Shown here one piece after another: positions 1-64,000 of a stretch of 64,000 nucleotides of DNA; within the stretch, counting starts at the first letter, position 1, and every line of letters starts with the position of its first letter. Source of the stretch: Thermoanaerobaculia bacterium (GTDB lineage: Bacteria; Acidobacteriota; Thermoanaerobaculia; UBA5066; Gp7-AA6); contig JBBRDK010000007.1 in the NCBI GenBank assembly GCA_038203955.1, forward strand, positions 299-64,298, read 5' to 3'. A model generated the notes under the pieces. The model made no database searches. It was given only the letters and a program-made list of their open reading frames with translations, and was not told the origin of the DNA. Made by a program: the position numbers and the translations under genes.

Positions 1-752
1 AGCGCGAGCGCGTCTCGCTCGTCCAGGAGGCTCTCGTCGGCGGCAACGCGGGAGCGCCAGCGTTCCGGCAGCCGCCTCAAACCGTCGTTCTCGCGGGGCA
101 CGGGCTGTTCCAGAAATTCGACCGCGTCGCCTGCGGCTTCCAGGAAACGGACGGCTTCGGCGGGCGTGTATCCCACGTTCGCATCGGCGCGCAGCCGGAC
201 CGTGGAGCCGAAGCGCTCGTGCAGGCGGCGGATCAGGGCGATGTCTTCTTCGAGCGCTTCCCCGACCTTCACCTTCAGGATGCGGAATCCGCGCCCGACC
301 AGCGCCTGCGCGAGCGCGACGGCCTCGTCCGGGGCCTGGATGCCGATCGTGACGGAGGTTGAGAGGCTGGCGTGGACGCGCCCGAGCGCGTCCGCCAGCG
401 GGACGCCGAGCCGCCGCGCGAACAGGTCGTGAAGCGCCATGTCGACCGCCGCGAGCGCGCCGGGAGAGCCTTGCGTGCGCCGGCCCGCTTCTTCGCAGAG
501 CGCGCCGAGGCGGAGAGGGTCCCATCCGCGCATCCAGGCGAGGGAACTTTCCGCGAGGCTCTCAGCGCACGCGTCCGCCGTTTCGCCCGTGACGGAGAGT
601 TCGGGCGTCGCGGCTCCGAGTCCGGCGACTCCCTCGTCGGTCTCGATCTCGAGGAGGAATATCTCGATCGCTTCCGTCGACCTCCCGGCGACGCGGTACG
701 GCAGGCGCAGGGGAACATGCTCCCGGCGAACCCGCGTGCCGAGGATCTTCAC
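1..752 (-). CDS. Enolase-superfamily dipeptide epimerase / N-acyl-amino-acid racemase; 3' end lies beyond the window
   Basis: Hand translation of the minus strand from GTG(752): VKILGTRVRREHVPLRLPYRVAGRSTEAIEIFLLEIETDEGVAGLG...AAVDMALHDLFARRLGVPLADALG...GFRILKVKVGEALEEDIALIRRLHERFGSTVRLRADANVGYTPAEAVRFL...FLEQPVP...AADESL. The KVKVG, RxDAN, EQP and DES motifs fit MR/MLE-type enzymes. It is missing from the ORF track only because its stop is left of position 1. GTGA overlap with the upstream stop. Confidence 0.75.
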   Translation of the reverse strand, partial: MKILGTRVRREHVPLRLPYRVAGRSTEAIEIFLLEIETDEGVAGLGAATPELSVTGETADACAESLAESSLAWMRGWDPLRLGALCEEAGRRTQGSPGALAAVDMALHDLFARRLGVPLADALGRVHASLSTSVTIGIQAPDEAVALAQALVGRGFRILKVKVGEALEEDIALIRRLHERFGSTVRLRADANVGYTPAEAVRFLEAAGDAVEFLEQPVPRENDGLRRLPERWRSRVAADESLLDERDALA

Positions 753-1816
753 GCGGTCTCTTCCGCGACGAACTTCCGGACCGCGGCGACGAGCGGTTCG
801 ACTCCGTCCTCGAGCGGGCAGACGACGGGAATTCCGAGCCGCGACGCGAGCGTGTCGCGGACCTCCTCGCGTCGGGCGCCTTCGAGGCCGTGCGTGTTGA
901 GCGCCACGCCGAGGGTGCGGGCGCCGTAGGAGCCGATCAGCGCGATCTCGTCTTCCAGGGGAGGAATGGGAAATCCCAGGCCCTCGAGCCCCTCGAACTC
1001 CGCCCGGGCCGGCGCGTGCTGCAGAACCGCGGCGCGCGCGCCCCCGGAAAGCAGAAGCTCGGAACCGCAGGGCCCGGAAGGGTTGCGCAGCGCCGACTGC
1101 CCTTCGAGAAAGATGACGTCCGGCCGGGTCTCGCGGGCGCAGGCGAGCACGGCGCGCTCGAGCTCGCCCGATACGAAGTCGTTCGGCGTGGCGTCGAGCA
1201 GGAACCCCCATCGGCCTCCCTGGAGCCAGCCGGTCTGTCCCGTGAAGACCATTTCGGCGCGCAGCCCCGAGCGCCGGCACGCCTCCGTGAGCAGCCGCGC
1301 GGTCGTGCGCTTTCCGACGGCGCAGTCGGTTCCGAGGACCGCGATCCGCGGGATCGCCAGCTTGCGGATCTCGCCCGTCCAGAAGTGCAGCTCGGAGACC
1401 GGCCGCGGCCGGCGCACGTCGGTGATCGAGACTCCGCGCCGCCGCGCCGCCTCCGCCAGGGCCGGGTCGTCGGAGACCAGCTCGTGCAGGCCGTTGACGA
1501 TCGAGAGGCCGGAGTCGATCGCCTCGGCGATCGCGGCCTTCAAGTCCGGCGGGATCCGGCCGCCGGATGTGGCGATTCCGACTACGGCGAAGTCGGGGCG
1601 GTCGGGAAGAGCGTCCAGAGCGTCGGGAATCGAGGCGAAGACCGGAATGTCCCGCGAGGCGCCATCGAGCAGGCGGCCGGCGTCTTCGCCGGGACAGGAG
1701 GAGTCGACGATTCCGACGACGCGATACCGGTCCGTCCCGCGAACGAGGCCATGGGCCGTCTTTCCGTTGTCGGTCCGAAAGTCCGTGCCGCAGAGGACGA
1801 GCGCGGTGCCGTCCAT
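749..1816 (-). CDS. DUF1611 family protein (DgcN-like putative D-glutamate N-acetyltransferase)
   Basis: 355-aa ORF with the GTDCAVGKRTT and EGQSALRNPSG segments typical of DUF1611. Translationally coupled to an enolase-type epimerase, the usual DUF1611 partner. Confidence 0.75.
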   Translation of the reverse strand: MDGTALVLCGTDFRTDNGKTAHGLVRGTDRYRVVGIVDSSCPGEDAGRLLDGASRDIPVFASIPDALDALPDRPDFAVVGIATSGGRIPPDLKAAIAEAIDSGLSIVNGLHELVSDDPALAEAARRRGVSITDVRRPRPVSELHFWTGEIRKLAIPRIAVLGTDCAVGKRTTARLLTEACRRSGLRAEMVFTGQTGWLQGGRWGFLLDATPNDFVSGELERAVLACARETRPDVIFLEGQSALRNPSGPCGSELLLSGGARAAVLQHAPARAEFEGLEGLGFPIPPLEDEIALIGSYGARTLGVALNTHGLEGARREEVRDTLASRLGIPVVCPLEDGVEPLVAAVRKFVAEETA

Positions 1817-3205
1817 TCAGGCCGGCCGCGCGGCGCCCGTCCGGCGCCACCAGAGGTACGCCGGAAGGCCGGCGACGAGGATGCCGAGTCCGATGACGGA
1901 CTCAACGGGCTTCTCGAGCAGCGTGTTTCCGACGAAGACGAGACAGACGGCCACGAACACCAGCGGGATCCAGGGGTATCCGGGAACGCGGAAGGGCCGC
2001 GGCTCGTCCGGCCGGCTGCGGCGCAGCACGATGACCGCGACGCCCGTCACGGCGTGGAAGAGGAAGATCGCGAAGATCACGTAGGTATACAGCTGCTCGT
2101 ACGTCCCCGAAAACGTCAACGCAATGCCCCACGCGCCCTGAGCGATCAGGCTCGCGCCCGGGGTGTGATGCTTCGGATGGACGCGCCCGAGTGCTTCGAA
2201 AAACAGGCCGTCGCGCGACATCGGCAGGTAGATCCGGGCGCAGTAGAGGACCGTCGTCGCCAGGCACCCGAAGATCGAGATGAGCACGAGGGCCGTCATG
2301 AGCCGACCGCCTCCGGGGCCGAAAAGCGCGAGCGCGCTCGCTTCGGCGACCCGCGGCGTCTTTGCCAGTACCGCGACGGGGAGGGCCCGGAGGTAGACGA
2401 CGTTGACGAGCAGGTAGATGCCCGTGACGGCCGCGGTCCCGACAATCAATCCGATCGGAAGCGACTTTTCCGGCTTTCTCATCTCACCGGCGAGAAACGT
2501 GGCGCCGTACCAGCCGTCGTACGTCCACAGCACGGCGATCATGCCGACGCCGGCCGCGGCGAAGCCGGTTGGAAAGAGGGAGCCGGTGTGCGCGAACGCT
2601 CCCGGCCGGGCCGGAAGGAAGAGACCCACGACGCCGAGGAGGACGAGCGACAGGATCTTCGCGGCGGTGATCGCGTTCTGGAAGCGCGTGCCGGCGCGAA
2701 CGCCCGCGTAGTTGATCGCGGTCAGTCCGGCGATCGCGATGGCCCCTGCGAGCTGCGCGCCGGTCGCCGTCCAGACGAAGGATCCGATCGGTACGCTCCA
2801 GAGCCGGTGCGCGCTCGAGAAAAACGGGAGGAACGCGCCGAGATACTCACCGAACCCGACGGCCAGCACGGCGATCCCGCCCGTCATCATCACGAAGAAG
2901 GCGCCCCAGCCGTACAGGAACCCGGAGAGGGGGCCATACGCTTCCTTCAGGTAATGGTACTGGCCACCGGCGCGCGGAAACATCGCCCCGAGCTCCGCAT
3001 AGGTCAACGCCCCCGCCAGCGCGAGGATGCCGCCCCCCACCCACAGGAGGAGAATCCCGCGCGGGTCCGGAACGGCCTTCGCGATTTCCGAGGTCGTCAG
3101 GAAGATGCCGGTCCCGAGGGTCGCGCCGACCGTGACGAGAATGGCGTCCGTCGTCGAAAGCGCCCGTTCGAGGCGGGGCTCCTCTCCCGGCGACGGCGTG
3201 GTCAT
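1817..3205 (-). CDS. APC-superfamily amino acid permease
   Basis: 462-aa ORF that is hydrophobic throughout. N-terminal LSTTDAILVTVGATLGTGIF region typical of amino-acid/polyamine/organocation transporters. Its stop abuts the DUF1611 start. Confidence 0.85.
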   Translation of the reverse strand: MTTPSPGEEPRLERALSTTDAILVTVGATLGTGIFLTTSEIAKAVPDPRGILLLWVGGGILALAGALTYAELGAMFPRAGGQYHYLKEAYGPLSGFLYGWGAFFVMMTGGIAVLAVGFGEYLGAFLPFFSSAHRLWSVPIGSFVWTATGAQLAGAIAIAGLTAINYAGVRAGTRFQNAITAAKILSLVLLGVVGLFLPARPGAFAHTGSLFPTGFAAAGVGMIAVLWTYDGWYGATFLAGEMRKPEKSLPIGLIVGTAAVTGIYLLVNVVYLRALPVAVLAKTPRVAEASALALFGPGGGRLMTALVLISIFGCLATTVLYCARIYLPMSRDGLFFEALGRVHPKHHTPGASLIAQGAWGIALTFSGTYEQLYTYVIFAIFLFHAVTGVAVIVLRRSRPDEPRPFRVPGYPWIPLVFVAVCLVFVGNTLLEKPVESVIGLGILVAGLPAYLWWRRTGAARPA

Positions 3206-3213
3206 GACGAAGA

Positions 3214-3280
3214 GTTCTCAGTAATCAGTTTTCAGTTTTCAGTGGAATCGACTGACGACTGAGAACTGACAACTGAGAAC
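3214..3280. repeat. Inverted pair of heptamer arrays (TCAGTNN x4 / NNACTGA x4) giving a hairpin with 30-nt arms and a 7-nt loop
   Basis: Left arm 3214-3243 gttctcagtaatcagttttcagttttcagt, loop ggaatcg, right arm 3251-3280 actgacgactgagaactgacaactgagaac. Hand pairing gives 25 Watson-Crick pairs, 2 G:U pairs and 3 mismatches, and every non-Watson-Crick position falls at the variable positions of the units. The right arm touches the SBP stop codon (3280-3282). Confidence 0.85.
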
Positions 3281-4386
3281 TACTCGGCCTTCCCGCTGCC
3301 GGGCTCGTACTTCCACGCCTTCTGGCGCTCCGCCGCGTCGGCGAAACGGGTATCGACGTACTCCGAGAACGGGATCTTGCGGTCGAGGACGCGGGTCTCG
3401 ATCATCAGGTCCCGGACCATGTCGAAGTCCGGCTTGCGCGGCGAGAGGCTCGTGTACGTGACGCGGTCGAGCGGCATCGTGAGCGCGTGGCGCAGGAGCG
3501 CGGGGGGCTGACGGTAGTAATAGCGGCCGACGAAATCCGCGGCGTGCTCCCGGTGGGGCTTGCCTTCGTCCAGCCAGAGGCCCGAGCGCGCGATCCCGTC
3601 GACGAGCACCTGGACGGCGTCCGGGCGCGTGTCGATGACGTCCTGCCTCACGACGACGACGCAGGACATGTAATCGGGCCAGTACTCGCGCGCCGGAAAG
3701 AGAATACGGCCGAAGCCGCCGATCTCCGCCTGGGCGGGATACGGCTCGCCCATGGAGAAGGCGTCGATCGCCTTCGCCGCGAGCGCCCCCGGGACGTCGG
3801 GCGGCGCCATCTCGATCATGCGCACGTTCTCGGGCGGGATGCCGTTGGCCTTCAGGGCCTTGAAGACGATGAGGCGTTCGTCGGAGAACCGGCTGGGAAT
3901 CGCGATGATGCGTCCCCGCAGGTCCTTTACGGAGTGGATCGGGCCATTCTTCTGGACGACGACGGCGCTTCCGTACCGATGCCCGAGATAGACGATTTTG
4001 ATCGGCACGCCCTGGGCGCGCAGCGCGATCGCCATCGGAGCCACCATGAATCCCACCTGCATGCGGTTGGAGATCAGCGCCTCCTTGATCTCCGGAAACC
4101 CCTGGAACATGCGGGGAATGAAGAGATTTCCCGCGAGCGAATACCTCGAGATGAAATCCGTCACAGGGCACGCGAGGTGGCAGGTCACCGGGATGTACGC
4201 CACGTTCAGCTTCCGCCGGGAAGGCGGCAGGCGCTGATTCACGATTGAGGACCAGTCGACGTTCAGCGCCATGTGCGCCCCGGTCAACGCGGCGGTCCAG
4301 AGGAGCGCGCCGGCGGCCAGCCGCCGGCCGATGCGGACCGGCCGGCGATCGCGGGTCACCTCAGGAGGCGGCGATGCCGCCGTCAT
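3280..4386 (-). CDS. ABC transporter substrate-binding protein, NMT1/THI5-like (NitT/TauT family)
   Basis: ORF track gives 3280..4404. I prefer ATG 4386 because it makes an ATGA overlap with the permease stop at 4383-4385. Signal/anchor-like AAGALLWTAALTGA followed by an SsuA/TauA-like body. Confidence 0.75.
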   Translation of the reverse strand: MTAASPPPEVTRDRRPVRIGRRLAAGALLWTAALTGAHMALNVDWSSIVNQRLPPSRRKLNVAYIPVTCHLACPVTDFISRYSLAGNLFIPRMFQGFPEIKEALISNRMQVGFMVAPMAIALRAQGVPIKIVYLGHRYGSAVVVQKNGPIHSVKDLRGRIIAIPSRFSDERLIVFKALKANGIPPENVRMIEMAPPDVPGALAAKAIDAFSMGEPYPAQAEIGGFGRILFPAREYWPDYMSCVVVVRQDVIDTRPDAVQVLVDGIARSGLWLDEGKPHREHAADFVGRYYYRQPPALLRHALTMPLDRVTYTSLSPRKPDFDMVRDLMIETRVLDRKIPFSEYVDTRFADAAERQKAWKYEPGSGKAE

Positions 4387-5150
4387 GCCGCGCGGAAGCC
4401 CCACCGGACGGAGCGCAGCCGCTCGACCCGGCGCATCAGAACGTTCAAGCCGACGCCGATCACGCCGATCAGGATCATCGCCGCGACGACGAGGTCATAG
4501 CGCTTCCCCGCGTTGCGCGAGTCGATCACGAGATAGCCGAGGCCGGAGTCCACGGCGATCATCTCGGCGGCGACGACGACGAGCCAGGCGATCCCGAGCG
4601 CGATCCGGAGTCCGGTCAGCACCTGCGGGAGGGCCGCCGGCAGCATCACCCGCCAGAGACGCTCGACCGGCGAGAGGTCGAAGTTGCGCCCGGCCAGCAG
4701 GTACATCGCCGGGATCCCCCGAACGCCGTTCATGGTCGCGACGACGATCGGAAAGAACGACGCTAAGAAGATCAGGAAGATCGTCGCGAAGTTCGAGATG
4801 CCGAAGAGGACGATCGAGACCGGGATCCAGGCGAGCGGGCTGATGGGCCGCAGCAGCTGGATCACCGGATTGACGGCCCGGGCGCCGATGGGCGACCAGC
4901 CGAGAAGGAGTCCGGTCGGGATCCCGAGCGCCAGCGCCAGCCCGTAGCCCGAGGCCACGCGGAAGAGGGAGTCGGCCGCATAGCGGAAGAGGACGCCGCG
5001 GCGCGCGAGCTCGGCGAACCCGGCCGCGACCGCCAGCGGCGAGGGAAAAACCGAAGTCTTCGTCCACCGGACTGCGACGTGCCAGGCGACGAGAGCGAAG
5101 ACCGCCGTCAGAGTCGGCCAGAGGATCCTTTCGAACGAGCGCGACTGCAC
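4383..5150 (-). CDS. ABC transporter permease (NitT/TauT family)
   Basis: 255 aa with multiple TM segments and a conserved loop AGRNFDLSPVERLWRVMLPAALPQ. Confidence 0.85.
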   Translation of the reverse strand: MQSRSFERILWPTLTAVFALVAWHVAVRWTKTSVFPSPLAVAAGFAELARRGVLFRYAADSLFRVASGYGLALALGIPTGLLLGWSPIGARAVNPVIQLLRPISPLAWIPVSIVLFGISNFATIFLIFLASFFPIVVATMNGVRGIPAMYLLAGRNFDLSPVERLWRVMLPAALPQVLTGLRIALGIAWLVVVAAEMIAVDSGLGYLVIDSRNAGKRYDLVVAAMILIGVIGVGLNVLMRRVERLRSVRWGFRAA

Positions 5151-5165
5151 GGTTCGTGAGGTCCG

Positions 5166-5945
5166 TCAGATACGGTGGGCCAGGCCGATTTCTTCGAAGA
5201 TGCCGTCGCGCAGCTCGAGATACCGCCTCGAGGACAGGTCACGGGGATGAGGGAGGTCGATCGTGACGACACGGCGGATCGTCGCGGGCCGGGCGGACAT
5301 CACGATCACGCGGTCGGCGAGCTGCACCGATTCGTCGATGTCGTGAGTCACGAAGAGAATCGTCTTCTTCTCCGCGCCCCAGATCCGCAGAAGCTCCGAC
5401 CGCATGACGAGCCGGGTGATGGAGTCCAAAGCGCCGAATGGCTCGTCGAGATAGAGCATGTCCGGGTTGACCGCGAGCGCGCGCGCGACCTCGACGCGCT
5501 GCTTCATTCCGCCCGAGAGCTCCTGGGGATAGGCGTTCTCGAACCCGGCCAGCCCGACCAGGCCGACGTAGTGGGCGATGCGCCTTGCCCGTTCCGCCTC
5601 GGGAAGGCGTCCGAGCCCGAAGCCGATGTTTCCCTCGACGGTCAACCAGGGGAAGACGCCGCGCTCCTGGAACACGAAGATCCGCCGCGGATCGGGGCCC
5701 GAGACCGGCTCCCCGTCGATCGTGACGGAGCCCGCCGTCGGCGTCAGGAAACCCCCGACGACGTTCAAAAGGGTCGACTTGCCGCAGCCGGACGGGCCGA
5801 GGATGCAGACGAGCTCTCCCTCGCGGACGTCGAGGTCGATGTCGTGAAGAACGGGCGTTTCCTTCCCCTCGGCGCGGAAGGTCATCTCGAGCCCGCGGAT
5901 CGAGAGCTTCGCGCGGTCGGGCGCGATTTCGGTGGCCGGCTTCAT
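5166..5945 (-). CDS. ABC transporter ATP-binding protein
   Basis: Walker A GPSGCGKST, signature LSGGMKQRV, Walker B LYLDEPFGALD, H-loop VTHD. Confidence 0.9.
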   Translation of the reverse strand: MKPATEIAPDRAKLSIRGLEMTFRAEGKETPVLHDIDLDVREGELVCILGPSGCGKSTLLNVVGGFLTPTAGSVTIDGEPVSGPDPRRIFVFQERGVFPWLTVEGNIGFGLGRLPEAERARRIAHYVGLVGLAGFENAYPQELSGGMKQRVEVARALAVNPDMLYLDEPFGALDSITRLVMRSELLRIWGAEKKTILFVTHDIDESVQLADRVIVMSARPATIRRVVTIDLPHPRDLSSRRYLELRDGIFEEIGLAHRI

Positions 5946-6742
5946 GCCGCCTCCGCTTCGACGGGAGTCTGGTAGCCCCAGCTGGCGGCGGGAAGGCGCT
6001 CGAGCCGGCGCATGGCGAGGTCGAGGCAGACGCCGATGGCCCCGATCAGGACCATGCCCGCGACGACGAGGTCATATCGGTTGCCGGCGTTGCGCGCGTC
6101 GATGATCAGGAACCCCAGCCCCGAGTTGACGGCGATCATCTCCGCGGCCACCACGACGAGCCACGCGATTCCGAGGGTCAACCGGAGCCCGACGATCAGC
6201 TGCGGGAGGATCGCCGGGGCCAGAACCTTTCGAGCCAGGTCCACCGGAGAGAGCCCGAAGTTGCGTCCCGCGTTCCAATGCGTCGCGGTGACGCTTCCGA
6301 CCGCGTTCATGGCCGTGAGCGTCAGCGGGAGAATCGAGGCGAGGAAGATGATGAAAATCGCGGCGGGATCTCCCACACCGAACCAGAGTATCGCGATGGG
6401 AATCCAGGCGAGGGGAGAGATCGGCCGCAGCAGCTCGAGCAGAGGCGCGACGGCCATCTCCGCGCGGCGGCGCCAGCCGAGGAAGATCCCGAGAGGGACT
6501 CCGACGGCGACGGCCATCAGGTAACCCCACGTCACGCGGAAAAGCGAAGCGACGACGTGTTTGACGAGAAACCCCTTCTGCGCGAGCTCCGCGATCGCGG
6601 CCGCCACCTTCCACGGCCCCGGAAGAAGCGTATTTCCGGCGAGCGCAATCGCGGCGCTCCAGAGCACGACGAGCAGCACTAGCCCGGAGCACGAGACGAG
6701 GAGGCGTCCTCCGGCCGATGTCCGCGCGCGTCCTGGATCCAT
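5942..6742 (-). CDS. ABC transporter permease, second copy
   Basis: The track ORF runs to 6955, but its first ~30 residues are the reverse translation of tRNA-Asp. The first plausible start is ATG 6742 (MDPGRARTS...). Paralogous to 4383..5150 (AGRNFGLSPVDLARKVLAPAILPQ). ATGA overlap with the ATPase start. Confidence 0.8.
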   Translation of the reverse strand: MDPGRARTSAGGRLLVSCSGLVLLVVLWSAAIALAGNTLLPGPWKVAAAIAELAQKGFLVKHVVASLFRVTWGYLMAVAVGVPLGIFLGWRRRAEMAVAPLLELLRPISPLAWIPIAILWFGVGDPAAIFIIFLASILPLTLTAMNAVGSVTATHWNAGRNFGLSPVDLARKVLAPAILPQLIVGLRLTLGIAWLVVVAAEMIAVNSGLGFLIIDARNAGNRYDLVVAGMVLIGAIGVCLDLAMRRLERLPAASWGYQTPVEAEAA

Positions 6743-6830
6743 GCGTCGAGGCCCCCGATGTCGGCCGTCATCGGCTCCGCCACTGGACGGGCGGGCGGCG
6801 ATGCGGCCGGGTTTTCCGAAGCCCGCGAGT

Positions 6831-6860
6831 GTAGCAGGGACCGCCGGACCTGTGTATGAT
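6831..6860 (+). promoter_or_regulatory. Possible tRNA-Asp promoter
   Basis: Extended -10-like tgtgTATGAT at 6851-6860, a weak -35-like gtagca upstream, and a GC-rich discriminator before the tRNA 5' end. Pattern match only. Confidence 0.25.
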
Positions 6861-6877
6861 TCGCGCTCTTCGACCGC

Positions 6878-6954
<77 letters not shown>

Positions 6955-7120
6955 CTCACGAATCGACCAGGAGAGAGAAGGGCGACCCGGCTGCAGCCGG
7001 AGGTCGAAGCGCGCCTCTCGTTTCGTCTCGTTCGCGGGAGGGAGGAGACGCGGCGGAATGTCGCGCCTTCGACCCTTCCGGGCGGACGCGTGGTTCCCGC
7101 CGTGGCCGCGTCGTCGATCG

Positions 7121-7726
7121 TCAGCCTGCCTTTCGCCTCGCCGCCGCCACCGCCCGGCGCCGGATCACAGGCGCGAGAGCGAAGGTGAATTCGTGCGGTC
7201 TTCGATGCGCCGTTTTTCGGCCCGGGGCCGGCCGGAGCAGATCGATGAGCCGCGCCAGATGCCGGTTGAATTCTTCGAGATCGGCGTCCGACAGCCATCC
7301 TTTCCAGTGCGTGGCCCACAGATTCCGCCGGGGGCCGTGGGTTTCTGCCGCGTCGGGATGACACGCTCTCAGGAAACCGCGAGTACCGCTGCGCAGACGC
7401 GCGCGCGCGAGCGCGAGGACGGCCCGTCGTGAACGCTCGGTGCTGAGATCGAATCGAACCGACAGGGGACGCCCGGGCAGGTCGTAGACGGCCGTCGTCT
7501 TCGTTCGTTCGCCGGAGCGATGACTTTCGAGAAGAAGGCCGCAGTCCCGCAGCGCCCGGATGTGGTAGTACAGGGAGTGCCGGGACCGTCCGATGAACCG
7601 CGCCAGGTCGGGCACGGTGCACGGCCCCAGGAGCCCCACGGCGTCGATGATTTCCTCCCGGCCGGGGGAGGCGATGGCCAGAAGCTGCTTGCGCGAGGTG
7701 ACGACAAAGGGTTTGATCATGGTCAT
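7121..7726 (-). CDS. ArsR-family winged-helix transcriptional regulator
   Basis: Track ORF is 7121..7798, but its first 24 codons lie in AT-rich promoter DNA, so I place the start at ATG 7726 (or 7720). HTH segment IIDAVGLLGPCTVPDLARFIGRSRHSLYYHIRALRDCGLL. Confidence 0.7.
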   Translation of the reverse strand: MTMIKPFVVTSRKQLLAIASPGREEIIDAVGLLGPCTVPDLARFIGRSRHSLYYHIRALRDCGLLLESHRSGERTKTTAVYDLPGRPLSVRFDLSTERSRRAVLALARARLRSGTRGFLRACHPDAAETHGPRRNLWATHWKGWLSDADLEEFNRHLARLIDLLRPAPGRKTAHRRPHEFTFALAPVIRRRAVAAARRKAG

Positions 7727-7729
7727 AAA

Positions 7730-7753
7730 GTAAAATATTTCGATATGTTTTAC
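7730..7753. promoter_or_regulatory. 24-bp imperfect palindrome in the 28-bp divergent ArsR/hydrolase intergenic region (candidate operator)
   Basis: GTAAAATATTTC|GATATGTTTTAC. The half-sites match 10/12 after reverse complementing. Lies in a short, strongly AT-rich island. Confidence 0.35.
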
Positions 7754-7754
7754 A

Positions 7755-10004
7755 ATGCCACACATGCTCATGATCGTCTTGATGCTCGCCGTCTCCACCG
7801 CGGACGCTTCGATCGAGTTTCGGGGCCAGATCCCTGACGTGGCCCGGCAACTGATCGCCCGGTACCGGGAGGCGGAGCCCGATCGCTACCTCGATAATCT
7901 TTTCCGCTTCCAGATCGCGGCGGGCCGCTACGCGGATGCGCGCCAGTCCCTGGCGGCATTGCAGGCCTTGCGAAAATCATCTGTCAGCACCCTGCCGTAC
8001 GAGGTCTACGCGGCCGCAAAGGCGAGGCAGGTTCGCGAGGTGGCGCCGTTCCCGGAGGCATTCGCCCAGGAGTTCCGGAACATCGTCGGCGCCCTCGACG
8101 ATCGCACCGCCGCCTATGAGGCCCGATGGGCCTTCGGAACACCGCTCCCCGTCCTCGAGAAGGATCTTCGGATTGCGCTGGAGGAGCAGAGAGGCAAGAC
8201 GTCGCTGGCAATGTCCGATGCCGTCGCTCTCGTGAGGAAATTCCTCGGAGCGCAGGTCTATCGGGAGCTCGCACCCCTGATCGACCTGCTGATGGAGGAG
8301 GACGATGGCAGGCGCTACACCGTCGAGAGGGACATCCTGGTCACGACCCCCGATGGCGGTCATGTCTGCGCTCTCGTGGTCCGGCCTCGAGCGGGCGCGT
8401 CTCGTCTTCCGGCGCTGCTGAATTTTACGATCTACTCGGGCGACAGACTGCCCCTGTCCGAAGCTCGCCGGAGCGCGTCCCATGGCTACGCTGGCGTCGA
8501 GGGATTCACTCGAGGCAAGGCCTGCAGTCCCGATCAACCCTGGCCCGCGGAAAGAGACGGCGCGGACGCGGCGGCGGTCGTGGACTGGATCAGCGCTCAG
8601 CCGTGGAGCGACGGACGCGTGGGCATGTACGGCGGGAGTTACGAGGGCTTCACGCAATGGGCCGCCGCCAAACACATGCCGAAGGCACTGAAGGCGCTGA
8701 TGCCCTCCGTGACGTTTGCGCCGGGCATCGACTTTCCGATGGACGGCAACATCTTCATGAACTACGCGTATCCGTGGCCTTTCTATACGACGAACGAAAA
8801 GGGCCTCGACGACGCGACCTATTCCGACGCTCCGAGATGGGACCGCCTGAACCGCGATTGGTATGTCAGCGGCAGGCCCTACCGTGAACTCGAGCGGATC
8901 GACGGCGTGCCAAACCCGATCTTCAAGCGATGGACCGAGCATCCCCTCTACGACGCGTACTGGCGCGCCATGATCCCTTATCGGGGAGACTTTGCGCGCA
9001 TCGACATCCCGGTGCTGACCACGACCGGTTACTACGACGGCGGTCAGATCGGGGCCCTCTACTACTTCCGTGAGCACCACAGGTACAACCCGAAGGCGGA
9101 GCACTATCTCGTCATCGGCCCTTACGATCACATCGGGGGGCAGCGAGGGACCGTCAGTCCGCTTGGCCGGGCGCAGAACGTCCTTCGAAACTACACGCTG
9201 GACGCTGTCGCGCACATCGACATCGGGACGCTTCGCTATCAGTGGTTCGACTACGTCTTCCGCGGCGGGTCGCGCCCGCCGCTCCTCGAGGACAAGGTCA
9301 ACTACCAGGTGATGGGCGCCAACGTCTGGAACCATGCTCCGTCGCTGTCGGCGATGCACGATGGGACTCTGAGATTTCACCTGACTGGCGCGCGGGAAGG
9401 TCCCCGCTACCGGTTGAGCCCGCGCAAACCGGCGAGTCCGGCGTTTGTCGGACAGACGGTCGACCTTGCCGACCGCAGCGACGCGGACCGGATGTCTCGC
9501 GGCGAGATCTTCGATCAGGCGCAGGACGATTGGCCCGTCACCGGCATCGCGCCCGGGATCGGCAACGCCATCGAGTTCGTCAGCGACCCGTTCCCGGCAC
9601 CGATCGAGGTCAGCGGCCTGTTTGCCGGACGGCTCGACGTGACGGCAAACAAGAAAGACTTCGATTTCAGCGTGACGCTCTTCGAGCTGACTCCGGCCGG
9701 TCAGTACATGCAGCTCTCCTACTACTGGTCACGCGCCAGCCACGTGGGCGATCGATCTCATCGCCGGCTGTTGACGCCGGGCAAGCGCGTTGTCCTCCCC
9801 TTCGAGAGCGGCCGGCTGACGAGCCGGCGGTTCGAGGCCGACAGCCGGCTGGTCGTGGTCATCGGGGTGATCAAACAACCCACGGAGCAGATCAACTACG
9901 GCACGGGCAAGGACGTCGGCGATGAATCCGTGGCCGACGCCGGTGATCCACTTCAAATTCGGTGGTACTCGAGCAGCGTCATCGATGTGCCGGTCCGGCG
10001 GTAG
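7755..10004 (+). CDS. CocE/NonD-family serine hydrolase (S15 X-Pro dipeptidyl-peptidase-like) with an N-terminal helical extension
   Basis: 749 aa. Signal-like MLMIVLMLAVSTADA and nucleophile elbow GGSYEGFTQW. Long C-terminal domain as in this family. Confidence 0.75.
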   Translation: MPHMLMIVLMLAVSTADASIEFRGQIPDVARQLIARYREAEPDRYLDNLFRFQIAAGRYADARQSLAALQALRKSSVSTLPYEVYAAAKARQVREVAPFPEAFAQEFRNIVGALDDRTAAYEARWAFGTPLPVLEKDLRIALEEQRGKTSLAMSDAVALVRKFLGAQVYRELAPLIDLLMEEDDGRRYTVERDILVTTPDGGHVCALVVRPRAGASRLPALLNFTIYSGDRLPLSEARRSASHGYAGVEGFTRGKACSPDQPWPAERDGADAAAVVDWISAQPWSDGRVGMYGGSYEGFTQWAAAKHMPKALKALMPSVTFAPGIDFPMDGNIFMNYAYPWPFYTTNEKGLDDATYSDAPRWDRLNRDWYVSGRPYRELERIDGVPNPIFKRWTEHPLYDAYWRAMIPYRGDFARIDIPVLTTTGYYDGGQIGALYYFREHHRYNPKAEHYLVIGPYDHIGGQRGTVSPLGRAQNVLRNYTLDAVAHIDIGTLRYQWFDYVFRGGSRPPLLEDKVNYQVMGANVWNHAPSLSAMHDGTLRFHLTGAREGPRYRLSPRKPASPAFVGQTVDLADRSDADRMSRGEIFDQAQDDWPVTGIAPGIGNAIEFVSDPFPAPIEVSGLFAGRLDVTANKKDFDFSVTLFELTPAGQYMQLSYYWSRASHVGDRSHRRLLTPGKRVVLPFESGRLTSRRFEADSRLVVVIGVIKQPTEQINYGTGKDVGDESVADAGDPLQIRWYSSSVIDVPVRR

Positions 10005-10041
10005 ATTTCCGATTGGCTCGCTTAATGGACCCTTCGCGCGT

Positions 10042-10338
10042 TCAGTCGATGTGGCCGTGCCTCTTCCAGAATTTCCTCACGTAGGCGTCGCGGTCGCCGG
10101 GGCGAAGCCTGAGGAACTCGACGAGCTCGCGTCTCGTCACGAGCGGTCTCGCGAGGTCGAGCCAGTCGCGGTACTTCTTCGGAAGGACGAGGATCGCGTC
10201 TCGGATCTCCTCGTTCGACCAGGCGGGCGCGGGCTCCGGCGGCTCGTCGGGCGCCGCGGACGGAGCTTCGCCGGGGGACGTCCGCGAATCTTCGGCGGAC
10301 AGCGCCCGCTCATCCTTCGCGGCCGAGATGAAGGCAGG
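10042..10338 (-). other. 98-codon coding-like frame with no ATG/GTG/TTG start, in frame with and directly after the TAG stop of the Rieske gene
   Basis: Hand translation after TAG(10339-10341): PAFISAAKDERALSAEDSRTSPGEAPSAAPDEPPEPAPAWSNEEIRDAILVLPKKYRDWLDLARPLVTRRELVEFLRLRPGDRDAYVRKFWKRHGHID, ending at TGA (10042-10044). Third codon positions are G/C-rich like the real genes. The only canonical start is a GTG, which would give a 32-aa product. Confidence 0.5.
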
Positions 10339-11239
10339 CTACGACCCGGAGCGGGCGAGCCGCAACTCGATCTGGCCGTCGCGGACCCGGGTCTGGAAAC
10401 GGGGCTGCGGGAATGCGGACGGTCCGGCCACGACGTCGCCGGTCACGAGCTCGAAGGTCGATCCGTGCCAGGGGCAGACGACGCAGTCGCCTTCCAGCCT
10501 GCCCTCGGAAAGCGGTCCGCCCAGATGCGCGCAGGTTTCGGCGAGCGCGTGGAGCCGGCCGCCGCGGCGGACGAGGAGCAGCGGCGTGCCTTTGTAGAGA
10601 ACGCGTTTCAGTTCGCCCTCCAAAAGCTCGCCGTCGGAAAGGACCGCGACGAAATCCTCCGGCATCTCGCGGCCCGCGGTGTGGTCGACGCCAATCTGCT
10701 CGTGCGAGACGAGCTCGCCGCCCAGGAATCCGGCGGCGGCCACGAGAAAAAGGCCGCCGAGTGCGAGTCCGCGGCCCGTCCCCCGGCGCCCGCGGGAACG
10801 CGAGAAGAGAGACGCCGCAAACAGGAGGGTCCCGGTGGAATTGAGCAAGGCGTGGGCGGCGCCGATCCGGCGAGGCCGTCCGTCCGTCTCCGACCAGTCC
10901 GTCAGGCCCGTGACGGCCGAGCCGATGGCGCCGGCGAGTCCCAGGGCGACCGTGGCGTCCGCCGCGCGGTGAAGCCCGCGCCGATCCCGTCCGCCGTCGA
11001 GGGCGTCGAGCAGCACGGTCGCGGTCCAGGCGCCGATCGGGATGTCGGTCAGAACAGGATGCAGGGGATGGCCGAGCCATGTGCCGTGCAGCGCGTTCTT
11101 CACGACCCGCCGGGCGGGCCCGAGGCCGTCAAAAAACCCGCGGACGGCGGGCTGGAGCGCGTCCGAAACGCCGTCGAGCCAGGTCTGGTCGCCGACCGCG
11201 CGGTACACATCTTTGAGGATCAAGGCCACCCCCGTGTTT
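10339..11239 (-). CDS. Membrane DUF2231-like domain fused to a Rieske [2Fe-2S] domain
   Basis: The track start (11523) overlaps the kinase gene. The first starts after the kinase stop are GTG 11239 and TTG 11233. TM-rich N-half (HPLHPVLTDIPIGAW) followed by Rieske motifs CAHLGGPL and CPWHGSTF. Confidence 0.75.
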
Positions 11240-11308
11240 TGGAAACCCCATGCGAAAGCGGAACAGGAGCCGGAGTGCGCCCCTCCCTCACGTCGAAGCT
11301 TTTGCGCA

Positions 11309-12589
11309 TCACGCGGCCGGCAACTTGCGGGGAACCGTGAAGCTGAATGTGCTTCCCTCGCCCTCCCGGCTCTCCGCCCGGATCGCTCCGCCGTGCGCTT
11401 CCACGATGGACCTGGAAATGTAGAGGCCGAGACCCATGCCTCGGCGATCATTCTTTCCGACCTGCCAGAACCGCTCGAAAATCGCCTCCAGCATGCCGGC
11501 TGGTATCCCGGAGCCGGTGTCACTGACCCAGACGCGGATCCCGTCCTCGGAGCGTTCGGCCCCGACCCGGATTTTGCCGCCCGGAGAGGTGAACTTCATC
11601 GCGTTCGCGACGAGGTTGGCGAGCACCTGGAGCATCCGATCGTGATCGAACTCCGTTACGAGCGGGCCCTCGGCGATCTCCGTCCGCAGGGACAGGCCCT
11701 TCGCGGCCGCGGAGGCGTGAAAAGTATCCAGGGCCTCGGCGATCAGCGCCCCCCAATCGCCGGAAACCGGAGCAATGGCGAGCTTTCCGGCATCGAGAGT
11801 CGCCACATCCATCAGGTCTCCGATAAGGCGGTTCATGCGCGCCGCATACCGTTGAATGCGCGTGGTCTGACCGAGAGTCTGCTGACGATCGTTCCCGGTC
11901 TCGGTGCGCGACAGTTGCTCCGCGCTCATCACGATTCCATTGAGGAGATTTCGCAGGTCATGGCTGACGATCCCCAGGAAATCGTCACGATGCGAGAGCG
12001 CCTCGTCCGAACGAGTCCGCTCGGTCAGCAGGGAGCGGTCGGTCTTATCTCTCTCGAACGGCGCCATCATCGACAGGGCGCGGACACTCTCCTCGCGTTC
12101 GCGCTCGATTCTCGCATCCGCGGACGCCCGTTCATCGCGCAGAGCCTCATCCTCGATCGCGCGTCCTTCGGCGAGGGCCGCGATGGTAGCGGCCCGGGGA
12201 AGCGCTTCCTCCAACAGCTGGTCCGCCCTGTCGCGCGCCGCGCTCAGGACGTCGTCCGCTTGCTTTCGCGCGCGGTGAATTACCGCGTTGGCATCCAGTT
12301 CGACGGCCGCCTGCCGCTGCGCCAGCGCCTGGTCCGCTCTTTCGCGCTCGGTCCGAAGGCTCTCGTCCGTCTTTTCGCGCACGAGTTCGGGGATCTTGCC
12401 GTTCAGGGCCATACCCGCACTGTAGCGCCTCGCCTCGATGGAAAGGGTGCTGACTTCTTCACGATTCGCCCTCGCAGAGCGGAGAGCTTCGAAAGTGGTA
12501 CAGCCGGTGGGACGTCCCTGAATGGTTGGGGCCCTTCGATAGAGCTCCAAGATGTCGGAAGATTCGTTGAAGCACGGGATTTTCACCAA
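11309..12589 (-). CDS. Sensor histidine kinase with a soluble coiled-coil N-terminal half
   Basis: H-box FLGIVSHDLRNLLNG and ATPase boxes LANLVANAMKFT, VSDTGSGIP, GMGLGLYISRSIV. The N-half carries two copies of KTDxSLxTERxRxDxAL. The start could be the internal Met at residue 60. Confidence 0.85.
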   Translation of the reverse strand: MVKIPCFNESSDILELYRRAPTIQGRPTGCTTFEALRSARANREEVSTLSIEARRYSAGMALNGKIPELVREKTDESLRTERERADQALAQRQAAVELDANAVIHRARKQADDVLSAARDRADQLLEEALPRAATIAALAEGRAIEDEALRDERASADARIEREREESVRALSMMAPFERDKTDRSLLTERTRSDEALSHRDDFLGIVSHDLRNLLNGIVMSAEQLSRTETGNDRQQTLGQTTRIQRYAARMNRLIGDLMDVATLDAGKLAIAPVSGDWGALIAEALDTFHASAAAKGLSLRTEIAEGPLVTEFDHDRMLQVLANLVANAMKFTSPGGKIRVGAERSEDGIRVWVSDTGSGIPAGMLEAIFERFWQVGKNDRRGMGLGLYISRSIVEAHGGAIRAESREGEGSTFSFTVPRKLPAA

Positions 12590-12634
12590 CGCACGCCGCG
12601 TACCGGCCGGGCCCGAGGACCGCGCGGCGCCGGT

Positions 12635-13882
12635 CTACGGCCTGACGAGAACGACCGCGCGGTTTCTAGGGACGAGGTAGCGGCGCGCCACCCGCCGCAC
12701 GTCGGCACCGGTGACGGCGAGAAGGCGGGGAAGCTCCCCGTCGATGCGCTTCGGATCGTTGAAGTAGGTGACGAACCGGGAAAGCGCGTTCGCGACGTCG
12801 AGGGGCGTCCTGCGACTCTCGGCCGCGGCGCGTCTCTCGGAATCGCGAGCCGATTGAAGCTCGGCGGGCGTGATCGGCTCCTCGCAGAGGCGGGCGAGCT
12901 CGCGGTCCAGGACCTGCTCGACGGGGGCGGGATCGGCGTTTCGCCCCGGAAGGTCGATCCGCATCCGCAGAAGGGATGGCGCCCGGTTCTCCGTCATGCC
13001 TTCGAGGAACCGCGCCGCGAGTCCCGTTCGAACGAGGGCGCGCTGCATCCTCGAGGCCTCGCCGTTTCCGAGGACGTCGGCGAGGACGTTCAGGGCGTAC
13101 CAGTCCGGGTGATCCGCCGGAACCGTGACGTAGTTGACGTGAATCCGCGGCGCCTGAAGACTCCCGTCGCGCAGATCCAACCGGCGCTCGGCGGACGGCG
13201 GCCGCGCGGCGACGGCGATCGGAGGGGGCAAAGGCCGCCGGGGAAGACTCGAGAAGACCGTCCGCGTCATCTGCTGCGCCGTTTCCGCGTCGAATTTTCC
13301 CGCGATCGCGATCGCGAGCGTGTTCGGCGCGTAATGGCGGCAGAAGAACGTTCCGATCTCGCCGCGGTCCGGCCCCGCGCCCGCCGGCGGGTGGGCATAG
13401 GAGAAAGATTTGTATGACAGGCGCAGGAGCGCCAGGTCCGTTTCCGAAGCCGCCGGCGCAGGATCCGCTGGCGGCGCGGCGAGCTCCGCCGCTCCTTCCC
13501 GGCACGCCAGACGCATGACGGCGGCCAGAGTCTCCAGAGCGCGGGGCAGATCCGCCGGGGCCATGCTTCCGGACAGGACGGCCCTCTCCTGATTGACGGA
13601 CGCTTCGAACCCCGGAAGCCGCGCCGCGACGGCCCTCGCCGTCCTGCCGGCGGATCCGAGCGCCGCGGGCGTCTCGTTGCGCGACCCGGCGTCGAACGAG
13701 CCGCTGACCGCGACCGCGGACGCGGCGGCATCCGGCGCGAGCGCGATCCGGAGGCCGTTTGCGAGCCGCTCCTCGTGCAGGGCCGTCGCGGCGGCCGCCG
13801 CGCCGGCGGCGAGCCAGAGGCAGGTGAGAACGGCGAGGCCCCGTCTTGCCGCGCGGCGTGTCATCGCGAGAGAGGATCGCAC
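12635..13882 (-). CDS. M16 (pitrilysin) family peptidase-like protein, probably non-catalytic
   Basis: 415 aa with a signal peptide. N-terminal LANGLRIALAPD...AVSGSFDAGSRNE resembles M16, but I see no HxxEH zinc motif. Confidence 0.6.
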   Translation of the reverse strand: MRSSLAMTRRAARRGLAVLTCLWLAAGAAAAATALHEERLANGLRIALAPDAAASAVAVSGSFDAGSRNETPAALGSAGRTARAVAARLPGFEASVNQERAVLSGSMAPADLPRALETLAAVMRLACREGAAELAAPPADPAPAASETDLALLRLSYKSFSYAHPPAGAGPDRGEIGTFFCRHYAPNTLAIAIAGKFDAETAQQMTRTVFSSLPRRPLPPPIAVAARPPSAERRLDLRDGSLQAPRIHVNYVTVPADHPDWYALNVLADVLGNGEASRMQRALVRTGLAARFLEGMTENRAPSLLRMRIDLPGRNADPAPVEQVLDRELARLCEEPITPAELQSARDSERRAAAESRRTPLDVANALSRFVTYFNDPKRIDGELPRLLAVTGADVRRVARRYLVPRNRAVVLVRP

Positions 13883-13989
13883 GGGGAAGACTCGGGTCGG
13901 CCCCGCCGCGAAATTCAGTTCCGGGATGACCCGAAGGGACGAAGCGAAGACAGAAGACAGCGGCCCGGCGGCGACCGGCTACGGAGGGC

Positions 13990-14190
13990 TCAGGCGCGCC
14001 CGCTCACCCGCGCGCCCGACTCGGACGACTCGACGGAGCGCGGCTCGGCGGCCCAGCGGCCCTCCTTGTTCTTCCAGGCCCACACGGCGTGGCCGTGCCC
14101 GCAATAGGCCGCCTGCTTCCTGGCGGAGAGCTTCGCCGACAGAATGACGTGGCTGGCGCATCCCGAGTAACAGCATCCGAGCGATGTCAT
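13990..14190 (-). CDS. Small Cys/His-rich hypothetical protein (zinc-ribbon-like)
   Basis: 66 aa, MTSLGCCYSGCASHVILSAKLSARKQAAYCGHGHAVWAWKNKE... GGAGG lies 5 nt upstream of the ATG. Divergent from the HNH gene. Confidence 0.45.
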   Translation of the reverse strand: MTSLGCCYSGCASHVILSAKLSARKQAAYCGHGHAVWAWKNKEGRWAAEPRSVESSESGARVSGRA

Positions 14191-14252
14191 AGGACCTCCG
14201 TCTGACCGCGATACCCGGGAGCGAGATTGTCACGCGGGAGCGTCGCGATGTT

Positions 14253-14879
14253 GTGCGGAGCCGTACAAGCGTATTCTGGCGGGACCGAGTGAAGCCGCAC
14301 TTCGCGCGCGCGTTGAGAGGTTCGGACCGCCCCTCCCGGCGGGATGGGAGCGGAAACGCGCTCTGCCGGGAATGCGGCAGTTCCGTGCGCCGGCCCCGGC
14401 GCACTTTCTGCTCGAAGGCCTGCGTCGACGCCCTGCTCGTCCGCACGTCGCCGTCCGCCGCACGGGACCGCGTGTTCGAGCGCGACCGCGGCCGCTGCGC
14501 GCGATGCGGACTCGATACCGAGGCCCTCAAGAGGAAGCTCGCTGCGATGCGTCGCAGGAATCCGGTTCCCGAAGCCCTCGAGGAGGCCCGCCGCCTTTCG
14601 ACGGGGTTCGAGCGCGCGGTCTTTCTTCGCGCGCGCCGTCCCTGGATCGCCATCCGCCGCGCTCTCTGGGAGGCGGATCACGTCGTGCCGGTCGTCGAGG
14701 GCGGCGGCGGATGCGGCCTGGATAACCTGCGCACGCTGTGCATTCCCTGTCACCACGCGGAGACGCGCGATCTCGCGCGCCGCCGCGCGGCCGCGAGGCG
14801 GGAGGCGGGAAGGACCGAGGGGCCGGGAGCCGAGCGACCAACGGGAGCGAGACGGCCGCGGTACTCCGCGGTCAACTAG
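14253..14879 (+). CDS. HNH endonuclease with an N-terminal CxxC...FCSxxC zinc ribbon
   Basis: RDRGRCARCG...WEADHVVPVVEGGGG...LDNLRTLCIPCHHAET. The last ~30 codons and the stop are encoded by the GAGGCGG units plus the 56-nt element. The exact start is uncertain. Confidence 0.75.
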   Translation: MRSRTSVFWRDRVKPHFARALRGSDRPSRRDGSGNALCRECGSSVRRPRRTFCSKACVDALLVRTSPSAARDRVFERDRGRCARCGLDTEALKRKLAAMRRRNPVPEALEEARRLSTGFERAVFLRARRPWIAIRRALWEADHVVPVVEGGGGCGLDNLRTLCIPCHHAETRDLARRRAAARREAGRTEGPGAERPTGARRPRYSAVN

Positions 14880-14880
14880 A
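14825..14880 (+). repeat. Conserved 56-nt element, copy 1
   Basis: gggagccgagcgaccaacgggagcgagacggccgcggtactccgcggtcaactaga. Differs at 1-2 positions from the copies at 50537-50592 and 58723-58778. Internal 8-bp hairpin GGCCGCGG-tact-CCGCGGTC. Preceded by GAGGCGG x2 (14795-14808). Confidence 0.9.
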
Positions 14881-14973
14881 ACGGTAATCGGTGCCGGGAG
14901 GTTCGCCGTCCGTCTCCCTCCCGCCCAGCGCCTCTTGAGCCCCTGATACCCTTGCGCGGCCGTCCCGGCACGC

Positions 14974-17900
14974 ATGAGCATTTCGGAACGCCTCTCGAAC
15001 CGTCCGCAGGCCCTCTTTCTTCTTCTTCTGGTGCTCTGTGCGGCGGGCGTCTGGTACGCGACCCGCCTTCCTTCCGCCATCTTTCCGACGGTGACCTTTC
15101 CCCGCGTCAAGGTGATCGCGGAAGGGGCGGAGGAGCCCGCCGCCCAGATGATTCCCGCCGTGACGCGACCGCTCGAGGAGGGAATTCTGAGGGTGCCGGG
15201 CATCGTGCGCGTGGTGTCCACGTCGACCCGGGGCTCGGTCGAGATCAGCGGCGAGTTTGCGTGGGGCACCGACATGCAGCTCGCGCTCCAGCGGGTGCAG
15301 GCCGAGATCGCGCGCGTGCGGCCGGATCTCCCTTCCGACACGCGGATCGATGCCGAGTGGATGAACACCGCCGTCTTCCCCATTCTGGGGTATGCCCTGA
15401 CCTCGGACACGCTCTCTCCGGCGGCCCTGCGGGAGCTGGCGGATTTCCAGCTGCGTCCCGCGCTCATCCAGATCCCGGGCGTTTCGCAGGTCCAGGTGCA
15501 GGGCGGTGCCGTCCGGGAGTTTCAGGTTCGCCTGGATCCGGAACGGCTCGGCGCGCGGCGGCTGTCGGCGAGCGATGTGGTCGACGCGATCCGGAAGAAC
15601 AACGTGCTGGTCTCGGCGGGGCTCGTCGAATCCAACCACGAGCTCTATCTCTCGCTCGTCACGGGAAAGCCCGCCGGAATCGCCGAGCTCGGCCGCATCG
15701 CGGTTGCCTCCCCCAGGGGCGGCGTCGCGGCGCCTCTCTCCCAGCTCGGCGAAGTCGTTGCCGCCGACGCCGTGTCTTACGTCCGCACGACAGCCGAGCG
15801 CCGGCCGGCCGTCCTCGTGAACATCGTCCGCCAGCCCGACGCGAGCACTCTCGCCATCGCGACGGGGGTGGAATCTCTTTTGAAGCAACACCCGGACCTC
15901 CTGCCAAAAGGGGCGCGCTGGTCCACGTTCTACGATCAGGCGGAGTTCATCCGGCATTCGGTCCGCGGGGTCCGGGACGCGATTCTGATCGGTGTGGCTC
16001 TTGCCGCGATCATTCTCTTTCTCTACCTTAGGAACTTCCGGATCACCGCCATCGCGGTCGCGACTATTCCGGTGACCGTGGCGATCGTTCTCCTCGCGCT
16101 CGGAGTCTCCGGCCAGACCATCAACCTCATGACGCTCGGCGGGATCGCGGCGGCGATCGGGCTCGTCGTGGACGACGCGATCGTCGTGGTCGAGAACATC
16201 GCACGGCACGCGGAGGAGCGCGTCTCTGCGAATCCCGTCCGGTCGGGGCTCGCGGAGGTGCTTCCGCCGCTAACAGGCTCGAGCCTCTCCACGGTCATCA
16301 TCTTCTTCCCCTTCGCGCTGCTCTCCGGCGTGGCCGGCGCGTTCTTCAAGCCGCTGGCCTTCACGATGGCGGTGGCGCTCGCCGTGTCCTATTTCCTCTC
16401 CGGGCTCGCCGTGCCGGCGGCGGCGGAGAAGCTGCGCGTCGCGTCCAGGGTCCGGGCGAAGAAGGAAAAAAAGCCTCCGCGGATCGCCCGCTTTTTCATC
16501 CGCCATCCTTCGATCGCGATCGCGGTGACCCTGGTCCTGCTCGGAGGCGGCTGGCTTCTCTACGGCGTAATCGGCTCGGATTTCCTGCCCGGCATGGACG
16601 AGGGCTCGATCATCCTCGACTACTGGACGCCGGCTGGAACGTCGCTCACGGACACCGACCAGATGCTCAATCAGGTCGAGAAGATCATCGTTTCGCTTCA
16701 CGACGTCGCCGGCTATTCCCGCCGGACCGGTGAGCAACTCGGCTTCTTCATCACGGAGCCGAACCGGGGCGACTACGTGATCCGTCTGAAGCCGAAGGGG
16801 GGAAGGCGCGGTGTCGAGGAGGTGATCGACGATCTCCGCGGGAGAATCTCCGCCGCGCAGCCGGCCGTGCACATCGATTTCGGGCAGCTGCTCGAGGACA
16901 ACATCGGCGACCTCGCCGGCGGCGTTCCCCAGCCGATCGACATCAAGCTCTACGGAGAGGACCAGACGGCTCTGCAGGATCGGGCCAGGGCCGCCGCGGC
17001 GATCCTGCAGACGGTCACCGGGGTCGAGGACGTTTTCGACGGCGTGACCGTCGCGGGACCGAAGGTGACGGTGCGCGTCATTCCCGAGGCTCTCCCGCGG
17101 TTCGGCGTCACCGCCGAGCGCCTGCACAACGAGGTCGAACCCGCCCTCGGAGGCACGCTGGCGGGGAACCTGCGGATCCGAGAGCGTCTCTACGACATCC
17201 GCGTGTTTTCCCGCCGGACCTCCGATGTCTCGCGGCTTTCCCTCCTGCCGATCCAGACCGGGTCCGGCGCTCTCGTGCCCCTCTCGCAGCTCGCGACGAT
17301 CTCGACGGGATCTCCGGAAGTCGAGATTCAGCGCGAGAATCTCCGCACGTATCTGGGCGTCACCGCGCGGCTGTCCGGCCGCAGCCTCGGAAGCGCGATG
17401 AGCGAGATCCAGCGGAAGCTGTCGCGGAGCCTGAACCTTCCGGCGGGAATGTCGCTCGGATACGGAGGCCTGTACGAACAGCAGCAGAGCTCCTTCAAGG
17501 GTCTGCTGGGCGTGCTCTTCGGCGGCCTGCTCCTCGTCGCCGTGGTCCTGCTGTTCGAGTTCGGCGACTGGCGTGCGCCGCTGCTGACGGTCATCATGGC
17601 GCTCACCGTTCTGACGAGCGTTCTCGGGTCGCTGATCGTGACCGGGATGACCCTCAACATCTCGAGCTTCGTGGGCGCGATCATGATGGTCGGTATCGTG
17701 GGGGAGAAGGCCGTGTTCCTGATACACGACGCGCGCGAGGAGCTGCGCAACGGAGTGCCCGTCGCCGACGCGTGGGCGGAGGCGTCGCGCAAGCGCGTCC
17801 GGGCGGTCATGATGACCATTTTCTCGACGGCCTTCGCCCTCGCGCCGCTCGCCATCGCGCTCGGGGAGGGCTCTCAGCTCCAGCAGCCGCTCGCGATCGC

Positions 17901-18042
17901 CGTCATCGGCGGGTTCATCCTCTCGAGCCCTCTCATTCTCCTGATCCTTCCCTCCCTCTACTGCTGGCTGGACCCTCACGGCCGGCTCGCGGGGCGCGAT
18001 CCCGCGGCGCGTTCCGCCGTTCTCCCGGAGGCCCGGCCGTGA
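14974..18042 (+). CDS. RND efflux transporter permease (AcrB/CzcA superfamily)
   Basis: 1022 aa. Typical N-terminus (RPQALFLLLLVLCAAGVWYATRLPSAIFP), 12-TM architecture with two large loops, and the LGGIAAAIGLVVDDAIVVVENI motif. Confidence 0.9.
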   Translation: MSISERLSNRPQALFLLLLVLCAAGVWYATRLPSAIFPTVTFPRVKVIAEGAEEPAAQMIPAVTRPLEEGILRVPGIVRVVSTSTRGSVEISGEFAWGTDMQLALQRVQAEIARVRPDLPSDTRIDAEWMNTAVFPILGYALTSDTLSPAALRELADFQLRPALIQIPGVSQVQVQGGAVREFQVRLDPERLGARRLSASDVVDAIRKNNVLVSAGLVESNHELYLSLVTGKPAGIAELGRIAVASPRGGVAAPLSQLGEVVAADAVSYVRTTAERRPAVLVNIVRQPDASTLAIATGVESLLKQHPDLLPKGARWSTFYDQAEFIRHSVRGVRDAILIGVALAAIILFLYLRNFRITAIAVATIPVTVAIVLLALGVSGQTINLMTLGGIAAAIGLVVDDAIVVVENIARHAEERVSANPVRSGLAEVLPPLTGSSLSTVIIFFPFALLSGVAGAFFKPLAFTMAVALAVSYFLSGLAVPAAAEKLRVASRVRAKKEKKPPRIARFFIRHPSIAIAVTLVLLGGGWLLYGVIGSDFLPGMDEGSIILDYWTPAGTSLTDTDQMLNQVEKIIVSLHDVAGYSRRTGEQLGFFITEPNRGDYVIRLKPKGGRRGVEEVIDDLRGRISAAQPAVHIDFGQLLEDNIGDLAGGVPQPIDIKLYGEDQTALQDRARAAAAILQTVTGVEDVFDGVTVAGPKVTVRVIPEALPRFGVTAERLHNEVEPALGGTLAGNLRIRERLYDIRVFSRRTSDVSRLSLLPIQTGSGALVPLSQLATISTGSPEVEIQRENLRTYLGVTARLSGRSLGSAMSEIQRKLSRSLNLPAGMSLGYGGLYEQQQSSFKGLLGVLFGGLLLVAVVLLFEFGDWRAPLLTVIMALTVLTSVLGSLIVTGMTLNISSFVGAIMMVGIVGEKAVFLIHDAREELRNGVPVADAWAEASRKRVRAVMMTIFSTAFALAPLAIALGEGSQLQQPLAIAVIGGFILSSPLILLILPSLYCWLDPHGRLAGRDPAARSAVLPEARP

Positions 18043-19364
18043 GGGCGGTGGCGATCCTCCGGCTGGCGGCGGCAGCCGCCGGCGCCCTCCTGTCGAGCCG
18101 GGCGGCGACGGTGAGCGCGCAGGAGGTCCTGACGCTGGACGATGTCCTCGCCCTGAGCCGGGCCGCCAACGTCCGCCTTCCGATTCCGGCCATAGACGTC
18201 GCGGCCGCGCGCGAACGGGTGAGCGAGGCCCGGGCGGAGCGGTGGCTCAAGGTGGCCGTGGAGGGGGACTTCATCTACGCGCCGCCGAACGGCTACGACC
18301 CCGCGATCACGAATGCGGGGGAGTTCCGCCTCCAGGCCGTTGGGCGCCAGACCCTCTACGACGGCGGGGCGCGCCGCGCCGCGATCGAGAAGAGCGAGGC
18401 GGACGTCGCGGCGGCCGCGGCCCGGTACCGGATCGCGGAGAAGGACCTGGATCTCGAGGTCCGCAGCCGGTTCAGCGAGTTGCTGCAGGCGGAGAGGGAG
18501 GCCGCGGCGCGGCGCGACGGACTGGACCGCCTCGCGCGATACCGGACCTCGCTCGAGAGCCGGCGCGCCTCCGGCCAGGGCGTCGCCGCGGACCTCCTGA
18601 AGATCGACGTGAGGCTCGCGACCGAGCGGTCCAGCTTCGTGGACGCGGAAGGCCGCCGGGACGCGGCGCGGCTGATCTTGAACGACCTCATGGGACGCGA
18701 GCCTGCCGCGCCCCTCGCGCTGGCGCCCCTGCCGCTTCCGCCTCCGCCGGCCCGCGTCGAGCCCGGCGCGGCGGCCGACCGCGCGCCCGAGGTCATCGCT
18801 GCCGTCTCGGAGGCGCGGTCTGCCGGCGCCGACGTCGACACCGCGCGCGCCGAGCGGCGCCCGCACCTGAACCTGAGCGGAGACGTCGGGTTTCTCGGCT
18901 CCGACACGTCTCGCCTGGTCCCCGCGGACCTGCTCGCGGTCAACCGCAACGCGACCTTCGGTGACCGGGTGCGCCGCGACGCCGGTTACTCGCTCACTCT
19001 GTCTCTCGCGTGGCCCGTATGGGACTTCGGCGCCATCCGCTCGCGGATCCGCCAGGCCGAGCTCCGCCTCGAGAGTGCGCGGCGGAACATCCAGCGGCAA
19101 CAGCGCGAAGTCGCGCGCCAGCGGGCGCAGGCGCAGGCGACCCTCCGCAGCACCTACGAGCAGATCCGGATCCTCTCGGAGGCCGCGCCCTCCGCGCGCG
19201 ATTCGTACCTCGAGGCGGAGAGCCGGTATCGCGGAGGCGCGGCGACCGCCTTCGAGGTCCTGGACGCGTACACCGCCTCGGTCGACGCCGCGGTCCGCCT
19301 GTCCGACGCCATCTCCCGTTATCGGATCGCCGAAGCCGTGGCGGCGCGCTGGGGCGAGCCTTGA
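18039..19364 (+). CDS. TolC-like outer-membrane efflux protein
   Basis: The track ORF starts far upstream inside the RND gene. I place the start at GTG 18039, a GTGA overlap with the RND stop, which gives VRAVAILRLAAAAAGALLSSRAATVSAQE (signal peptide). Two OEP-type repeats. Confidence 0.8.
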   Translation: MRAVAILRLAAAAAGALLSSRAATVSAQEVLTLDDVLALSRAANVRLPIPAIDVAAARERVSEARAERWLKVAVEGDFIYAPPNGYDPAITNAGEFRLQAVGRQTLYDGGARRAAIEKSEADVAAAAARYRIAEKDLDLEVRSRFSELLQAEREAAARRDGLDRLARYRTSLESRRASGQGVAADLLKIDVRLATERSSFVDAEGRRDAARLILNDLMGREPAAPLALAPLPLPPPPARVEPGAAADRAPEVIAAVSEARSAGADVDTARAERRPHLNLSGDVGFLGSDTSRLVPADLLAVNRNATFGDRVRRDAGYSLTLSLAWPVWDFGAIRSRIRQAELRLESARRNIQRQQREVARQRAQAQATLRSTYEQIRILSEAAPSARDSYLEAESRYRGGAATAFEVLDAYTASVDAAVRLSDAISRYRIAEAVAARWGEP

Positions 19365-20341
19365 GGCGGATCGCCGCGCTCGCGTTCGCCCTGACTTTCT
19401 TTCCGGCGTGCGGAGCTCGCAAAGGCGCCGAGGAGGCGAAGCCCGCCGCGCCGGCCGCCGACGCGCCGACCCCGGTGCGCGTGGCTCCCGTCGCGACGAT
19501 GACGCTCGCGGAGACCGTGTCGGGACCCGGCCACACCGCGGCCCTGTCGCAGCAGAAGGTCCGCGCTCCCTTCGCGGGGACCCTGCTCGATCTGCGCGTC
19601 TCCGACGGCGACATGGTGCGCCGGGGCGAGGGGATCGGGACGATCGTCGCCCGCGAGAGCGAAGCAGCGCTGTCCGGCGCGCGCGAAATGATGCGTGAGG
19701 CTCAGTCCGAGCCGCAACGGGCGGACGCGCAGCGGGCCGTCGCTCTCGCCGAGCGAAACCTGGTTCGGAAATCGATCGCGGCGACCGCCGACGGGCCGGT
19801 CCTGTCCCACGCGGCGGCGAGCGGCGACAAGCTTGCGGAGGACCAGGAGATCCTGACCATCGCCGACACCGGGTCGGTCGTCTTTCTCGCCGACGTGCCG
19901 CAGAACGATCTCCCCCGCATCCGGCCGGGGCAGCCGGCGGCCGTCGAGATCACGGGCCGCCCGGCCGGGATTCCGGGACGCGTCCATTCGATCCTGCCCG
20001 GCGCCAACGCCGCGGATTTTTCGGGCTCGGTCCGTATCGATCTGCCGGGATCGGCGGAGCGGCTCACGCTGAACCTCTTCGGAACCGCTCGAATCACCGT
20101 GGGCGAGCGGCGCGCCGCGTCGATCGTGCCCGCCGCGGCCATCATCCGCGACGACGTGAGCGGCACCGCGCGGGTCGCCGCGGTCGTGAAGGGGCACGTC
20201 CACTGGATCGACGTGCGGGAGGGTCTCACGTCGAACGGCTCGACGGAGATCGCCGGGGAAGGAATCGCGCCCGGCCTCTCGGTCGTCGTCTCCGGGATGG
20301 TAGGACTGCCGGAGGGTAAGTCGGTGACCGTCGAGAAGTAG
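19361..20341 (+). CDS. RND efflux periplasmic adaptor (MFP) lipoprotein
   Basis: TTG 19361 overlaps the TolC stop (TTGA). Lipobox ALTFFPAC. Barrel-sandwich hybrid and beta-barrel segments (VRAPFAGTLLDLRVSDGDMVRRGE). Confidence 0.8.
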   Translation: MRRIAALAFALTFFPACGARKGAEEAKPAAPAADAPTPVRVAPVATMTLAETVSGPGHTAALSQQKVRAPFAGTLLDLRVSDGDMVRRGEGIGTIVARESEAALSGAREMMREAQSEPQRADAQRAVALAERNLVRKSIAATADGPVLSHAAASGDKLAEDQEILTIADTGSVVFLADVPQNDLPRIRPGQPAAVEITGRPAGIPGRVHSILPGANAADFSGSVRIDLPGSAERLTLNLFGTARITVGERRAASIVPAAAIIRDDVSGTARVAAVVKGHVHWIDVREGLTSNGSTEIAGEGIAPGLSVVVSGMVGLPEGKSVTVEK

Positions 20342-20355
20342 CCCGGGGACCGGCG

Positions 20356-20380
20356 GGGGACCGCCCGATGAGCGGTCCCC
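20356..20380. terminator. 9-bp GC hairpin between convergent genes (possible bidirectional terminator)
   Basis: GGGGACCGC-ccgatga-GCGGTCCCC. No clear U-tract. Confidence 0.4.
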
Positions 20381-20399
20381 GATCCGGCGTATCCCGCTC

Positions 20400-21050
20400 T
20401 CAGGCCGTTTTCTTCGCCTGAAGCGTCCGTTTCAATTCGCGCATCCGGCCGGCGATCTCTCGCAGCCGTTCGTCGCCCAGAAGCTTCTTCGCCTCCGGAA
20501 AGAGATCGTCTTCCTCTTCCTCGACGTGGTGCTCGATGGACTCCTTGAGAACCGTGACCTTCGCGTCGAACTGCTCGTCGGTCGGCTGCAGGGCCGAGAG
20601 CTCCGCGAGGAGCGTCTTGACGATCTTGTGCTCCTCGAAGGACTCGCGGACGAGCTTCTTCGGCTCCTCGGGACGAACGCTCTTGAAGGCCTGGTAGAAG
20701 ATCCGCTCCTCGAGCTGCGCATGGATCTCGAGCTCGTTCGCGATCTGATCTACGATTTCCTTTCGCGTCGCCCTGGCGTCTTCGCCGGCATTCTCGTATG
20801 CCTCGAACAGTGCCTCGACCTTGCGGTGGTCCTGCTCGAGCATCTTGACCGGATCATCCTCGGCCGCCTTTTCCTCGGTGCCCGAGACACGGCCCGTGAC
20901 GACTTCGACGATCCGCGAGAGAAGCCCCTCTCCCTGGGCCGGCGACTCCGGCCGGATCGATTTCGGCAGACCCTTCGGCCTGCGGGTCTTTTTCCGCGAG
21001 GGCTCCTCCGGGCCGCGATCTCTGTCTCTGACGGGGTCTTGCTGTTCCAC
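20400..21050 (-). CDS. Hemerythrin (HHE cation-binding) domain protein
   Basis: MLEQDHRKVEALFE...HAQLEERIFY...EEHKIVKTLL...IEHHVEEEEDDLFPEA. I prefer GTG 21050, which has AGGAGGA 7 nt upstream, over the track start at 21098. Confidence 0.8.
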   Translation of the reverse strand: MEQQDPVRDRDRGPEEPSRKKTRRPKGLPKSIRPESPAQGEGLLSRIVEVVTGRVSGTEEKAAEDDPVKMLEQDHRKVEALFEAYENAGEDARATRKEIVDQIANELEIHAQLEERIFYQAFKSVRPEEPKKLVRESFEEHKIVKTLLAELSALQPTDEQFDAKVTVLKESIEHHVEEEEDDLFPEAKKLLGDERLREIAGRMRELKRTLQAKKTA

Positions 21051-21145
21051 GTGTCTTCCTCCTGTTTGAATTCGAGCGTCCCCGGAAGGCTTGCGCAAGA
21101 ACCGTTCCGAACGTCGCTGCCCGCGGGCTCGGGCGGTACACTGGC

Positions 21146-21643
21146 ATGTGGATTGCCTGTAATTACTGTTTTATGGAACAAGCCGGAGCCGTTCTCGACC
21201 TCAGGGTCGTGCAGACGCTCTTCGACGCCTGGACGGACGAGATCCCGGAGTTTTCGACCCGGGACTCCGCCGCGGACTACCTCGTGCGTTTTTTGAAGAG
21301 ACGCGCGGTGAGCGCTCGCATTCGATTCGCCGGCGGGATCTGGGAGTGCGTGCTTTCCACCCGCGCGAGGAAGGTGTCTTCGGCGACCGGGGAGACCCGT
21401 CCTCTCGCCATCGCGCGCGCCGTGGTCCACGCGGACGTGGTCCCCGGCCGGCGGCGAACCCCGGCGTCCCCGGCCCATCCGGCGAAAGACCGGAAAGTCC
21501 GGACGGCCATCCGGGACTGCGCCGGGTGCGGGGTCGCGTTGAGGACCGTCCGGAGCTCTCCGAGCGGCGTCCGCTACTGCAATCTCTGCGGCTGGCGGCA
21601 GATCCGTCTTTTCCCGCAGCAGCGCGCAAGCCAGGCTTTGTAA
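21146..21643 (+). CDS. Hypothetical protein with a C-terminal CxxC...CxxC zinc ribbon
   Basis: 165-aa ORF. The start is more likely ATG 21173 (MEQAGAVLDL). Ends 6 nt before the receiver gene. I recognise no family. Confidence 0.45.
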   Translation: MWIACNYCFMEQAGAVLDLRVVQTLFDAWTDEIPEFSTRDSAADYLVRFLKRRAVSARIRFAGGIWECVLSTRARKVSSATGETRPLAIARAVVHADVVPGRRRTPASPAHPAKDRKVRTAIRDCAGCGVALRTVRSSPSGVRYCNLCGWRQIRLFPQQRASQAL

Positions 21644-21649
21644 GAGACG

Positions 21650-22081
21650 TTGTCTTCCAACCGCGACGGCCGGCGCTCTCCGGCGGACGGGCCGGAGAGC
21701 CCTGCCGATCGGCCCCTCATCCTTGTCGTGGAAGACGACGATGACCTGCGGCGCGAGATCTGCCGGATCCTGGAGGACGAGGGGTTTCAGGCGATGGAGG
21801 CCATCAACGGGCTGCACGCCCTGGCGCAGCTCGAGACTCTCGCCAGGCCCGACCTCATCATCCTCGATCTCATGATGCCGGTCATGAACGGCTGGGACTT
21901 CCACGCGAGGTTGAAGGCGAACCCGCGGCTCGCCCGCGTCCCGGTCCTGCTCCTGAGCGCCTACGTGCACAATCAGACGCACACGGGCCCGAAAGACGTG
22001 GAAGTCGCGCTTCAGAAGCCGTTCCGCGTCGAGGAGTTCCTCGGCTGGGTGCGCCGGCTCGCGCGGCGCCTGAACCGCTGA
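21650..22081 (+). CDS. Single-domain response regulator (CheY-like receiver)
   Basis: TTG start. LILVVEDDDDLRREI...DLIILDLMMPVMNGWDF...VPVLLLSAY. Confidence 0.8.
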   Translation: MSSNRDGRRSPADGPESPADRPLILVVEDDDDLRREICRILEDEGFQAMEAINGLHALAQLETLARPDLIILDLMMPVMNGWDFHARLKANPRLARVPVLLLSAYVHNQTHTGPKDVEVALQKPFRVEEFLGWVRRLARRLNR

Positions 22082-22088
22082 TCTCGCG

Positions 22089-22628
22089 TCAGACGCTGTC
22101 TTCGAAGATTCCCGGGACCGCGCGCTCGACGGCGGCCTCGATCTCGTCCGGCCCGCAGACGCCGGGGTCCTTCGGGATTCCGGTGCGGTGCAACGACCAC
22201 CGCTCTCCGTGCAGGACGGCGGTTCCAGCGTCCGCAGCGGGCCCAGGGACTCGAGCTCCATGAAGTTCGCGGCGCCGTAGATCTCGTTGTTGCAACCGAA
22301 GTCGGGGTAGCGCGCCGTCGGATCGTGATCGAAGCGCTTGACGAAGACCGTATCGCTCCACACACAGGCGCACCGGGATCATCGTCCGGCGCGTAGCTCT
22401 CCGGCATCGTTTCGGGCGCGATCCAGAGCCGGTGGCCGCCGCGCGGCCGCCAGCGCCCGAGCGCAGTCTCCGTCGAGAGCTCCGGCCACTCCCCGAGTGC
22501 GTTTTCCCCTCGGGAAACGCGAACCGCACGATCCGCGGGCCGAAGCCGGTCGCGGCCACGACTTCGACGTCGCCGTTGGAGACTCTCAGGCGCGGCCCGA
22601 AAGTCGAAGAGAGAGACCGCTCGATCAT
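22089..22628 (-). pseudogene. Multiply frameshifted remnant of a galactose-mutarotase-like/DUF4380-like gene
   Basis: Protein-like segments are spread over all three minus-strand frames: MIERSLSSTFGPRLRVSNGDVEVVAATGFGPRIVRFAFPEG / ENALGEWPELSTETALGRWRPRGGHRLWIAPETMPESYAPDDDP / WSDTVFVKRFDHDPTARYPDFGCNNEIYGAANFMELESLGPLRTLEP / AVLHGERWSLHRTGIPKDPGVCGPDEIEAAVERAVPGIFEDSV. At least 3 frame changes are needed to join them. Confidence 0.55.
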
Positions 22629-22670
22629 CCGCCGGCGCGACCCTCGCCGTTTCTCGTTCCCGACGTCCCC

Positions 22671-23027
22671 TCAGCGCCGGCAGAACCGTCGGACGCAGTC
22701 GAGCAGCTTGTCCGGCCGGATCGGCTTGGCGAGGAAATCGGCGACTCCCGGCGCGTCGCGAATGAAGGCCATTCCAGACAGGAGGACGACAGGCGTCTTC
22801 TTTCCGGCTCCGTCGCGCCGGGCGAGAAACTCCCATCCGTCGACGCGGGGCATCCGAAGGTCGAGCAGGATCAGGCAGGGAGGCTCCATCGCGCCGAGGC
22901 GATCCAGGGCGTCCTGGCCGTCGTCGGCGGTGACCACGGCGTACCCTTCCCCGGAGAGGAGCTCCCGCAGCGCCTCCCGGACAGTCGGGTCGTCGTCCAC
23001 GACGAGGATGCGGGGCTCGCCGCTCAC
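22671..23027 (-). CDS. Single-domain response regulator
   Basis: GTG 23027 overlaps the kinase stop (GTGA). ILVVDDDPTVREAL...CLILLDLRMPRVDGWEF...PVVLLSG...LAKP. Confidence 0.8.
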   Translation of the reverse strand: MSGEPRILVVDDDPTVREALRELLSGEGYAVVTADDGQDALDRLGAMEPPCLILLDLRMPRVDGWEFLARRDGAGKKTPVVLLSGMAFIRDAPGVADFLAKPIRPDKLLDCVRRFCRR

Positions 23028-24532
23028 GTCCGCCGCTCCGATCCCGTGATTCCGGAAGCCTCCCGGACGAGGGCCTCCCCGGAGCGGCCCCGGTCGAAGC
23101 GAACCCGGCGGCGGAGCTCCAGGAGCGAGAGCGCCTGCCGCGCGAGCGCGCGCAGCCCTTCGACCTGAGCGTCCGAGAGCTCGCGGGGAACTCTGTCGAG
23201 CACGCAGATCGTGCCGATCGCGTGTCCGTCCGTCGTGATGAGGGGCGCACCGGCGTAGAACCGCACCCTCATCGGCCCCGTGACCATCGGGTTGCGGGCG
23301 AAACGCTCGTCGGCGGAAAGATCCGGCAACACCAGCGGGTTCCGGCCCAGGATCGCATGCGCGCACAGCGCGTGCTCGCGGGGCGTTTCGGTCGCCTCGA
23401 TTCCGACGCGGGCCTTGAACCACTGCCGGTCGCGGTCGACGAAGGTGACGAGCGCGAGGGGCGTGCCGCAGATCTGCGCGGCAAGACGCGCGAGGTCATC
23501 GAACTCGGCCTCGGGTTCCGAATCGAGGATCTCGAAACGGCCGAGCGCGGCGAGCCGCGTCGTTTCATCCGGCGGCATGAGGGGATGCACCCCGGAGAGA
23601 GGCGTCGACGGAATCTGCGCGTGCACCTCGAGAAGGGCATCGCGCAGCTCGCGCGCGGTCTGAAAGCGGTCGGGCGGCTCCTTTCGCATGCACCGGCGGA
23701 CGATTTCCGCCAAGGGCTGCGGGGTGTCGGGAGCGAGTTCTTCGATTGGCGGCGGCTCTTCTTTGACGATCGTCTCCAGGAGCTTGAAGAGGTTGTCGTT
23801 GCGAAACGCCCTCTGCCGCGTGAGGAGCTCGTAGGCGAGCAGCCCGAAAGAGAAGATGTCCGTGCGATGGTCCACCGGATCGCCGCAGATCTGCTCCGGC
23901 GACATGTAGCCGGCGGAACCGACCGCCACCCCCGCCTTGGTGATGTCGGTCTCCTGGTTCTTCGCCTTCGCAATCCCGAAATCCATGATCTTGATCGCGT
24001 AGCCGTCGAGCACTCGCATGTTCGCCGGCTTGATGTCGCGGTGAATCACGCCGGCCTTGTGCGCGTACTCGAGGCCGATCGCGACCCCGACCAGGATCTT
24101 CAACTTGTCCGCCAGGAGAAGAGGCTCGCCCCGCGCGATCAGCCGGTCGAGGTCCTCGCCCGGAAGAAACTCCTGGACGATGTACGGCACGTCGTCCTCG
24201 ACTCCGAACTCGTAGACGGTCGTGATGTTGGGATGCTGGAGCCGCCCCGCGAGCTGAGCCTCCTGAAAGGTCCTCGCCCGGATCTCGGGGGAACCCACCT
24301 CGCACGTCTTGATCGCGACCTTGCGCTGGATGAGCGGGTCGAAGGCCTCATAGACCGTTCCGAATCCCCCCGCGCCGATCTTGGAGACGACGTCGTACTT
24401 GCCGATCTTGCGTCCGACGGCGCTTTCGGACCCCGCGGCCTGGGTGGGGGCCGAGTCCAGCCCGGTGCCCGTGTTGCGCTCGCCCGTGTTCGAGTCGCTC
24501 TTCCTTCCCGCGATGTTGGCGAGCCAGCCCAT
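23024..24532 (-). CDS. Ser/Thr protein kinase with a C-terminal GAF domain
   Basis: GAGGFGTVYEA, VAIK, HRDIKPANMRV, DFGIAK and SPEQ kinase subdomains. C-terminal GAF-like region (FEILDSEPEAEFDDLARLAAQICGTPLALVTFVD...YAGAPL). Confidence 0.85.
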   Translation of the reverse strand: MGWLANIAGRKSDSNTGERNTGTGLDSAPTQAAGSESAVGRKIGKYDVVSKIGAGGFGTVYEAFDPLIQRKVAIKTCEVGSPEIRARTFQEAQLAGRLQHPNITTVYEFGVEDDVPYIVQEFLPGEDLDRLIARGEPLLLADKLKILVGVAIGLEYAHKAGVIHRDIKPANMRVLDGYAIKIMDFGIAKAKNQETDITKAGVAVGSAGYMSPEQICGDPVDHRTDIFSFGLLAYELLTRQRAFRNDNLFKLLETIVKEEPPPIEELAPDTPQPLAEIVRRCMRKEPPDRFQTARELRDALLEVHAQIPSTPLSGVHPLMPPDETTRLAALGRFEILDSEPEAEFDDLARLAAQICGTPLALVTFVDRDRQWFKARVGIEATETPREHALCAHAILGRNPLVLPDLSADERFARNPMVTGPMRVRFYAGAPLITTDGHAIGTICVLDRVPRELSDAQVEGLRALARQALSLLELRRRVRFDRGRSGEALVREASGITGSERRT

Positions 24533-24658
24533 CAGGCTGCCGTCCGATCGTCCGGCGCGGTCGATGGCTGACGGGAAGGAGGAAAAGTCGGGATCACGGA
24601 CGTCCAGAAAGAGCAGGATCCATGCCCGGACGCCGGGCCCCGGCAGATCGGCACGGGG

Positions 24659-25306
24659 CTAGCGCCGGAGGCCGAAAATCGCGCCGAACGCGATCGCCAG
24701 GATCACGACGCCGAAGGCAATCGACAGCCACTCGCCGCGGCGCTGTCCCCTAGGGCCGGTGAAAATCCCCCACGTGATCCCGGCGAGCCAGAGCCCGTTG
24801 GCGAGGTGAAAGGCGACCCCCAGCATGCCGAGCACGTAGACCGCGAACGTGATCGGCTCGCGCATGCCCTCCTGCATGTGCGCGAAGTCGATGTCGAACC
24901 CCGCTCGCCAGGGCTCGATCTTCGTCTTGTAAACGTGCGCCGGAACGAACAGGAGGACTCCGATGGCGGAGACCCTCTGCAGGACGTATTTCCAGTTGCG
25001 GAAGCGGGGCATGGAAAGCGCATTCGGGCGGGTCTTGAAGGTGATCACGAGCCCGACGACCGCGTGGATGGCCAAGGGCAGGTACACGAACAGCCAGATG
25101 GCGGGCGTGTAGAGCGGGGATCCCGTTGCGACCTTGAGCCGCGCGTCGAAGGCCGCGCGCCCGTTGACCGCGTAGATGTTGTTGAAGAGGTGCCAGACGA
25201 CGTAGACGGCGAGAGGGACGATCCCGCAGAACGAAAAGATCCTCCGCGCCCAGAACGAGCGAGCCCCGGAAGCCGATTCGACATGATCCACCGCCGTTGC
25301 GCTCAC
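24659..25306 (-). CDS. SdhC-like (b558-type) membrane cytochrome b, orphan
   Basis: Five hydrophobic segments with conserved His residues (VVWHLFNN, LAIHAVVG, VPAHVYK, VAFHLANG). Start placed at GTG 25306 (alternative 25291); the track start at 25537 is implausible. No sdhA or sdhB nearby. Confidence 0.6.
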   Translation of the reverse strand: MSATAVDHVESASGARSFWARRIFSFCGIVPLAVYVVWHLFNNIYAVNGRAAFDARLKVATGSPLYTPAIWLFVYLPLAIHAVVGLVITFKTRPNALSMPRFRNWKYVLQRVSAIGVLLFVPAHVYKTKIEPWRAGFDIDFAHMQEGMREPITFAVYVLGMLGVAFHLANGLWLAGITWGIFTGPRGQRRGEWLSIAFGVVILAIAFGAIFGLRR

Positions 25307-25372
25307 GCAGGGACGATAAACCACGGATGGGGCGGTGTCGAGTTGGGGAGGGCGATGGGCGCGGGGGGGTGT

Positions 25373-25407
25373 GGCGAGGGGCGAAAGGCGAAGTGCGAAT
25401 CGGAGAG
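25373..25407. repeat. G-rich heptamer array (GGCGAGG GGCGAAA GGCGAAG TGCGAAT CGGAGAG)
   Basis: Five units in register, upstream of the cytochrome b gene. Confidence 0.6.
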
Positions 25408-25575
25408 GGGAACAGCTCCCATCGGGAGCACGCGATGGCGAGATCAGCGGACGGCTCGCAGCGGTGCGTTCGGTCTTCTGCCCGAACTCGACCACCGGCC
25501 GTCTCGAATTCCCCGGCGCGACTCTTGCTTCAACCATTTCCTGACAGAGAACCAGCCGTGGACTTCTCGAATAGA

Positions 25576-25776
25576 ATGGAAGGTCTGATGCAGGAACGAA
25601 GGAGCAAGATCGTCCGAGGCCCCCGGGGAATCCGGATCGCCCCTGCCGACCTCGAGAAGCTGCCGGAGCTCTCCAACAAGGGCTTCGCGGAGCAGCTCAA
25701 GCCGCCGAGCCCCCGGCACGAAGTGATCCGCTACTCGTCGCACGCGCGATTTCTCGCGCGCTGGAGCGCGCCGTAG
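25576..25776 (+). CDS. Small hypothetical protein (66 aa)
   Basis: MEGLMQERRSKIVRGPRGIRIAPADLEKLPELSNKGFAEQLKPPSPRHEVIRYSSHARFLARWSAP. G/C-rich third positions. A heptamer array starts 2 nt after its stop, as it does for well-supported genes. Confidence 0.4.
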   Translation: MEGLMQERRSKIVRGPRGIRIAPADLEKLPELSNKGFAEQLKPPSPRHEVIRYSSHARFLARWSAP

Positions 25777-25778
25777 AG

Positions 25779-25806
25779 TTCTCAGTTATCAGTTTTCAGT
25801 AATCAG
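25779..25806. repeat. Heptamer array TTCTCAG TTATCAG TTTTCAG TAATCAG
   Basis: Four units in register. Confidence 0.85.
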
Positions 25807-25829
25807 AAGACGCCGGGACCCGACTGGCT

Positions 25830-25872
<43 letters not shown>

Positions 25873-25876
25873 ACCT

Positions 25877-28800
25877 TCAGTCCTCGCTGAACCTCTCCGG
25901 CTCCGGCAGGATCCGCAGCGTCGTCTTCTGCGAGGCGTTTCCCGAGCGGATCTGGACGGAGTAAGTCCCCGGCGGGAGATACCGCTTGCGGGTCGCCCGC
26001 AGAGGATCCTCCAGCAGCCGGAAGAGGTCCGGATCGAGGGGCCTCTTCGGGCCCGCGGCGGGCTTCTCCTCGTCGGGTTTCGGAGGCTCCGCGTCGTCAT
26101 CCGCGTCGGTGGCCGCCGCAGGGGGCGCGGGAACGGGCGGGGGCGCGGCGTCCCCGGGCTTGACGGCCGCCAGCGCTTTTTCGCGGGCCTTCGCTTCCGC
26201 GGCGTCCGCGAGCTTCGGGTCCGCGGAGAGGTCGTACTCGATCACGTTGAATCCGGACGCGGGCGGACCGGCGAGCTCCTTCCAGGGACTCCCGTTCTCG
26301 TCCTGGATCGAGAGGGAAACGGGCTGGCCGGTCTTCGACCACCACGCGATGCGGACCGCCGGGTCGTCCCGGCCCCACGTGAAATACGGGTGGTCGCCGT
26401 AGCCTTTTCGCGCGGAGAGCTTGAGCGACTTGATCGGAAAGGCGACGAGCGGATCGGCCGGCGGGCCGTCTTTCATGCGGCGCAGAGGCGCGGCCTCGGC
26501 GACGTAGACGCTGCGTCCGTGGGTCGCGACCACGAGATCGCCCTCCCGCGGCTGCACCGCCACGTCGTGCACGCCCACCCTCGGCAGGCCTCCCGAAAGG
26601 GCCGTCCACGTCGCGCCGCGGTTGAGGGACGCGAAGACCCCGCCGTCGGTCCCGACGTAGAGAAGGTGCCTCGCTTTCGGATCTTCCCGGACCGTATTGA
26701 TCGGCTCGGCGGGAAGCCCGCCCGCCAGCGACTGCCAGGTCTTTCCGAAATCGGTCGAGCGGAAAAGGTACGCGCCGAAGTCGTCATCGCGGTAGCCGTT
26801 CTGCGCCACGTAAACGGTGCCCTCGTCGAAGGCGGACGCGACGACGCGGGTCACCCACTTGTCGCGCGCCATCCCTCTGGAGAGATCCGCCCAGGTGTTG
26901 CCGCCGTCCCGCGACCCCCACACGCGTCCCTCGTCCGTCCCCACGAAAAGGACGCCGAACCTCTTGGGCGATTCCGCGATGGAGGTAATGGTCCCGAAGG
27001 GAACGTCTCCCTGCCCGCGGTTCGAGGTCAGGTCCTCGGAGATCGCCGTCCACGTGTCGCCGCGGTCGAACGACCGGTACAGGCGGTTCGTTCCGTAATA
27101 CAGGATCTCGCGCGAATGGGGGGAAAGCAGAAACGGCGTGACCCAGTTGTAGCGGAGCGGCTTTTCCTTTTTCGCCGCCGAGAGCTCCGGCCGGGGCCGA
27201 AGCCGCTGCCTCTCGCCCGTCTTCAAGTTGATCCGGCCGGACGATCCGAACTGCCCCGCGGCGTAGATGATGTTGCCGTCCTTCGGGTCGATGACGACGC
27301 AGCTGCCGTCGCCCCCCCAGATCGACTTCCAGGCCTGGGGATCGGTCTTGCCGGGGCGGTACGTCGACGGCCCCCGCATCACGCCGTTGTCCTGCAGTCC
27401 GCCCACGATGTTGTACGGCTCGGCGTCGTCCACCGCGAGCGTCGTGAACTGTCCGACCGGGATGTTGTTCAGCTTCGTCCAGGTCTCGCCACCGTCGGCG
27501 GACATGTTGATCCCGCCGTCGTTGCCGATGACGACGCGCGACGGAGTCTTCGGGTCGATGAAGATCGCGTGATGGTCGCCGTGAACGCCGCGCTGGTCGA
27601 TGCCCTTGAAAGTCTTTCCCCCGTCGGTCGAAGCGACCATCGGGACCCCGCCGATGTAGATGTGATCGGGGTTGGAGGGGTCCGCGGCGATGCGCGCGAA
27701 GTAGTACCCGTAGGAGTAGAAGACCTTCTCGATCCGGCCGGCGTGCGTCTTCTTCCAGCTCGTCCCGCCGTCGTCGGTGCGATAGACCTCGAGCCCGACG
27801 ACCTCGTTCTCGAAGAGGTCCCGGTTGCTGTCCTTGAGGTACGCCAGCAGGTCGGCGACCGTGACCTTGCCGGCGGCCACGTCCTTCTTGAGCCTCGCGG
27901 CCTTCAGCGTCTTCGGAAAATCGTTGCGCTGGAGAAACCGCGAGACCGTGGCGTCGTCCAGCCGCGAGAAGGTCTCCGGGGTGAGCACCTTCAGCCGGCG
28001 CGGCGTCAGGTCGCCGGGGGGCGCCTCCTCGTCCAACGGCTCCGCGTCGGGCCGGAACGCCTGATTGTCGAGCACGGCGTAGAGGGTGTCGGGGCGCGAC
28101 GCCGCGATCGCGAGGCCGATGCGCCCGAGGGTCGCGCCGGAGGGCAGGGATCCCGTAAGGCGCTTCCACGTCCCGCCGCCGTCGGCCGATTTCCAGACGC
28201 CGCTCCCCGGCCCGCTTTCGAGAAAGTTCGCCGCCGTTCGCGCGCGCTCCCACGTCGCCGCGTAGACGACGTCCGGGTTGCGGGGGTCGGCCACGAGGTC
28301 GATGGCGCCCGTCCGATCGTCGACGAAGAGAGTCCGCGACCAGGTGCGTCCGCCGTCGGTCGTACGATAGACGCCGCGCTCCGAATTCTCCGTGTAGAGG
28401 TGGCCCATCGCGGCGACGAGCACGGTCTCCGGGCTTCGCGGATCGACCACGATGCGCGCGATGTGGTGCGTGTCCGTAAGGCCCAGGCTCTGCCACGACC
28501 GGCCGGCGTCCGTCGTCTTGTACATGCCGGTGCCCGCGTACGACGTGCGGCTCGAGTTTGCCTCGCCCGTGCCCACGTAGATCGTCCGGGCGTCTCCATC
28601 CGCCAGGGCGAACGCGCCGATCGTCAGCGTAGGCTGCGAGTCGAAGAGAGCGGTCCAGGTTCCCCCGCGGTTGTCCGTTCGCCACAGCCCTCCCGACGCA
28701 AACGCGACGACGAGCGAGTCGGGGTAATTCGAGGGCGCGGCGAGTTCCACCACCCGTCCTCCCTGGATCTCGGGTCCGACGTTTCGGAACTTGAGCGCGT

Positions 28801-29128
28801 TGAAAATCGACGCCTTCTCCATTGCGTCGCGCTGCGAGGCGGCCCGGGCGCGGGCGGCGGCATCCGTCCCCGTGCGGCGGGGGTGGAAGCGGCGCCGCTC
28901 CTCTTCCTTCGATAGCGGCTTGGCCTCTTCCCGGGGCAGTGGCTTCGCCGCTTCCCGGGGAAGTCGCTTGACCTCTTCCCGGGGCAGTGGCTTCGCCGCT
29001 TCCTCGGGCAGTCGCTGGGCCGCCTCTCCGGTTTTCGCGGGCGGCTTGTCCTGCGCCCTTACCGCGAGCGGCGACGCCAGAGCGGCCCAGAGCAACAGCC
29101 GCACCGAAGCCCTCAGGGTCTTGCGCAC
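25877..29128 (-). CDS. Sortilin/VPS10-like BNR (Asp-box) repeat protein, secreted
   Basis: 1083 aa with a signal peptide. Many SxDxGxTW Asp-boxes (TDNRGGTWT, TTDAGRSWQ, TTDGGRTWS, SADGGGTWK, STDGGKTFK, SADGGETWT, SRDGGNTWA, STDFGKTWQ). Confidence 0.85.
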   Translation of the reverse strand: MRKTLRASVRLLLWAALASPLAVRAQDKPPAKTGEAAQRLPEEAAKPLPREEVKRLPREAAKPLPREEAKPLSKEEERRRFHPRRTGTDAAARARAASQRDAMEKASIFNALKFRNVGPEIQGGRVVELAAPSNYPDSLVVAFASGGLWRTDNRGGTWTALFDSQPTLTIGAFALADGDARTIYVGTGEANSSRTSYAGTGMYKTTDAGRSWQSLGLTDTHHIARIVVDPRSPETVLVAAMGHLYTENSERGVYRTTDGGRTWSRTLFVDDRTGAIDLVADPRNPDVVYAATWERARTAANFLESGPGSGVWKSADGGGTWKRLTGSLPSGATLGRIGLAIAASRPDTLYAVLDNQAFRPDAEPLDEEAPPGDLTPRRLKVLTPETFSRLDDATVSRFLQRNDFPKTLKAARLKKDVAAGKVTVADLLAYLKDSNRDLFENEVVGLEVYRTDDGGTSWKKTHAGRIEKVFYSYGYYFARIAADPSNPDHIYIGGVPMVASTDGGKTFKGIDQRGVHGDHHAIFIDPKTPSRVVIGNDGGINMSADGGETWTKLNNIPVGQFTTLAVDDAEPYNIVGGLQDNGVMRGPSTYRPGKTDPQAWKSIWGGDGSCVVIDPKDGNIIYAAGQFGSSGRINLKTGERQRLRPRPELSAAKKEKPLRYNWVTPFLLSPHSREILYYGTNRLYRSFDRGDTWTAISEDLTSNRGQGDVPFGTITSIAESPKRFGVLFVGTDEGRVWGSRDGGNTWADLSRGMARDKWVTRVVASAFDEGTVYVAQNGYRDDDFGAYLFRSTDFGKTWQSLAGGLPAEPINTVREDPKARHLLYVGTDGGVFASLNRGATWTALSGGLPRVGVHDVAVQPREGDLVVATHGRSVYVAEAAPLRRMKDGPPADPLVAFPIKSLKLSARKGYGDHPYFTWGRDDPAVRIAWWSKTGQPVSLSIQDENGSPWKELAGPPASGFNVIEYDLSADPKLADAAEAKAREKALAAVKPGDAAPPPVPAPPAAATDADDDAEPPKPDEEKPAAGPKRPLDPDLFRLLEDPLRATRKRYLPPGTYSVQIRSGNASQKTTLRILPEPERFSED
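28919..29014. repeat. In-CDS tandem repeat, 2 x 48 nt (4 x 24 nt), encoding (K/R)xLPRE(E/A)xK octapeptides
   Basis: cttggcctcttcccggggcagtggcttcgccgcttcccggggaagtcg / cttgacctcttcccggggcagtggcttcgccgcttcctcgggcagtcg. Lies in the linker after the signal peptide. Confidence 0.8.
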
Positions 29129-29235
29129 GCGGCCTCCTGTTTTGGAAGCGCGAATGTTATCCGAGCGCGGCGGATAGGGGCGGGGCCAAACTTCGAGACG
29201 CCCGCCGCGTAGAATCCAGCAGTGGAAGAGGCCCG

Positions 29236-31437
29236 ATGAGCGTCGAGCCGCGGGAACGGGCGGGGGCCGCGCCGGCGGCGCCGCGCGCTGCAGACTTTTC
29301 GCTGGCGGGCCGGATCGTGCAGCCCGCGTTGAATCGGGTCGTTTCCGCGCTCGGTCCCGCGACGCTGGAGCCGAAGGTCATGAGCGTGCTCCTCCTGCTC
29401 GCGTCGCGGCCCGGCCAGGTCGTCACGAAAGAGGAGCTCTTCCGGGAGGTCTGGGACAGCGCCTTCGTGACCGAGGACGTTCTGACCCGGGCGATCGGGG
29501 AGCTGCGGCGCGCGTTCGGCGACATGGCTTCCGCGCCGCGGGTGATCGAGACGATCCGCAAGTCCGGTTACCGCCTGATCGCGCCGGTCGAGCCGGCCAG
29601 CCTGATCGCGCCCGCTAGCGTGGACATGCCGGCCAGTCTCGCCGCGCCGGAACAGCGGGCGGCGCCGAAATCGGGCCCCTCCGCGGCCGGCGCCGGGGCG
29701 TCTCTTCCCGAACCTCGGGGAGCGCGCCGGCAAACCTGGCCGATTCGCGCCGCGCTCGTGGCGGCGCTCGGCGGCGCGGCGCTCGTCGTCGCGCTGCGCC
29801 GGCTGCCCTCGCCCGCGCCGGCGATGCGCGTGCGGCCGCTGACGACCACGCCCGGTGACGAGCGGGATCCCGCCGTATCTCCCGACGGAAGCCGCGTCGC
29901 GTTCGCGTGGAACGGCGGCGCGGGGGAGGCGCACAGCCTCTACGTGCAGATGGTCGACGGCGACACGCCGCTGCGTCTGACGACCGCATCCGGATTCGAG
30001 GACCGCACGCCCGCCTGGTCGCCCGACGGGCAGCGGATCGCGTTCACCCGGTCCCGCGGGTCCGACTGCCGGATCCTGATCGTGTCCGCGCTCGGCGGCG
30101 CCGAGCGCCCGCTCGCGCCCTGCGGCGATCCCGACTACCGCCGGCTCGCCTGGTCCCCCGACGGCCGGTGGCTCGCCCTGCCGGTGCGGGACGCTTCGTC
30201 CTCTTCCCTCCGGATCGAGCTGCTCTCTCCCGACACGCTCGAGCGCCGACGCGTGACCGCGCCTCCCCCCGGTCTCCTCGGCGACACGTCTCCCGCGTTC
30301 TCTCCCGACGGGCGCGAGATCGCCTTCTCCCGCAACGTGACGGACGGCGTCGGCGACATCTACCGCGCCTCGCTGCAGGGCGGAGATCCCGTCCGTCTGA
30401 CGCGGGACGACCGCGACCTGATGGGGCTCGAGTGGGCGCCGGATGGACGGAGCCTTCTTTTTTCTTCGAGCCGCGCCGGCATTTACAGCGTCTGGCGGGT
30501 CAAGGCTACAGGCGGAACGCCGACGTTCGTCGCCGGCGGAGGAGCCAAGATGAAGCACCCCTCCGTCGCCCGGAGCCGAAACCTCATGGCCTACGAGAGC
30601 TGGACCTATGAGGTCGGGCTCTGGAGCGTCCCGACCTCGGCCGGCGCCGCTCCCTTTCGCCTGACGTCGGCGGCGGACGAATGGGATTTCGAGCCGCACG
30701 TCTCGCCCGACGGCCGGCGGGTCGCCTTCGTGTCGACGCGCTCAGGAAGCCACGAGATCTGGGTCGTCGGAGAGAGCGGAGGATCGCCCGTGCGGATCAC
30801 CTCTTTCCGGGGCGCCCGCCTCGAGAGTCCGCGGTGGTCCCCCGACGGCCGCCGGCTCATCTTCTCCGCGCGGGAGGGCGTCCGCGCCCGGCTCTACACG
30901 ATAGCGTCGTCGGGAGGAGTCGCGCAGGCGCTGCCGACCGGCGATGCCGACGCCGTGGCACCGTCCTGGTCCCACGACGGCCGGGCGGTCTTTTTCGCGT
31001 CGCGGCGCTCCGGCGCGTCACGCGTCTGGCGGCTGGACCTGGCGACGGGCGCTCTCACGGCCTCCACGGGCGACGGCGGCTACGCCGCGCAGGAGGCGGC
31101 GGACGGCTCCGCGCTCTTCTACACGCGCGCCGACGCCTCCGGAATATGGAAGCAGGCCGGTGCCGCCGCCCCGGAGCGCGTCGTCGCGTCCCTCGCGCCG
31201 GAGGACTGGGCCAACTGGCAGGTGACGGCGGCGGGCCTCTACTATCGCGAGCTCTGCGGAGACCATCCGGACCCGGGAGTCGTCTTTCTCCCGTTCGGCG
31301 GCGCCGCGACCCATGTCGCGTCGCTCCCCGCGCAGGGCTGGCCGGGCTTCTCGGTCAGCGCCGACGGAAAGACCCTGGTCTACCCGCGCGTCGAACGCCA
31401 CACGTGCGATCTGAGGATCATCGAAAACCCGAGTTGA
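29236..31437 (+). CDS. CadC/OmpR-type winged-helix DNA-binding domain, a TM segment, and a TolB-like (PD40) beta-propeller
   Basis: Start at ATG 29236 (MSVEPRERAG). wHTH VVTKEELFREVWDSAFVTEDVLTRAIGELRRAF...IETIRKSGYRL, TM IRAALVAALGGAALVVAL, then repeated SPDG(R/S) motifs. Confidence 0.8.
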   Translation: MSVEPRERAGAAPAAPRAADFSLAGRIVQPALNRVVSALGPATLEPKVMSVLLLLASRPGQVVTKEELFREVWDSAFVTEDVLTRAIGELRRAFGDMASAPRVIETIRKSGYRLIAPVEPASLIAPASVDMPASLAAPEQRAAPKSGPSAAGAGASLPEPRGARRQTWPIRAALVAALGGAALVVALRRLPSPAPAMRVRPLTTTPGDERDPAVSPDGSRVAFAWNGGAGEAHSLYVQMVDGDTPLRLTTASGFEDRTPAWSPDGQRIAFTRSRGSDCRILIVSALGGAERPLAPCGDPDYRRLAWSPDGRWLALPVRDASSSSLRIELLSPDTLERRRVTAPPPGLLGDTSPAFSPDGREIAFSRNVTDGVGDIYRASLQGGDPVRLTRDDRDLMGLEWAPDGRSLLFSSSRAGIYSVWRVKATGGTPTFVAGGGAKMKHPSVARSRNLMAYESWTYEVGLWSVPTSAGAAPFRLTSAADEWDFEPHVSPDGRRVAFVSTRSGSHEIWVVGESGGSPVRITSFRGARLESPRWSPDGRRLIFSAREGVRARLYTIASSGGVAQALPTGDADAVAPSWSHDGRAVFFASRRSGASRVWRLDLATGALTASTGDGGYAAQEAADGSALFYTRADASGIWKQAGAAAPERVVASLAPEDWANWQVTAAGLYYRELCGDHPDPGVVFLPFGGAATHVASLPAQGWPGFSVSADGKTLVYPRVERHTCDLRIIENPS

Positions 31438-31481
31438 AGGTAAGTTGAGAGTTGAGAGTTGAGAGTTCAGAGTTGAGAGTC
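31431..31481. repeat. Heptamer array GAGTTGA AGGTAAG (TTGAGAG)x3 TTCAGAG TTGAGAG
   Basis: Reverse complement of the array family at 25831-25872. The stop TGA (31435-31437) lies in the first unit. Confidence 0.9.
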
Positions 31482-31525
31482 CGATTCTCCGTCTGAATTT
31501 CCGTTTTCCGCCTCCCCCCTCCCGC

Positions 31526-33694
31526 CTATCCGCGCCCGACGAGGTCCTCTTCGCGTATCGGCAGCTTCCGTATCCGCCGCCCGGTGGCCGCGAAGACGCC
31601 GTTGGCAACTGCCGGGCCGATGGGCGGGACCGGTTGCTCGCCCATCCCGGAGGGTCCGGCGCCGCTCGCGATCAGGTGGGTTTCTACGGAGGGCATTTCT
31701 GAGAGGCGCAGGACCGGGAACTCGCGAAAGGAGTGCTGCTCGACGCGTCCGTTGCGGAACGTGATCTCGGTCTTCAATGCGGCGGAGAGCCCCCACGCGA
31801 TGGCGCCTTCGACCTGCGATTCCGCTCCCGAGAGGTTGATCACCTGACCGCAGTCGGCCGCGCAGACGACCCGGTGAACCCGCACGTCGCCTTCTTTTCC
31901 GACTGACACCTCCGCCACCTGCGCCATGTGGGTCCGCGCGTGGTAAACGTTGGCGGCGATTCCGCGGCCCACTCTCCGGCCGGGAATCGCGCGGAGAGGC
32001 GTCGACCACGAGGCCTTCTCCGCCGCGAGCGCAATCACCGCGGAAAGACGCCGCCGGTCGACCTCTCCCGATCCGATCTTGACGACCTCCGGGCTCTTCA
32101 GGAGGTCCAGCCGAAGCGCGACCGGATCGCGGCTCGAGGCCGCGGCGACTTCGTCCAGGAAAGATTCGCGGGCGAACACCGAAGGCGGGTAGTCGACCGC
32201 GCGCCACGCCCCCGTCGGCACGGGAGATCTCGCCACAGCCGACGCCGCGGAGAGCGCCGGGATCTCGTAGGGGCAGTCGAAGGCGCCCCACGGGTTCTCG
32301 CTGTCCGGGTCCACGTTGCCCTCCTCGTACGGCCCGAACATCGTCAGGTGGAAGCTCGTCATCTTGTGAGACCAGGCGATCAACCGGCCCGCGGGATCGA
32401 GTCCCGCCGACAGGGCGCTTATCGATGCCGGCTGGAACCGATCGTTCTCGAAGTCGTCCCGCCGGGTCCAGACGACCTGGACCGGACGCTTGATCGCGCG
32501 CGAGAGCTCGACCGCCTCCGGGACGTAATCGTGATCCAGCCGCCTTCCAAAACCGCCGCCGAGAAGCGTGACGTGAAGGGTGACGTTCTCGAGCGGGATT
32601 CCCAGCAGCTTCGCCGCCGCGGCCTGGGCTTCGTTCGGCGCCTGCGTCCCGACGCGAATCTCGCAGCGCCCGTCGCGGACGTCGGCGTAGCAATTCATCG
32701 GCTCGACGGGTGCGTGCGCCTGAAACGAGTAGCGATACTCCGCGGAGAGCCGGCGCGCCGAGCCGGCCAGCGCCGCCTCGACGTTTCCCACTTTTCGCGT
32801 CACATGCGCGCGGGCGGAGGCGGCTTCGAGCCGCTTCCAGTACGTCTCGGTCGAATCGGCGCGGTTCTCGCCTTCGTCCCAGTCCACCTTCAGCGCGTCG
32901 CACCCCTTCATCGCCGCCCACGTGTCATTGGCGACGACGGCGATCCCCGTCGAGAGTCGCACCACCTCGCGGACGCCGACGACGGCTTTCGCCGGGGCGG
33001 GATCGAAGCTCCGAGCGCGGCCGCCCGGGACCGGGCACCGGGAGACGACGGCGACGAGCGCGTTCGCGGGGCGGGCGTCGATCCCGTAGACGGCGGTGCC
33101 CCTCGCGATCGCGGGTCCTTCGAGCCGGGGGACGCGCGTCCCGAGCAGGCGATAGTCCTTCGCGTCCTTCAGGCGAGGGTTTTCCGGTACAGGCAGCGTC
33201 ACCGCCACCAGGACCAGCTCGCCGTACGCGAGGGAGCGGCCCGTGGCCGCGTGGACGACCCTGCTCTCCCGCGCGTGGCATTCCGCGGCCGGAACTGACC
33301 ACCGGCGCGCGGCGGCTTCGACCAGCATCTCCCGCGCGGCGGCCCCGGCCACCCGAAGCGCCTTCCAGCAATCCGAGACGCTGCTCGACCCGCTCGTCCG
33401 CATGCCCGGGTATTTCGGTCCCGGGGTCGCATGCTCGAGGACGATCGATTTCCAGTCCGCCTCGAGCTCTTCCGCGAGGATCATCGCGAGCGACGTCCGC
33501 GCGCCCTGTCCCATCTCCGAACGCGGCGCGATCAGCGTGACCCGCCCGTCCGCTCCGACCGTGATCCACTTGTTGGGCTCGAATCGCTTCGGCTTTCCGG
33601 CCGGCGCCTCCTGTGCCAGGACGGGGAGCTTCAGGAGGATCGCGGCCCCTCCGACGACGGCCGTCTGAAAAAACTGACGCCGGGAGGAGCTCAT
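31526..33694 (-). CDS. Molybdopterin-dependent oxidoreductase, IorB/aldehyde-oxidase beta-subunit-like, Tat-exported
   Basis: Start ATG 33694 (ATGA overlap with the 2Fe-2S gene) gives the twin-arginine signal MSSSRRQFFQTAVVGGAAILL. XDH a/b hammerhead and Mo-binding regions. Confidence 0.85.
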   Translation of the reverse strand: MSSSRRQFFQTAVVGGAAILLKLPVLAQEAPAGKPKRFEPNKWITVGADGRVTLIAPRSEMGQGARTSLAMILAEELEADWKSIVLEHATPGPKYPGMRTSGSSSVSDCWKALRVAGAAAREMLVEAAARRWSVPAAECHARESRVVHAATGRSLAYGELVLVAVTLPVPENPRLKDAKDYRLLGTRVPRLEGPAIARGTAVYGIDARPANALVAVVSRCPVPGGRARSFDPAPAKAVVGVREVVRLSTGIAVVANDTWAAMKGCDALKVDWDEGENRADSTETYWKRLEAASARAHVTRKVGNVEAALAGSARRLSAEYRYSFQAHAPVEPMNCYADVRDGRCEIRVGTQAPNEAQAAAAKLLGIPLENVTLHVTLLGGGFGRRLDHDYVPEAVELSRAIKRPVQVVWTRRDDFENDRFQPASISALSAGLDPAGRLIAWSHKMTSFHLTMFGPYEEGNVDPDSENPWGAFDCPYEIPALSAASAVARSPVPTGAWRAVDYPPSVFARESFLDEVAAASSRDPVALRLDLLKSPEVVKIGSGEVDRRRLSAVIALAAEKASWSTPLRAIPGRRVGRGIAANVYHARTHMAQVAEVSVGKEGDVRVHRVVCAADCGQVINLSGAESQVEGAIAWGLSAALKTEITFRNGRVEQHSFREFPVLRLSEMPSVETHLIASGAGPSGMGEQPVPPIGPAVANGVFAATGRRIRKLPIREEDLVGRG

Positions 33695-34158
33695 CGGGCA
33701 CCCCCGGCGGCGCTCGCGCGGGCAACCGCGCGCCGGATGCGCGGATAGCTCCCGCACCGGCAGACGTGCTCCGAGAAAACGGCGTCCACCTCGGCGTCCG
33801 TCGGCCTGGCGGATCTCTCGAGGAGTGCCGCCGCGGCCAGGATCATCCCGGGCTGGCAGTATCCGCACTGGGAGACGTCCTCTTCGAGCCATGCCCGCTG
33901 GCACGGGTGCGATCCGTTGCCGGAGAGCCCCTCGATCGTCGTGAAACGCCGGCCCGCCGCGGCCCGAACCGTCACCTGGCAGGACCGGACCTCCTTACCG
34001 CCTTCGAGGACCGTGCATGCCCCGCAGACGCCCACCCCGCATCCGTACTTGGTCCCGTTCAAGCCGAGCCGGTCGCGCAGGACCCACAGAAGCGGCGTAT
34101 CGGGCTCCACGTCCACTTCCCGGCGCGTCGCGTTGACCGTCAGACGAAACTTGGCCAT
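33691..34158 (-). CDS. (2Fe-2S)-binding small subunit (IorA/CoxS-like)
   Basis: 155 aa with CGVGVCGACTV and CGYCQPG...CRCG cluster motifs. Confidence 0.9.
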   Translation of the reverse strand: MAKFRLTVNATRREVDVEPDTPLLWVLRDRLGLNGTKYGCGVGVCGACTVLEGGKEVRSCQVTVRAAAGRRFTTIEGLSGNGSHPCQRAWLEEDVSQCGYCQPGMILAAAALLERSARPTDAEVDAVFSEHVCRCGSYPRIRRAVARASAAGGAR

Positions 34159-34274
34159 CCGTTACCTCCCGGAGCCGGCAGGCGGCCCCGATGAAGGCTT
34201 ACGGAAAAGCCGGGAGGAAAGTCCCGAGGTTTAGCCGAGGGTTTGGTGAGGAAGGGGGGTTGGGCGCTGGGCGC

Positions 34275-34307
34275 GGCCGTCTCGCTCCCGTCTGTCGCTC
34301 GGCTCCC
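34275..34307 (-). repeat. Partial, inverted copy of the 56-nt element
   Basis: ggccgtctcgctcccgtctgtcgctcggctccc matches the reverse complement of the first 33 nt of the element at 31/33 positions. The hairpin half is absent. Followed by CCGCCTC-type units at 34329-34348. Confidence 0.75.
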
Positions 34308-34362
34308 GTTTCCCGGCCCCGGCTCTGTCCGCCTCCCGCCTGCCGCCTAACCCCCTTCCGTC

Positions 34363-36588
34363 CTAAAGCAGCTTGTCCGGCGTGATGGGGAGGTCGCGGA
34401 TGCGCCGGCCGGTCGCGTGGTAGACGGCGTTGGCGACCGCCGCGGCGACTCCGGTGATTCCGATCTCGCCGATTCCCCGGCACCCGAGGGTGTTGATCTG
34501 AGGGTCCGGGCGGTCGATGAAATACGCCTCGATTCCCTCGACGTCGGCGTTGACCGGAACCGGGTAGTCGGCGAGGTTGTCGGTGACGGCCCGGCCGGTC
34601 CTCGGGTCGTAGGCCGTGTGCTCCATCAGAGCCATGCCGATACCCATCGTGACTCCGCCCAGGATCTGGCTGCGGCTCGTCTTGGGATTGAGCACACGCC
34701 CGTTGTCGATGACCGAGACGAACCGCGTCACGCGCACGCGCGGAAGAAGCGGATCGATCTTGACCTCGCAGAACTGGGCTCCGTACGAGTGAAACGAGTA
34801 GGCCTTCGATTTTTCGTCATCCAGCTTCACGGACGCCTCCGCGTCGATCGTGCCGCGGCCCGACGCCCGGATCAGCTCCTTCCAGTCCACGGACTTCGCG
34901 GGGTCGGCGGAGGACGCGAGGCGGCCGGCCGAAAGAACGGTGTCCTTTCCGGCGATCCCGGCGAGCGGAGACCGCGGATCCGAGGCGGCGATCTTCGCCA
35001 GCGCGTCGCGCATGGCCGCGCCCGCCTGGAAGATCGCCTCGCTGACGCTCGCGGTGGTGTTCGATCCGCCGGCGACCGGCGCCGCCGGGAAATCCGAGTC
35101 GCCAAGCTCGAGCCGGACGCGGTCCTGCGGGAGCCCGAGGGCATCCGCCGCCACCTGGGTGAGAACCGTGTAGGCCCCGGTGCCCAGGTCGTGCGCGGCA
35201 GTTCGGACCGTCGCGGTCCCGTCCGCGGCCAGGGAAATCCTCGCCGACGCCGGGAAGCGGTAGCCCGGATAGGTCGCCGTGGCCACGCCCCATCCGACGA
35301 GGAGATCCCCGTCGCGCATCGAGCGGGGCGCCGGGGTGCGCCGGGCCCAGCCGAATTTCTGAGCGCCGAGCGCGTAACACTCCTTCAGAAATTTGCTCGA
35401 AAACGGCTTTCCCGTGGACGGGTCCGTGTCCGCGTAATTTCGAAGGCGGAGCTCGATCGGATCAATCGAGAGCTTTTCCGCGAGCTCGTCCATCGCGGAC
35501 TCGAGCGCCCAGGTCCCGGGACACTCCCCCGGGGCGCGCATCGGCGTCGGCGTCGCCACATTGATCCGGACGAGCCGATGCGGAGTCTCGACGTTGGCGC
35601 ACGCGTACATGTGAGGGCTCGTTGAGTGCCCGCACGCCTCGATGTATTCGGACATAGGCGAGCTCGGCTGCAGGGTCTCATGGCGGATCGCCGCCAGCTT
35701 CCCGTCCGGCCACGCCGCGAGCGTCAGCGTCTGCGTCGTCGGCGGGCGATGCCCGACCGAGGAAAACATCTGCGCGCGGGTCAGGACGATCCGGACGGGC
35801 CGGCGGACCGCGCGCGCCGCCATCGCCGCGAGGATCGTGTGAGGCCACTGAAACCCCTTGCACCCGAACCCGCCTCCCACGAAGGGACAGATCACGCGTA
35901 CGTTCTCGCGGGGGATTCCGAACGCATCGGCGAGGATCGCGCGTGTCCCCATGACCCATTGCGTCGCGTCGTGGACGACGAGCCGGTCGCCCCGCCATTC
36001 CGCCACGGTCGCCGAAAGCTCCATCGGGTTGTGCGTCTCGACGGGAGTCGTGTACTTCGCCTCGATCCGCACGGTTCCGGAAGCGGCCAGAGCCGCCGGG
36101 ACGTCGCCCCGACGGTACTGGAGCTCCTCGCCGAAACTCTGTTTCGGAAAAGAGGATGGCGCGCGAGGATCCGCCGGATCGAGAACCGGCTCCTCCTTCT
36201 GGTAGGCGACGCGCACCCGGGAGGCCGCGAATCGCGCCTGCTGCAGCGTCCCGGCGACGACCAGTGCGATGGCCTGACCCGCGTAATGGACGACGTCGTC
36301 CTCGAAGGGCATCCGCTCCTCGCCGAGCATGCCGCCGGTGAAAAAGTCGGACTTCGGCTTGACCACCTTCGGCGCCGCCCCGCGGAGAAGGACCGCGAGA
36401 ACGCCCGGCGCCTCCCGCGCGGCCTTCGTGTCCATCGAGACGATCCGTCCTCTCGAGATCGTGCTCGTCACGAGAACTCCATGGACGAGCCCTTCGGGAC
36501 GGTTCTCCGCCGAATAGCGCGCCTCGCCGGTGACCTTCAACCGTCCGTCGACGCGATCGATCGGTTTTCCGACGGAAGAATCGCTCAT
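34363..36588 (-). CDS. Xanthine dehydrogenase family molybdopterin-binding large subunit
   Basis: 741 aa. N-terminal VGKPIDRVDGRLKVTGEARY and the GGGFG motif (VGGGFGCKG). Typical CoxL/XdhA architecture. Confidence 0.85.
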   Translation of the reverse strand: MSDSSVGKPIDRVDGRLKVTGEARYSAENRPEGLVHGVLVTSTISRGRIVSMDTKAAREAPGVLAVLLRGAAPKVVKPKSDFFTGGMLGEERMPFEDDVVHYAGQAIALVVAGTLQQARFAASRVRVAYQKEEPVLDPADPRAPSSFPKQSFGEELQYRRGDVPAALAASGTVRIEAKYTTPVETHNPMELSATVAEWRGDRLVVHDATQWVMGTRAILADAFGIPRENVRVICPFVGGGFGCKGFQWPHTILAAMAARAVRRPVRIVLTRAQMFSSVGHRPPTTQTLTLAAWPDGKLAAIRHETLQPSSPMSEYIEACGHSTSPHMYACANVETPHRLVRINVATPTPMRAPGECPGTWALESAMDELAEKLSIDPIELRLRNYADTDPSTGKPFSSKFLKECYALGAQKFGWARRTPAPRSMRDGDLLVGWGVATATYPGYRFPASARISLAADGTATVRTAAHDLGTGAYTVLTQVAADALGLPQDRVRLELGDSDFPAAPVAGGSNTTASVSEAIFQAGAAMRDALAKIAASDPRSPLAGIAGKDTVLSAGRLASSADPAKSVDWKELIRASGRGTIDAEASVKLDDEKSKAYSFHSYGAQFCEVKIDPLLPRVRVTRFVSVIDNGRVLNPKTSRSQILGGVTMGIGMALMEHTAYDPRTGRAVTDNLADYPVPVNADVEGIEAYFIDRPDPQINTLGCRGIGEIGITGVAAAVANAVYHATGRRIRDLPITPDKLL

Positions 36589-36700
36589 CGTTCTCCTCGA
36601 AGGGCCTGTCGCAACGGGCCGGCGGCCCTCGTCTCGCTTCTCGTTTGTCCCCCGCGTGAGCCTGACGTTATCAAGAGTTCCACGCGCCCCCCCGGCGTCT

Positions 36701-36728
36701 CGCCTTCAGCCTTCCGCCTACCGCTTAT
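36701..36728. repeat. Degenerate C-rich heptamers CGCCTTC AGCCTTC CGCCTAC CGCTTAT
   Basis: Four units in register overlapping the stop of the hydrolase gene. A degenerate piece of the 56-nt element (gtctcgcttctcgtttgtc) lies at 36631-36649. Confidence 0.5.
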
Positions 36729-37789
36729 CGTTCCGGCAGCCCCTCCAGGAACTTCTTCAGGTGCTCTCCCCAGACGGCGGGCCAGGAGTGGGTGCCGTGG
36801 CCCCGCGTTTGGGGACCCGTCGGGATCAGCACGTACCGCCCCTTCGGGACTCGCGGCATCAGCTTCTCCATGAGGCCGAGCTCGGGAGGGTTGATGGTGT
36901 CGTCGGCGAAGTTGATCGCGAGCACGGGGGAGACGATCTGCTCGAGCCCGGGCGAGGGGTCGTATTCTCGGGAAGCCTCGAAGGCGTAGAGAAAATCGTT
37001 GGCGTCCGCGCCCGAGAGGCGCGCGGCCATCTGCTCCGACAGGAGGCGGTCGGCCGCGTCGCGCGTCGGCGCCAGGGTCTGCCACTGCACCGGGGCGGAG
37101 ACCATCACGAGCAGGATCTGCACCGCCGCCCGGAGTCCCCGCGGCTGGGAGGTGTAGTCCCCGTTCTTCCACTCCGGATCTTCGCGGATGTCCTCCGAAA
37201 TCATCCGGCGAAGCACGCGGTTGCGCCCCGCGATCGCGGCGGGAACGGCGGCGAGCGGGACCAGGCCGTCGGCAAACCCCGGATACTTTTCCGCCCAGAC
37301 CCAGGCGTGCATCGCGCCCATGGAAGTCCCCAGGACGAGCCTCAGGTGGTTGACCCCGAGCCCGGAGGTCACGAGGGCGTGCTGGGCGGCCACCATGTCG
37401 TCGTAGGTGTAGCGCGGGAAGCGGGCGTGGAGACCCTGGCTCGGGCGGGTCGACTCGCCGTGGCCGATGCCGTCCGGAAGGATCAGGTAGTAACGCGACG
37501 CATCGAGGAGCTGGCCGGGCCCGAAGAGCGTCCCCGCGAAGTTGGGGCTCAGGAACCCCTTGCCAGATCCCGTCGTCCCATGCAGCACGAGCACCGCGTT
37601 GCGAACGGTTCCAGAAGCGTCCCGCCTCGGCGTCCCGATCGTCCGGTAGTGGAGGACGAGATCCGGAAGCGTCTCGCCGCTGACGAAACGGAAATCCCGG
37701 ATGTGAAAGTTCCCCGGGACCGGTTCGGGGGCCGCTGCCGCCGCCAGGGGAAGGAGGGACGCGAGAACCGCCAGCAGCGCTGTTTTCAT
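36725..37789 (-). CDS. Secreted alpha/beta-fold hydrolase (MetX-like fold)
   Basis: 354 aa with a signal peptide. VLVLHGTTGSG and nucleophile elbow GTSMGAMHAW. Confidence 0.75.
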   Translation of the reverse strand: MKTALLAVLASLLPLAAAAAPEPVPGNFHIRDFRFVSGETLPDLVLHYRTIGTPRRDASGTVRNAVLVLHGTTGSGKGFLSPNFAGTLFGPGQLLDASRYYLILPDGIGHGESTRPSQGLHARFPRYTYDDMVAAQHALVTSGLGVNHLRLVLGTSMGAMHAWVWAEKYPGFADGLVPLAAVPAAIAGRNRVLRRMISEDIREDPEWKNGDYTSQPRGLRAAVQILLVMVSAPVQWQTLAPTRDAADRLLSEQMAARLSGADANDFLYAFEASREYDPSPGLEQIVSPVLAINFADDTINPPELGLMEKLMPRVPKGRYVLIPTGPQTRGHGTHSWPAVWGEHLKKFLEGLPER

Positions 37790-37830
37790 GGCCGTACCTT
37801 AGTCGAAAGGAAGGGGATCGAAACGAGATG

Positions 37831-37858
37831 GTTCAGCGTTAAGCGTCGAGCGTCGAGC
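37831..37858. repeat. Heptamer array GTTCAGC GTTAAGC GTCGAGC GTCGAGC
   Basis: Four units. Inverted relative to 37949-37980. Confidence 0.85.
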
Positions 37859-37913
37859 GCCCGGACCGGGATTCCCGTGACCAGGCCCGGTTCGCAACCG
37901 CCTGATCCCTCCC

Positions 37914-37980
37914 GACTCTCAACTCTCAACTCTGAACTGTCGACTCGGAACGCTGAACGCTCAACGCTGAACGCTCAACC
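37914..37980. repeat. 9.5-unit heptamer array passing through three unit families in one register
   Basis: GACTCTC AACTCTC AACTCTG AACTGTC GACTCGG AACGCTG AACGCTC AACGCTG AACGCTC AACC. Confidence 0.9.
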
Positions 37981-38029
37981 CGTCTCCTTTCTGCTATCCT
38001 CCACCGCCCGCGGAGGAGCTCGGCGTTAC

Positions 38030-38830
38030 ATGAACAATTCACTCTTCGCCGCTCTGCTGGCGATCGGCTGCGCGGGCATCGCCGTCTCGTTCGCGCGTGC
38101 GCGCTCCCGCGAGCTCCTCCTCCAGGACGGGATGACGGAACCGTCGCGGCGGGCGCTGGCCGTCTCCCTTCTGGGGTCGGTTCTCTTACTCACCGTCGCC
38201 ATCCCGTTCGCAGGCGGACTCGCGGGAAGCCGCCCGGAGACCAAGCACCTCTCCGTAATCTCCCTGTTCGCCGTGCACGCGGTGCTGTCGTTGTTCCTGG
38301 TCCTGTACTACGCGCTTTCGAGGCGGACGTCGGTTGCCGAATTCCTGAAGCTGAAGAGCGCGCGACCCGCGGCGGATTTGGGCGCCGGCCTCTGGATCGG
38401 CCTGGCGGGATGGCTTCTCACGATCGTCGTGCTGATCGGAGTGGTGGTGGTCTGGTACCTGCTGCGCCAGCGCGGAGTCGGCCCCGCGGCCGCGGGCGCA
38501 GTGAACCCGACCATCCGCTGGATCGTTTCCCAGCCGCTCGTGGTGCGGATTGCCATCGTCTGCTCCGCGATGGTGGTCGAGGAGCTCTTCTTCCGCTCTT
38601 TCCTTCAGACGCGCGTGGGGCCCCTCGCGGCGACTCTGATGTTCACCGCCGCGCACGGCGTGTACGGGCAACCTCTGGTTCTGGTGGGAATCCTGGTGAT
38701 TTCGGCGGTGCTCTCGGCGACCTTCGTGCTCTACGGAAACGTGCTGCCCTGCATCGTCGCGCACGGCACCTTCGACGCGATCCAGATGTTCGTGCTGATA
38801 CCGATGAGTTTGAGTCAGATGGGGAGTTAG
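38030..38830 (+). CDS. CPBP-family intramembrane glutamic endopeptidase (CAAX protease-like)
   Basis: Start at ATG 38030; the track ORF from 36530 is a chimera. Multi-TM protein with motifs EELFFRSFLQ, FTAAHG and AHGTFD. Confidence 0.8.
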   Translation: MNNSLFAALLAIGCAGIAVSFARARSRELLLQDGMTEPSRRALAVSLLGSVLLLTVAIPFAGGLAGSRPETKHLSVISLFAVHAVLSLFLVLYYALSRRTSVAEFLKLKSARPAADLGAGLWIGLAGWLLTIVVLIGVVVVWYLLRQRGVGPAAAGAVNPTIRWIVSQPLVVRIAIVCSAMVVEELFFRSFLQTRVGPLAATLMFTAAHGVYGQPLVLVGILVISAVLSATFVLYGNVLPCIVAHGTFDAIQMFVLIPMSLSQMGS

Positions 38831-38865
38831 TTTTCAGTCATCAGTTCTCAGTTTTCAGTTCTCCG
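38831..38865. repeat. Heptamer array TTTTCAG TCATCAG TTCTCAG TTTTCAG TTCTCCG
   Basis: Starts at the nt after the CPBP stop. Contains the stop codon (38848-38850) of the convergent metalloprotease gene. Confidence 0.9.
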
Positions 38866-40092
38866 TTTGGCTCCGTTGACGCTGATGGCCTTCGTTTCCC
38901 GTTTCCCGTTTCCCGTTTCCCGGCTCCGGCCCCCCGTCTTCACGATCGTCAGATCCGGCCCCCGCCGGGTGACCGAACCCCCGAGCTTCGCCGCGGCGGT
39001 CCAGGCGTTGGCGAATCGCTCCGCGGAGCCGGGGGATTCGAATCGCAGCTTCCACACGTAGGCGATGTCCCGGCCGGCCGCGTAGAAAGCGATCCGATCC
39101 CCCCTCCATCCGGCGGCGAGAGGATCCGCCTGGGCTGCCGCGAGTCCCCGCCGGAGGAGAAAGCGGACGCCCCACTCGCCGATGGTGTCCGTGTACAGCG
39201 TCCGGAATCCGGCCGGCGCCAGGCGGTCGGCCGCGGGTGCGGTCATGAGGTCTTCGGCGGGGGCGAACGCCGGCCCCTCGTGGAGGATCTCGGAGGTCGT
39301 GGCGGGCGGGTTCTTCCACATGCGGTCGATCCCCGCCCAGCCGCCGGCCTTCACGACGCGGCGCACGTAGGCGGTTCCTTCGACGTAGGGGAAGAAGAGC
39401 TGCTGCGAGAAGTAGTCGGGAAGGTCCTTCGGCATTTTCGCGCTCTCGAGCGCTCCGGCGGAGAGGAGAGGCGCGAGGCTTTCTTCGACCTCGGAGCTCT
39501 GTCCTCCCGGCAGCGATGACAGGGCGACGCGGACCATGACCAGAGTCGCCTCGCCCTCGAGCAGGCTCTCGAGAGCGAGAGCCCGGTCCCCGTTGTCCTT
39601 CAACTGCTTCACACGGCGGTCGAGCTTCATGGATTCGTCCTGCAGCGCGTGCGTCAGCTCGTGAGCGAAGATCATGCGCTCCCCGGCGTCGGAGGAGAGC
39701 TCCTCGGGGGCCGGTATGGCCGGCGACCCGCCTTTCACGAGGAAGAATTTCCGCGGTTCCGGGTCGTAAAACGCGATCACCTGGCTTGCGTAGAAGTCGA
39801 GGAGCCGATCGACCAGGTTCGGTGTCTCCTCGAAGAACCCGATCGCCACCATCGTACGCATCGTGTCTTCCGGCGACGCGGGAAAGCCTTCGAGAAGCTT
39901 GGCCCGAAGCACCTTCTTGAGCTCGACGGGATCGATCTCGCTGGCGGGGATCTGCCGCTCGAACCGGCGCCCCCGGACGCTTTCCACCTGGCGCGCGACC
40001 TCCTCGACCCGGGCCGGGAGGAGAGCGGTCGCGCCCGCGGTCGCGAGCGCCAGGCACGCCAGCAGGGCCGCGGGCAGCCGTCCAAAGTTCAT
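38848..40092 (-). CDS. Secreted HExxH zinc-metalloprotease-like protein
   Basis: 414 aa with a signal peptide and FAHELTHALQDE. The C-terminal ~25 residues are encoded by repeat arrays. Confidence 0.7.
   Translation of the reverse strand: MNFGRLPAALLACLALATAGATALLPARVEEVARQVESVRGRRFERQIPASEIDPVELKKVLRAKLLEGFPASPEDTMRTMVAIGFFEETPNLVDRLLDFYASQVIAFYDPEPRKFFLVKGGSPAIPAPEELSSDAGERMIFAHELTHALQDESMKLDRRVKQLKDNGDRALALESLLEGEATLVMVRVALSSLPGGQSSEVEESLAPLLSAGALESAKMPKDLPDYFSQQLFFPYVEGTAYVRRVVKAGGWAGIDRMWKNPPATTSEILHEGPAFAPAEDLMTAPAADRLAPAGFRTLYTDTIGEWGVRFLLRRGLAAAQADPLAAGWRGDRIAFYAAGRDIAYVWKLRFESPGSAERFANAWTAAAKLGGSVTRRGPDLTIVKTGGRSRETGNGKRETKAISVNGAKRRTEN
38894..38921. repeat. (GTTTCCC)x4 perfect array inside the 3' end of a CDS
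   Basis: 28 nt, translated on the minus strand as ...RETGNGKRETK... Confidence 0.9.
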
Positions 40093-40191
40093 GGACGGAG
40101 GGTAACAGCGGACTTCCGGCCGGCTGCTATCTTTATGCAGAGCCTTTCGGCTAAGATCCGCCGGGCTTTTAACCCCTATCGAACGAAGTGA

Positions 40192-40659
40192 ATGAGTTCA
40201 TCAAGCTCTTCCAGCGCGACCGGCCCGGTCCGGATGTCTCTTTCGAGCCGTTTCGAAAACATCGAAATGGCTCAGCACCTGTGTGGAAAGCTTCTGGACC
40301 CGGAAAACCTCTCGGATGAGACGCGGCACTGGATTCTGATGGCGCTGCGGGAGGCGCTGGCGAACGCGATCAAGCACGGGAACGGGCAGGACCGCGCCAA
40401 GAGGGTCCACCTGGAGATGGACGTGACGGCGCGGATCCTGCGGATTCACATCCGGGACGAGGGCGAGGGCTTCGATCCCGAGAAGGTCGAGGACCCGCTG
40501 GCGCCCGAAAATCGGTTCAAGACGTCCGGACGTGGCATCTTCTACATGAAAACGTTCATGGATGAAGTCCGCTTCCAGAGGGCGGAGGGGGGCGGAATGG
40601 AGTTGTTTCTCACCAAGAATCTCGCGGAGGGGAAGGAGAAGGAGGAAAAGGGATCATGA
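40192..40659 (+). CDS. Anti-sigma regulatory factor, RsbW/SpoIIAB-like serine kinase (HATPase_c_2)
   Basis: LREALANAIKHGN, IRDEGEGFD and SGRGIFYM boxes. Confidence 0.75.
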   Translation: MSSSSSSSATGPVRMSLSSRFENIEMAQHLCGKLLDPENLSDETRHWILMALREALANAIKHGNGQDRAKRVHLEMDVTARILRIHIRDEGEGFDPEKVEDPLAPENRFKTSGRGIFYMKTFMDEVRFQRAEGGGMELFLTKNLAEGKEKEEKGS

Positions 40660-41000
40660 AAACGAGCGTGCGAGAGGGTCGGGGCGGGGTGCAGATCCTC
40701 GACCTCAAGGGCAAGATCACCATCGGGTCGGGCGACGTGCAGCTGCGCGAAACGATCAACAAGCTGGTGGACGAGGGCAAGAAAAATATCCTCATCAACA
40801 TGCAGGATGTGACGACTATCGACTCTTCCGGGATCGGCGAGCTCGTCGGCTGCTACACGTCCGTCACCAACAAGGGCGGCAAGTTGAGGCTCCTGCATCT
40901 CCCGCCGAAGATCAACGACGTTCTCACGGTGACTCAGCTCATCACGGTGTTCGACGTCTACGAATCGGAGGAGGAGGCGGTGGCGGGCTTCGCGGGTTAA
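40656..41000 (+). CDS. STAS-domain anti-sigma-factor antagonist (RsbV/SpoIIAA-like)
   Basis: ATGA overlap with the upstream gene. MQDVTTIDSSGIGELVG contains the phosphorylatable-Ser context. Confidence 0.85.
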   Translation: MKTSVREGRGGVQILDLKGKITIGSGDVQLRETINKLVDEGKKNILINMQDVTTIDSSGIGELVGCYTSVTNKGGKLRLLHLPPKINDVLTVTQLITVFDVYESEEEAVAGFAG

Positions 41001-41061
41001 GCAGGCGCGCGACTCATCGACAGGCGGGAACGCCTTCGCATTCGCCTTCGACCGCTTTGCC

Positions 41062-41916
41062 GTGGAGGCGCGACCGGCTGTCGAGGAGGCCCTCGCCCGC
41101 GCCGTCCCGGAGGGGACGCCGGCGGGTCCCGCGCTCGCGCGCGCGATGTCGGAGGCGGTGCTCTCTCCCGGCAAGAGGCTCCGGCCGCTCGTGGCGCTGG
41201 CCGCCGGAGCGATGGCTCGCGCCCCGCAGCGCGCGGTCATGCCGGTCGCGGTCGCGGTCGAGCTCGTTCACGCCGCCTCGCTCGTCTTAGACGATCTCCC
41301 GTCGATGGACAACGCCCGGCGGCGCCGCGGCCGGCCCGCCCTCCACGTGACGCACGGCGTCTCGACCGCCGAGCTCGCGTCCGTGGCCCTCCTGAGCCGC
41401 GCGTTCGAGACCCTCGCGTTTGCGCCCGAAGTCCCCGCCGGAGGCCGCGCCCGGCTGGTCTCGGAGCTTTCGCGGGCCGTCGGAGCGGAAGGCTGCTGCG
41501 GGGGGCAGGCCGCGGACCTGTCGGCGGATCCGGCCCGTTTGACCCTGGAAGAGCTCGAGAGCATCCACGCGCGCAAGACCGGCGCCCTCTTCGTCGCGGC
41601 CGTGCGCGGCGGCGCGATCGCCGGCGGGGCCTCCGATTCGGACCTCGATCTCCTGACCGTCTTCGCGCGCAACCTGGGGCTCGCGTTTCAGATCACCGAC
41701 GACCTCCTCGACCTCGAGGGAAGCCCTGAGGTCATGGGCAAGGACACGCTGCGGGACGGCCACCGGGCCAACTTCGCCACGCTCTTCGGAGCGGAGGCCG
41801 CGCGGCGGCTCGTGGACGAGCTCCTGGAAGCCGCAGTGTCCGCGCTCTCGTCCTTCCGGTCCCGCGCCGCGGTCCTCGCCGATCTGGCGCGCGTGGTCCG
41901 CGACCGCCGATCGTGA
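41062..41916 (+). CDS. Polyprenyl (farnesyl/geranylgeranyl) diphosphate synthase
   Basis: FARM LVLDDLPSMDNARRRRG and SARM FQITDDLLD. GTG start. Confidence 0.85.
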   Translation: MEARPAVEEALARAVPEGTPAGPALARAMSEAVLSPGKRLRPLVALAAGAMARAPQRAVMPVAVAVELVHAASLVLDDLPSMDNARRRRGRPALHVTHGVSTAELASVALLSRAFETLAFAPEVPAGGRARLVSELSRAVGAEGCCGGQAADLSADPARLTLEELESIHARKTGALFVAAVRGGAIAGGASDSDLDLLTVFARNLGLAFQITDDLLDLEGSPEVMGKDTLRDGHRANFATLFGAEAARRLVDELLEAAVSALSSFRSRAAVLADLARVVRDRRS

Positions 41917-43508
41917 CGGGGGGGGACCCTCTCGATCTCGAGGAGGCGCGGCGCAAGCTCCGCGATCTGGGATACCTGGACGGCCGCGTCGAGCGTTACG
42001 TCTTCAGCCGGGTGTTCGAGGGGCGGCGGGGAGTTCTGGTTCCCGTCGCGATTGCCCTCGCGGCGGCGTGCGCGGTGGGATGCGTGGCGGCCGTGCTTTC
42101 GGCGGAGCCCGAGTTCCTCCGGTCCGGATCGGGACCCCTCGTGCTCCTGGTGCACCTCTCGCTCGCGTTCTTTTTTCCGGCCGCGCTGGCGGCCGCCGCC
42201 GGCGCGGCGATCGCGGACCGGTCCCGCTCCGCCGGGCCGGGTGCCGCGGCGTGCGGCCTTCTGGCGGCGTCGGCCGTCTTCCTGCTCTGGATCGGAGGGG
42301 CGTGGGGTCTCGGACGCGCTCTGAGGGGGTCGGCACTCCTCTGGGGCTTCCCCGTCGCGATCGCCGCGCTCGGAGCGGCCCGGAGCGCCCGCGCCGCCTA
42401 TCTCGCCCGCGCGTACGCCCACTCGGGAGCGCTGCCGCGCGCCCGGCGACACGGGGCCCTCTTCGGGATCGCCGCCGCCGCGCTCGTCGTCGCCGCCGCG
42501 GTCTTCGCGTCGCGTCCCGAAGACGTCGCCTCGCCGCCGCTCCACGTCGCCCCGCGCCACGAGCGCGTCGTCGTCGTGGCGATCGACGGCATCGCGGGAG
42601 CCGCCGCGGGGGCCATCGGGGATCCGGCCCTCGCCCGGGTTCTCGAAGGCGCGCCGGCCGGCTGGTGGCGTCAGGAGCCCGCTGCCCCCCCGGAGGTATG
42701 GACGACTGCGGCGACGGGCGTCGACTCCGTTCGCCACGGCGTTCGAGCCCTCGAGCGTGTCCGCCCGGCGGGGTCTCCGGCCGCCCTGCGTGCGCCCTTC
42801 GGGAGCCGCTGGTACCTTCGCCTCGTCGGTCCCGCGCTGTCGCTCGTCTCGAGCGCTCCCGTGTCCGCCGCCGACCGGCGCGCGCTGACGTTCTGGGAAG
42901 TCGCCGCGTCGGCGGGACTTCCGTCGGGCGCGATCGGCTGGTGGGCCTCCGGCCCGTGGCCGGGAGCCGTCGTCGTCGACAACCGGCAGGTCCTCTCCCT
43001 CGCCCGGACCGGCGAGGAGGCGGACGCGATCGCCCTCGAGCGCTGGCCGGCCCTGCGCGGCGCGGCGATCGCGGCGCTCTACCTGCCCGGCCCCGACATC
43101 CTGCGGCGGGACAGGGCGCGTCGCGCCGCGGAGATCGAGCGCATCGGCCGTTTTCTGAGCGACGAGATCCGGGCCGCGCGCGCGGGAGAGATCGCCCTCG
43201 TCGTGCTGACCGCGGATACCCACGCTCCGGCCGGGTCGCTCGCGCGGGCGACCGTGTTCGACGGCCGGTCCTCCGCGCTCGTACGCATCCAGGCCGCCGA
43301 CGTGGCGCCTTCCGTCCTCGCGCGCGCGGGCATTCCCGCCGCGGAGGATCTGCGAGGCCACGCCGTCCCGGCTCTCTTCCGGGAAGGTTCGCTCGAAAAA
43401 GCGACGGTCGCGACCTACGGCTCGAGGATCGCGCCTGCCGCGGGATCGAGCGTCACGACGGATCGGGAGTATTTGAGGAGGCTGAAGGCGCTGGGGTATC
43501 TGAATTGA
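41913..43508 (+). CDS. Hypothetical integral membrane protein with an alkaline-phosphatase-superfamily-like soluble domain
   Basis: GTGA overlap with the synthase stop. Four or more TM segments followed by VVVVAIDGIAG... The N- and C-termini share an R(K/R)L(R/K)xLGYL motif. Confidence 0.55.
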   Translation: MTGGDPLDLEEARRKLRDLGYLDGRVERYVFSRVFEGRRGVLVPVAIALAAACAVGCVAAVLSAEPEFLRSGSGPLVLLVHLSLAFFFPAALAAAAGAAIADRSRSAGPGAAACGLLAASAVFLLWIGGAWGLGRALRGSALLWGFPVAIAALGAARSARAAYLARAYAHSGALPRARRHGALFGIAAAALVVAAAVFASRPEDVASPPLHVAPRHERVVVVAIDGIAGAAAGAIGDPALARVLEGAPAGWWRQEPAAPPEVWTTAATGVDSVRHGVRALERVRPAGSPAALRAPFGSRWYLRLVGPALSLVSSAPVSAADRRALTFWEVAASAGLPSGAIGWWASGPWPGAVVVDNRQVLSLARTGEEADAIALERWPALRGAAIAALYLPGPDILRRDRARRAAEIERIGRFLSDEIRAARAGEIALVVLTADTHAPAGSLARATVFDGRSSALVRIQAADVAPSVLARAGIPAAEDLRGHAVPALFREGSLEKATVATYGSRIAPAAGSSVTTDREYLRRLKALGYLN

Positions 43509-43542
43509 GCGCGGTTGAGCGTCGAGCGTCGAACGTTGAGCG
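43505..43542. repeat. Heptamer array TTGAGCG (cgg) TTGAGCG TCGAGCG TCGAACG TTGAGCG
   Basis: The stop TGA (43506-43508) lies in the first unit. Inverted relative to 43597-43631. Confidence 0.85.
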
Positions 43543-43596
43543 TTTTGTAAAAAGACGAGGAATAGATACGGAGAGCCGAGGTCCGCGCTTCTTCCC

Positions 43597-43631
43597 TACG
43601 CTTAACGCTGAACGCTTTACGCTCAACCCGC
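43597..43631. repeat. Heptamer array TACGCTT AACGCTG AACGCTT TACGCTC AACCCGC
   Basis: Five units. Ends 13 nt before the start of the next gene. Confidence 0.8.
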
Positions 43632-43644
43632 TTACGATACCGGC

Positions 43645-44676
43645 ATGAAAGCCGTCTTCTTCCACCAGCACGGCGGCAACGAGGTTCTCCAGTACGGCGA
43701 CCGGGCGGAGCCGGAGCCCGGGCCGGGCGAGGTTCGCGTCGCGATCCGGGCCGCCGCGTTGAATCGGCTCGACCTCTTCGTGCGCAACGGCATTCCCCAC
43801 GTGCCGCTTCCTCAGGTGCCCGGAGCCGACGGGGCCGGAGTCGTCGACCTCGCCGGGCCGGGTGTCGAAGGCTTCAGCCCCGGAGACCGCGTCCTGATTC
43901 AGCCGGGGCTCTCCTGCGGCGCCTGCGAGTTCTGCCGCTCGGGCGAGCAGAGCGTCTGCGTGAAGTACCGCATCTTAGGCGAGCACCTCGCGGGCACGTT
44001 CGCCGAGAAGGTCGTCGTTCCCGCACGCAACCTCTTCCCGATCCCCGAAAAACTGTCGTTCGAGCAGGCGGCAGCCTTTCCGCTGGTCTATCAGACGGCT
44101 TGGCGGATGATCGTCAGCCGAGCCGCGCTGCGCCCCGGAGAGATCGTCCTCGTTCATGGGGCGGGGGGAGGCGTGGCCGGCGCGGCCATCGAGATCGCCC
44201 TTCTCTGCGGAGGGCGCGTCTGGGCGACGACGTCCGGAGAGGAGAAGATGCGGCAGGTCGGCGGATCGGGCGCGGAGGTCGTCCTCGACTACAGGAAGTC
44301 CGACGTCGGCAAGGAGGTGCGCGCCCGCACCGGCAAGCGCGGCGTCGACGTCGTGGTCGATTGCGTGGGCGAGGCGACGTGGATGACCTCGCTTCAGGCG
44401 GCCTCGAAGGCCGGGCGGATCGTGACCTGCGGGGCGACGTCGGGCCCCAACCCGAAGGAAGAAATTCGTCTCATCTTCTGGAAGCAGCTTTCCATCCTCG
44501 GGTCCACGATGGCGAACGACCGCGAGTTCCGCGCGCTGCTCTCCGCGGTTTCCGCGGGCCGCCTCACGCCCCGCATCGACCAGGTGTTTCCGTTCTCCCG
44601 CGCGGCAGAGGCGTACCGACGCCTCGAAGAGGGGCGCCAGCATGGAAAGATCATTCTCGTCCCCGATCCTTCCTAG
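43645..44676 (+). CDS. Zinc-type alcohol dehydrogenase / quinone oxidoreductase (MDR family)
   Basis: 343 aa. GADGAGVV, a structural-zinc Cys cluster (CGACEFCRSGEQSVC) and the Rossmann motif VHGAGGGVAGAA. Confidence 0.85.
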   Translation: MKAVFFHQHGGNEVLQYGDRAEPEPGPGEVRVAIRAAALNRLDLFVRNGIPHVPLPQVPGADGAGVVDLAGPGVEGFSPGDRVLIQPGLSCGACEFCRSGEQSVCVKYRILGEHLAGTFAEKVVVPARNLFPIPEKLSFEQAAAFPLVYQTAWRMIVSRAALRPGEIVLVHGAGGGVAGAAIEIALLCGGRVWATTSGEEKMRQVGGSGAEVVLDYRKSDVGKEVRARTGKRGVDVVVDCVGEATWMTSLQAASKAGRIVTCGATSGPNPKEEIRLIFWKQLSILGSTMANDREFRALLSAVSAGRLTPRIDQVFPFSRAAEAYRRLEEGRQHGKIILVPDPS

Positions 44677-44751
44677 GAGCGTGTGCGAGTCATGTCCGTC
44701 GCGAGCGCGGTGAGGCCGAAGCGAGAGCGGGAGCGCAGGGCTTCCATGAGC

Positions 44752-44771
44752 GGGGGACCGGTCGGTCCCCC
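44752..44771. terminator. 8-bp GC hairpin downstream of the dehydrogenase gene
   Basis: GGGGGACC-ggtc-GGTCCCCC. No U-tract. Confidence 0.3.
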
Positions 44772-44932
44772 GGTACCCCCGGGTGCGCCGAGGCGTAGCC
44801 CCGCCACGCCGCACACGCCCCAGGGGTCCAAGGGACTGCCGAAGTCCCCAGCTCAGAATTCGACCGAGCATTCCGCTTGCGGCGAGAGACACGCCTTCGC
44901 GCAGCAGGAGATTACGAGGACAGGCTCCTAAC

Positions 44933-46099
44933 GTGCCGTCCGGTCCGCCTCTTTCGATTCTGCAGATCCTGGAGAAGGGTCTGTTCTCCACCGGAAGCGT
45001 GGTGCAGATGTTCCAGCTGGCGCGGGGCCTTTCCCGACGCGGCCACCGCGTGGCGATCGTGTCTCGCGACGCCGGGGACGTTCCGGGCGAGGCGCGCCAG
45101 GAAGGGCTCGATTTCTACGCCCTGCCGTTAAAGCACGAGTTCGACTTCGCGAGCGCGCGGAAGCTGGCCGTCCTGGTGGACGAGCGAGAGGTGGACGTCA
45201 TTCACGTGCACAAGGGAATCGCGCACTCCATCGCGCTCTTTTCGACTCTTTTCTCGCGCCGGCGGCCGGTGCTCGTCGTAAACCGGGGGGTCTCGTTCCC
45301 GCTCGACCCGTTCAATCGAATCAAGTACCACGTGCGGATGGACGCCGTCGTCACGGTGTGCGAGGACATCAAAAGAGTCATCGTGGCGTCGGGCCGGCTC
45401 GCGCCCGGGATCGTCCACGTGATCTACGCCGGCGTGGACCTCTCGGTGTTCGATCCCGACAGGACGGACGGGCCGAGAGTCCGCCGCGAGTGGGGAGTCT
45501 CCCCGGACGACACGCTGCTGGTTCAGGTCGGCGCGCGGGAGTGGAAGGGCTGGAGGGACCTGGTGTCCGCGACGGCCCTCCTCGCGCCGGAGTTCCCCCG
45601 GTTCCGCACGGCGGTCGTGGCGTGCGAGGACGAGGCGAAGAAGGCCGACGTTCTGGCGTTTGCCCGCGCGCAGGGTGTCCAAGACCGGGTGCTGCCGATC
45701 GGTTTCCGGTCGGACATGCCCGACGTCCTCGCCGCCGCCGACATGATCGCCGACCTCTCCTACGAGGGGCTGGGAGTGACGGGGACGCTGCGCGAGGCGA
45801 TGGCACTCGGCAAACCGGTGCTCGGCAGCGCCGCCGGGGGAAACCCCGAGCTCGTCGTCGACCGCGAGTCCGGCCTGCTCGTCCCTCCTCGAGATCCTCC
45901 GGCGATGGCGGCGGCCGTCCGGCGCCTCCTGGCGGACCCGGCGCTGGCGGCGAGGCTCGGGCAGAACGCCCGCGCGCGCGTCGAGGCCGGGTTCTCCTCC
46001 GAAGTGCGCCTCGACCGGATCGAGGCCCTCTACCGGGGCCTCATCTCCGAAAAAGCCAGAGGGCGAGAGAGAAGAGGAGCGACAGCAGCAGGCAGGTGA
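44933..46099 (+). CDS. GT4-family glycosyltransferase
   Basis: Start placed at GTG 44933 (VPSGPPLSILQILEKGLFSTGS...). The C-terminal half carries the E(x7)E region (LREAMALGKPVLGSAAGGNPELV). Confidence 0.8.
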   Translation: MPSGPPLSILQILEKGLFSTGSVVQMFQLARGLSRRGHRVAIVSRDAGDVPGEARQEGLDFYALPLKHEFDFASARKLAVLVDEREVDVIHVHKGIAHSIALFSTLFSRRRPVLVVNRGVSFPLDPFNRIKYHVRMDAVVTVCEDIKRVIVASGRLAPGIVHVIYAGVDLSVFDPDRTDGPRVRREWGVSPDDTLLVQVGAREWKGWRDLVSATALLAPEFPRFRTAVVACEDEAKKADVLAFARAQGVQDRVLPIGFRSDMPDVLAAADMIADLSYEGLGVTGTLREAMALGKPVLGSAAGGNPELVVDRESGLLVPPRDPPAMAAAVRRLLADPALAARLGQNARARVEAGFSSEVRLDRIEALYRGLISEKARGRERRGATAAGR

Positions 46100-46223
46100 C
46101 CAGGGGGAACGCGAACGTCCAACCTCCCCGGCGCACCACGAAGTCGCCCGGCAGTCGTCCGGCATAGCGGGAGAGGACCGGCCACAGCACGGCCGCGGCG
46201 ACCAGCAGGAGTCCCGCCGCCAT
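46041..46223 (-). CDS. DUF2905-like small membrane protein
   Basis: Start at the internal Met: MAAGLLLVAAAVLWPVLSRYAGRLPGDFVVRRGGWTFAFPLVTCLLLSLLFSLALWLFRR. Overlaps the convergent glycosyltransferase 3' end by 59 nt. Confidence 0.55.
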   Translation of the reverse strand: MAAGLLLVAAAVLWPVLSRYAGRLPGDFVVRRGGWTFAFPLVTCLLLSLLFSLALWLFRR

Positions 46224-46366
46224 CAGCAAGCCTCGGATCGGAAACTGCACGGTCGAGAACCTCCTCCCTGTCCCGTCTTGTCGCCCGTCGCCTTTGGTCT
46301 TTCGCCAGATCCGTGCCATGATCGCTTCCCCTCATCGGGCGCGCACGGGCTTTCCGAACGCACGCC

Positions 46367-47077
46367 ATGACCGAAATCACGTCTCCCCGACGCCCCGTTC
46401 TCCGGATCCGCGATCTCCCGTGCGAAGAGCGTCCCCGCGAGCGACTCGCGCGGGTGGGCGCCGCCGCTCTTTCGAACGAGGAGCTCCTCTCGCTCCTGCT
46501 CGGTTCCGGCACGCGCGGCGAGAATGCTCTCGACCGAGCCCGGAGCCTCCTCGCCGAGCATGGCGGCTTAGTCGCCCTCGCCGGAATGTCGGGCGCCGAG
46601 CTGCGCCGCGAGCGCGGGATCAAAGGCGCCCGGGCCGCCGTCATCGAAGCCTCCCTCGAGCTCGGCCGGCGCCTGTCGACCGAGGCCATCGCGCCGCGCG
46701 ACCTTTTCCACGAGCCGAATCTCGTCAAGGAGTATCTCCGCCGGGCGCGCGGAGACGGCGCGCAGGAGCGGACGGGTGCGCTGTTCGTCAACGCGAGGAA
46801 CCGGCTGCTGAAGGACGATCCGGACATCTACCGGGGCACGCTCGATCGGGCGGTCGTCGAGCCGCGCGAGATCTTGAAGCGCGCCCTGCTGGCCAACGCG
46901 GCGGGAGTGATCCTGTACCACAACCATCCGTCGGGAGATCCCTCCCCGTCGCGGGAAGACCGCGAGTTCACCCGGAGGCTCGCAACCGCTGCCGAGTCAG
47001 TCGGCGTGCGGCTGCTCGATCACATCGTGGTCGGCCGTTCCGGCTGCATCTCGTTCCGCGAGGCGGGATTGCTGTAA
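46367..47077 (+). CDS. radC: RadC-family JAB/MPN domain protein
   Basis: HhH-like N-terminal region plus the JAMM motif ILYHNHPSGDPSPSREDREFT. Confidence 0.85.
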   Translation: MTEITSPRRPVLRIRDLPCEERPRERLARVGAAALSNEELLSLLLGSGTRGENALDRARSLLAEHGGLVALAGMSGAELRRERGIKGARAAVIEASLELGRRLSTEAIAPRDLFHEPNLVKEYLRRARGDGAQERTGALFVNARNRLLKDDPDIYRGTLDRAVVEPREILKRALLANAAGVILYHNHPSGDPSPSREDREFTRRLATAAESVGVRLLDHIVVGRSGCISFREAGLL

Positions 47078-47080
47078 GAA

Positions 47081-47129
47081 AGTTGACAGTTGACAGTTGA
47101 GAGTCGAGAGTCGAGAGTCCAGAGTGGAG
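47081..47129. repeat. Heptamer array AGTTGAC x2, AGTTGAG, AGTCGAG x2, AGTCCAG, AGTGGAG
   Basis: Seven units in register, starting 3 nt after the radC stop. Confidence 0.9.
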
Positions 47130-47193
47130 CAGCCCGGCTGATCTGGGGCGCCACTCGGTGTATGTTGGGCGTCCCTTTCCGGGGGCTCTTTTG

Positions 47194-47256
47194 AACGCTC
47201 AACGCATAACGCTCAACGCTTAACCCTCAAAACTCTCAACTCCTAACTCTCAACTT
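47194..47256. repeat. Heptamer array AACGCTC AACGCAT AACGCTC AACGCTT AACCCTC, then AACTC-type units
   Basis: 47195-47225 is identical (31/31) to 50677-50707. The array ends 4 nt before the metG GTG start. Confidence 0.9.
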
Positions 47257-47260
47257 CCTC

Positions 47261-49240
47261 GTGCGCTTCTACGCCACCACGCCGATCTACTACGTCAACG
47301 ATCTGCCCCACATCGGGCACATCTATTCGACCGTCGTCGGCGATGCGCTGACGCGCTTCCACCGGTTGATCGGCGAGCCCACCCGTTTTCTGACCGGGAC
47401 GGACGAGCACGGGCAGAAGATCGAGAAGGCGGCCTCCGAGCAGAACCTTCGGCCGATCGAGCTGGCGGACCGCGTGGTGGCGCGCTACGGCGAGCTCTGG
47501 AAGACGTACGACATCGCCAACGACGATTTCATCCGGACGACCGAGCCGCGGCACCGGCGCGGGGTGGAGGCGCTGATCGCCCGGATCGAGGCGGCGGGGG
47601 ACTTCTACACCGCGAAGCACGAGGGGTGGTACTGCTCGGGCTGTGAGCTGTTCTATACGGAGAAGGAGCTCGATTCCGGGAAGCGATGTCCCATCCACGG
47701 CACCGTCTGCACCTGGGAGTCGGAGGAAAACGTCTTCTTCCGCCTTTCGAAGTACGCGGAACCTCTCCTGCGCCACATCGAGGCGCACCCCGAGTTCATC
47801 CGGCCCGAGACGCGGCGCGCCGAGGTGGTGTCCTTCATCCGCGGAGGATTGAACGATCTTTCGGTCTCGCGCACGACGCTCCAGTGGGGCATCCCCTTTC
47901 CGAATCATCCCGGGCACGTCGTCTACGTCTGGTTCGACGCCCTGGCGAATTACATCACCGCGCTGGGATTCGGAGCGGAGGACGATCGGCTCTACCGGGA
48001 ATTCTGGGCCGACCCGGACTCCCGACGCGTCCACCTGATCGGCAAGGACATTCTGAGGTTTCACGCCGTCTACTGGCCCGTGTTCCTGCTGTCGGCCGGG
48101 CTTCCCCTGCCGACGACGGTCTGGGCCCACGGGTGGTGGCTGCGCGACGGGAAGAAGATCTCGAAGTCGGTCGGCGGCATCGTGCGCCCGGATGAGCTCG
48201 CCGCGACCTTCGGGCCCGACGCGGTGCGTTATTTCCTCCTGCGCGAGATGGCGTTCGGACAGGATGCCAGCTTTTCCGACGAGGCCTTCCTCGTGCGGTA
48301 CAACGCGGACCTCGCCAACGACCTCGGCAACACCGTGTCGAGGGTCGCCGCTCTCTGCCGTCAGTCGTTCGGCTCGGCGCCCACCGTGCCTTGCGGCGTC
48401 AACGAGATTCACACGGCCTACCGGCCTCTCCGGAAGGAGTGGCGGGAGGCCATGGAAGAGCTCGCGTTCCACCGTGCTCTCGAAGCCGTGTGGAAGCTCC
48501 TCTCCCAGATCAACGGCTACGTGGTCAGCCGCGAGCCGTGGAAGATCCGGAAGGAGGAGGGCGCGTCCGACCGGCTGCAGAGAATCCTCTACGGAGCGGC
48601 CGAAGGCGTGCGGCTCGCAGCCGTCCTCCTCTCGCCGTTTCTTCCGGCGACGTCCCGGAAGGTCTTCGAGACGCTGGGTCTTCCGCCGCGCGACCCGGAC
48701 GAGCACGACCTGCGCTGGGGAGGCCTGGTCCTGGGGGCGCCTCTCCCCGAGTCTCCGGCCCTCTTCCCCCGCGCCGACATCGCCGCGTATCTGAAAGGAG
48801 AGCAGAGTCCCATGGAAGACAAATCGATCCCCCCGCCGGCCGCTTCCGCCCCCGCGCCGGAGGCGCCGCCCGTCGAGACCACCCAGGCCGTCTCGCCCTC
48901 GATTCCCGACGCGCGCATCGGAATCGAAGAGTTTCAGAGAGTCCGACTGGTCACCGCGAAGGTGCTCACCGCCGAGCGGGTCCCCAAGTCCAACAAGCTG
49001 ATGAAGCTCCAGGTCGACCTCGGGACCGAACAGCGGCAGATCGTCGCCGGGATCGCCGCCCGCTACGAGCCGGAGGTCCTGGTCGGCCGAAACGTCGTGA
49101 TCGTGGCGAACCTGAAGCCCGCGAAGCTCATGGGCGTCGAGTCGAATGGGATGATCCTCGCCGCGACGGTGGGGGAAGCGGGCGAGCCCTCTCTGCTGGA
49201 GGTGGCCGCCGACGTCCCGCCGGGCAGCCGGGTGAAGTAG
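47261..49240 (+). CDS. metG: Methionine--tRNA ligase with a C-terminal tRNA-binding (Trbp111/EMAP-like) domain
   Basis: HIGH motif (DLPHIGH), KMSKS variant KISKS, zinc knuckle CSGC...CPIHG, C-terminal VLTAERVPKSNKLMKLQVDLG. Confidence 0.95.
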   Translation: MRFYATTPIYYVNDLPHIGHIYSTVVGDALTRFHRLIGEPTRFLTGTDEHGQKIEKAASEQNLRPIELADRVVARYGELWKTYDIANDDFIRTTEPRHRRGVEALIARIEAAGDFYTAKHEGWYCSGCELFYTEKELDSGKRCPIHGTVCTWESEENVFFRLSKYAEPLLRHIEAHPEFIRPETRRAEVVSFIRGGLNDLSVSRTTLQWGIPFPNHPGHVVYVWFDALANYITALGFGAEDDRLYREFWADPDSRRVHLIGKDILRFHAVYWPVFLLSAGLPLPTTVWAHGWWLRDGKKISKSVGGIVRPDELAATFGPDAVRYFLLREMAFGQDASFSDEAFLVRYNADLANDLGNTVSRVAALCRQSFGSAPTVPCGVNEIHTAYRPLRKEWREAMEELAFHRALEAVWKLLSQINGYVVSREPWKIRKEEGASDRLQRILYGAAEGVRLAAVLLSPFLPATSRKVFETLGLPPRDPDEHDLRWGGLVLGAPLPESPALFPRADIAAYLKGEQSPMEDKSIPPPAASAPAPEAPPVETTQAVSPSIPDARIGIEEFQRVRLVTAKVLTAERVPKSNKLMKLQVDLGTEQRQIVAGIAARYEPEVLVGRNVVIVANLKPAKLMGVESNGMILAATVGEAGEPSLLEVAADVPPGSRVK

Positions 49241-49296
49241 AGCTGTCAGCTGTCAGCTCTCAGCTTTCAGTTTTGAGTTCTCAATCTTGAGTTGAG
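49241..49296. repeat. Eight-unit heptamer array AGCTGTC x2, AGCTCTC, AGCTTTC, AGTTTTG, AGTTCTC, AATCTTG, AGTTGAG
   Basis: Starts at the nt after the metG TAG stop. Register unbroken. Confidence 0.9.
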
Positions 49297-49312
49297 TCAA
49301 GGGGAGACCCGT

Positions 49313-50104
49313 GTGAGCGACCGTCTCGTGCTGGCCGATTCACATTGCCACCTGCAGCTCGAGGGACGGGGCGGCGTCGCTGACGATACGGACGCGCTGC
49401 TCGCACGGGCGCGCGCGGCCGGCGTCGGGCGGTTCCTGGTCCCGGGGACGACGCTCGCCGATTCCGAGGCGGCGCTCGCGATCGCGCGTCGTCACTCCGA
49501 CGTCGTCGCGGCGGTGGGCGTCCACCCGCACGAGGCGAAGAACTTCGATCCCGAGCGGGACGGGCCGCGTCTGGAAGCGCTGGCCCGCGACCCGAAGGCT
49601 GCCGCGATCGGCGAGGTCGGCCTCGACTTTCACTACGACCTTTCGCCTCGAAACGTTCAGATCGCCGTTCTCGAATGGATGCTGGATCTGGCGCGCCGCC
49701 TCAAAAAGCCGGCCATTCTCCACAACCGGGAGAGCGGCAGCGAGATGTACGCACTTCTCTCGCGTCAGGAACGCCGCGACCGCCCGGGCGTGTACCACTC
49801 GTTCACGGAGACGGCGGAGTACGGCCGCAAGGCGATCGACCTCGGGTACAGGATCTCGTTCTCGGGGATGATCACTTTCCGGGCCGCCGGGAACATTCGC
49901 GCGGCGGCAGCCGGGCTGCCGCTCGACGCTCTCTTGATCGAGACGGACACGCCGTTTCTCGCGCCCGTTCCCCACCGCGGGAAACCCGGGGAGCCGGCGT
50001 TCGTCGTCGAGACCGCGAAAGCGCTCGCGGCCGCGCAGGTCACCGACCTGGCGGCGGTCGCGGCGGCCACCACATCGAACTTCGACGCGCTCTTCCTCTC
50101 GTGA
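49313..50104 (+). CDS. TatD-family metal-dependent hydrolase
   Basis: DSHCHL, EVGLDFHY and HSF motifs. I prefer GTG 49313, which has AAGGGGAG upstream, over the track TTG 49292. Confidence 0.85.
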   Translation: MSDRLVLADSHCHLQLEGRGGVADDTDALLARARAAGVGRFLVPGTTLADSEAALAIARRHSDVVAAVGVHPHEAKNFDPERDGPRLEALARDPKAAAIGEVGLDFHYDLSPRNVQIAVLEWMLDLARRLKKPAILHNRESGSEMYALLSRQERRDRPGVYHSFTETAEYGRKAIDLGYRISFSGMITFRAAGNIRAAAAGLPLDALLIETDTPFLAPVPHRGKPGEPAFVVETAKALAAAQVTDLAAVAAATTSNFDALFLS

Positions 50105-50466
50105 GCCCCCGCCTCTCTCCCGAGGAGTTCGATGCCTGCGTCGAGGAAGCGCTGGCGCAGGTCCCGCCCGCGTTCGCCCGCTACATCGAAAACGTCGTCG
50201 TCGTGGTCGAAGAGGAGCCGGCCGTCGAAGACTACGAGGAGACGGACACGCCGGACGACGACGAGCTCTTCGGGATCTTTCGCGGCATGGACGTCTTCGA
50301 CCGCCAGTCGGCGGTCTCGCACCTGCCGGGCCAGATCGCGATCTTCCGAGGCCCGATCCTGCGGACCTGCCGCTCGAAAGGGGAAGCCATCCGGGAGATC
50401 CGCGACACGGTCGTCCACGAGATCGGACACGTGCTCGGGCTGTCGGATGAGGAGATGCCGTATTAG
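50101..50466 (+). CDS. Zinicin-like metallopeptidase family protein (HExxH, C-terminal ...MPY)
   Basis: GTG 50101 overlaps the tatD stop (GTGA). VVHEIGHVLGLSDEEMPY. Confidence 0.7.
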   Translation: MSPRLSPEEFDACVEEALAQVPPAFARYIENVVVVVEEEPAVEDYEETDTPDDDELFGIFRGMDVFDRQSAVSHLPGQIAIFRGPILRTCRSKGEAIREIRDTVVHEIGHVLGLSDEEMPY

Positions 50467-50477
50467 CCGAGAGGAGG

Positions 50478-50505
50478 GTTGAGCGTTGAGCGTTCAGCGT
50501 TTGTT
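50478..50505. repeat. Heptamer array GTTGAGC x2, GTTCAGC, GTTTGTT
   Basis: Inverted relative to 50676-50707. Confidence 0.8.
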
Positions 50506-50536
50506 GGGACACGAGGGCGAGGCGGGAGGAGGGGCC

Positions 50537-50592
50537 GGGAGCCGAGCGACTAACGGGAGCGAGACGGCCGCGGTACTCCGCGGTCAACTAGA
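50537..50592 (+). repeat. Conserved 56-nt element, copy 2
   Basis: gggagccgagcgactaacgggagcgagacggccgcggtactccgcggtcaactaga, followed by one GGGAATC unit. Confidence 0.9.
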
Positions 50593-50675
50593 TCGGGAAT
50601 CGAAAGAAGGGGGACGGCTGACGGCTCACTCTCCCCCTCTCCGCGGGCGCGCAGGAGGGGGGAGTTCCCGGGTTC

Positions 50676-50707
50676 GACGCTCAACGCATAACGCTCAACG
50701 CTTAACC
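50676..50707. repeat. Heptamer array GACGCTC AACGCAT AACGCTC AACGCTT AACC
   Basis: Contains the stop codon (50695-50697) and the last 4 codons of the sortilin-like gene. Confidence 0.9.
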
Positions 50708-53700
50708 GCGTTCTTCTTCACTTCCCCCCAGTGCGCGAGCGTCTTTTCTAGCGACTCGGACAGCTCCTTCCAGGCGGCCACGGCCTGGGTCGTCGGGGCG
50801 GTGTCCGAGCCCTCGACGACGGCATAGAGGCTCGCGAGCTTTCCGTTCAGGCCGGACAGGTCGTCCCGGTTCGCTCCCCGGCGGCCTCCGCCCGAGCCCT
50901 CGAGGGCGAGCAGGTCCGCCTCGTAGGTCGAGGGAGATCCCTTCCGCGCCTCCGCCTCGCCCGCCGGCTTCAGTCTCGCCCGCGCCGCTTTCACTTCCGT
51001 GAGCGCCGCCAGGTCGCGGGCAAGCGCGGCGGAGATCGCGGTCGCGAGGCGGAACCGGTCCGCGAGGCCTTCCGGAGGCGTCTTCACGCGGGGATCCATG
51101 CGCACCGTGAGAGGCGCCGTGACCGCGCGCCCGCCGGCCGTCAGCCGGACCGTGTACGCGCCCGCCAGGACCGCCGGACCGACCGGATGCCGCGGCGTGT
51201 CCCCCGGCACGGCCGAGATCGGGTATTCGTGCTCGAGCACGTCGGGGGGCAGGTAGTGCAGGTCCCACACGAAACGGTGCATCCCGGGCTCGGCGGACAG
51301 GATCGCCGGACGGCGGAGCCAGTAGGTTGGGACGTTCAACTCCGGATCCACCGGCTCCGGGCGATCCGCGCTCGTGTATTTCCGGACGAGCTTTCCCGCC
51401 GAGTCGAGGATCTCGAGGACGACCGGCTGCGCCGGCCTCGACTTCAGGACGTAATTCACGATGGCGCCGTCGGGAGGGTTCTGACCCGCCGGCTCTTCGG
51501 GGGGCAGGGGCGTGTCGGGCCACTGACTCCGCTTGACGCGCGTCGCCACCTGCGGCCGGAAGAGATGGACGTCGGGCACGACGGCCTCCGCCGCCATCTG
51601 GCGCAGGGGCGTGATGTCGTCCAGGATCCAGAAGGAGCGCCCGTGGGTCCCGACGACCAGGTCGTCTCCGTGCACGACGAGGTCGCGGACCGAGGTCGCC
51701 GGCAGGTTGTTCCGTACCGACTGCCACTCGTCGCCGTCGTCGAAAGAGACGTACACCCCGCGCTCCGTCCCGGCAAAGAGCAGGCCGCGGCGCTCCGGGT
51801 CCTCGCGCACCGCGTTCACGACCTCGTTCTCGGGGATTCCGCGGACGATCTCCTGCCAGCTCGCGCCGCCGTCGCGCGTCCGGTAGATGTGCGGGCGCAG
51901 GTCGTCGAGGCGGAAGCGGTTGACCGCGGCATACGCCACCGCGGGATCCGAGTGCGACGCCTCCATCAGCGAGACCTTGCTCCACGCCGTCAGGGCCTTC
52001 GGCGTGACGTCCTTCCAGGATTTGCCGCCGTCCGCCGTGACGTGGATCAGCCCGTCATCGGTTCCGACCCAGAGACGTCCGGCTTCCTTCGGGGACGGCG
52101 CGATCGTGTAGATGACGCCGCGATGCTTCCCCTTTTCGGGATCCATCGGGGCGAAGACGCCGACACTCGCGGGCATCTCCCACGCCGCGCGGGTCAGGTC
52201 GGGCGAGAGGACGCTCCAGTTGTTGCCGCCGTCCCGCGTGGCGAAGAGGACGTTGGCGCCGAGATAGAGCAGGTGCGGATCGAGAGGGGAGAAGAGCACC
52301 GGCATCGTGCGAACGAAGCGGTACTTTCCGCGGATCGGCGAGGGCGAGATGTCCGTGGTGTCGCCCGTGCGGACGTCGTGGCGGCTGATCTTGCCGCCGT
52401 AGAGGATGTTGGGGTCGAGCGGATCGGGCGCGACGTAGCCGTACTCCTCGACGCCCACGGGATGCCAGTTTCCGAAGTGAATCGAACCGTCGTCACTGCG
52501 GCTCGAGACGCCCGCCGAACCGCTCTCCTGCTGCCCGCCGTAGACGCGGTACGGAAACTGGTTGTCGGTGATCACGTGGTAGAACTGGGCGGTCGGCTGG
52601 TTGTACCAGGAGCTCCACGTCTTCCCGCCGTTGACCGAGATCGTCGCGCCCTGGTCCGCGGCGAGAAAGAGGATCTCGGGGTGGTCCGGGTTGATCCAGA
52701 TCGTGTGGTAATCGTCGCCTCCCGGCGCGCCCTTGATCGCCGTGAAGGTGCGGCCTCCGTCGGTCGATCGGTACGTGGATGTATTCGCGGCGTAAACCAC
52801 GTCGGGATTCTTCGGGTCGACTTTCACTTCGGCGAAGTCTCCTCCTCGCCCCCAGATCCGGTTCTCCGCGTTGACGCGCCGCCACGTGGCGCCGGCGTCG
52901 TCGGAGCGGTACGTCCCGCCGTGCCCGGCGTCCGCGTCCACCTGCGCGTAGAGGCGCGACGGATCCGACGGCGCCACCGCGATGCCGATCCGGCCGAGGC
53001 CCTCCGCGATCGTCGGGAGGCCCGACGTCAGCGGCTTCCAGGTCGTCCCCCCGTCCGTCGATTTGTAGAGCCCGCTTCCGGGCCCCTGGAACGAGGCGCC
53101 GATCTCCCAGGGGGCCTGCCGGGCCGCCCAGAGGTCCGCGTACACCACCTGCGGATTCTTCGGGTCAAACGCGAGCGCGATCGCGCCGGTGTTCTCGTCC
53201 TTGTAGAGGACCCTCTCCCAGTTGTGTCCTCCGTCGGTCGAACGGAAGACGCCGCGCTCGGGGTTGGGCCCGTACGGGTGGCCGAGAACGGCGGCGAAAA
53301 CCCGGTTGGGATTCCCCGGATCGACGAGGAGGGCGCCAATCTGCTGACCGTCCCTCAAGCCGAGATGCTTCCAGCTCTTCCCGCCGTCGGTCGACTTGTA
53401 GATTCCGTCACCCGTCGAGAGGTCCGGCCGCTGGAGCCCCTCGCCGCTTCCCACATAGAGGACGTCGGGGTCGGACGGGGCGAGCGCGATGGCGCCGATC
53501 GACTGAGTCGGCTGATCCTCGAAGATGGGCACCCACGTGCGCCCCGCGTCCGTAGTCTTCCAGACGCCGCCGTTGTTGACGCCCATGAAGAAGACGTTGG
53601 GCTGCGAGGGAATCCCCGCCGCTCCGACGGTCCGTCCTCCCCGGAACGGGCCGATGCAGCGCCACCGCATCTCGGAAAAGATCCGTGGATCCGGTAGAGG

Positions 53701-53772
53701 CGCCGCCGATCCCGCGGCGGCGAGGCAGGCGAGGGCGATGAGTCCCGCGGCGAAGCGACGCGTACCGGTCAC
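50695..53772 (-). CDS. Sortilin/VPS10-like BNR (Asp-box) repeat protein, second paralog
   Basis: 1025 aa with a signal peptide. Asp-boxes TTDAGRTWV, STDGGKSWK, STDGGHNWE, STDGGTTWK, SDDAGATWR, STDGGRTFT, TRDGGNNWS, TADGGKSWK, TRDGGASWQ. Confidence 0.85.
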   Translation of the reverse strand: MTGTRRFAAGLIALACLAAAGSAAPLPDPRIFSEMRWRCIGPFRGGRTVGAAGIPSQPNVFFMGVNNGGVWKTTDAGRTWVPIFEDQPTQSIGAIALAPSDPDVLYVGSGEGLQRPDLSTGDGIYKSTDGGKSWKHLGLRDGQQIGALLVDPGNPNRVFAAVLGHPYGPNPERGVFRSTDGGHNWERVLYKDENTGAIALAFDPKNPQVVYADLWAARQAPWEIGASFQGPGSGLYKSTDGGTTWKPLTSGLPTIAEGLGRIGIAVAPSDPSRLYAQVDADAGHGGTYRSDDAGATWRRVNAENRIWGRGGDFAEVKVDPKNPDVVYAANTSTYRSTDGGRTFTAIKGAPGGDDYHTIWINPDHPEILFLAADQGATISVNGGKTWSSWYNQPTAQFYHVITDNQFPYRVYGGQQESGSAGVSSRSDDGSIHFGNWHPVGVEEYGYVAPDPLDPNILYGGKISRHDVRTGDTTDISPSPIRGKYRFVRTMPVLFSPLDPHLLYLGANVLFATRDGGNNWSVLSPDLTRAAWEMPASVGVFAPMDPEKGKHRGVIYTIAPSPKEAGRLWVGTDDGLIHVTADGGKSWKDVTPKALTAWSKVSLMEASHSDPAVAYAAVNRFRLDDLRPHIYRTRDGGASWQEIVRGIPENEVVNAVREDPERRGLLFAGTERGVYVSFDDGDEWQSVRNNLPATSVRDLVVHGDDLVVGTHGRSFWILDDITPLRQMAAEAVVPDVHLFRPQVATRVKRSQWPDTPLPPEEPAGQNPPDGAIVNYVLKSRPAQPVVLEILDSAGKLVRKYTSADRPEPVDPELNVPTYWLRRPAILSAEPGMHRFVWDLHYLPPDVLEHEYPISAVPGDTPRHPVGPAVLAGAYTVRLTAGGRAVTAPLTVRMDPRVKTPPEGLADRFRLATAISAALARDLAALTEVKAARARLKPAGEAEARKGSPSTYEADLLALEGSGGGRRGANRDDLSGLNGKLASLYAVVEGSDTAPTTQAVAAWKELSESLEKTLAHWGEVKKNAVKR

Positions 53773-53790
53773 GGTTCCTCCGTCAGGGAA

Positions 53791-53860
53791 GTTGAGCGTT
53801 GAGCGTTTAGCGTTGAGCGTTCAAGGGGAGAGTTGAGAGTTCAGAGTTGAGAGTCAAGTC
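53791..53860. repeat. Ten-unit (70-nt) heptamer array spanning two unit families
   Basis: GTTGAGC GTTGAGC GTTTAGC GTTGAGC GTTCAAG GGGAGAG TTGAGAG TTCAGAG TTGAGAG TCAAGTC in one unbroken register. Confidence 0.9.
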
Positions 53861-53895
53861 GGGACTGAGAAGAGGGCCAAACCAGGGGCTGCTGA

Positions 53896-54789
53896 TCAGG
53901 ACTTTCCGCGTTCGAGGCTGGGGCGGTCCCATCGGCCGGTTTGCGCGGCGGCGTCGTACGTGGATTGAAAGAAGGCGAGGGCGTCGGCCTCGGGATCCGG
54001 GGACGCGGCGACGGCCTCATAAGGCAGCAGGTATTCGCCGAGTGTCGTGTCGAAGCGCGCCGCCGCCGGCCGGACGGGAAGCTCCCGGAAGCCCTTCGGC
54101 TCGGGCGCGGCGTAGGAGTAGAAGACGGGTTCCTCGAGGCCCGGCCCTCCCGGCCAGAACCCGGCGCTCGACACTTCATGGGAGTAGGCCTCGCGCGTGA
54201 TCGCGTCCGCTCCCGCGCGCGGGGGGGCGATGCGGCCCGAGAACCTCGTCACGCAGAGATCGAAGCTGCCCCAGAAGAAGTGAACGGGGCTGCACTTCCC
54301 GAGGTATCCGGAGCGGAACCTCTGGAGCACGCGTTCGCTGCTCGAGAGGATCCGGCGCAGCCGCTCGACCGGTTCCCGGTCGTACGCCGCGTGGTGATGG
54401 TCCTCTTCGAACCGGACCGGATTGGGGATTTCGACCGGCATGGTCCGGATCGGAACGGAGATGCCGAGGGAGTCCAGGGCTCCCACCAGCTCCTCGTGGA
54501 ATTGCGAGACCGAGCGCGGCGAAAGGGGGAGCTCGCGGCGCGCCCGCCCTGACGTCGTGACCGTAAGGCGGTGGTCCACGAAGTCGAAGGCGATCTCGAA
54601 GCTGCCCGCCGGATCCGGAATCGCCCCCGTGGTCAGCCCCCTCGGCGTGACGAGGAAGGCGGCATTCCACCAGTGGTTCACGAGAGGAGTCCGCGCGAGC
54701 TTGATCTTCCCGGGGATCTGCATCCACCGGTGCAGGGTCTCGTACGTGTCCCGCCAGGAGGCGAGCGGGAGGGAAGGCCATTGAGTCAT
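53896..54789 (-). CDS. Conserved hypothetical protein, DUF5996-like
   Basis: 297 aa. WPSLPLASWRDTYETLHRWMQIPGKIKL...HFFWGSFDL. The family name is from memory and moderately certain. Confidence 0.55.
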   Translation of the reverse strand: MTQWPSLPLASWRDTYETLHRWMQIPGKIKLARTPLVNHWWNAAFLVTPRGLTTGAIPDPAGSFEIAFDFVDHRLTVTTSGRARRELPLSPRSVSQFHEELVGALDSLGISVPIRTMPVEIPNPVRFEEDHHHAAYDREPVERLRRILSSSERVLQRFRSGYLGKCSPVHFFWGSFDLCVTRFSGRIAPPRAGADAITREAYSHEVSSAGFWPGGPGLEEPVFYSYAAPEPKGFRELPVRPAAARFDTTLGEYLLPYEAVAASPDPEADALAFFQSTYDAAAQTGRWDRPSLERGKS

Positions 54790-54793
54790 TGGG

Positions 54794-54842
54794 AAATCAG
54801 TTGTCAGTTATCAGTCGTCAGTTATCAGTCATCAGTTCGGAG
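54794..54842. repeat. Seven-unit heptamer array AAATCAG TTGTCAG TTATCAG TCGTCAG TTATCAG TCATCAG TTCGGAG
   Basis: In register. Inverted relative to 54912-54943. Confidence 0.9.
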
Positions 54843-54874
54843 TCCTCGCAGGCGCATTCTCCCTGTTGGGCGAG

Positions 54875-54903
54875 AAAAAACAAAAGGGGCGCCGAAGCGC
54901 CCC
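54875..54903 (-). terminator. Rho-independent terminator of the lipoprotein gene
   Basis: The minus strand reads GGGGCGC-TTCG-GCGCCCC followed by TTTTGTTTTTT. Confidence 0.75.
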
Positions 54904-54911
54904 TGTCCGAA

Positions 54912-54943
54912 GACTGAAAACTGAGAACTGAGAACTGACGACT
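54912..54943. repeat. Heptamer array (ga)CTGAAAA CTGAGAA CTGAGAA CTGACGA CT
   Basis: Ends 4 nt from the stop codon at 54948-54950. Confidence 0.9.
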
Positions 54944-54947
54944 CCCT

Positions 54948-55832
54948 TCACATCGCCGCGGGCAGCCGCAGTGGCTGCTCGAGCGTGAAGGCGGTCGAGC
55001 GGCCCGCTTCGATCGAAAAGTCAAGGTCGCCTCCGAGAGCCGCCACGCCGGTTCCCGCCGCGGCGCCGGCCGCCGCGCCTTCGAGGGTGCCCTTCGTGTT
55101 GCCGCCGAGCACCTGTCCCAGAATCGCGCCGACCGCCGCGCCGCCTGCGATGTACCCGGCGTTGCGCTTGGTGTGGGTGTCCCCGACGCGTGAATACGCC
55201 GACGTCGCGATCGCGATCGTCCGGCCGTTCACGTCGAGGTCGGTCAGGCGGAACCGCAGCTCCGCAGGCCGCGCGAGCTTGCCGGAGTCGACGACATGCT
55301 CGACCTTTCCGTGCACGCGGGTCCCCGAAGGCGCCACGACCGTGTCGTCCTCGGCCAGGAGGTCGTCGAGAAGCTCTCCGGAATAGACCTCGCCCTCCCG
55401 CGCGCCCGCCGTCGAGATCGTCTTGTCGAATCTCGCCCTCAGGATCGTGCCGGCCGGGACCTCGTGCTCCCGCCGCCCCGCCGGCGCCCGACGCGCGTCG
55501 GAGGCGCCCGTCGCCTCTCCAGAGCGGGCGACTCCCGTTGCGGAGCCGGTCTTCGCCGTCGTCGACCGCGTGCGACGGCGGACGGCATTTCGCTGCGACG
55601 CTTCGACCGGGTCGACTGTCACGATTGTCGTCGTGGTCGTCGTCGTGGTCTGCCGCACTCCATCGGGGAGCGCCGGCGCGGACCCCGGAGCCGCGCCGGC
55701 AGCCGCCGAAGCGTCGGCCGGTACGGGTGTGGCTGCCGCGGTAGAGGTCTCGCCGGTTTTCTGACATCCCGCCGCAAACGCGAGGCCCAGGACGACGCCA
55801 GCGGCCGTGATCTGAAATTTTCTCGAAATCAT
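54948..55832 (-). CDS. Lipoprotein with a poly-Thr linker and a C-terminal glycine-zipper region
   Basis: Start at ATG 55832 with GGAGG upstream. Lipobox LAFAAGC. TTTTTTTT run and YIAGGAAVGAILGQVLGG. Confidence 0.6.
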   Translation of the reverse strand: MISRKFQITAAGVVLGLAFAAGCQKTGETSTAAATPVPADASAAAGAAPGSAPALPDGVRQTTTTTTTTIVTVDPVEASQRNAVRRRTRSTTAKTGSATGVARSGEATGASDARRAPAGRREHEVPAGTILRARFDKTISTAGAREGEVYSGELLDDLLAEDDTVVAPSGTRVHGKVEHVVDSGKLARPAELRFRLTDLDVNGRTIAIATSAYSRVGDTHTKRNAGYIAGGAAVGAILGQVLGGNTKGTLEGAAAGAAAGTGVAALGGDLDFSIEAGRSTAFTLEQPLRLPAAM

Positions 55833-55980
55833 GTGACCTCCTGAATGACTGAGATGGTTTCTTCCTCGACAGAGCAAGCGGCATGCCTTAATCAGCTGCC
55901 GCGCCAGGGCGGAACCCAGACGACTGAAGAGAAAAACGCGGCCTCGCGGCCGCGCTTTTCTTCTCCGAAACGAGAAGGGC

Positions 55981-58209
<2,229 letters not shown>

Positions 58210-58280
58210 GATTTCCTTTCGAGGCCGGCGAGGGGAAAAGGACTGCGGCCGCGGGGCGGAATGCCCCGACGCTCCGGCAG

Positions 58281-58305
58281 AGAAAATGTCCCGGCCCTCG
58301 GGCCG
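58281..58305 (-). terminator. Weak hairpin plus U-run between rpsO and pnp (attenuator or pnp leader)
   Basis: The minus strand reads CGGCCCGAGGGCCG followed by GGACATTTTCTCT. Confidence 0.3.
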
Positions 58306-58316
58306 ATGGATGTTTT

Positions 58317-58595
58317 TTACTTACGGAGGCCGAGCCGCTCGATCAGCCGGTGGTAACGATCGGCATCCTCGCTCTTCAGGTAGTCGAGCAGGCGCCGGCG
58401 CCGGGAGACGAGCTTCAAGAGCCCGCGGCGGGAGTGGTGGTCCTTCGCGTTCGTCTTGAAGTGCTCGGTCAGGTAGGTGATCCGGTTCGTCAGGAGGGCG
58501 ACCTGGACCTCGGGGGAGCCGGTGTCGGTGTCATGGGTGCGGTAATCCCGCACGATGTTTGGCTTTTCCGTCGTCTGGTAGGTGGTAGCGTTCAA
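58317..58595 (-). CDS. rpsO: 30S ribosomal protein S15
   Basis: [53 protein letters not shown] start with GGAGGA upstream. Confidence 0.95.
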
Positions 58596-58693
58596 GAATC
58601 CTCCAATAGCCTCTATAACACCCTACTTTTTTAATAAACGGCAAGCCTAGCACGGGCCGGAGCAGGCGCAAAGGGGCTTGAGTCCGGGTCGAC

Positions 58694-58864
58694 AGGCGGC
58701 AGGCGGACCGAAGCCGGGAATCGGGAGCCGAGCGACCAATGGGAGCGAGACGGCCGCGGTACTCCGCGGTCAACTAGATCGGGAATCGGGAATCGGGAAT
58801 CGAGGACGGGAAACGGGAAACGAAAAAGGCGGGTTTCTGGCTGATAGCTGATAGCCGATAGCTA
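58694..58864. repeat. Composite repeat locus: AGGCGGN x2, GGGAATC, the 56-nt element, GGGAATC x3, GGGAAAC x2, GCTGATA x3
   Basis: Read directly. Unit positions: 58694-58707, 58716-58722, 58723-58778, 58781-58801, 58808-58821, 58840-58864. Confidence 0.9.
58723..58778 (+). repeat. Conserved 56-nt element, copy 3
   Basis: gggagccgagcgaccaatgggagcgagacggccgcggtactccgcggtcaactaga. Confidence 0.9.
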
Positions 58865-58865
58865 C

Positions 58866-59816
58866 TCACCGCCTCCCGCCTCCCGTCTCTTCGGCCAGCA
58901 CGATCCTCGGCTTCAGGATCGACACGCCGCCCTGGCCGATCGGGGAGACCTGCGCGAGGGCGACCATTTCGTCCCCGGGTCCGATAAGAGTCACCCAGGC
59001 CCCGTCTGCCGAGGCCAGGCCGCGCGCCGGGATCGACTGTCCCTTGCGGACCTTCCACGCCTCGAGGGAGGCGAGCCGAAGCCGCTCGAAAGGAAACGGG
59101 ACGCGCGAGAGGGGAAGGGCGTGCGGCCGCGAGAGTCTCTCCGCGGCGGGCAGCGATTCGAAGAGCTCGAGCGCGACCGCCTCTTCCACGCGGAAGTCGC
59201 CGATCCGCGTTCGCCGCAGGCTCTCGAGGTGCGCGCCGCAGCCGAGCGATTCGCCGATCGCGTGCGCGATCGACCGGATGTAGGTGCCGGAAGAGCAGGA
59301 GATCGAGAACTGGATGCGTCCGCCGGCCGGCGGCGAGAGGACGAGCTCCGACACGCGCACCTTCTTGGGGAGCACCGGGACTTCTTCGCCCCGCCGGGCC
59401 ATCTCGTAGAACTTGCGGCCCTTGATCTTCTTCGCCGAGTAAGGAGGCGGAGACTGCAGAAACTCCCCCCGAAACGGTGAGGCGGACGCCTCGATCTCCT
59501 CCGCGCCGATGCCGGCCGCGTCTTTCTCCGCGCCGAGGGGCTCGCCCTCCCGGTCGTACGTCGCCGTCGCGAGGCCGAGCCGGATGGTGCCCTCGTAGGA
59601 CTTGTCGAGCAGGGTGAAAAATCCCTGGAGCCGGGCGGCGCCCCCGGCGCACAGGAGGAGCAATCCCGTCGCCATGGGATCGAGCGTCCCGCTGTGGCCG
59701 ATGCGGGGGACCCCCGTCGCGCGGCGCGCGCGCTCGACGACGTCGTGGGAGGTCAGGCCGCCGGGCTTGTCGATCAGGATGAGGAAGCCGCGCGCGAGAG
59801 AATCGGGCCGCGTCAC
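58866..59816 (-). CDS. truB: tRNA pseudouridine(55) synthase
   Basis: GTG 59816 overlaps the rbfA stop (GTGA). KPGGLTSHDVV...GHSGTLDPMATGLL. The last codons (ETGGGRR) are CCGCCTC-type units. Confidence 0.9.
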   Translation of the reverse strand: MTRPDSLARGFLILIDKPGGLTSHDVVERARRATGVPRIGHSGTLDPMATGLLLLCAGGAARLQGFFTLLDKSYEGTIRLGLATATYDREGEPLGAEKDAAGIGAEEIEASASPFRGEFLQSPPPYSAKKIKGRKFYEMARRGEEVPVLPKKVRVSELVLSPPAGGRIQFSISCSSGTYIRSIAHAIGESLGCGAHLESLRRTRIGDFRVEEAVALELFESLPAAERLSRPHALPLSRVPFPFERLRLASLEAWKVRKGQSIPARGLASADGAWVTLIGPGDEMVALAQVSPIGQGGVSILKPRIVLAEETGGGRR

Positions 59817-60217
59817 TCCGTTGCGCCCTCGTCGGGCGCGGTCTCCGCGCTCTCGTCCTCGTCCTGCTGGCGCGGGACGACCTTCGCGAGGAGCTCCTCG
59901 ATGCGCGCTCCCTGCTCGATCGAGCGGTCGGCGAAGAAGTGAAGCTCGGGCGCGAAGCGCAGGACGCACCGCCGTCCGACTTCGCGCCGCAGGAATCCCG
60001 AAGCCCGGTCGAGGGCGGCGAGCGCGGCGTCGCGCTCGGCGTCGCCCCCGAGGGCCGAGAAGTACACGCGGGCCGACCGGAGGTCCGGCGGCATCTCGAC
60101 CTCGGTGATCGTGACGTTGCGCAATTCCGGATCGTGCGCCTCGAGAACCACCAGGCGGGAGATCTCCGCCCGAACGAGATCGGAGACCCTCTGGGCGCGT
60201 CGGGATTCTTTCTTCAT
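59813..60217 (-). CDS. rbfA: Ribosome-binding factor A
   Basis: Start at the internal ATG 60217: MKKESRRAQRVSDLVRAEISRLV...VTITEVEMPPDLRSARVYF. Confidence 0.85.
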   Translation of the reverse strand: MKKESRRAQRVSDLVRAEISRLVVLEAHDPELRNVTITEVEMPPDLRSARVYFSALGGDAERDAALAALDRASGFLRREVGRRCVLRFAPELHFFADRSIEQGARIEELLAKVVPRQQDEDESAETAPDEGATE

Positions 60218-60223
60218 GAAGAC

Positions 60224-60251
60224 GGCAGGCGGAAGGCAGCAGGAAGGAGCG
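60224..60251. repeat. Purine-rich period-7 units GGCAGGC GGAAGGC AGCAGGA AGGAGCG
   Basis: Inverted in composition relative to 60367-60394. Confidence 0.5.
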
Positions 60252-60316
60252 CGCACACCGCGCGGCTCCGGGCAGGAGGCCGCCCGTCCGATAGCGGCCG
60301 CTCCGCCCGCTTCAGA

Positions 60317-60346
60317 GTCCGCCGGAAGGGAAGGCGTCCGGCGGAC
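60317..60346. other. 10-bp perfect hairpin GTCCGCCGGA-(10 nt)-TCCGGCGGAC
   Basis: Hand-paired. Lies between the DUF503 and rbfA genes. Confidence 0.6.
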
Positions 60347-60366
60347 AGATGCCGGCCGAGGCGAGA

Positions 60367-60394
60367 CCGCCTCCCGCCTCCCGCCTCCCGCCTC
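60367..60394. repeat. (CCGCCTC)x3 + CCGCCCC array
   Basis: 28 nt. Ends 9 nt from the stop of the DUF503 gene. Confidence 0.9.
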
Positions 60395-60403
60395 CCGCCC
60401 CGT

Positions 60404-60691
60404 TCACACATGAATGAACTCATTGCGATAGTCCAGAATCTCGCCGTCGAGGTTCGATTGGACGAACCCGAGCACGTTCTGCAGCAGGGCGTCCAGCGGC
60501 GGCTGGTCCGGCCCGACCACAGCGACGCCCAGCTCGCACCGCTGGAGAAGATCCTGACCTCCGACCTCGGCCGCGGAGATCTCGAATTCGTGTCGAATGC
60601 GACTCTTCAGGCTCTTGACGATCATGCGTTTTTCTTTGAGACCGCGGCATCCCGGAAGGTAGAGATCGAAGACCGCGTAGGCGAGGACCAT
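60404..60691 (-). CDS. DUF503 (YlxP-like) protein
   Basis: 95 aa, MVLAYAVFDLYLPGCRGLKEKRMIVKSLKSRIRHEF. Canonical position between infB and rbfA. Confidence 0.8.
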   Translation of the reverse strand: MVLAYAVFDLYLPGCRGLKEKRMIVKSLKSRIRHEFEISAAEVGGQDLLQRCELGVAVVGPDQPPLDALLQNVLGFVQSNLDGEILDYRNEFIHV

Positions 60692-60714
60692 GGGCTGTCA
60701 GCCTGCGGCTGCCA

Positions 60715-60819
60715 GGTTCTCAGTCGTCAGTTTTCAGTCTTCAGTCTCGGGCCGGGAGAAGACGTCGAAACGCAGCCTCGCGGTCGAACTGAGAACTGAG
60801 GACTGACAACTGAAAACTC
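60715..60819. repeat. Inverted heptamer-array pair (TCAG-type 60717-60746 and CTGA-type 60787-60819) with a ~40-nt loop
   Basis: TTCTCAG TCGTCAG TTTTCAG TCTTCAG ... CTGAGAA CTGAGGA CTGACAA CTGAAAA. The right array ends at the nt before the infB stop codon. Confidence 0.9.
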
Positions 60820-63819
60820 TCACCCATTCATCACGCCGGCGACCTTTTCGACCTGGTACGCCTCGATGATGTCGCCCACCTTCACGTCCTGGTACTTCTC
60901 GAGGCCGATGCCGCACTCGAACCCCTGTTTGACCTCCGAGATGTCGTCCTTGAACCGCCGCAGGGATCCGATCTTGCCTTCGTAGATCACCCGGTTGTCG
61001 CGGAGGAGGCGCACCTTGGAGGTTCGGCTGATGGAGCCTTCGGTCACGTAGCAGCCCGCGACGATCCCGAACTTCGGCACCTTGAAGGTGTTGCGGACCT
61101 CGGCCCGGCCCTGCGCGACTTCTTTCAGGGTCGGATCGAGCAGGCCCTCCATGGCCAGCTTGATCTCGTCGGTGACGTTGTAGATGACGGTGTGCAGACG
61201 GATGTCCACCCCGGCCTTCTCGGCCTCGGTTTCCGCCTTCTTTTCCGGGCGGACGTTGAAGCCGACGATGATGGCCTTGGACGCCGAGGCGAGCAGCACG
61301 TCGTTGATGTTGATCGCGCCGACGCCGGCGTGGATGACGGACACCTTGACCTTCTCGTTGGAGAGGTTCGAGAGCGACTGGTTCAACACCTCGACCGACC
61401 CGGCGACGTCCGCCTTCAGCACGATCGAGAGGTCCTTGACGCGGCCTTCCTGGATCTTGCTGAAGAGCTGGTCGAGCGAGAACTTCGACGAGGCCGCCAT
61501 CACCTTCTCGCGATCCTTGGCTTGGCGGAACGCCACGACGGACCGCGCCTTCGCCTCGTCCTCGACTCCCTGGAAGGTGTCGCCCGCCTGAGGGAGGTCC
61601 TCGAAACCGGTGACCTCCACCGGCGTCGCGGGTCCGGCGATCTCGATCTTGACGCCGCGGTCGTCCTGCATCGAGCGAACGCGCCCGAACACGGATCCGG
61701 CGAAGAAGACGTCGCCCACCTTCAGGTTGCCGGCCTGCACGAGGACGGTCGCGAGGTTCCCGCGGCCGATCTCGCGGCGGGCCTCGAGCACCACGCCCCG
61801 GGCCTCGTCCACGACGGGCGCCTTCAGCTCCTGAAGCTCCGCGACGAGAAGGATGAGCTCGAGCAGGTGATCGATACCCTCCTTCTTCAGGGCGGAGATC
61901 TCCGCCGAGGGAACGTCCCCGCCCCAGGATTCCAGCAGCACGCCGCGGTCGGCGAGCTCTTTCTTCACGCGATCGGGGTTCGCGTTGTTCTTGTCGATTT
62001 TGTTGATGGCGACGACGATCGGGACCTTGGCCGCGCGGGCGTGGTCGATGGCCTCGATGGTCTGCGGCATGACGCCGTCGTCCGCCGCGACGACGAGCAC
62101 GACGATGTCGGTCGCCTTCGCGCCGCGCGCGCGCATCGAGGTGAACGCCTCGTGGCCGGGCGTGTCGAGGAAAACGATCGGCTTGCCGTTGGTCTCGACG
62201 CGATACGCGCCGATGTGCTGCGTGATTCCGCCCGCCTCGCCCGCGGCCACGTTGGCCTGGCGGATGGCGTCCAAGAGCGAGGTCTTCCCGTGGTCGACGT
62301 GCCCCATGACGGTGACGACCGGCGCACGAGTGACCCTCGCCGCTTCCGCGGCCTCCGCCTCGCCCGGACGCGACTGCGAGTCCGCGGCGCGAGAGAGCTC
62401 CAGCTCTTCCTCGAACGAGACGACCGCCGCCTCGGCCCCGACCTCCTTGGCGATCTGGATCGCGGTCTGCGCGTCGAGAGGCTGATTGACGGTCGCCATG
62501 ATCCCGCGCTGCATGAGCAGGCGGAGGATGTCCTTCGCGAGAACGCCGAGCTTCTCGGAGAGCTCCTTGACCGTGACGCCTTCCGACAGAAAGACGGGGC
62601 CGGTGGGCAGGGGCTTCTTGAACTCGAGCAGTTTGCCGGAATCGTGCGTGCGCGTTTCCTTCGCCGCCCGCCGCAGGGCGGACTTCGAGATCGGCCTCGC
62701 CGTCGGGACCTCTTCGCCGTCGGTCTTTTCGATCAGCGGCAGGGAGATGTCCGAGTACGTGTCTTCCTGGTAGGTGCCCACGAACTCGCGAAGATCGACT
62801 TCGTCGGCAACGGTGATCTTCGGCTTGGCTCCGCCTTTCTTGGCGTTCTTCTTCGCGTCTTCCTTGTCATCCTTCTTGCGCTTCGGCGCGGCTCGCTCCG
62901 CCGTGGCCGGCGGCGCGGTTCCGCGTCCGGCCGCGGGACCGGTCGGCCGCCCGAGCGCGGGCGCTCCCGGCCTGCCCATCGGCGCGCCGACGCGCCCGGG
63001 TCCTCCGAGCGGACGCGCGCCCGGCCCGCCCGGAGTGGGCCGGTACACGGACGGCCCTGCGGGACCCGACGGACCCATCGGCCGGCCCGGAGTCCCCGAG
63101 GCCGGACCCATCGGCCGGCTGATGGGACCTCCGGAGGGTCCCATCGGGCGGCTCGGCGCCCCCGCCGCCGGGCCCATCGGACGGCCGGCCGCGCCCGGCG
63201 GCGCCAGCGAGGGTCCTGAAGGACGCCCGGGGGCGACGGGACGCGCAGGCACGACGGGACGAGGAGGCAGGATGATCTTGCGGGGGATAGCCCTGGCCGC
63301 CGGGGCTCCCGCGGCCGAGACGGGGGCGACGCCCGGCGCCGGCGGAGCGACCGCCGCCGTGCCCGGGGCGGGCGCGGCGGGAGGGGGAGCGGCGGGAGCG
63401 GCTGCCGGCGGTGCGGCGGCGGGCGGCGAGGTCGCGGAAACGGCTTCCGGCTCCGGCTCGGCGTCGATGACGGCGGTGCGGGCCGGCTCCGCCGGCACGG
63501 CCGCCCGCGCGGCGCGCGGCTCCGGCTTCGGGCGGGGAGCGTCGACCGCCGGCTCCTCGGCGGCCCCGGGGGGCTTCTCGATGATCTTGATGCGGGAGAG
63601 CGCGCTCTTCTGCGGCCGCGGCGCGCGCGACTCGGTGTCGCGCACGATCAGCTGCTTGGGCGCGTGGGTCTTTCCCTGGAGGATCGCCAGCACGGTCGAT
63701 TCATCGAGCGCCGCCTGCGGAGACTTCACGTCGACGCCGATCGACTGCAGGAGGAAGAGAACCTCCTTGCTGCCGATCCCCATCTGCGCGGCGAGCTCCT
63801 CGACTCGGATCTTTCCCAT
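60820..63819 (-). CDS. infB: Translation initiation factor IF-2
   Basis: 999 aa. G-domain [26 protein letters not shown]. Pro/Gly-rich N-terminal region with repeated RPMGP motifs. Confidence 0.95.
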
Positions 63820-63829
63820 AGGCTCCGCT

Positions 63830-64000
63830 TTACTCCCCGACCGTCGTTTCTTCGGCCGTCTCGGAAATGTTTTCGTTCTCGTCCGACTCGCCGGCCTCGC
63901 CGTCTTTCTCGGCGGGCGGGTTCGCTTCGAAGGCGCGAGCGGACTCGAGGACCTTCTCCGCCGATTTCTGCCCGAGCCCGGGGATTTCCGCGAGCTCCTC
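63830..64000 (-). CDS. nusA: Transcription termination/antitermination factor NusA, C-terminal fragment (5' end beyond the window)
   Basis: Hand translation: EELAEIPGLGQKSAEKVLESARAFEANPPAEKDGEAGESDENENISETAEETTVGE, then stop. HhH motif, and the canonical position upstream of infB. Confidence 0.75.
   Translation of the reverse strand, partial: EELAEIPGLGQKSAEKVLESARAFEANPPAEKDGEAGESDENENISETAEETTVGE

Follow-up and report, generated by a model that had tools for sequence, protein, structure and literature searches.

Short 7-base runs crowd the intergenic spaces of a chromosome piece of Thermoanaerobaculia (Acidobacteriota), and our analysis of this stretch (64,000 nucleotides, hereafter the window) firmly identifies them as intergenic heptanucleotide tandem repeats of the same kind as the STRR, (GGGANTN)n and TAACTGA repeats. 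These arrays are real and well beyond chance. A period-7 run was defined as a stretch in which 18 or more of 21 successive bases match the base 7 nt downstream; the window contained 630 nt of such runs compared to 0 nt in 20 dinucleotide-preserving shuffles, which served as null model. Among the other lags between 2 and 15, only lag 14 gave any runs (373 nt) by the same criterion. A gene map combining GC3 frame plots with Pfam places 624 of the 630 bases (99%) in non-coding DNA, which makes up 4,397 nt (6.9%) of the window. With a relaxed threshold, period-7 sequence covers 24% of non-coding versus 0.14% of coding bases (about 170-fold enrichment). This comparison of lag 7 with shuffles, split between genic and intergenic DNA, had been proposed by a first-pass annotation, whose 14 loci were all recovered by Tandem Repeats Finder (2.6-9.4 copies, 76-100% matches) and whose unit sequences are visible when the DNA is read in 7-nt register. 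Its locus extents stand in part: the ends of 50478-50707, 54794-54943, 58694-58864 and 60224-60394 have period 7 but their centres (60-175 nt) are unique. Its list overlooked smaller arrays at 34329-34348, 36701-36724 and 58869-58889, and also a two-unit array at 14795-14810 (Tandem Repeats Finder). The chance that assembly or polishing created the arrays is negligible: they are degenerate rather than perfect copies and respect gene boundaries, and the same architecture occurs in other phyla, in published finished genomes and in independent assemblies of relatives, which argues against an artefact. The features are as follows, with the strand given where one is assigned to the feature itself.

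3206-3279: spacer from the stop of an NMT1-like gene to the start of an amino-acid permease gene, both on the minus strand; holds the next two arms, which form a hairpin (z -6.0/-5.0)
3213-3243: left arm, AGTTNTC, 4.4 units, G/T-rich on the plus strand (Tandem Repeats Finder, register view)
3251-3281: right arm, NNACTGA, 4.4 units, A/C-rich on the plus strand; overlaps the TAG stop of gene 3280-4404 (minus)
25777-25806: AGTTNTC, 4.3 units, in convergent spacer 25777-25876; its first base follows directly on a small plus-strand ORF (TAG stop)
25830-25872: TCAACTC, 6.1 units, 100% matches; 4 nt short of the stop of BNR/sortilin gene 25877-29128 (minus); no hairpin with 25777-25806 (z -0.8) since the families differ
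31443-31480: AGTTGAG, 5.4 units, in convergent spacer 31438-31525; 5 nt past the stop of a plus-strand gene (about 29200-31437)
34329-34348: CCGCCTC, 2.9 units; adjoins the stop of gene 34363-36588 (minus)
36701-36724: CGCCTTC, 3.4 units, weak; abuts the stop of gene 36725-37789 (minus)
37831-37859: left arm, GCGTYRA units, in divergent spacer 37790-37995 (z -1.9/-2.4)
37915-37979: right arm of the same spacer, ACTCTCA grading into AACGCTS, 9.3 units
38829-38867: AGTTNTC, 5.6 units; the TAG stop of an Rce1-like gene (ends 38830) is in register as a variant unit
38893-38922: CGTTTCC, 4.3 units, 100% matches (GGGAAAC on the minus strand); within the 3' tail of ORF 38848-40092 (minus)
43511-43544: left arm, GTTGAGC/GTCGAGC, in spacer 43509-43644 between plus-strand genes (z -3.3/-4.8); the upstream TGA stop (43506-43508) is part of a TTGAG unit
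43598-43627: right arm, ACGCTNA, 4.3 units; 17 nt ahead of the ATG at 43645
47081-47129: left arm, AGTTGAC to AGTCGAG, 7 units, in the radC-metG spacer; 3 nt past the radC stop (z -3.4/-5.3)
47194-47255: right arm of the radC-metG spacer, AACGCTC grading into AACTCTC; 5 nt ahead of the metG start
49241-49291: unpaired AGCTNTC grading into AGTTNTS, in the metG-tatD spacer; begins at the first base past the metG TAG stop
50474-50501: left arm, GTTGAGC, 4 units, in convergent spacer 50467-50694 (z -5.4/-4.9)
50677-50706: right arm, ACGCTCA/ACGCATA, 4.3 units; overlaps the stop of BNR gene 50695-53772 (minus)
53790-53858: CGTTGAG then AGTTGAG, 9.4 units, in spacer 53773-53895 between minus-strand genes; in mRNA sense, CTCAAC units ahead of the BNR gene start
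54796-54837: left arm, TCAGTNN, 6 units, in spacer 54790-54947 (z -8.2/-6.0); the reverse complement includes TAACTGA
54885-54904, minus strand: intrinsic terminator, 8-bp stem with 7 GC pairs, then TTTGTTTTTT; unique centre between the arms
54913-54938: right arm, NNACTGA, 3.7 units; 9 nt from the stop of ORF 54948-55700 (minus)
58694-58709: AGGCGGN, 2 units, in the truB-rpsO spacer, left of a dispersed element
58778-58819: GGGAATC, 3 units, then GGGAAAC, 2 units, in the truB-rpsO spacer; unit as in the Xanthomonas repeat (PMC4692102)
58840-58863: GCTGATA, 3.4 units; 2 nt from the truB stop
58869-58889: CCGCCTC, 3 units; within the last codons of truB
60224-60245: left arm, degenerate GGCAGGC/GGAAGGC, in the DUF503-rbfA spacer (z -2.8/-3.2)
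60367-60399: CCGCCTC, 4.7 units, 100% matches; 4 nt from the DUF503 stop, GGGAGGC in mRNA sense straight after the stop
60716-60747: left arm, TCAGTNN, 4 units, in the infB-DUF503 spacer (z -5.0/-6.4)
60786-60818: right arm of the infB-DUF503 spacer, NNACTGA, 4.7 units; 1 nt from the infB stop

The arrays comprise 3-10 units, each with a conserved core of 4-5 nt and two or three variable positions. At least five different cores lie side by side in the window, and dozens occur across relatives. In the alignment, 95 units fit a single consensus, in agreement with the earlier view that families grade into each other. Most units belong to a superfamily A-G-T-T-N-W-S. G occupies position 2 in 100% of the 95 units, the information content of position 5 is 0.14 bits, and deviations from the consensus are non-uniform across positions (p 1e-16). 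The idea of one evolving system confined to intergenic DNA was judged correct.

The claim that these repeats belong to no described class does not hold, since intergenic heptanucleotide repeats whose core is conserved and whose other positions are degenerate have been published for several groups, among them cyanobacteria, Xanthomonas and Beggiatoaceae; the first-pass annotation had itself named a match to a described family as refuting its claim of novelty. Cyanobacterial STRR are 7-bp repeats forming hairpins between genes, for which transcript stability or translational coupling was suggested (PMC2670836), and the window likewise has intergenic 7-nt tandem repeats able to form hairpins. The (GGGANTN)n repeats of Xanthomonas are 89-93% intergenic and conserve positions 1-4 and 6, and each genome has 70-75 inverted pairs in convergent orientation (PMC4692102); the window shares exact GGGAATC units, a conserved core with variable positions, and convergent inverted pairs. 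Repeats of TAACTGA, also present as exact units in the window, lie close upstream of start codons in Beggiatoaceae, cyanobacteria and Bacteroidetes (PMC4679880). Heptanucleotides are reported to be the commonest long simple-sequence-repeat unit in the survey of Mrazek (2007). Our literature search found no earlier report of such repeats for Thermoanaerobaculia. The details that are new are (i) the superfamily A-G-T-T-N-W-S, (ii) the inverted pairs, (iii) the filling of spacers from stop to start, (iv) the polarity rule and (v) the turnover among relatives. The arrays were rightly described as neither CRISPR nor REP palindromes, and the Pfam scans of about 50 ORFs revealed no transposase nearby, as had been stated.

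Arrays occupy spacers from the stop of one gene to the start of another, their outer edges lying mostly 0-17 nt from a gene boundary. The statement that they avoid gene interiors and touch only 3' tips is borne out by the 624 non-coding bases and by the contacts at 58869-58889 (within truB) and 38893-38922 (within the tail of ORF 38848-40092), but start codons are reached as well. A polarity rule is followed by 24 of 26 arrays (p 1e-5): the G/T-rich strand comes after stops and the A/C-rich strand before starts. In mRNA sense, the G/U-rich UCAGUNN, GUUGAGN and GGGAGGC stand straight after stops, and their complements NNACUGA, NCUCAAC and CCGCCUC before starts. This rule is also obeyed by unpaired arrays and by pairs of different families, and is kept in relative L201 despite its different unit family. 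On unrelated contigs, including real phages, CAGT on the left with ACTG on the right was found 64 times and the opposite three times. The polarity (64:3; 24:2) is present in convergent spacers too, i.e. without any start codon. It agrees with the data of Rehm on Xanthomonas, where the G-rich strand is coding downstream of ORFs and non-coding upstream, and with those of MacGregor, where forward TAACTGA lies ahead of starts. Arrays are found within the conserved operon infB-DUF503-rbfA-truB-rpsO-pnp. They also separate genes for structural proteins of phages (contigs L127, L140 and L158, with portal, capsid and tail genes), and both settings are contexts of polycistronic expression.

Eight of the 14 loci are inverted array pairs able to form imperfect hairpins (z -1.9 to -8.2), and six of the 14 fold no better than shuffles. 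Considering all loci compared, neighbouring period-7 arrays are inverted in 97 cases versus direct in 34 (p 3e-8), with convergent arms favoured over divergent ones. Because about half of the loci carry same-family arrays, their spacers can fold as long imperfect hairpins joining stop and start. Sense and antisense strands fold about equally, and therefore bear no mark of selection acting on a given RNA; arm complementarity is alike in every 7-nt register, so that co-variation of the variable positions is absent. The lengths of the two arms show no correlation (rho -0.14, across the loci compared).

The equal folding of both strands, the independent arm lengths, a polarity set by the spacer centre whatever the gene orientation, and telomere-like units elsewhere (e.g. 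TAGGGAT, AAGGGTG) would suit quasi-palindromes shaped at the DNA level by hairpin or cruciform processing and recombinational repair, tolerated only if the G/T-rich strand of an arm ends 3' at the centre, or else repeated 3'-end addition at breaks, as in head-to-head telomere fusions. This is quite improbable: growth from a central break predicts the opposite of the observed layout, in which arrays abut genes and unique sequence is central, and unpaired arrays follow the same polarity rule. No enzyme for repeated 3'-end addition was seen in the window and, to our knowledge, none is known. The fixed polarity of inverted arms could also make the loci copies of a miniature mobile element (MITE- or REPIN-like) with heptad arrays as terminal inverted repeats, and a separate element of about 68 nt, with copies 95-97% identical, does lie between heptads at three loci. 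Centres differ at all other loci, however, arm sequence and length differ locus by locus, no target-site duplications were seen, and the Pfam scans of about 50 ORFs yielded no transposase or RAYT gene, making this explanation very improbable.

The strict spacing by 7 nt, an invariant core beside free positions and the preference for convergent arms would be expected of docking sites for a protein reading a 4-5-nt core every 7 nt. On DNA, the model would be the omega ribbon-helix-helix repressor, which binds 7-bp heptads, direct or convergent (heptad operators, PMC9499535); for RNA, MacGregor proposed proteins of the S1, cold-shock or CsrA type, and the GGA-containing units (GGGAATC, GGGAGGC) resemble CsrA sites. 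A heptamer-binding factor was postulated in Nostoc. Omega operators are contiguous heptads, unlike the arms here with their 10-170 nt gaps. Docking is improbable given the multiplicity of cores in one window and across relatives, the change of unit family at one orthologous spacer between close relatives, and the absence of a candidate reader gene among the ORFs scanned with Pfam.

Orthologous spacers of relatives (at 70-85% protein identity) have a different unit number or family, or no array, showing that arrays were gained, lost and replaced. For example, relatives L202, L203 and L206 have short array-free spacers where the window and L201 carry different families. Relative L001 has a degenerate array of the 60786-60818 family in its infB-DUF503 spacer. 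Since close relatives have spacers of 4-25 nt at the same positions, the arrays are dispensable; they are not needed as replacement of a Shine-Dalgarno sequence either, because metG and DUF503 lack one in array-free relatives too. This turnover, the extension of arrays into gene tips where they provide the stop codon, the independence of arms in length and variation, the higher-order 14-nt periodicity, and the persistence of essential signals as unique centres (e.g. the terminator 54885-54904) all favour a functionless neutral or selfish by-product, in which 7-nt slippage intermediates escape repair and expand wherever tolerated, from stop to start, polarity being merely the least harmful orientation beside a start or stop. 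Periodicity of 14 nt is typical of slippage. This by-product is possible but doubtful, as it fits poorly with the strong position-specificity of variation, the reappearance of CAGT and GGGAATC cores across phyla, the excess of inverted neighbours, a polarity present in convergent spacers without a start codon to select it, and arrays in compact phage genomes.

The best reading, to which we give a probability of roughly 45%, is that slippage-built arrays act as mRNA gene-boundary modules. Their slippage origin is likely: in many arrays a higher-order period of 14 or 21 outscores period 7 (Tandem Repeats Finder), adjacent units have variants in common, and orthologous spacers differ. Least certain is the function at the RNA level. 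Punctuation, 3'-UTR module and docking array, roles suggested earlier, are live hypotheses, while a terminator module is generally unsupported: a strong intrinsic terminator occupies only one array centre (54885-54904, minus strand), and the arrays themselves contain no GC-rich stem followed by a U-tract. If that terminator is efficient, the arms of 54790-54947 are mostly on separate transcripts. Points against boundary modules are the lack of arm co-variation, uncorrelated arm lengths, equal strand folding, dispensability and the six loci that fold no better than shuffles.

As gene-boundary modules, the arrays would be created by replication slippage or unequal exchange, which would alter their length in 7- and 14-nt steps. 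A genome-level tendency loads permissive spacers with arrays of 3-10 units, and arrays would be eliminated from coding sequence, 7 being no multiple of 3. They would be kept because of their action on the transcripts presumed to contain them: the A/C-rich tract may provide the next gene with an unstructured leader having few start codons or Shine-Dalgarno-like sequences, and the G/U-rich tract past the previous stop may pair with it. The adjustable stem-loop so formed could make the upstream message more stable or couple the translation of adjacent cistrons, the role already proposed for STRR hairpins (PMC2670836).

The heptanucleotide arrays of this window are a real, striking and dense feature. 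Tandem Repeats Finder (TRF) recovered period-7 arrays of contiguous 7-nt units at all 14 loci listed in the first-pass annotation, and the units reported there are visible when these loci are printed in 7-nt register. That list was short by four small arrays, and four of its long loci are not continuous arrays but two terminal arrays flanking a unique centre. When a run was defined as a stretch of 21 bases in which 18 or more are identical to the base k positions downstream, lag 7 covered 630 nt of the window and lag 14 covered 373 nt, compared to 0 nt for every other lag from 2 to 15. The coverage at lag 7 was also 0 nt in 20 dinucleotide-preserving shuffles of the window, and we consider the chance that the arrays are an artefact as negligible. 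On a gene map built from GC3 frame plots, ORFs and Pfam, 624 of the 630 run bases (99%) are non-coding, for a non-coding fraction of 4,397 nt (6.9%) of the window, which bears out the proposed intergenic bias. With a looser threshold, period-7 runs occupy 24% of non-coding bases versus 0.14% of coding bases. Arrays are present in 15 of the 33 spacers of at least 40 nt, including 10 of 21 co-directional, four of six convergent and one of six divergent spacers. Two tandem repeats were also observed within coding sequences, one of 24/48 nt near the 5′ end of the BNR gene 25877-29128 (28917-29031) and one, with a 33-nt unit, in the N-terminal part of infB (63066-63197); unlike the intergenic heptads (7-nt units), they have periods that are multiples of three.

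The window, of 64 kb, has a GC content of 65-74% (68% overall) and carries ordinary chromosomal genes. Among them are the operon infB, DUF503, rbfA, truB, rpsO and pnp and the genes radC, metG and tatD, besides transporters, kinases, genes of an AcrB-type efflux system, two for BNR/sortilin-like proteins and a single tRNA-Asp gene. Its PNPase shares 82-83% identity with the proteins of two Thermoanaerobaculia/Acidobacteriota MAGs, and about 60-65% with those of other members of the class. Several features of these genes deserve mention in their own right. The BNR/sortilin-like proteins (25877-29128 and 50695-53772) are paralogues that each exceed 1,000 aa, and a 247-nt stretch is 77% identical at the DNA level between two ABC permease genes (4394-4640 and 5971-6217). 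In the Rieske/DUF2231 frame (10042-11523, minus strand), high GC3 runs on past an in-frame stop near 10339, which could reflect two genes, a pseudogene or a sequence error. The longest truB ORF (58866-59969) overlaps the rbfA ORF (59813-60256) by 157 nt (59813-59969) in another frame and its TruB_N domain begins only at residue 82; therefore, the true start of truB is probably internal.

Alignment of 95 units from 21 arrays in their G/T-rich orientation yielded one consensus, AGTTNWS, with A (84%), G (100%), T (83%) and T (69%) at positions 1-4, any base at position 5 (0.14 bits), A or T at position 6 and C or G at position 7. Departures from this consensus are strongly non-uniform across positions (p 1e-16); the register was picked on positions 1-3, so that their conservation is partly built in, but the contrast of positions 5, 6 and 7 is not. 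This shared consensus indicates that TCAGTNN, TTGAGAG, TTGAGCG and AGCTNTC form one superfamily, as suspected in the first-pass annotation. GGGAATC/GGGAAAC and AGGCGGN/GGGAGGC form families of their own. The window contains five or more cores, among which AGTTNWS is dominant and GGGAATC minor, and exact GGGAATC (58778-58819) and TAACTGA units are both present. Furthermore, period 14 or 21 outscores period 7 in many arrays according to TRF, and variants are common to adjacent units, a pattern expected of the duplication of blocks of one and two units. Together with the differences between orthologous spacers of related genomes, this higher-order periodicity suggests that the arrays may be born and resized by slippage in steps of 7 and 14 nt.

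The arrays occupy a precise position relative to genes. Their outer edges lie mostly 0-17 nt from the adjoining gene and the spacers are filled from stop codon to start codon. Some stop codons are even located inside the first unit: for instance, at 43506-43508 a TGA forms part of TTGAG, and at 38828-38830 and 3280-3282 a TAG takes the place of CAG. The arrays thus do lie at gene 3′ ends, as initially noticed, but they are not limited to 3′ tips since they abut start codons too. A polarity rule is obeyed by 24 of the 26 arrays (p 1e-5): on the plus strand, G/T-rich units lie beside the left gene and A/C-rich units beside the right gene. In the mRNA sense, and whatever the orientation of the genes, this places G/U-rich units after stops and A/C-rich units before starts. 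Unpaired arrays and mixed-family pairs (25777-25876, 31438-31525 and 38829-38922) obey it too, indicating that polarity is more than a property of hairpins. An insulator providing stop codons in all frames was rejected: the strand carrying UGA varies by family (G/U-rich in the TTGAG family, A/C-rich in the ACTGA family) and UGA is absent from the GGGAATC and AGGCGG families. Break-healing or telomere-like addition is also disfavoured, as the arrays abut the genes and unique DNA is central.

At eight of the 14 loci, the left and right arrays (the arms adjoining the left and right gene of one spacer) are reverse complementary at the family level, and the spacer could form a long imperfect hairpin, with z-scores of -1.9 to -8.2.

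Spacers of the window carrying reverse complementary left and right arrays
3206-3279, paired arrays with hairpin potential
37790-37985, paired arrays with hairpin potential
43509-43644, paired arrays with hairpin potential
47078-47260, paired arrays with hairpin potential
50467-50710, paired arrays with hairpin potential
54790-54947, paired arrays with hairpin potential
60224-60403, paired arrays with hairpin potential
60692-60819, paired arrays with hairpin potential

The other six loci fold no better than shuffles. No preference for folding of the sense strand was found in the window, both strands folding about equally well. The variable positions of the arms do not covary, complementarity being equal in every register shifted by 7 nt, and the arms therefore offer no base-by-base evidence of selection on a structure. 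Such inverted pairs could also matter at the DNA level, through the biology of palindromes; this explanation would accommodate the equal folding of both strands and the paired loci, but polarity extends to unpaired arrays, and we regard it as very improbable. The suggestion that the arrays are terminator modules was not supported by a search for intrinsic terminators (a GC-rich stem-loop followed by a U-tract). The array centre at 54885-54904 (minus strand) is a strong intrinsic terminator and the sole strong one in an array centre; otherwise, terminator-like sites are not enriched (15 versus 10.6 ± 3.8 in shuffles). At permissive thresholds, no Rfam family matches the arrays, the matches in the window being the tRNA-Asp and two chance hits to microRNA precursors at 3205-3289 (E 0.13-0.18, scores far under the gathering thresholds).

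Could the arrays be mobile? Pfam scans did not detect any transposase, integrase or Cas gene among the about 50 ORFs of the window. MITEs were rejected because the centres of the spacers are unrelated, apart from one separate element of about 68 nt. The first-pass distinction from REP/BIME/REPIN sequences was upheld: the arms differ at every locus and the window does not include any RAYT gene. Like the arrays, these sequences are extragenic, form hairpins, occur within operons and have been proposed to stabilise mRNAs; however, a REP is an imperfect palindrome of about 35 nt that is conserved and depends on a RAYT transposase for its mobility, whereas the arms described here are tandem heptads. 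Overall, a mobile element appears to be a remote explanation for the arrays. The 68-nt element is separate from the heptad arrays and resembles a mobile or converted element of recent origin. Its copies at 14824-14891, 50536-50602 and 58715-58790 (plus strand) are 95-97% identical and a partial inverted copy is located at 34272-34315. Its core, CGGGAGCCGAGCGACCAAYGGGAGCGAGACGGCCGCGGTACTCCGCGGTCAACTAGA, includes an 8-bp GC hairpin. AGGCGGN heptads border the element on its left side and GGGAATC heptads on its right side. No match was found in Rfam, nor any copy in the loci of relatives that were compared. One copy overlaps the 3′ end of an ORF encoding an HNH endonuclease domain (14253-14879, plus strand, E 3.6e-6), located directly upstream of acrB.

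The infB-pnp and radC-metG-tatD gene orders are common to the window and to two related loci, L001 and L002, allowing comparison of orthologous spacers. Between infB and DUF503, L001 carries a degenerate TCAGT-ACTGA pair like that of the window and L002 carries AGGCGGN units. Between DUF503 and rbfA, L002 has GCCGCCT units ahead of the start codon and L001 a 25-nt spacer devoid of array. In L001, the spacers radC-metG and metG-tatD are short and carry no array. A third locus, L201 (72% identity of MetG), carries a different unit family in exactly these two spacers, with GGATTTC/GGAATGC units right after the stops and AATCCGA units before the tatD start. The radC-metG spacer is array-free in L202, L203 and L206, as is the region after metG in L202 and L203. 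A metagenome scan for relatives of metG retrieved none closer than 75% identity. Overall, orthologous spacers of L001, L002 and L201-L206 differ in unit number or unit family, or lack the array. Array-richness therefore characterises particular genomes, and arrays were gained independently at the same permissive spacers, polarity being kept while unit sequence changed. A role of the arrays as substitutes for Shine-Dalgarno sites was rejected, since the same genes are devoid of such sites in array-free relatives too. In L002 (12211-12338), pnp is directly followed by a convergent zincin-tatD-metG-radC block; in the window, 5.5 kb separate pnp from this block (50467-55980), including a BNR/sortilin gene, a DUF5996 gene and an ORF (54948-55700). 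Arrays are found within this segment and at its left edge (50467-50694, 53773-53895 and 54790-54947), and the pnp-side spacer (55701-55980) has none.

The initial impression that these arrays correspond to no described class has to be abandoned, as intergenic heptanucleotide repeats of the long SSR or STRR type were already described. The arrays share their exact 7-nt units, dispersed non-coding loci, length beyond chance and variation between relatives. We therefore assign them with high confidence to a new lineage of a known but unexplained kind of repeat. Our literature search found no report linking Acidobacteria or Thermoanaerobaculia with heptanucleotide repeats. CRISPRs had rightly been dismissed, since the units are contiguous and of 7 nt, whereas CRISPR repeats measure about 24-48 nt and alternate with unique spacers of comparable length.

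Rehm et al. (2015) described (GGGANTN)n repeats in two Xanthomonas genomes, with 183-186 per genome, 89-93% of them intergenic, positions 1-4 and 6 conserved, and 70-75 convergent inverted pairs per genome (PMC4692102). Divergent spacers are under-used, unit number differs among related species, and the G-rich strand coincides with the coding strand after an ORF and with the non-coding strand before it; these repeats are mostly transcribed but the authors found no function for them (PMC4692102). Similarly, the window has units with fixed and free positions, inverted pairs at eight of 14 loci, polarity in 24 of 26 arrays, little use of divergent spacers, intergenic arrays and varying unit numbers. 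However, its host belongs to Acidobacteriota and not to Gammaproteobacteria, and GGGAATC is minor. G-quadruplexes, which need at least four G-tracts, are inapplicable to most units: GGG tracts occur only in 58778-58819, 38893-38922 and 60367-60399, and the dominant AGTTNWS units have none.

The TAACTGA repeats reported by MacGregor (2015) in Beggiatoaceae, cyanobacteria and Bacteroidetes are mostly forward and just upstream of starts, for which a translational role was proposed; they are in reverse orientation after stops, and other heptamers are mixed in in some genomes (PMC4679880). The window shares the ACTGA core, the intergenic location and, in the mRNA sense, the ACUGA strand ahead of starts: its degenerate NNACTGA arrays stop 7-24 nt short of the start codons at 3205, 54789 and 60691. 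Unlike the TAACTGA repeats, the two positions before ACTGA are free in the window and arrays are usually inverted pairs, whereas Maribeggiatoa repeats are near-exact, with 169 direct sets versus one indirect (PMC4679880).

The window arrays resemble cyanobacterial STRRs in being 7-bp tandem, dispersed, intergenic and capable of forming hairpins. The STRR units named by Mazel et al. in 1990 reportedly contain CAGT. In filamentous cyanobacteria, STRRs form hairpins between cistrons such as hupS-hupL, and roles in transcript stability or translational coupling were suggested (PMC2670836). They were defined in heterocystous cyanobacteria of about 40% GC; STRRs sensu stricto were therefore rejected for this acidobacterial chromosome of 68% GC, whose PNPase has its 82-83% matches in Thermoanaerobaculia/Acidobacteriota MAGs. 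According to the survey by Mrazek et al. (2007), as cited in the two 2015 papers, long simple sequence repeats of 5-11 nt, most commonly heptanucleotides, have a sporadic phylogenetic distribution and polymerase slippage as their proposed origin; unlike the present analysis, that survey addresses abundance only, not inverted pairing, polarity or gene-to-gene filling.

Alternatively, the arrays could be docking sites for a protein. The operators of omega, a ribbon-helix-helix protein (pSM19035 parS), also consist of contiguous 7-bp units with direct and convergent arrangements favoured, but they are plasmid-borne and based on one defined heptad that a known protein recognises (PMC9499535), whereas the window has many chromosomal cores and arms split by unique DNA. 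A preprint on Nostoc reports that deletion of heptamers affects reporter expression and postulates a binding partner. No candidate gene for a heptad-binding protein was seen within the window, and we find docking decidedly improbable. Phase-variation contingency loci were rejected on the basis of the housekeeping or diverse flanking genes (infB, rbfA, truB, rpsO, metG, tatD, transporters). Read 5′ to 3′, the attC sites of integrons begin with the core consensus RYYYAAC and finish with GTTRRRY. The GTTGAGC/GCTCAAC units of the window (43511-43544/43598-43627, 50474-50501/50677-50706 and similar) fit it, and the arrays likewise are imperfect inverted repeats between a stop codon and the next gene. 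However, the order is reversed, arrays replace single sites, there is no integrase and the flanks are housekeeping genes; attC sites were thus rejected and the fit is probably a coincidence.

Such arrays are also found beyond this lineage. Among 80 PNPase loci from named genomes, they were detected in another Acidobacteriota MAG (L016), with ACTCTCA and AGCTGTC units as in the window, in Megasphaera (L051, L052) and in a Phycisphaerales MAG (L067), several of them being inverted pairs. Four consecutive TCAGTNN units matched at least 120 stretches of viral contigs of 31-70% GC. Three array-rich IMG/VR contigs (L127, L140 and L158) encode portal, capsid and tail proteins, indicating that they are real phages. 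They carry up to seven or eight four-unit TCAGT matches per 7-9 kb, and the portal gene is accompanied by a Mu F-like one. In L140, inverted pairs of TCAGT arrays with the same polarity separate the long ORFs, an unexpected arrangement in compact phage genomes. Over the window and all comparison loci, neighbouring period-7 arrays at most 150 nt apart are more often inverted (n = 97) than direct (n = 34; p 3e-8), and the CAGT-left/ACTG-right order largely outnumbers the reverse (64 versus 3; p 7e-16). The viral loci were selected by their TCAGT arrays, yet on both strands, and the orientation count is therefore free of search bias. Arm lengths are uncorrelated in this set. A universal G/T-rich-left rule was rejected: it is good for the window and for CAGT units, but the left arm of other units is the more G/T-rich in 14 cases versus 3. 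Clear exceptions with the reverse order are found in L265, L002 and L016. Unrelated units (CCACTAA, GTTCCAG, GAATGCA, TGAGTTN, GGACNTY and CAGAACR) occur, mostly as inverted pairs, in L051, L052 and L067 and in the soil metagenome contigs L211, L212, L244 and L265.

Taken as a whole, we propose that the arrays are slippage-built modules acting on transcripts at gene boundaries, a reading to which we give a probability of about 0.45. Arrays generated by slippage would be kept out of genes because they shift the reading frame, and would persist as a G/U-rich tract after the stop and a complementary A/C-rich tract before the next start. Where both tracts are present, they could form an adjustable stem, punctuated by mismatches, that juxtaposes stop and start. 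This proposal fits the filling of whole spacers between stop and start, a polarity that holds whatever the gene arrangement, the matching of arms at the family level, the presence of arrays both in conserved operons and in the structural modules of phages, and the role already proposed for STRRs. It is weakened by the lack of base-level covariation, the equal folding of both strands, the independent arm lengths, the many unpaired arrays and the relatives devoid of arrays. In the main rival, which we view as less likely, the arrays are tolerated products of slippage without function. A broader reading is that one cross-phylum gene-boundary system, beyond mere slippage, produces heptad arrays. 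Shared machinery, or a shared physical constraint on transcripts, would generate or favour G/T-rich heptads behind stops and their complements ahead of starts in Acidobacteriota, Xanthomonas, Beggiatoaceae, Bacteroidetes, cyanobacteria and their phages, with the 64:3 CAGT-ACTG polarity as its signature. We hold this to be improbable.

The first descriptions of bacterial heptanucleotide arrays date from 1990, and surveys followed in 2007 and 2015. The window is an unusually dense example, with arrays making up about a quarter of its non-coding bases, and it offers three testable regularities: stop-to-start filling, strand polarity and the independent gain of families in the same spacers. If the arrays are merely tolerated slippage, they would be a marker of a lineage-specific mutational regime and a reason for caution in short-read assembly. 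If polarity is a general constraint on transcripts or on palindrome repair, it would be relevant to operon design and to the intergenic DNA of metagenomes, and the cross-phylum reading, if true, would give one general answer to the 35-year-old question of the role of STRR-type repeats. The polarity, the generality including phages and the independent gains make this old question more directly testable.

Follow-up and report, generated by a model that had tools for sequence, protein, structure and literature searches.

A previously undescribed short non-coding repeat family in uncultured Thermoanaerobaculia

The 56-nt element that occurs three times in the 64-kb stretch of DNA analysed here (the window) is a copy of a previously undescribed short non-coding repeat family in uncultured Thermoanaerobaculia. 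We found its sequence in no paper, and no description of repeats in Thermoanaerobaculia was found in the literature. With slightly better than even confidence, we read it as a lineage-specific, REP/BIME-like family of short interspersed intergenic repeats that is recognised by a putative sequence-specific factor. A first-pass annotation of the window had drawn attention to the element; its observations were confirmed in part, and its interpretation is likewise supported in part.

A degenerate 56-mer pattern has three exact plus-strand matches in the window (14825-14880, 50537-50592 and 58723-58778) and none in any of 100 shuffled sequences, i.e., none is expected by chance. As described in the first-pass annotation, these copies differ only at two Y positions. 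Both fall in a free 4-nt linker at element positions 15-18 (14839-14842, 50551-50554 and 58737-58740), the sole variable site, which reads CAAC in copy 1, TAAC in copy 2 and CAAT in copy 3 and separates two GGGAGC(C)GAG(C)..AC half-modules. The 8-bp hairpin noticed earlier, GGCCGCGG-TACT-CCGCGGTC, is present in all three full copies at element positions 30-49 (14854-14873, 50566-50585 and 58752-58771) and includes one G.T pair. Beyond the 56 nt, similarity at the family level runs on for ~8 nt upstream and ~10 nt downstream (NCGGKAATCG), corresponding to 14817-14890 for copy 1. Describing the element as 8 x 7 nt is numerology, because the firmly conserved core of the family alignment spans positions ~5-52; the 56-mer itself has no 7-nt periodicity. 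Nor is it a heptamer repeat by the definition of Rehm et al. 2015 (at least two units, at least one of them GGGAATC), under which the 3′ flank of copy 3 at 58781-58801 qualifies.

The three copies lie in different settings. Copy 1 provides the 18 terminal codons and the TAG stop of an HNH ORF (14253-14879, plus strand), as had been proposed; the HNH domain of this ORF is genuine (residues 138-172), and an AcrB-family gene (14974-18042) begins 93 nt further downstream. Copy 2 is located between the convergent Zincin_1 (50101-50466, plus) and BNR/sortilin (50695-53772, minus) genes, inside a long hairpin formed by complementary GAGCGTT/AACGCTC heptamer arrays, and is followed by TC-GGGAATC-GAAAG (50593-50606). 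Copy 3 occupies the truB-rpsO spacer, antisense to both genes. It is preceded by one GGGAATC unit (58716-58722) and followed by three GGGAATC (58781-58801) and two GGGAAAC units (58808-58821), so that its semi-conserved 3′ extension (58781-58821, plus) consists of G-rich heptamer units. GAGGCGG units stand 5′ of copy 1 (14795-14810, plus) and equivalent AGGCGGN units 5′ of copies 2 and 3 (about 50513-50536 and 58693-58706), which bears out the reported AGGCGGN-type units 5′ of all copies and GGGAATC units 3′ of copies 2 and 3.

An inverted partial copy reported near 34275-34307 also proved real, with 35 of 37 positions identical at 34272-34308 (E = 2e-11). It is a 36-nt, 3′-truncated copy (34272-34307, minus; element positions 1-36) comprising module A, the linker AGAC and module B through the 5′ arm of the hairpin, and lies in the spacer between a MoCoBD gene (34363-36588, minus) and a 2Fe-2S gene (33691-34158, minus), in sense with both. 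A further "degenerate piece" claimed at 36631-36649 is not significant: it was missed both by blastn-short (E <= 10) and by the family profile (E <= 1).

The family census is based on one pattern scan of GTDB species genomes for an exact 22-nt core, which by construction allows no variation at positions 8-14 and 19-33. The scan gave at least 79 matches; among the matches listed, all but one, a chance match, fall in at least eight species-level Thermoanaerobaculia/Acidobacteriota MAGs. In total, 85 copies were collected, and copy numbers and breadth are lower bounds. A profile search added ~25 diverged copies, most of which belong to tandem or inverted clusters. The density is roughly one copy per 16-60 kb, and the consensus is identical in nine genomes, including that of the window. 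Over ~50 nt it comprises a half-site GGGAGCCGAGCGAC, the free 4-nt linker, a related half-site GGGAGCGAGAC, the 8-bp GC hairpin and AAC, and columns upstream of the element are only 30-75% conserved. The linker differs between loci and is AGAC, CGAC or deleted among strains with an identical neighbouring protein; some locus-specific linkers (CAAG, CCAC, CAGC) are retained between close species. Copies mostly stand alone; where they cluster, the arrangement is mainly head-to-tail and some blocks are convergent (inverted). Module B is able to repeat by itself. The uniform plus orientation seen in the window is a local accident, as both orientations are found in the family.

GGGAAWC heptamer units commonly flank the copies, often on both sides. 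They are in phase and directly adjacent in about half of the copies, and none is nearby in 21 of 82. Thus, the element is always embedded among heptamers in the window, as first noted, but not family-wide. The suggestion that it forms the core of the repeat system fares worse: TRF reports ~30 period-7 arrays in the window, and the element occurs in only four spacers. No element adjoins the (GGGAAAC)4 array at 38894-38921.

Comparison of 13 orthologous site pairs showed that the element changes slowly. At the positions that do not depend on the scan pattern (1-7 and 34-52), 95.6% of the letters are identical (323/338), compared with 74.4% at codon position 3 and 96.6% at codon positions 1+2 of the neighbouring genes, and with only 46-52% in the immediate 60-nt flanks. 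Copies at shared sites thus evolve as slowly as amino-acid-determining codon positions. Alternatively, repeated gene conversion could keep the change slow, or the element could have re-inserted independently into preferred spacers; its distance from the stop codon differs within the most distant orthologous pairs. At the same time, the element is missing from relatives' spacers orthologous to truB-rpsO (copy 3) and Zincin_1/BNR (copy 2), and presence and absence also differ at two further sites (L010 versus L040). Element sites are therefore gained and lost between species, and since the element is a repeated, gained-and-lost unit, the earlier label "mobile-like" is fair in this sense. We found no clean insertion boundary: filled and empty sites differ across the whole heptamer spacer, so that mobility is read solely from presence and absence. 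Apparent population-level insertion polymorphism was discarded, as contigs traced via identical neighbour proteins simply stop within the element. The organism of the window also occurs in the data sets SRR19962011, SRR24807095 and ERZ1407737.

Analysis of the genomic context placed 23 copies between convergent genes, 19 in tandem-sense, 14 in tandem-antisense and only four in divergent arrangements. Sense copies begin a median of 27 nt past the stop codon, and the distance to a gene is shorter from the 5′ end of the element (35 nt) than from its 3′ end (89.5 nt; p = 0.001). About two thirds of the classifiable copies follow a gene in sense and are therefore probably transcribed, whereas 14 of the 33 copies between co-directional genes are antisense. 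Two copies (L031, L061) lie 3′ of the canonical terminator of the upstream gene, and a 3′-UTR role is thus not general to all copies. The element as an intrinsic terminator was rejected: it has no U-tract, and canonical terminators nearby are rare and equally frequent before and after it (3 vs 3 of 39). Its orientation shows no bias relative to local GC skew (39/72), which speaks against a replication-oriented, Chi/KOPS-like motif. The neighbours are diverse housekeeping genes. No neighbour family or transposase recurs in ~600 kb around the 85 copies, and a crude regular expression that combines the HUH motif with a YH..R motif upstream of it matched none of the 622 called proteins in the copy loci. 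The HNH gene was likewise discarded as a partner, as neither it nor any other family recurs beside copies.

REPs and other short interspersed repeats are abundant, and what they do and how they spread is still under debate. Like the REP/BIME elements of Enterobacteria and Pseudomonas, including REPIN-RAYT systems, the element is a short, high-copy repeat with a GC-rich hairpin (PMC3733652). It shares with them a preference for spacers behind genes, in either orientation, and rarity in promoter-bearing divergent spacers, clustered mosaic arrays with other motifs, a consensus conserved across related species and copies that persist at orthologous sites. In contrast to REP/BIME elements, its hairpin is flanked by GAGAC...AACT on the plus strand (AGTT...GTCTC on the minus strand) without a GTAG tag, and two direct half-sites occupy the non-palindromic 29-nt 5′ arm that makes up most of the conserved part. 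Moreover, single and head-to-tail copies predominate, in place of the inverted dimers of REPINs, and the crude HUH search of the 622 proteins in the copy loci revealed no RAYT nearby.

CGTC-tagged REPs, which have not been reported from Acidobacteria, are defined by a CGTC tag, an 8-9 bp stem opening with two A-T pairs, a 4-5 nt loop and a CCA tail (Di Nocera et al. 2013, PMC3733652). The element resembles them in its 8-bp stem and 4-nt loop, in a minus-strand CGTC that overlaps the 3′ foot of its hairpin (CCGCGGC-CGTC-TC), and in that a dedicated transposase is known for neither (PMC3733652). However, its stem is all G/C plus one G.T, without A-T pairs at the first two positions, and its tail is AAC, with CCACCA restricted to the L005/L059 variant (GGTCCACCA). 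Its tag also lies on the opposite side, as far as the published text allows this to be judged (PMC3733652).

The heptamers that flank the element are those of the Xanthomonas (GGGAATC)n arrays, whose distribution matches as well: these arrays are intergenic, start on average 28 nt past the upstream ORF, are strand-neutral with few copies between divergent genes, form convergent inverted pairs and vary in length between relatives (Rehm et al. 2015, PMC4692102). In contrast to the element, which is not itself a simple repeat, the Xanthomonas (GGGAATC)n and Nostoc GGGGAYT arrays are simple-sequence arrays for which no embedded conserved 50-mer has been described (PMC4692102). MITEs, for example Correia elements and IS-derived MITEs, are likewise small non-coding sequences that occur in many intergenic copies, and they too can reshape the 3′ ends of genes, as copy 1 does for the HNH ORF. 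Small dispersed repeats (SDRs) of the low-GC cyanobacterium Nostoc punctiforme were reportedly described by Elhai et al. in 2008 as imperfect palindromes of 21-27 nt nested in heptamer arrays. They are said to be, like our element, very small and dispersed inside heptamer arrays, present or absent between relatives and without an encoded enzyme; a sequence relation to it is not known.

Because the asymmetric 50-mer is constant to the letter apart from one free linker, we infer that a conserved, sequence-specific trans-acting factor reads the element. Candidates for such a reader are proteins that bind DNA or RNA, among them possibly a recombinase or a transposase-like enzyme; recognition of the sequence itself, in the form of DNA or single strands, seems likelier to us than recognition of an RNA fold. 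The most plausible source of new copies would be recombination or template switching between flanking GGGAAWC arrays, or the putative reader enzyme. In a sense copy transcribed within a 3′ UTR, the GC hairpin would form a barrier at the 3′ end, as REP hairpins do.

A possible but unlikely alternative dispenses with a factor and with any function: the element would be a chance mosaic of heptamer-like units (GGGAGCC, GAGCGAC, GACGGC., GTCAACT) that spreads passively by slippage, unequal crossing-over and gene conversion between arrays. Its sub-blocks indeed resemble array units of the window (GAGCGTT/GAGCGTC, GACGGCT, AGTTGAC, GGGAAWC), it forms tandem and inverted arrays as heptamers do, and the solitary repetition of module B, the wholesale turnover of spacers and the GGGAAWC flanks of most copies, which could supply homology, all fit this picture. 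Against it stands a ~50-nt consensus that is identical in nine genomes despite 11-25% divergence of their genes, as does the slow change at shared sites relative to codon position 3. Moreover, since locus-specific linkers are kept between close species, frequent conversion tracts across the element are disfavoured.

Still less probable is a classical non-autonomous transposon, i.e., a MITE or IS end whose transposase is encoded elsewhere in the genome. The copies are numerous and near-identical, present or absent at orthologous sites and inverted within some clusters, and short-read contigs break within them. The lack of terminal inverted repeats nevertheless speaks against a strict MITE: the ends of the element (GGGAGCCGAGCG on the 5′ side, GGTCAACTNGA on the 3′ side) do not complement each other, and the internal 8-bp hairpin is the sole inverted repeat. 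Target-site duplications, which the first-pass annotation had named as a check, were not found either: at any boundary offset, no more than three of the 21 array-free copies share a 4-mer, and apparent boundary repeats in the full copy set are the CGGGA of flanking arrays. In the ~600 kb of flanking DNA, no parent IS, transposase-like neighbour or HUH motif was found, and copies are conserved at orthologous sites. Inverted copies enclose housekeeping genes, and a composite transposon at L070 was rejected, as the enclosed gene is PBP1a, a class A penicillin-binding protein.

The first-pass annotation had also considered a small structured RNA gene. Such a family, or a cis-acting RNA motif with a functional fold, appears very doubtful to us. 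It would account for the stable GC hairpin, for its G.U pair, which pairs on the plus strand only, for the strong sequence conservation and for the probable transcription of the sense copies. However, cmsearch against the 4,227 Rfam families gave no match to the element at gathering score, with tRNA-Asp at 6878 as the only match in the whole window. For 58650-58900 searched at E <= 10, the sole hit overlapping the element was STnc380, which scored 11.6 bits where the gathering score is 60. The three window copies have neither a sigma-70-like promoter, the one promoter type searched for, nor an intrinsic terminator. Folding z-scores range from -0.05 to -1.75, with nothing past the hairpin. No compensatory change was found in 106 distinct copies; the 8-bp hairpin is 96.4% paired and all measures equal those of shuffles, a comparison with little power given the low variation. 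Hairpin-breaking variants persist (L032, L052), sequence upstream of the copies is not conserved, and the antisense copies between co-directional genes also argue against an RNA.

Other identities were examined and discarded. A group II intron domain V/VI remnant has no Rfam match, and no domain V helix is possible because positions 7-12 and 20-26 are direct, non-complementary repeats. Copies at L059 abut a 24-nt 5′ tRNA-Arg fragment, and GCCGAGCG loosely resembles type II tRNA D-loops, which had prompted the idea of a tRNA/tmRNA-derived element. Neither ARAGORN nor the Rfam tRNA model detects anything on the element; the tRNA-Asp is the only ARAGORN prediction in the window, and a separate tRNA-Arg adjoins the L059 copies. 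A phage origin was dropped after a search of IMG/VR gave no match. The chance that the element is a recurrent C-terminal tag or mini-ORF is negligible: the HNH ORF takes its tail and stop from copy 1, and ~11 further ORFs run through a sense copy, but the frames of the read-through ORFs split 4, 3 and 4, which already refutes coding and upholds the non-coding assignment made earlier. In addition, most copies are intergenic with a third antisense to their neighbours, and the 3′ TAG lacks conservation, with an A at position 54 in just 42% of copies.

For MAG annotation, the element matters as a sequence that interrupts short-read assemblies and alters the 3′ ends of genes, as with the 18 codons and stop of the HNH ORF. 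Its core is unusually long, asymmetric and letter-perfect with a single free linker, and its host lineage belongs to the uncultured Acidobacteriota. As a REP-like family with a putative factor, it offers a defined sequence for fishing out this reader and could connect REP-like repeats with heptamer arrays, both of them so far unexplained. More speculatively, and in our estimate improbably, the 50-nt module would be the docking site of a clade-conserved machinery that builds, remodels or uses heptamer-array spacers behind genes, such as a recombinase or polymerase laying down the arrays or an RNA-binding factor reading a 3′-UTR code. If this were true, the element would provide a first handle on the heptamer-filled spacers of Thermoanaerobaculia, Xanthomonas and Nostoc.

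A degenerate 56-mer matched the window at exactly three places, 14825-14880, 50537-50592 and 58723-58778 (copies 1 to 3), all on the plus strand, and in 0/100 dinucleotide-preserving shuffles, bearing out the three near-identical copies of the first-pass annotation. Their sole difference is the tetranucleotide at positions 15-18 (CAAC, TAAC and CAAT), hereafter the linker. Alignment and blastn extend the similarity by ~8 nt upstream and ~10 nt downstream (NCGGKAATCG). All copies contain the hairpin GGCCGCGG-TACT-CCGCGGTC, with one G.T pair, as described before for each full copy. The inverted partial copy is equally real; it is 3'-truncated and lies at 34272-34308 on the minus strand (35/37 identities, E = 2e-11). 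A degenerate piece proposed at 36631-36649 is unsupported, as neither blastn-short (E <= 10) nor the family profile (E <= 1) detected it.

A pattern scan for GAGCGACNNNNGGGAGCGAGACGGCC in one genome per GTDB species returned at least 79 matches. All but one of the matches listed come from MAGs carrying the label Thermoanaerobaculia or Acidobacteriota and representing at least 8 species-level genomes. The genome to which the window belongs is also related, with 75-90% identity to three of these MAGs over the genes they share. The only non-acidobacterial match among those listed, in a Halobacteriaceae MAG (L049, 3033-3058), is due to chance because there is no similarity outside the 26-nt pattern; IMG/VR gave 0 matches. 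The consensus of at least 85 copies, GGGAGCCGAGCGAC-CAAC-GGGAGCGAGACGGCCGCGGTACTCCGCGGTCAACT-NGA, is the same in all nine genomes. The search pattern itself fixes positions 8-14 and 19-33; positions 5-7 and 34-52, which lie outside it, are still 90-100% conserved. Positions 15-18 and 53-56 reach 72-95% and 42-78%, respectively, and are therefore free. The conservation profile falls at the 5' edge and fades at the 3' side through TCGGGAATCG. About half of the copies have in-phase GGGAAWC units immediately adjacent on either side; the 3' array frequently closes with GAARR. Upstream, a GGGGCC-like motif is overrepresented (30 vs 7 of 82). Searching the fetched DNA with a profile added ~25 diverged copies, mostly clustered, e.g., three plus copies facing three minus copies between convergent genes in locus L014, with similar blocks in L012, L048 and L072; the hairpin half with its half-site (module B) is repeated alone in L012 and L024. 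The extra copies in the flanks of fetched loci and the window itself suggest a density of one site per about 16-60 kb. A literature search found the element sequence in no paper, and no paper on repeats in the class Thermoanaerobaculia. The element represents a real, hitherto undescribed, clade-specific interspersed repeat family, and the first-pass annotation rightly noted its repeat-like nature.

A variant subtype with the 3' end GGTCCACCAAC occurs twice at L059 1000-1360 (JBDTRB010000119.1, minus strand), both copies lying inside a tandem duplication of ~157 nt that precedes an intact tRNA-Arg(TCT). One copy is directly fused to a 24-nt 5' fragment of this tRNA (GCCCGTAGCTCAGATGGATAGAGC), the other precedes the tRNA itself, and one has an internal 22-nt duplication.

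Among 60 classifiable copies, 23 lie between convergent genes, 19 and 14 between co-directional genes in sense and antisense orientation, respectively, and 4 between divergent genes. Sense copies start at a median of 27 nt past the stop codon, and in five copies the first GGG is replaced by a stop codon (GTGAGCC, CTGAGCC, GTAAGCC). The distance to the adjacent gene is shorter on the 5' side of the element than on the 3' side (35 vs 89.5 nt, p = 0.001); orientation is unrelated to local GC skew (39/72). Neighbors are unrelated housekeeping genes, e.g., for PBPs, MutS2, RecR, L21, ABC transporters and TonB receptors, with no recurrent family except orthologous pairs. No transposase was found among them, and a crude HUH-motif screen of the neighboring proteins was negative.

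Gene context in the window was assessed with a codon-usage gene caller, trained with the long ORFs present in the window and in its relatives, which reproduced the public gene calls of one related contig. As proposed earlier, copy 1 supplies the tail of an HNH ORF, namely its final 18 codons and TAG stop; an AcrB-family gene follows 93 nt downstream. The HNH domain (residues 138-172) is genuine. The codon-usage score of this ORF (14253-14879) is weak, and translation of heptamer units and the element yields its C-terminal ~35 residues; ORF and element are not recurrently paired at other loci. Copy 2 lies between convergent Zincin_1 and BNR/sortilin genes, copy 3 within the truB-rpsO-pnp cluster, in the spacer between truB and rpsO and antisense to these genes, and the partial copy between molybdopterin-subunit and 2Fe-2S-subunit genes, in sense with both. 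Sigma-70-like promoters and intrinsic terminators were found at none of copies 1 to 3. Around copy 2, heptamer arrays complementary to each other form a 254-nt hairpin (-127.7 kcal/mol; z = -5.3) with the copy in its apical part; folding of the copy 1 and copy 3 spacers is unremarkable.

Many spacers behind genes are built of heptamer arrays in tandem (AGTTNTC, GAGCGTT, TCAACTC, CCGCCTC and others), in about 17 intergenic spacers of the window, e.g., at 3208-3282, 25772-25886, 31440-31481, 37898-37985, 43510-43630, 47078-47257, 50467-50501 with 50674-50716, 53780-53878, 54794-54950 and 60710-60827. They often begin at the stop codon, often form complementary pairs, and differ in relatives at the same sites. 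Two pairs of direct repeats in coding regions, 4394-4640 vs 5971-6217 (247 nt) and 4801-4878 vs 6378-6455 (78 nt), are 73-77% identical, share an offset of 1577 nt and probably mark tandem paralogous genes. A 24/48-nt tandem repeat of 4.8 copies at 28917-29031, near the 5' end of a 1083-aa ORF (25877-29128, minus strand), probably encodes a repetitive protein segment.

Relatives that bear the element at other sites lack copies 2 and 3 in their orthologous spacers, and loci L010 and L040 differ in presence or absence at two neighboring sites. In each such case the entire heptamer spacer differs, leaving no clean 56-nt insert. Between the same loci, which belong to related MAGs, a small membrane-protein gene and its flanks are inverted (L010 1790-2250, L040 5400-5830), with an element copy, at one of the two differing sites, exactly on one edge of the inverted segment in L040. 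The element is also an assembly breakpoint in this lineage: short-read Logan contigs L083, L084 and L085 (SRR19962011 and SRR24807095), which stem from the same organism as the window, end inside copies 2 and 3.

Turnover and constraint point different ways. At 13 sites with the element in both species of a pair, positions free of search bias (1-7 and 34-52) are 95.6% identical (323/338), compared to 96.6% at codon positions 1+2 and 74.4% at codon position 3 of neighboring genes, and 46-52% in the immediately adjacent 60 nt; the linker is about 13% divergent by a hand count from the listed pairs. Gene conversion or repeated insertion into favored spacers could mimic constraint, and in the most distant pairs element-to-stop-codon distances differ. 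Close species pairs retain locus-specific linkers (CAAG, CCAC, CAGC), which argues against frequent whole-element conversion tracts. Among strains whose neighboring 2Fe-2S proteins are identical, the partial copy carries AGAC or CGAC as its linker or has lost it (window 34285-34288, L086 ~838-841, L087 ~12), the CGAC form creating a CGACCGAC tandem. Strains thus vary in both length and sequence at the sole unconstrained site.

Several other readings of the element were rejected or went unsupported. It is not the "core of the repeat system" that the first-pass annotation had considered: TRF reports ~30 period-7 arrays in the window and the element occurs in just four spacers, with no element beside the (GGGAAAC)4 array at 38894. 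A MITE in the strict sense, also suggested there, fails for lack of terminal inverted repeats and of target-site duplications in 21 copies without flanking arrays. The third suggestion, a small structured RNA gene, found no Rfam match, and with short flanks included, the element's folding z-scores (-0.05 to -1.75) did not demonstrate structure. The hairpin, scored in 106 distinct copies, is 96.4% paired but shows no compensatory changes and does not outperform shuffled controls; hairpin-breaking variants are present in JALYUA. A terminator is dismissed by the missing U-tract and by canonical terminators equally often before and after the element, and a protein-coding role by read-through ORFs in all three frames, in agreement with the original non-coding call.

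The asymmetric core of about 50 nt is letter-perfect in nine genomes, with one unconstrained linker between two related direct half-sites, GGGAGCCGAGCGAC and GGGAGC-GAG-AC; each hairpin arm is a CCGCGG palindrome, spaced by one helical turn. We infer that the core is the footprint of a putative sequence-specific trans-acting reader rather than that of an RNA fold. Spread would most simply proceed via recombination or template switching between the GGGAAWC arrays found beside most copies, or via a putative enzyme. REP hairpins protect 3' ends, and by analogy sense copies, which would place a GC hairpin in the 3' UTR, could do the same; such protection cannot extend to every copy, since canonical terminators precede some of them.

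We assign the family to the REP/BIME kind, as a variant. REP/BIME-type repeats are closest in behavior, but the element lacks their defining GTAG tag and their predominance of inverted dimers, the crude HUH-motif screen of neighboring proteins found no RAYT, and the element does not fit the definition of CGTC-REP either. The small dispersed repeats of Nostoc, which reportedly sit within heptamer arrays, offer another parallel. The (GGGAATC)n arrays of Xanthomonas have a heptamer identical to the flanking unit of the element (58781-58801) and nearly the same distribution, post-ORF and strand-neutral; X. campestris and X. axonopodis pv. citri each have about 185 such arrays per genome (Rehm et al. 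2015, PMC4692102). A GGGAATC unit shared across phyla could reflect convergence or a common mechanism. While we do not claim a demonstrated new mechanism, this family is intriguing for its pattern of constraint and its connection with heptamer arrays.

Follow-up and report, generated by a model that had tools for sequence, protein, structure and literature searches.

The 64,000-nt stretch of Thermoanaerobaculia DNA analysed here (hereafter referred to as the window) carries the gene cluster nusA-infB-DUF503-rbfA-truB-rpsO-pnp. This cluster had been described as a compact and conserved operon, and this is confirmed, as its order is syntenic in relatives and it is otherwise compact. Between truB and rpsO, however, lies a spacer of 270 nt, whose variable, truB-proximal part is a 171-nt mosaic of short repeats (58694-58864), as detailed in Table 1. 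The truB product is a 316-aa protein, identical to P0001, and its closest source-named matches are from Acidobacteria/Acidobacteriota or Thermoanaerobaculia MAGs.

Table 1. Sequence features of the truB–rpsO spacer and the adjoining end of truB, in window coordinates
Feature	Position	Strand	Remark
Conserved rpsO-proximal block CGTGCTAGGCT…GTTTATTAAAAAAGTAG…GGCTATTGGAGGATTC, then TTG start	58596..58672	-	outside the repeat mosaic
AGGCGGC AGGCGGA	58694-58707	+	transcript reads TCCGCCT GCCGCCT, inverse complement of the truB-tail units
CCGAAGCC	58708-58715	+	between the AGGCGGN pair and GGGAATC
GGGAATC x1	58716-58722	+	customary left flank of the element
Dispersed element GGGAGCCGAGCGACCAATGGGAGCGAGACGGCCGCGGTACTCCGCGGTCAACTAGA(TC)	58723-58778(80)	+	one copy, antisense to truB/rpsO
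Element core, written GGGAGCCGAGCGACCAAnGGGAGCGAGACGGCCGCGG TACT CCGCGGTCAACTnGATC	58723..58780	+	~57 nt, internal 8-bp hairpin
GGGAATC x3	58781-58801	+	customary right flank of the element
GAGGAC	58802-58807	+	between GGGAATC x3 and GGGAAAC x2
GGGAAAC x2	58808-58821	+	GGGAAWC family
GTTTCCC GTTTCCC GTCCTC	58802..58821	-	3' arm of the stop-spanning hairpin, G·U pairs included
18-nt non-repeat spacer CAGAAACCCGCCTTTTTC	58822-58839	-	CCCGCC + T-run; interior multiloop region inside the long stop-spanning helix
GCTGATA GCTGATA GCCGATA GCTA	58840-58864	+	minus strand: TAGC TATCGGC TATCAGC TATCAGC
Single base C	58865	+	separates the GCTGATA array from the truB stop
truB stop, TCA (+) = TGA (-)	58866-58868	-	ends the 316-aa TruB
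CCGCCTC CCGCCTC CCGTCTC	58869-58889	+	last seven truB codons

Read directly from the sequence, all the repeat units listed in an earlier note on this DNA are present where that note placed them. The note counted at least four repeat families in addition to a 56-nt element; the element stands, but the number of families does not, since GGGAATC and GGGAAAC belong to a single family (GGGAAWC) and the AGGCGGN units are the CCGCCTC units of truB inverted, leaving three heptamer families. The period is apparent across the whole region 58694-58889, where self-identity is 0.55 at lag 7 compared with ~0.27 at other lags, and Tandem Repeats Finder reports the arrays of the locus, with the GGGAAWC stretch assigned a period of 7 and 6.1 copies. 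The heptamers extend into truB itself: on the minus strand, 58869..58889 reads GAGACGG GAGGCGG GAGGCGG and codes for …ETGGGRR, within a non-conserved C-terminal extension of TruB. Among relatives, this tail is variable (ETGGGRR, EAGGGTR, ETIGRR, ETVGRR), and it is missing from more distant ones.

The earlier note also raised a mis-assembly or a collapsed repeat at this junction. An assembly artefact at the locus, whether from chimeric joining or from the collapse of a repeat at the dispersed element, is extremely improbable. Two independent assemblies, obtained from other sequencing runs, match the truB-proximal half of the locus base for base, array copy numbers included, which makes mis-assembly unlikely in that half; the agreement between the three assemblies takes in the stop codon, extends 18-28 nt into the element, and covers the truB-side 128-138 nt. 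Both independent short-read contigs stop inside the element, indicating that assemblers break there, and the rpsO-side junction is found in no other collection, with zero matches in the JGI metagenomes for both a locus-spanning pattern and a 21-mer unique to the rpsO side. Nonetheless, truB adjoins rpsO in every relative, so that the join is syntenic, and the sequence on the rpsO side of the element aligns to that of relatives.

Comparison with related genomes, proposed in the earlier note, bears out a spacer that is variable on its truB side. It is 270 nt long in the window and 78–194 nt in nine relatives (lengths given as 150, 144, 173, 118, 78, 94, 194 and 158 nt); only the rpsO-proximal ~75 nt is common to the nine, and the 56-nt element is found in none of their truB–rpsO spacers (0/9), being present at this site in the window only. 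The block at 58596..58672 is the sole part of the spacer conserved down to relatives with 79% TruB identity, and presumably comprises the rpsO promoter and leader; rpsO possesses an ordinary GGAGG Shine-Dalgarno sequence. This region had been proposed as an AT-rich rpsO promoter, which agrees with the conservation of the block adjoining rpsO in the nine relatives, but no match to the sigma-70 consensus was found within it.

In the closest relative, L001, the counterpart of the GATTCCC-core-(GATTCCC)3 of the window is a single GATTCCC followed by GGC, so that two genomes sharing 96% TruB identity show a filled site (in the window) and an empty site. At the position of 58694..58715, L001 has a longer CCGCCTC-type tract, pairing with its truB tail, and the non-repeat spacer at 58822-58839 is homologous to CGGAAGCCGGGACTCTTC in the same relative. 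After the truB stop, an array of the GCTNTCA family, of ~3-6 units, is present in L004, L084, L088, L089 and the window, and the GCTGATA-family array is absent at this position from L001 and L003. Rather than belonging to one composite insertion, the GCTATCA array dates back to the ancestor of the clade.

The dispersed element is found in the window as three near-identical copies (0-2 mismatches, for a chance expectation of 0) and one decayed inverted copy, and a minimum of 80 copies is spread over at least 8 related MAGs. When species-representative genomes were scanned, at least 76 stretches were recovered and, among the matches listed, all are in 8 Thermoanaerobaculia/Acidobacteriota MAGs. 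Among 78 copies, drawn from 8 species-level genomes, ~49 of the 57 core positions are near-invariant, and core positions are 90-100% identical. An 8-bp stem and a 4-nt loop, GGCCGCGG TACT CCGCGGTC, make up 20 of the 57 nt of the core, the remainder being non-palindromic, and the loop is conserved as well as the stem. Multimers of the element are direct tandems (L015, L063, L076, L079). In a single case (L053), duplicated 5' halves of tRNA-Arg(TCT) lie directly beside the element.

The core is nearly always enclosed by GGGAAWC heptamers. Within 30 nt of it, these units reach a density of 22.5 per kb, compared with 0.74 per kb overall (~30-fold, 79 copies), and the orientation of these flanks is the same as that of the core in 114 cases and opposite in 2. 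The suggestion that the unit families are physically linked is therefore supported for the element and GGGAAWC, but does not extend to GCTGATA and AGGCGGN, which are not specifically tied to the element. Relative to neighbouring genes, identified for copies and arrays alike with a crude GC3-based ORF picker, the copies are distributed as 16 sense, 20 antisense, 15 convergent and 8 divergent, and the near-equal sense and antisense counts rule out a strand-specific RNA function as a general property.

At 10 orthologous cross-species pairs the core is 96% identical, an estimate biased by the ascertainment of copies with a 27-base exact pattern, and 92% identical at positions outside that pattern. 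For the same pairs, the 100 nt beside the core are 60-71% identical, and mostly coding flanks ~85%. Orthologues vary at the same few positions as paralogues, which argues for site-specific constraint over blanket gene conversion. Such apparent constraint across species suggests recognition of the core by a protein, or by its own mobilization machinery, in preference to a role as a strand-specific RNA.

A number of known categories were considered for this element. Rfam, at the gathering threshold, identified only a tRNA in the whole window and, with E values up to 10, only chance-level matches far under the gathering scores in 58560-58920, none being reported within 58596..58672; this rules out a known structured RNA, including the S15 leaders. 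Single-copy element folds are not better than shuffles on either strand (z between -1.4 and +0.6), and a hairpin formed by the two flanks of the element, with the element itself at the tip, is dismissed by the equal duplex energies of matched and mismatched flanks (p = 0.75). A plasmid or phage origin was likewise rejected, as blastn with the 80-nt composite found no match in PLSDB or INPHARED. The best terminal complementarity of the element is 8/16, which is the chance level for terminal inverted repeats, and no copy-specific target-site duplication was found: the direct repeat flanking most copies is the same (ATC)GGGA(AWC) unit, which is either a specific target or a part of the element itself. 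The missing terminal inverted repeats and the non-varying target-site duplication rule out a MITE. By eye, and from ORF starts only, no transposase-like ORF was seen beside eight clustered loci, whose neighbours look like housekeeping genes. Given these negative results for a transposase, for terminal inverted repeats and for target-site duplications that vary, I infer the mobility of the element solely from its presence or absence and its copy number.

The heptamer arrays are more widespread. The window contains 21 period-7 arrays, compared with 0.3 (maximum 2) in dinucleotide shuffles, and the other periods between 4 and 12 give 0-4 arrays each, with no comparable enrichment. In this small sample, and with crude gene calls, 31 of 35 arrays are in spacers or at their edges, and 0 in divergent spacers. 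Several unit families coexist, and inverted array pairs are the rule in this genome. NAACTGA arrays elsewhere in the window reach to within a few nt of the start codon that follows them (as at 54797-54836 and 3218-3243, in minus-strand reading), and the complement AGTTNTC is found directly after stop codons; no NAACTGA unit is present in 58596-58865. Between relatives, unit number or unit sequence differs at orthologous sites and, in inverted arrays, both arms are replaced together when the unit changes. The variation in unit copy number looked for in the earlier note is found between relatives, both in the GCTNTCA array described above and in a GGGAATC array beside one orthologous element copy, with ~4 units in one genome and ~9 in another (L013/L029); in contrast, the three assemblies of the window's strain do not differ in copy number, giving no sign of within-strain slippage. 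I can only infer a common mechanism behind all unit families.

On the transcript strand, the truB stop codon is spanned by a predicted hairpin, whose 5' arm is formed by the G-rich heptamers of the last seven truB codons, and its 3' arm by the downstream GUUUCCC units. The corresponding 96-nt fold has an energy of -43.9 kcal/mol, compared with -30.4 ± 3.4 for shuffled sequences (z = -3.99), a value not reached by any of the 200 shuffles; the analogous truB-tail hairpin of L001 has a z of -3.5. Folding the whole 305-nt spacer gave a result no better than shuffles (z = +0.34). No intrinsic terminator was called in 58596-58900, the sole call in 58200-59000 being located downstream of rpsO (58306-58291), and the CCCGCC-UUUUU at 58824-58834 has its nearest complement 40 nt upstream. 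Considering the whole-spacer value and the lack of a canonical intrinsic terminator, any RNA role hangs on this one sub-hairpin.

Several known systems resemble this locus. The G-rich heptamers GGGAATC / GGGNATC of Xanthomonas and Nostoc are dispersed, overwhelmingly intergenic, and located near ORF ends (Rehm et al., 2015; PMC4692102). In Xanthomonas, GGGAATC arrays sometimes overlap stop codons, are rare between divergent genes and often form convergent inverted pairs; their length and sequence differ between close relatives at the same site, and they have no known function (PMC4692102). Two or more heptamer units (14 bp or longer), one or more of them GGGAATC and with heterogeneous GGGANTN permitted, define an array of heptanucleotide long simple-sequence repeats (LSSR) (Rehm et al., 2015; PMC4692102). 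The GGGAATC x3 and GGGAAAC x2 stretches place the locus within this definition, and the period-7 excess, the spacer location, the depletion from divergent spacers and the variation of unit number among relatives are further LSSR traits observed here. The unit GGGAATC is identical to that of Xanthomonas, as are variants such as GGGAAAC, and closeness to ORF ends, occasional overlap with stop codons and frequent convergent inverted pairs are likewise shared. However, the present arrays are from Acidobacteriota, are short at this locus (3+2+1 units, where 4 is preferred in Xanthomonas), and have GGGAAWC directionally coupled to the 57-nt core, a coupling that is unreported for Xanthomonas.

Direct repeats of the heptamer TAACTGA are found in Beggiatoaceae, cyanobacteria and Bacteroidetes (MacGregor, 2015; PMC4679880). 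These are similarly abundant intergenic heptamers of sporadic phylogenetic distribution, to which the NAACTGA arrays before start codons in the window correspond. The truB–rpsO locus differs in that it is devoid of NAACTGA, and rpsO keeps its Shine-Dalgarno sequence. Several unit families are found here, whereas related heptamers are rarely repeated in BOGUAY, and the inverted pairs that dominate this genome are the exception among TAACTGA repeats. For the heptamer excess and the idea of slippage, Mrázek et al. (2007) is cited by both reports (PMC4692102; PMC4679880).

The locus also resembles the BIME/REP sequences (E. coli BIMEs; REPINs, PMC3116915), as a short, non-coding, high-copy extragenic repeat with a hairpin, arranged in a mosaic with short motifs, located between the genes of an operon or at 3' ends, in either orientation. 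Unlike in REP sequences, the palindrome covers only the stem-loop portion of the element, and the accessory motifs are heptamer simple-sequence arrays; its direct tandems differ from the inverted doublets of REPINs, and the eight clustered loci scanned by eye for ORF starts lack the transposase-like neighbour expected from REPIN/RAYT systems. Another parallel is with the small dispersed repeats (SDR), which Elhai and colleagues reportedly described in 2008 as nested in the heptameric tandem repeats of heterocystous cyanobacteria. These are said to be tiny non-coding dispersed elements inside heptamer arrays, differing in presence or absence between close relatives, with no transposase genes or classical terminal inverted repeats, all of which is seen here. 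The phylum and sequence are different, and the present element is longer than most SDRs are said to be.

Based on these observations, the locus is probably a BIME/REP- or SDR-like mosaic of heptamer arrays with one copy of a dispersed repeat, occupying a non-essential, fast-evolving part of the spacer. The heptamer arrays would be a lineage-wide feature of gene ends and of co-directional or convergent spacers, gaining and losing units and drifting in sequence, most simply through slipped-strand mispairing. The composite element would have arrived, or been retained, only in the lineage of the window, and two histories would fit, namely that the element was inserted into a GGGAATC unit, or that it was lost by deletion between the flanking direct repeats, with either direction conceivable. 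As the conserved rpsO promoter/leader block lies downstream of the mosaic, the latter should belong only to the 3' untranslated or read-through RNA of truB. The stop-spanning hairpin is the only plausible candidate for a local function: if active, it may provide a 3'-end structure for the upstream operon, stabilizing the transcript or weakly terminating it. BIMEs have been proposed to stabilize upstream mRNA or weakly terminate transcription.

A dedicated role of the locus in transcription, insulating rpsO from the nusA-infB-rbfA-truB operon or causing termination between the two, is unlikely, even when its possible routes are taken jointly: the stop-spanning hairpin, Rho acting on the C-rich, G-poor transcript, or a GGGAAWC G-quadruplex in the template strand blocking RNA polymerase. 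The fold of the hairpin and its counterpart in L001 are in favor of the first route, but there is no hairpin-plus-U-tract terminator. For Rho, the transcript of the variable part has a C content of 0.41 and a G content of 0.23, with a like skew in L001 and L004; loading through a conserved composition is nevertheless weak, as C exceeds G in just 3 of 9 relatives. Five G3 tracts are present on the plus (template) strand, and (GGGAATC)n folds into a G-quadruplex in vitro (PMC4692102), but the canonical quadruplex motif with loops of at most 7 nt, G3-N1-7 x4, is absent from the locus, and the one four-tract motif (58781-58810) appears only if a 10-nt loop is permitted. Arrays shun divergent, promoter-only spacers, as in Xanthomonas (PMC4692102), which fits insulation; on the other hand, the element and its GGGAAWC flanks show no orientation bias relative to transcription, and relatives get by with spacers, down to 78 nt, that are without all these features. 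It is quite improbable, again jointly, that the ~57-nt core is a functional host cis-element, either the sequence-specific target of a nucleoid protein or of one involved in repair or recombination, or a small RNA with its own transcription, with the heptamers as accessory spacers and the truB–rpsO copy as one working site among hundreds. The near-invariance of the core across species, the contrast between orthologous copies and their spacer flanks, the variable positions shared with paralogues and the conservation of the loop in addition to the stem all argue for it, and conservation of this kind is unusual for selfish junk, so that the core could have a host function. However, the copy is missing from the orthologous spacer of nine relatives, making this site dispensable, and the element has no Rfam match, no fold above shuffles, and no strand bias, promoter signal or terminator signal; the estimate of conservation also carries the ascertainment bias mentioned above.

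Beyond these, the arrays and the core may be substrates or products of a dedicated, sequence-recognizing machinery that generates, binds or mobilizes repeats and is shared horizontally among distant phyla, although I regard this as very doubtful. Pointing to it are the presence here of both GGGAATC, as in Xanthomonas, and NAACTGA, as in Beggiatoaceae and cyanobacteria, the coordinated replacement of the arms of inverted arrays, and the apparent purifying selection on the core. If true, the arrays would be an actively maintained punctuation of gene boundaries, in the form of stop/start hairpins, and not slippage debris.

Returning to the mosaic reading favored above, the locus is a known kind of bacterial spacer, now in a new phylum, and not a new system; on its own it reveals no new biological mechanism. 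A full-text literature search found no paper joining Thermoanaerobaculia with intergenic repeats, and these observations add an uncultured acidobacterial class of high GC content to the taxa from which the heptamer phenomenon was described (Xanthomonas, cyanobacteria, Beggiatoaceae and a few Bacteroidetes). They also define a new family of small dispersed repeats, whose association with GGGAAWC units is strict and polar, and the filled and empty sites in the window and L001 offer a handle on how arrays are seeded and spread. For annotation, the repeats explain contig breaks in the spacers of this lineage as well as ORFs artificially extended through arrays, and only the rpsO-proximal ~75 nt of the truB–rpsO spacer should be treated as regulatory.

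Direct reading of the sequence finds every unit that the earlier note had listed for the locus (58694-58864), each at its listed coordinates, the single base ahead of the truB stop, and three CCGCCTC-type units in the last seven truB codons. The count of at least four repeat families given there reduces to three heptamer families, as GGGAATC and GGGAAAC (GGGAAWC; GATTCCC and GTTTCCC on the minus strand) belong together and the units of the truB tail recur, in inverse complement, as AGGCGGN. The arrays are also called by Tandem Repeats Finder (TRF), and self-identity in the locus is 0.55 at lag 7 versus ∼0.27 at adjacent lags. Across the window, whose G+C content is 68%, 21 period-7 arrays are observed versus 0.3 in dinucleotide shuffles, with no comparable enrichment for other periods between 4 and 12. 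The observation is correct and far above chance, and the period-7 signal of locus and window is not due to composition. The surrounding gene cluster is listed in the table below; the best TruB matches with a source name are Acidobacteria/Acidobacteriota or Thermoanaerobaculia MAGs.

Coordinates of the gene cluster in the window (domain labels of all its genes from relatives' annotations), and of the infB–DUF503 spacer in related genomes (own coordinates of each fetched locus)
Feature	Coordinates	Strand	Remarks
infB	60820-63819	-	domain label from relatives' annotations
DUF503 gene	60404-60691	-	domain label from relatives' annotations
rbfA		-	between DUF503 gene and truB
truB stop	58866-58868	-	
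truB–rpsO spacer	58596-58865		270 nt
rpsO	58317-58595	-	TTG start preceded by GGAGG
pnp	55981-58209	-	
infB–DUF503 spacer, L001	3114-3212		
infB–DUF503 spacer, L004	3169-3287		
infB–DUF503 spacer, L084	608-712		
infB–DUF503 spacer, L085	750-847		
infB–DUF503 spacer, L086	673-798		

The pnp 3' end (55981-56090) encodes a low-complexity C-terminal tail of PNPase (…GPDDHGDDRGPRDERGPRDDRGPRGDQRGPRGPRR), from an 18-nt tandem repeat (TRF 56018-56079, 3.4 copies).

A mis-assembly or collapsed repeat had been named as what would undo the observation. The 316-aa TruB annotated in the window recurs on two short contigs, from independent assemblies of two other sequencing runs. Both match the window base for base and with equal unit numbers through the truB end, the stop codon, the TATCAGC array and the 18-nt spacer, and then through GTTTCCC x2, GATTCCC x3 and the first 18–28 nt of the dispersed element, within which they break off, as is expected of short-read assemblers at a dispersed repeat. 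Since the two are identical there, the truB side of the locus is solid. On the rpsO side, synteny extends to all relatives; searches of JGI metagenomes with a locus-spanning pattern and with a unique rpsO-side 21-mer found no second copy of that junction. The suggested variation of unit number within the strain was not seen.

The truB–rpsO region was then compared across nine genomes or contigs of relatives, whose TruB is 96% to 79% identical. Their spacers measure 150, 144, 173, 118, 78, 94, 194 and 158 nt (L001, the closest relative, and L002 being the same), and all relatives can be aligned only over the rpsO-proximal ∼75 nt, CGTGCTAGGCT…GTTTATTAAAAAAGTAG…GGCTATTGGAGGATTC, followed by TTG. 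This block (58596-58672), kept with the TTG start down to 79% TruB identity, presumably serves as promoter and leader of rpsO; it shows no match to the sigma-70 consensus, an Rfam scan reported nothing inside it, and it could form a lineage-specific S15 autoregulatory structure. The locus lies upstream of this sole conserved block and is lineage-specific: the part of the spacer between block and truB differs in each genome, and the 56-nt element is present in none of the nine. A GCTNTCA-type array of ∼3–6 units, with drifting unit sequence, directly follows the truB stop in the window and in L004, L084, L088 and L089, and is therefore ancestral; it is absent from L001 and L003. The truB residues coded by heptamers are part of a short C-terminal extension, which reads ETGGGRR, EAGGGTR, ETIGRR, ETVGRR or EALPGRR among close relatives and is missing from more distant ones, indicating that the array has colonised a dispensable tail. 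The nearby spacer between the DUF503 gene and rbfA contains CCGCCTC x4.7, a perfect array (60367-60399; transcript GAGGCGG) lying ∼5 nt past the DUF503 stop; it has the same unit number in L001 (96%), and is absent from L003 and L004.

The dispersed element occurs in the window as three near-identical plus-strand copies (14825, 50537 and 58723) and a fourth, inverted one (34272-34322) with a decayed 3' half. A scan of one genome per species, using a pattern that spans two conserved blocks, returned at least 76 stretches, those among the matches listed all coming from eight Thermoanaerobaculia/Acidobacteriota MAGs, including the L003 and L004 genomes, though these lack the element at truB–rpsO. 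Stacking 78 copies gives a 57-nt core, CGGGAGCCGAGCGACC-ann-GGGAGCGAGACGGCCGCGG-TACT-CCGCGGTCAAC-TnGATC, with 90–100% identity at each position except about four in the middle and the final few. The element has no terminal inverted repeats, no Rfam match, no significant fold beyond an 8-bp hairpin, and no specific complementarity between its left and right flanks; a blastn search with an 80-nt composite found no match in plasmid or phage databases (PLSDB, INPHARED). By a crude GC3-based gene picker, 16 copies lie sense and 20 antisense to neighbouring genes, while convergent genes flank 15 others and divergent genes 8; this lack of bias counts against a strand-specific RNA and for an element at the DNA level, or else a symmetric signal.

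The earlier note held that the unit families are physically and probably mechanistically linked. For the element and GGGAAWC the physical linkage is borne out: the left flank of the core is CGGGAAT or CGGGAAA in most copies, the right flank has 1–9 GGGAATC units and then GAA, and within 30 nt of the core GGGAAWC has a density of 22.5 per kb, versus 0.74 per kb across 543 kb of fetched loci, with 114 units in the orientation of the element and 2 in the other. For around half of the copies, a strong period-7 array is found no more than 150 nt away, and other arrays lie at varying distance (AACGCTC, GCTGACA, CCGCCTT and CGTTTCC downstream, GAGGCGG upstream). A mechanism common to all families is a plausible hypothesis. 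As the core starts with GGGA and ends with ATC, it reads as a heptamer unit carrying a ∼51-nt insert. It also forms direct tandem multimers of 2–3 copies with a period of 57–72 nt (L015 5235-5337, L038, L063 ∼3100-3312, L076, L079 1827-1990), sometimes with GGGAGCC/GGGAATC units between copies. An ORF carrying an HNH endonuclease domain (14253-14879, plus strand; Pfam PF01844, E = 3.6e-6, residues 138–172) runs through a GAGGCGG array into an element copy, whose TAG (CTAGAAC) is its stop. Contig JBDTRB010000119.1 (L053 1000-1360, minus strand) has a pair of element copies, each with CCACCAACCTTGCGGGCCC… and a duplicated tRNA-Arg(TCT) 5' half, GCCCGTAGCTCAGNTGGATAGAGC, behind it. They lie upstream of an intact gene for tRNA-Arg (1009-1085), and the arrangement may be a scar left at a tRNA gene by recombination or integration.

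GWTTCCC units occur in the truB–rpsO spacer of the window and L001 only. Where the window has (GATTCCC)3-GA-core-GATTCCC-GGC, L001 has one GATTCCC-GGC, a filled/empty pattern consistent with either insertion of the core into a GGGAATC unit or its loss from L001 when the direct repeats on either side recombined. Since the outgroups lack both units and core, they do not set the direction. The locus combines simple-sequence arrays that vary among relatives, and that would gain and lose units by slippage, with a single copy of the dispersed element, flanked by GGGAAWC units of fixed polarity.

Ten pairs of copies at orthologous sites in different species are 96% identical over the core, or 92% outside the positions set by the search pattern, compared to 60–71% for the adjoining 100 nt of spacer and about 85% for the mostly coding flanks; these core values are conditional on both copies matching the pattern, so that degenerate ones (e.g., the window's copy at 34272) are under-represented. 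Because orthologous copies vary at the same few positions as paralogous ones, the core appears to be under site-specific constraint rather than subject to wholesale gene conversion.

Could the truB–rpsO locus be a dedicated regulator? On the transcript strand, the G-rich truB-tail units (GACGGGAGGCGGGAGGCGG) pair with CGUUUCCCGUUUCCCGUC on the far side of the stop codon, and the 96-nt stop-spanning segment folds at -43.9 kcal/mol versus -30.4 ± 3.4 in shuffles (z = -3.99); L001 has an analogous hairpin with another C-rich arm (z = -3.5). However, the entire spacer folds no better than chance and has no canonical terminator, the C>G skew needed by a Rho site is found in only three of nine relatives, a G-quadruplex would require a 10-nt loop, and a 78-nt spacer suffices in one relative, all of which argues against such a role. 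The hairpin would form only once the terminating ribosome has left and, if active at all, may be a 3'-end structure of the upstream operon.

The locus is an extragenic mosaic of heptamer simple-sequence repeats and a small dispersed element, a kind already known, and is comparable to the cyanobacterial SDRs, which are nested in heptamer arrays, and to BIMEs. In Xanthomonas, GGGAATC arrays are intergenic and near ORF ends; they have no known function, frequently form convergent pairs and differ between Xcc and Xac (PMC4692102). In Beggiatoaceae, cyanobacteria and Bacteroidetes, TAACTGA arrays are found upstream of start codons (PMC4679880). Mrázek et al. (2007) is cited by both papers for the over-representation of heptamers in long simple-sequence repeats, and likewise for the idea that a 7-nt unit fits the polymerase contact, which would promote slippage. 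I found no literature linking such repeats to Thermoanaerobaculia. Of moderate interest, and mostly beyond the locus itself, are the first description of the repeat class from Acidobacteriota, the constraint under which the core appears to be, and the compensatory turnover of inverted arrays.

This turnover is seen in the infB–DUF503 spacer (60692-60819), where inverted heptamer arrays pair into a long hairpin (z = -6.0). Four different units (AGTTNTC, AGCTCTC, GTSAGGG and GGGAGAC) are in use among six relatives, and the downstream arm is in every case the complement of the upstream arm, indicating that both arms are replaced together. Two explanations fit: selection for the hairpin, or copying of one arm from the other, which would occur by template switching at quasi-palindromes.

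Overall, 31 of the 35 arrays in the window are found inside spacers, or at their edges, where the neighbouring genes are co-directional or convergent; divergent spacers contain none. Many spacers hold inverted pairs (e.g., 3206-3279, 54790-54947, 60692-60819), for example with AGTTNTC units from or right after the upstream stop and NAACTGA units near the next start. At 54790-54947 and 3206-3279, the NAACTGA units (x4–6) end 4–7 nt ahead of the next start codon, with no Shine-Dalgarno visible, the arrangement reported for the TAACTGA repeats of Beggiatoaceae. Between the two arrays of 54790-54947 lies a textbook intrinsic terminator (GGGGCGCTTCGGCGCCCC and a T-run, ∼54868-54905, minus strand), which should place them on separate transcripts. 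A perfect CGTTTCC x4.3 array of the GGGAAAC family (38893-38922), with no 57-nt core close by, falls in the 3'-terminal part of 38848-40092 (minus strand), the longest ORF, whose end has probably been drawn too far by reading through the repeat. A further set of tandem repeats (24/48 nt, 4.8 copies, 28917-29031), not related to the heptamers, occupies the 5' end of a large ORF (25877-29128, minus strand).
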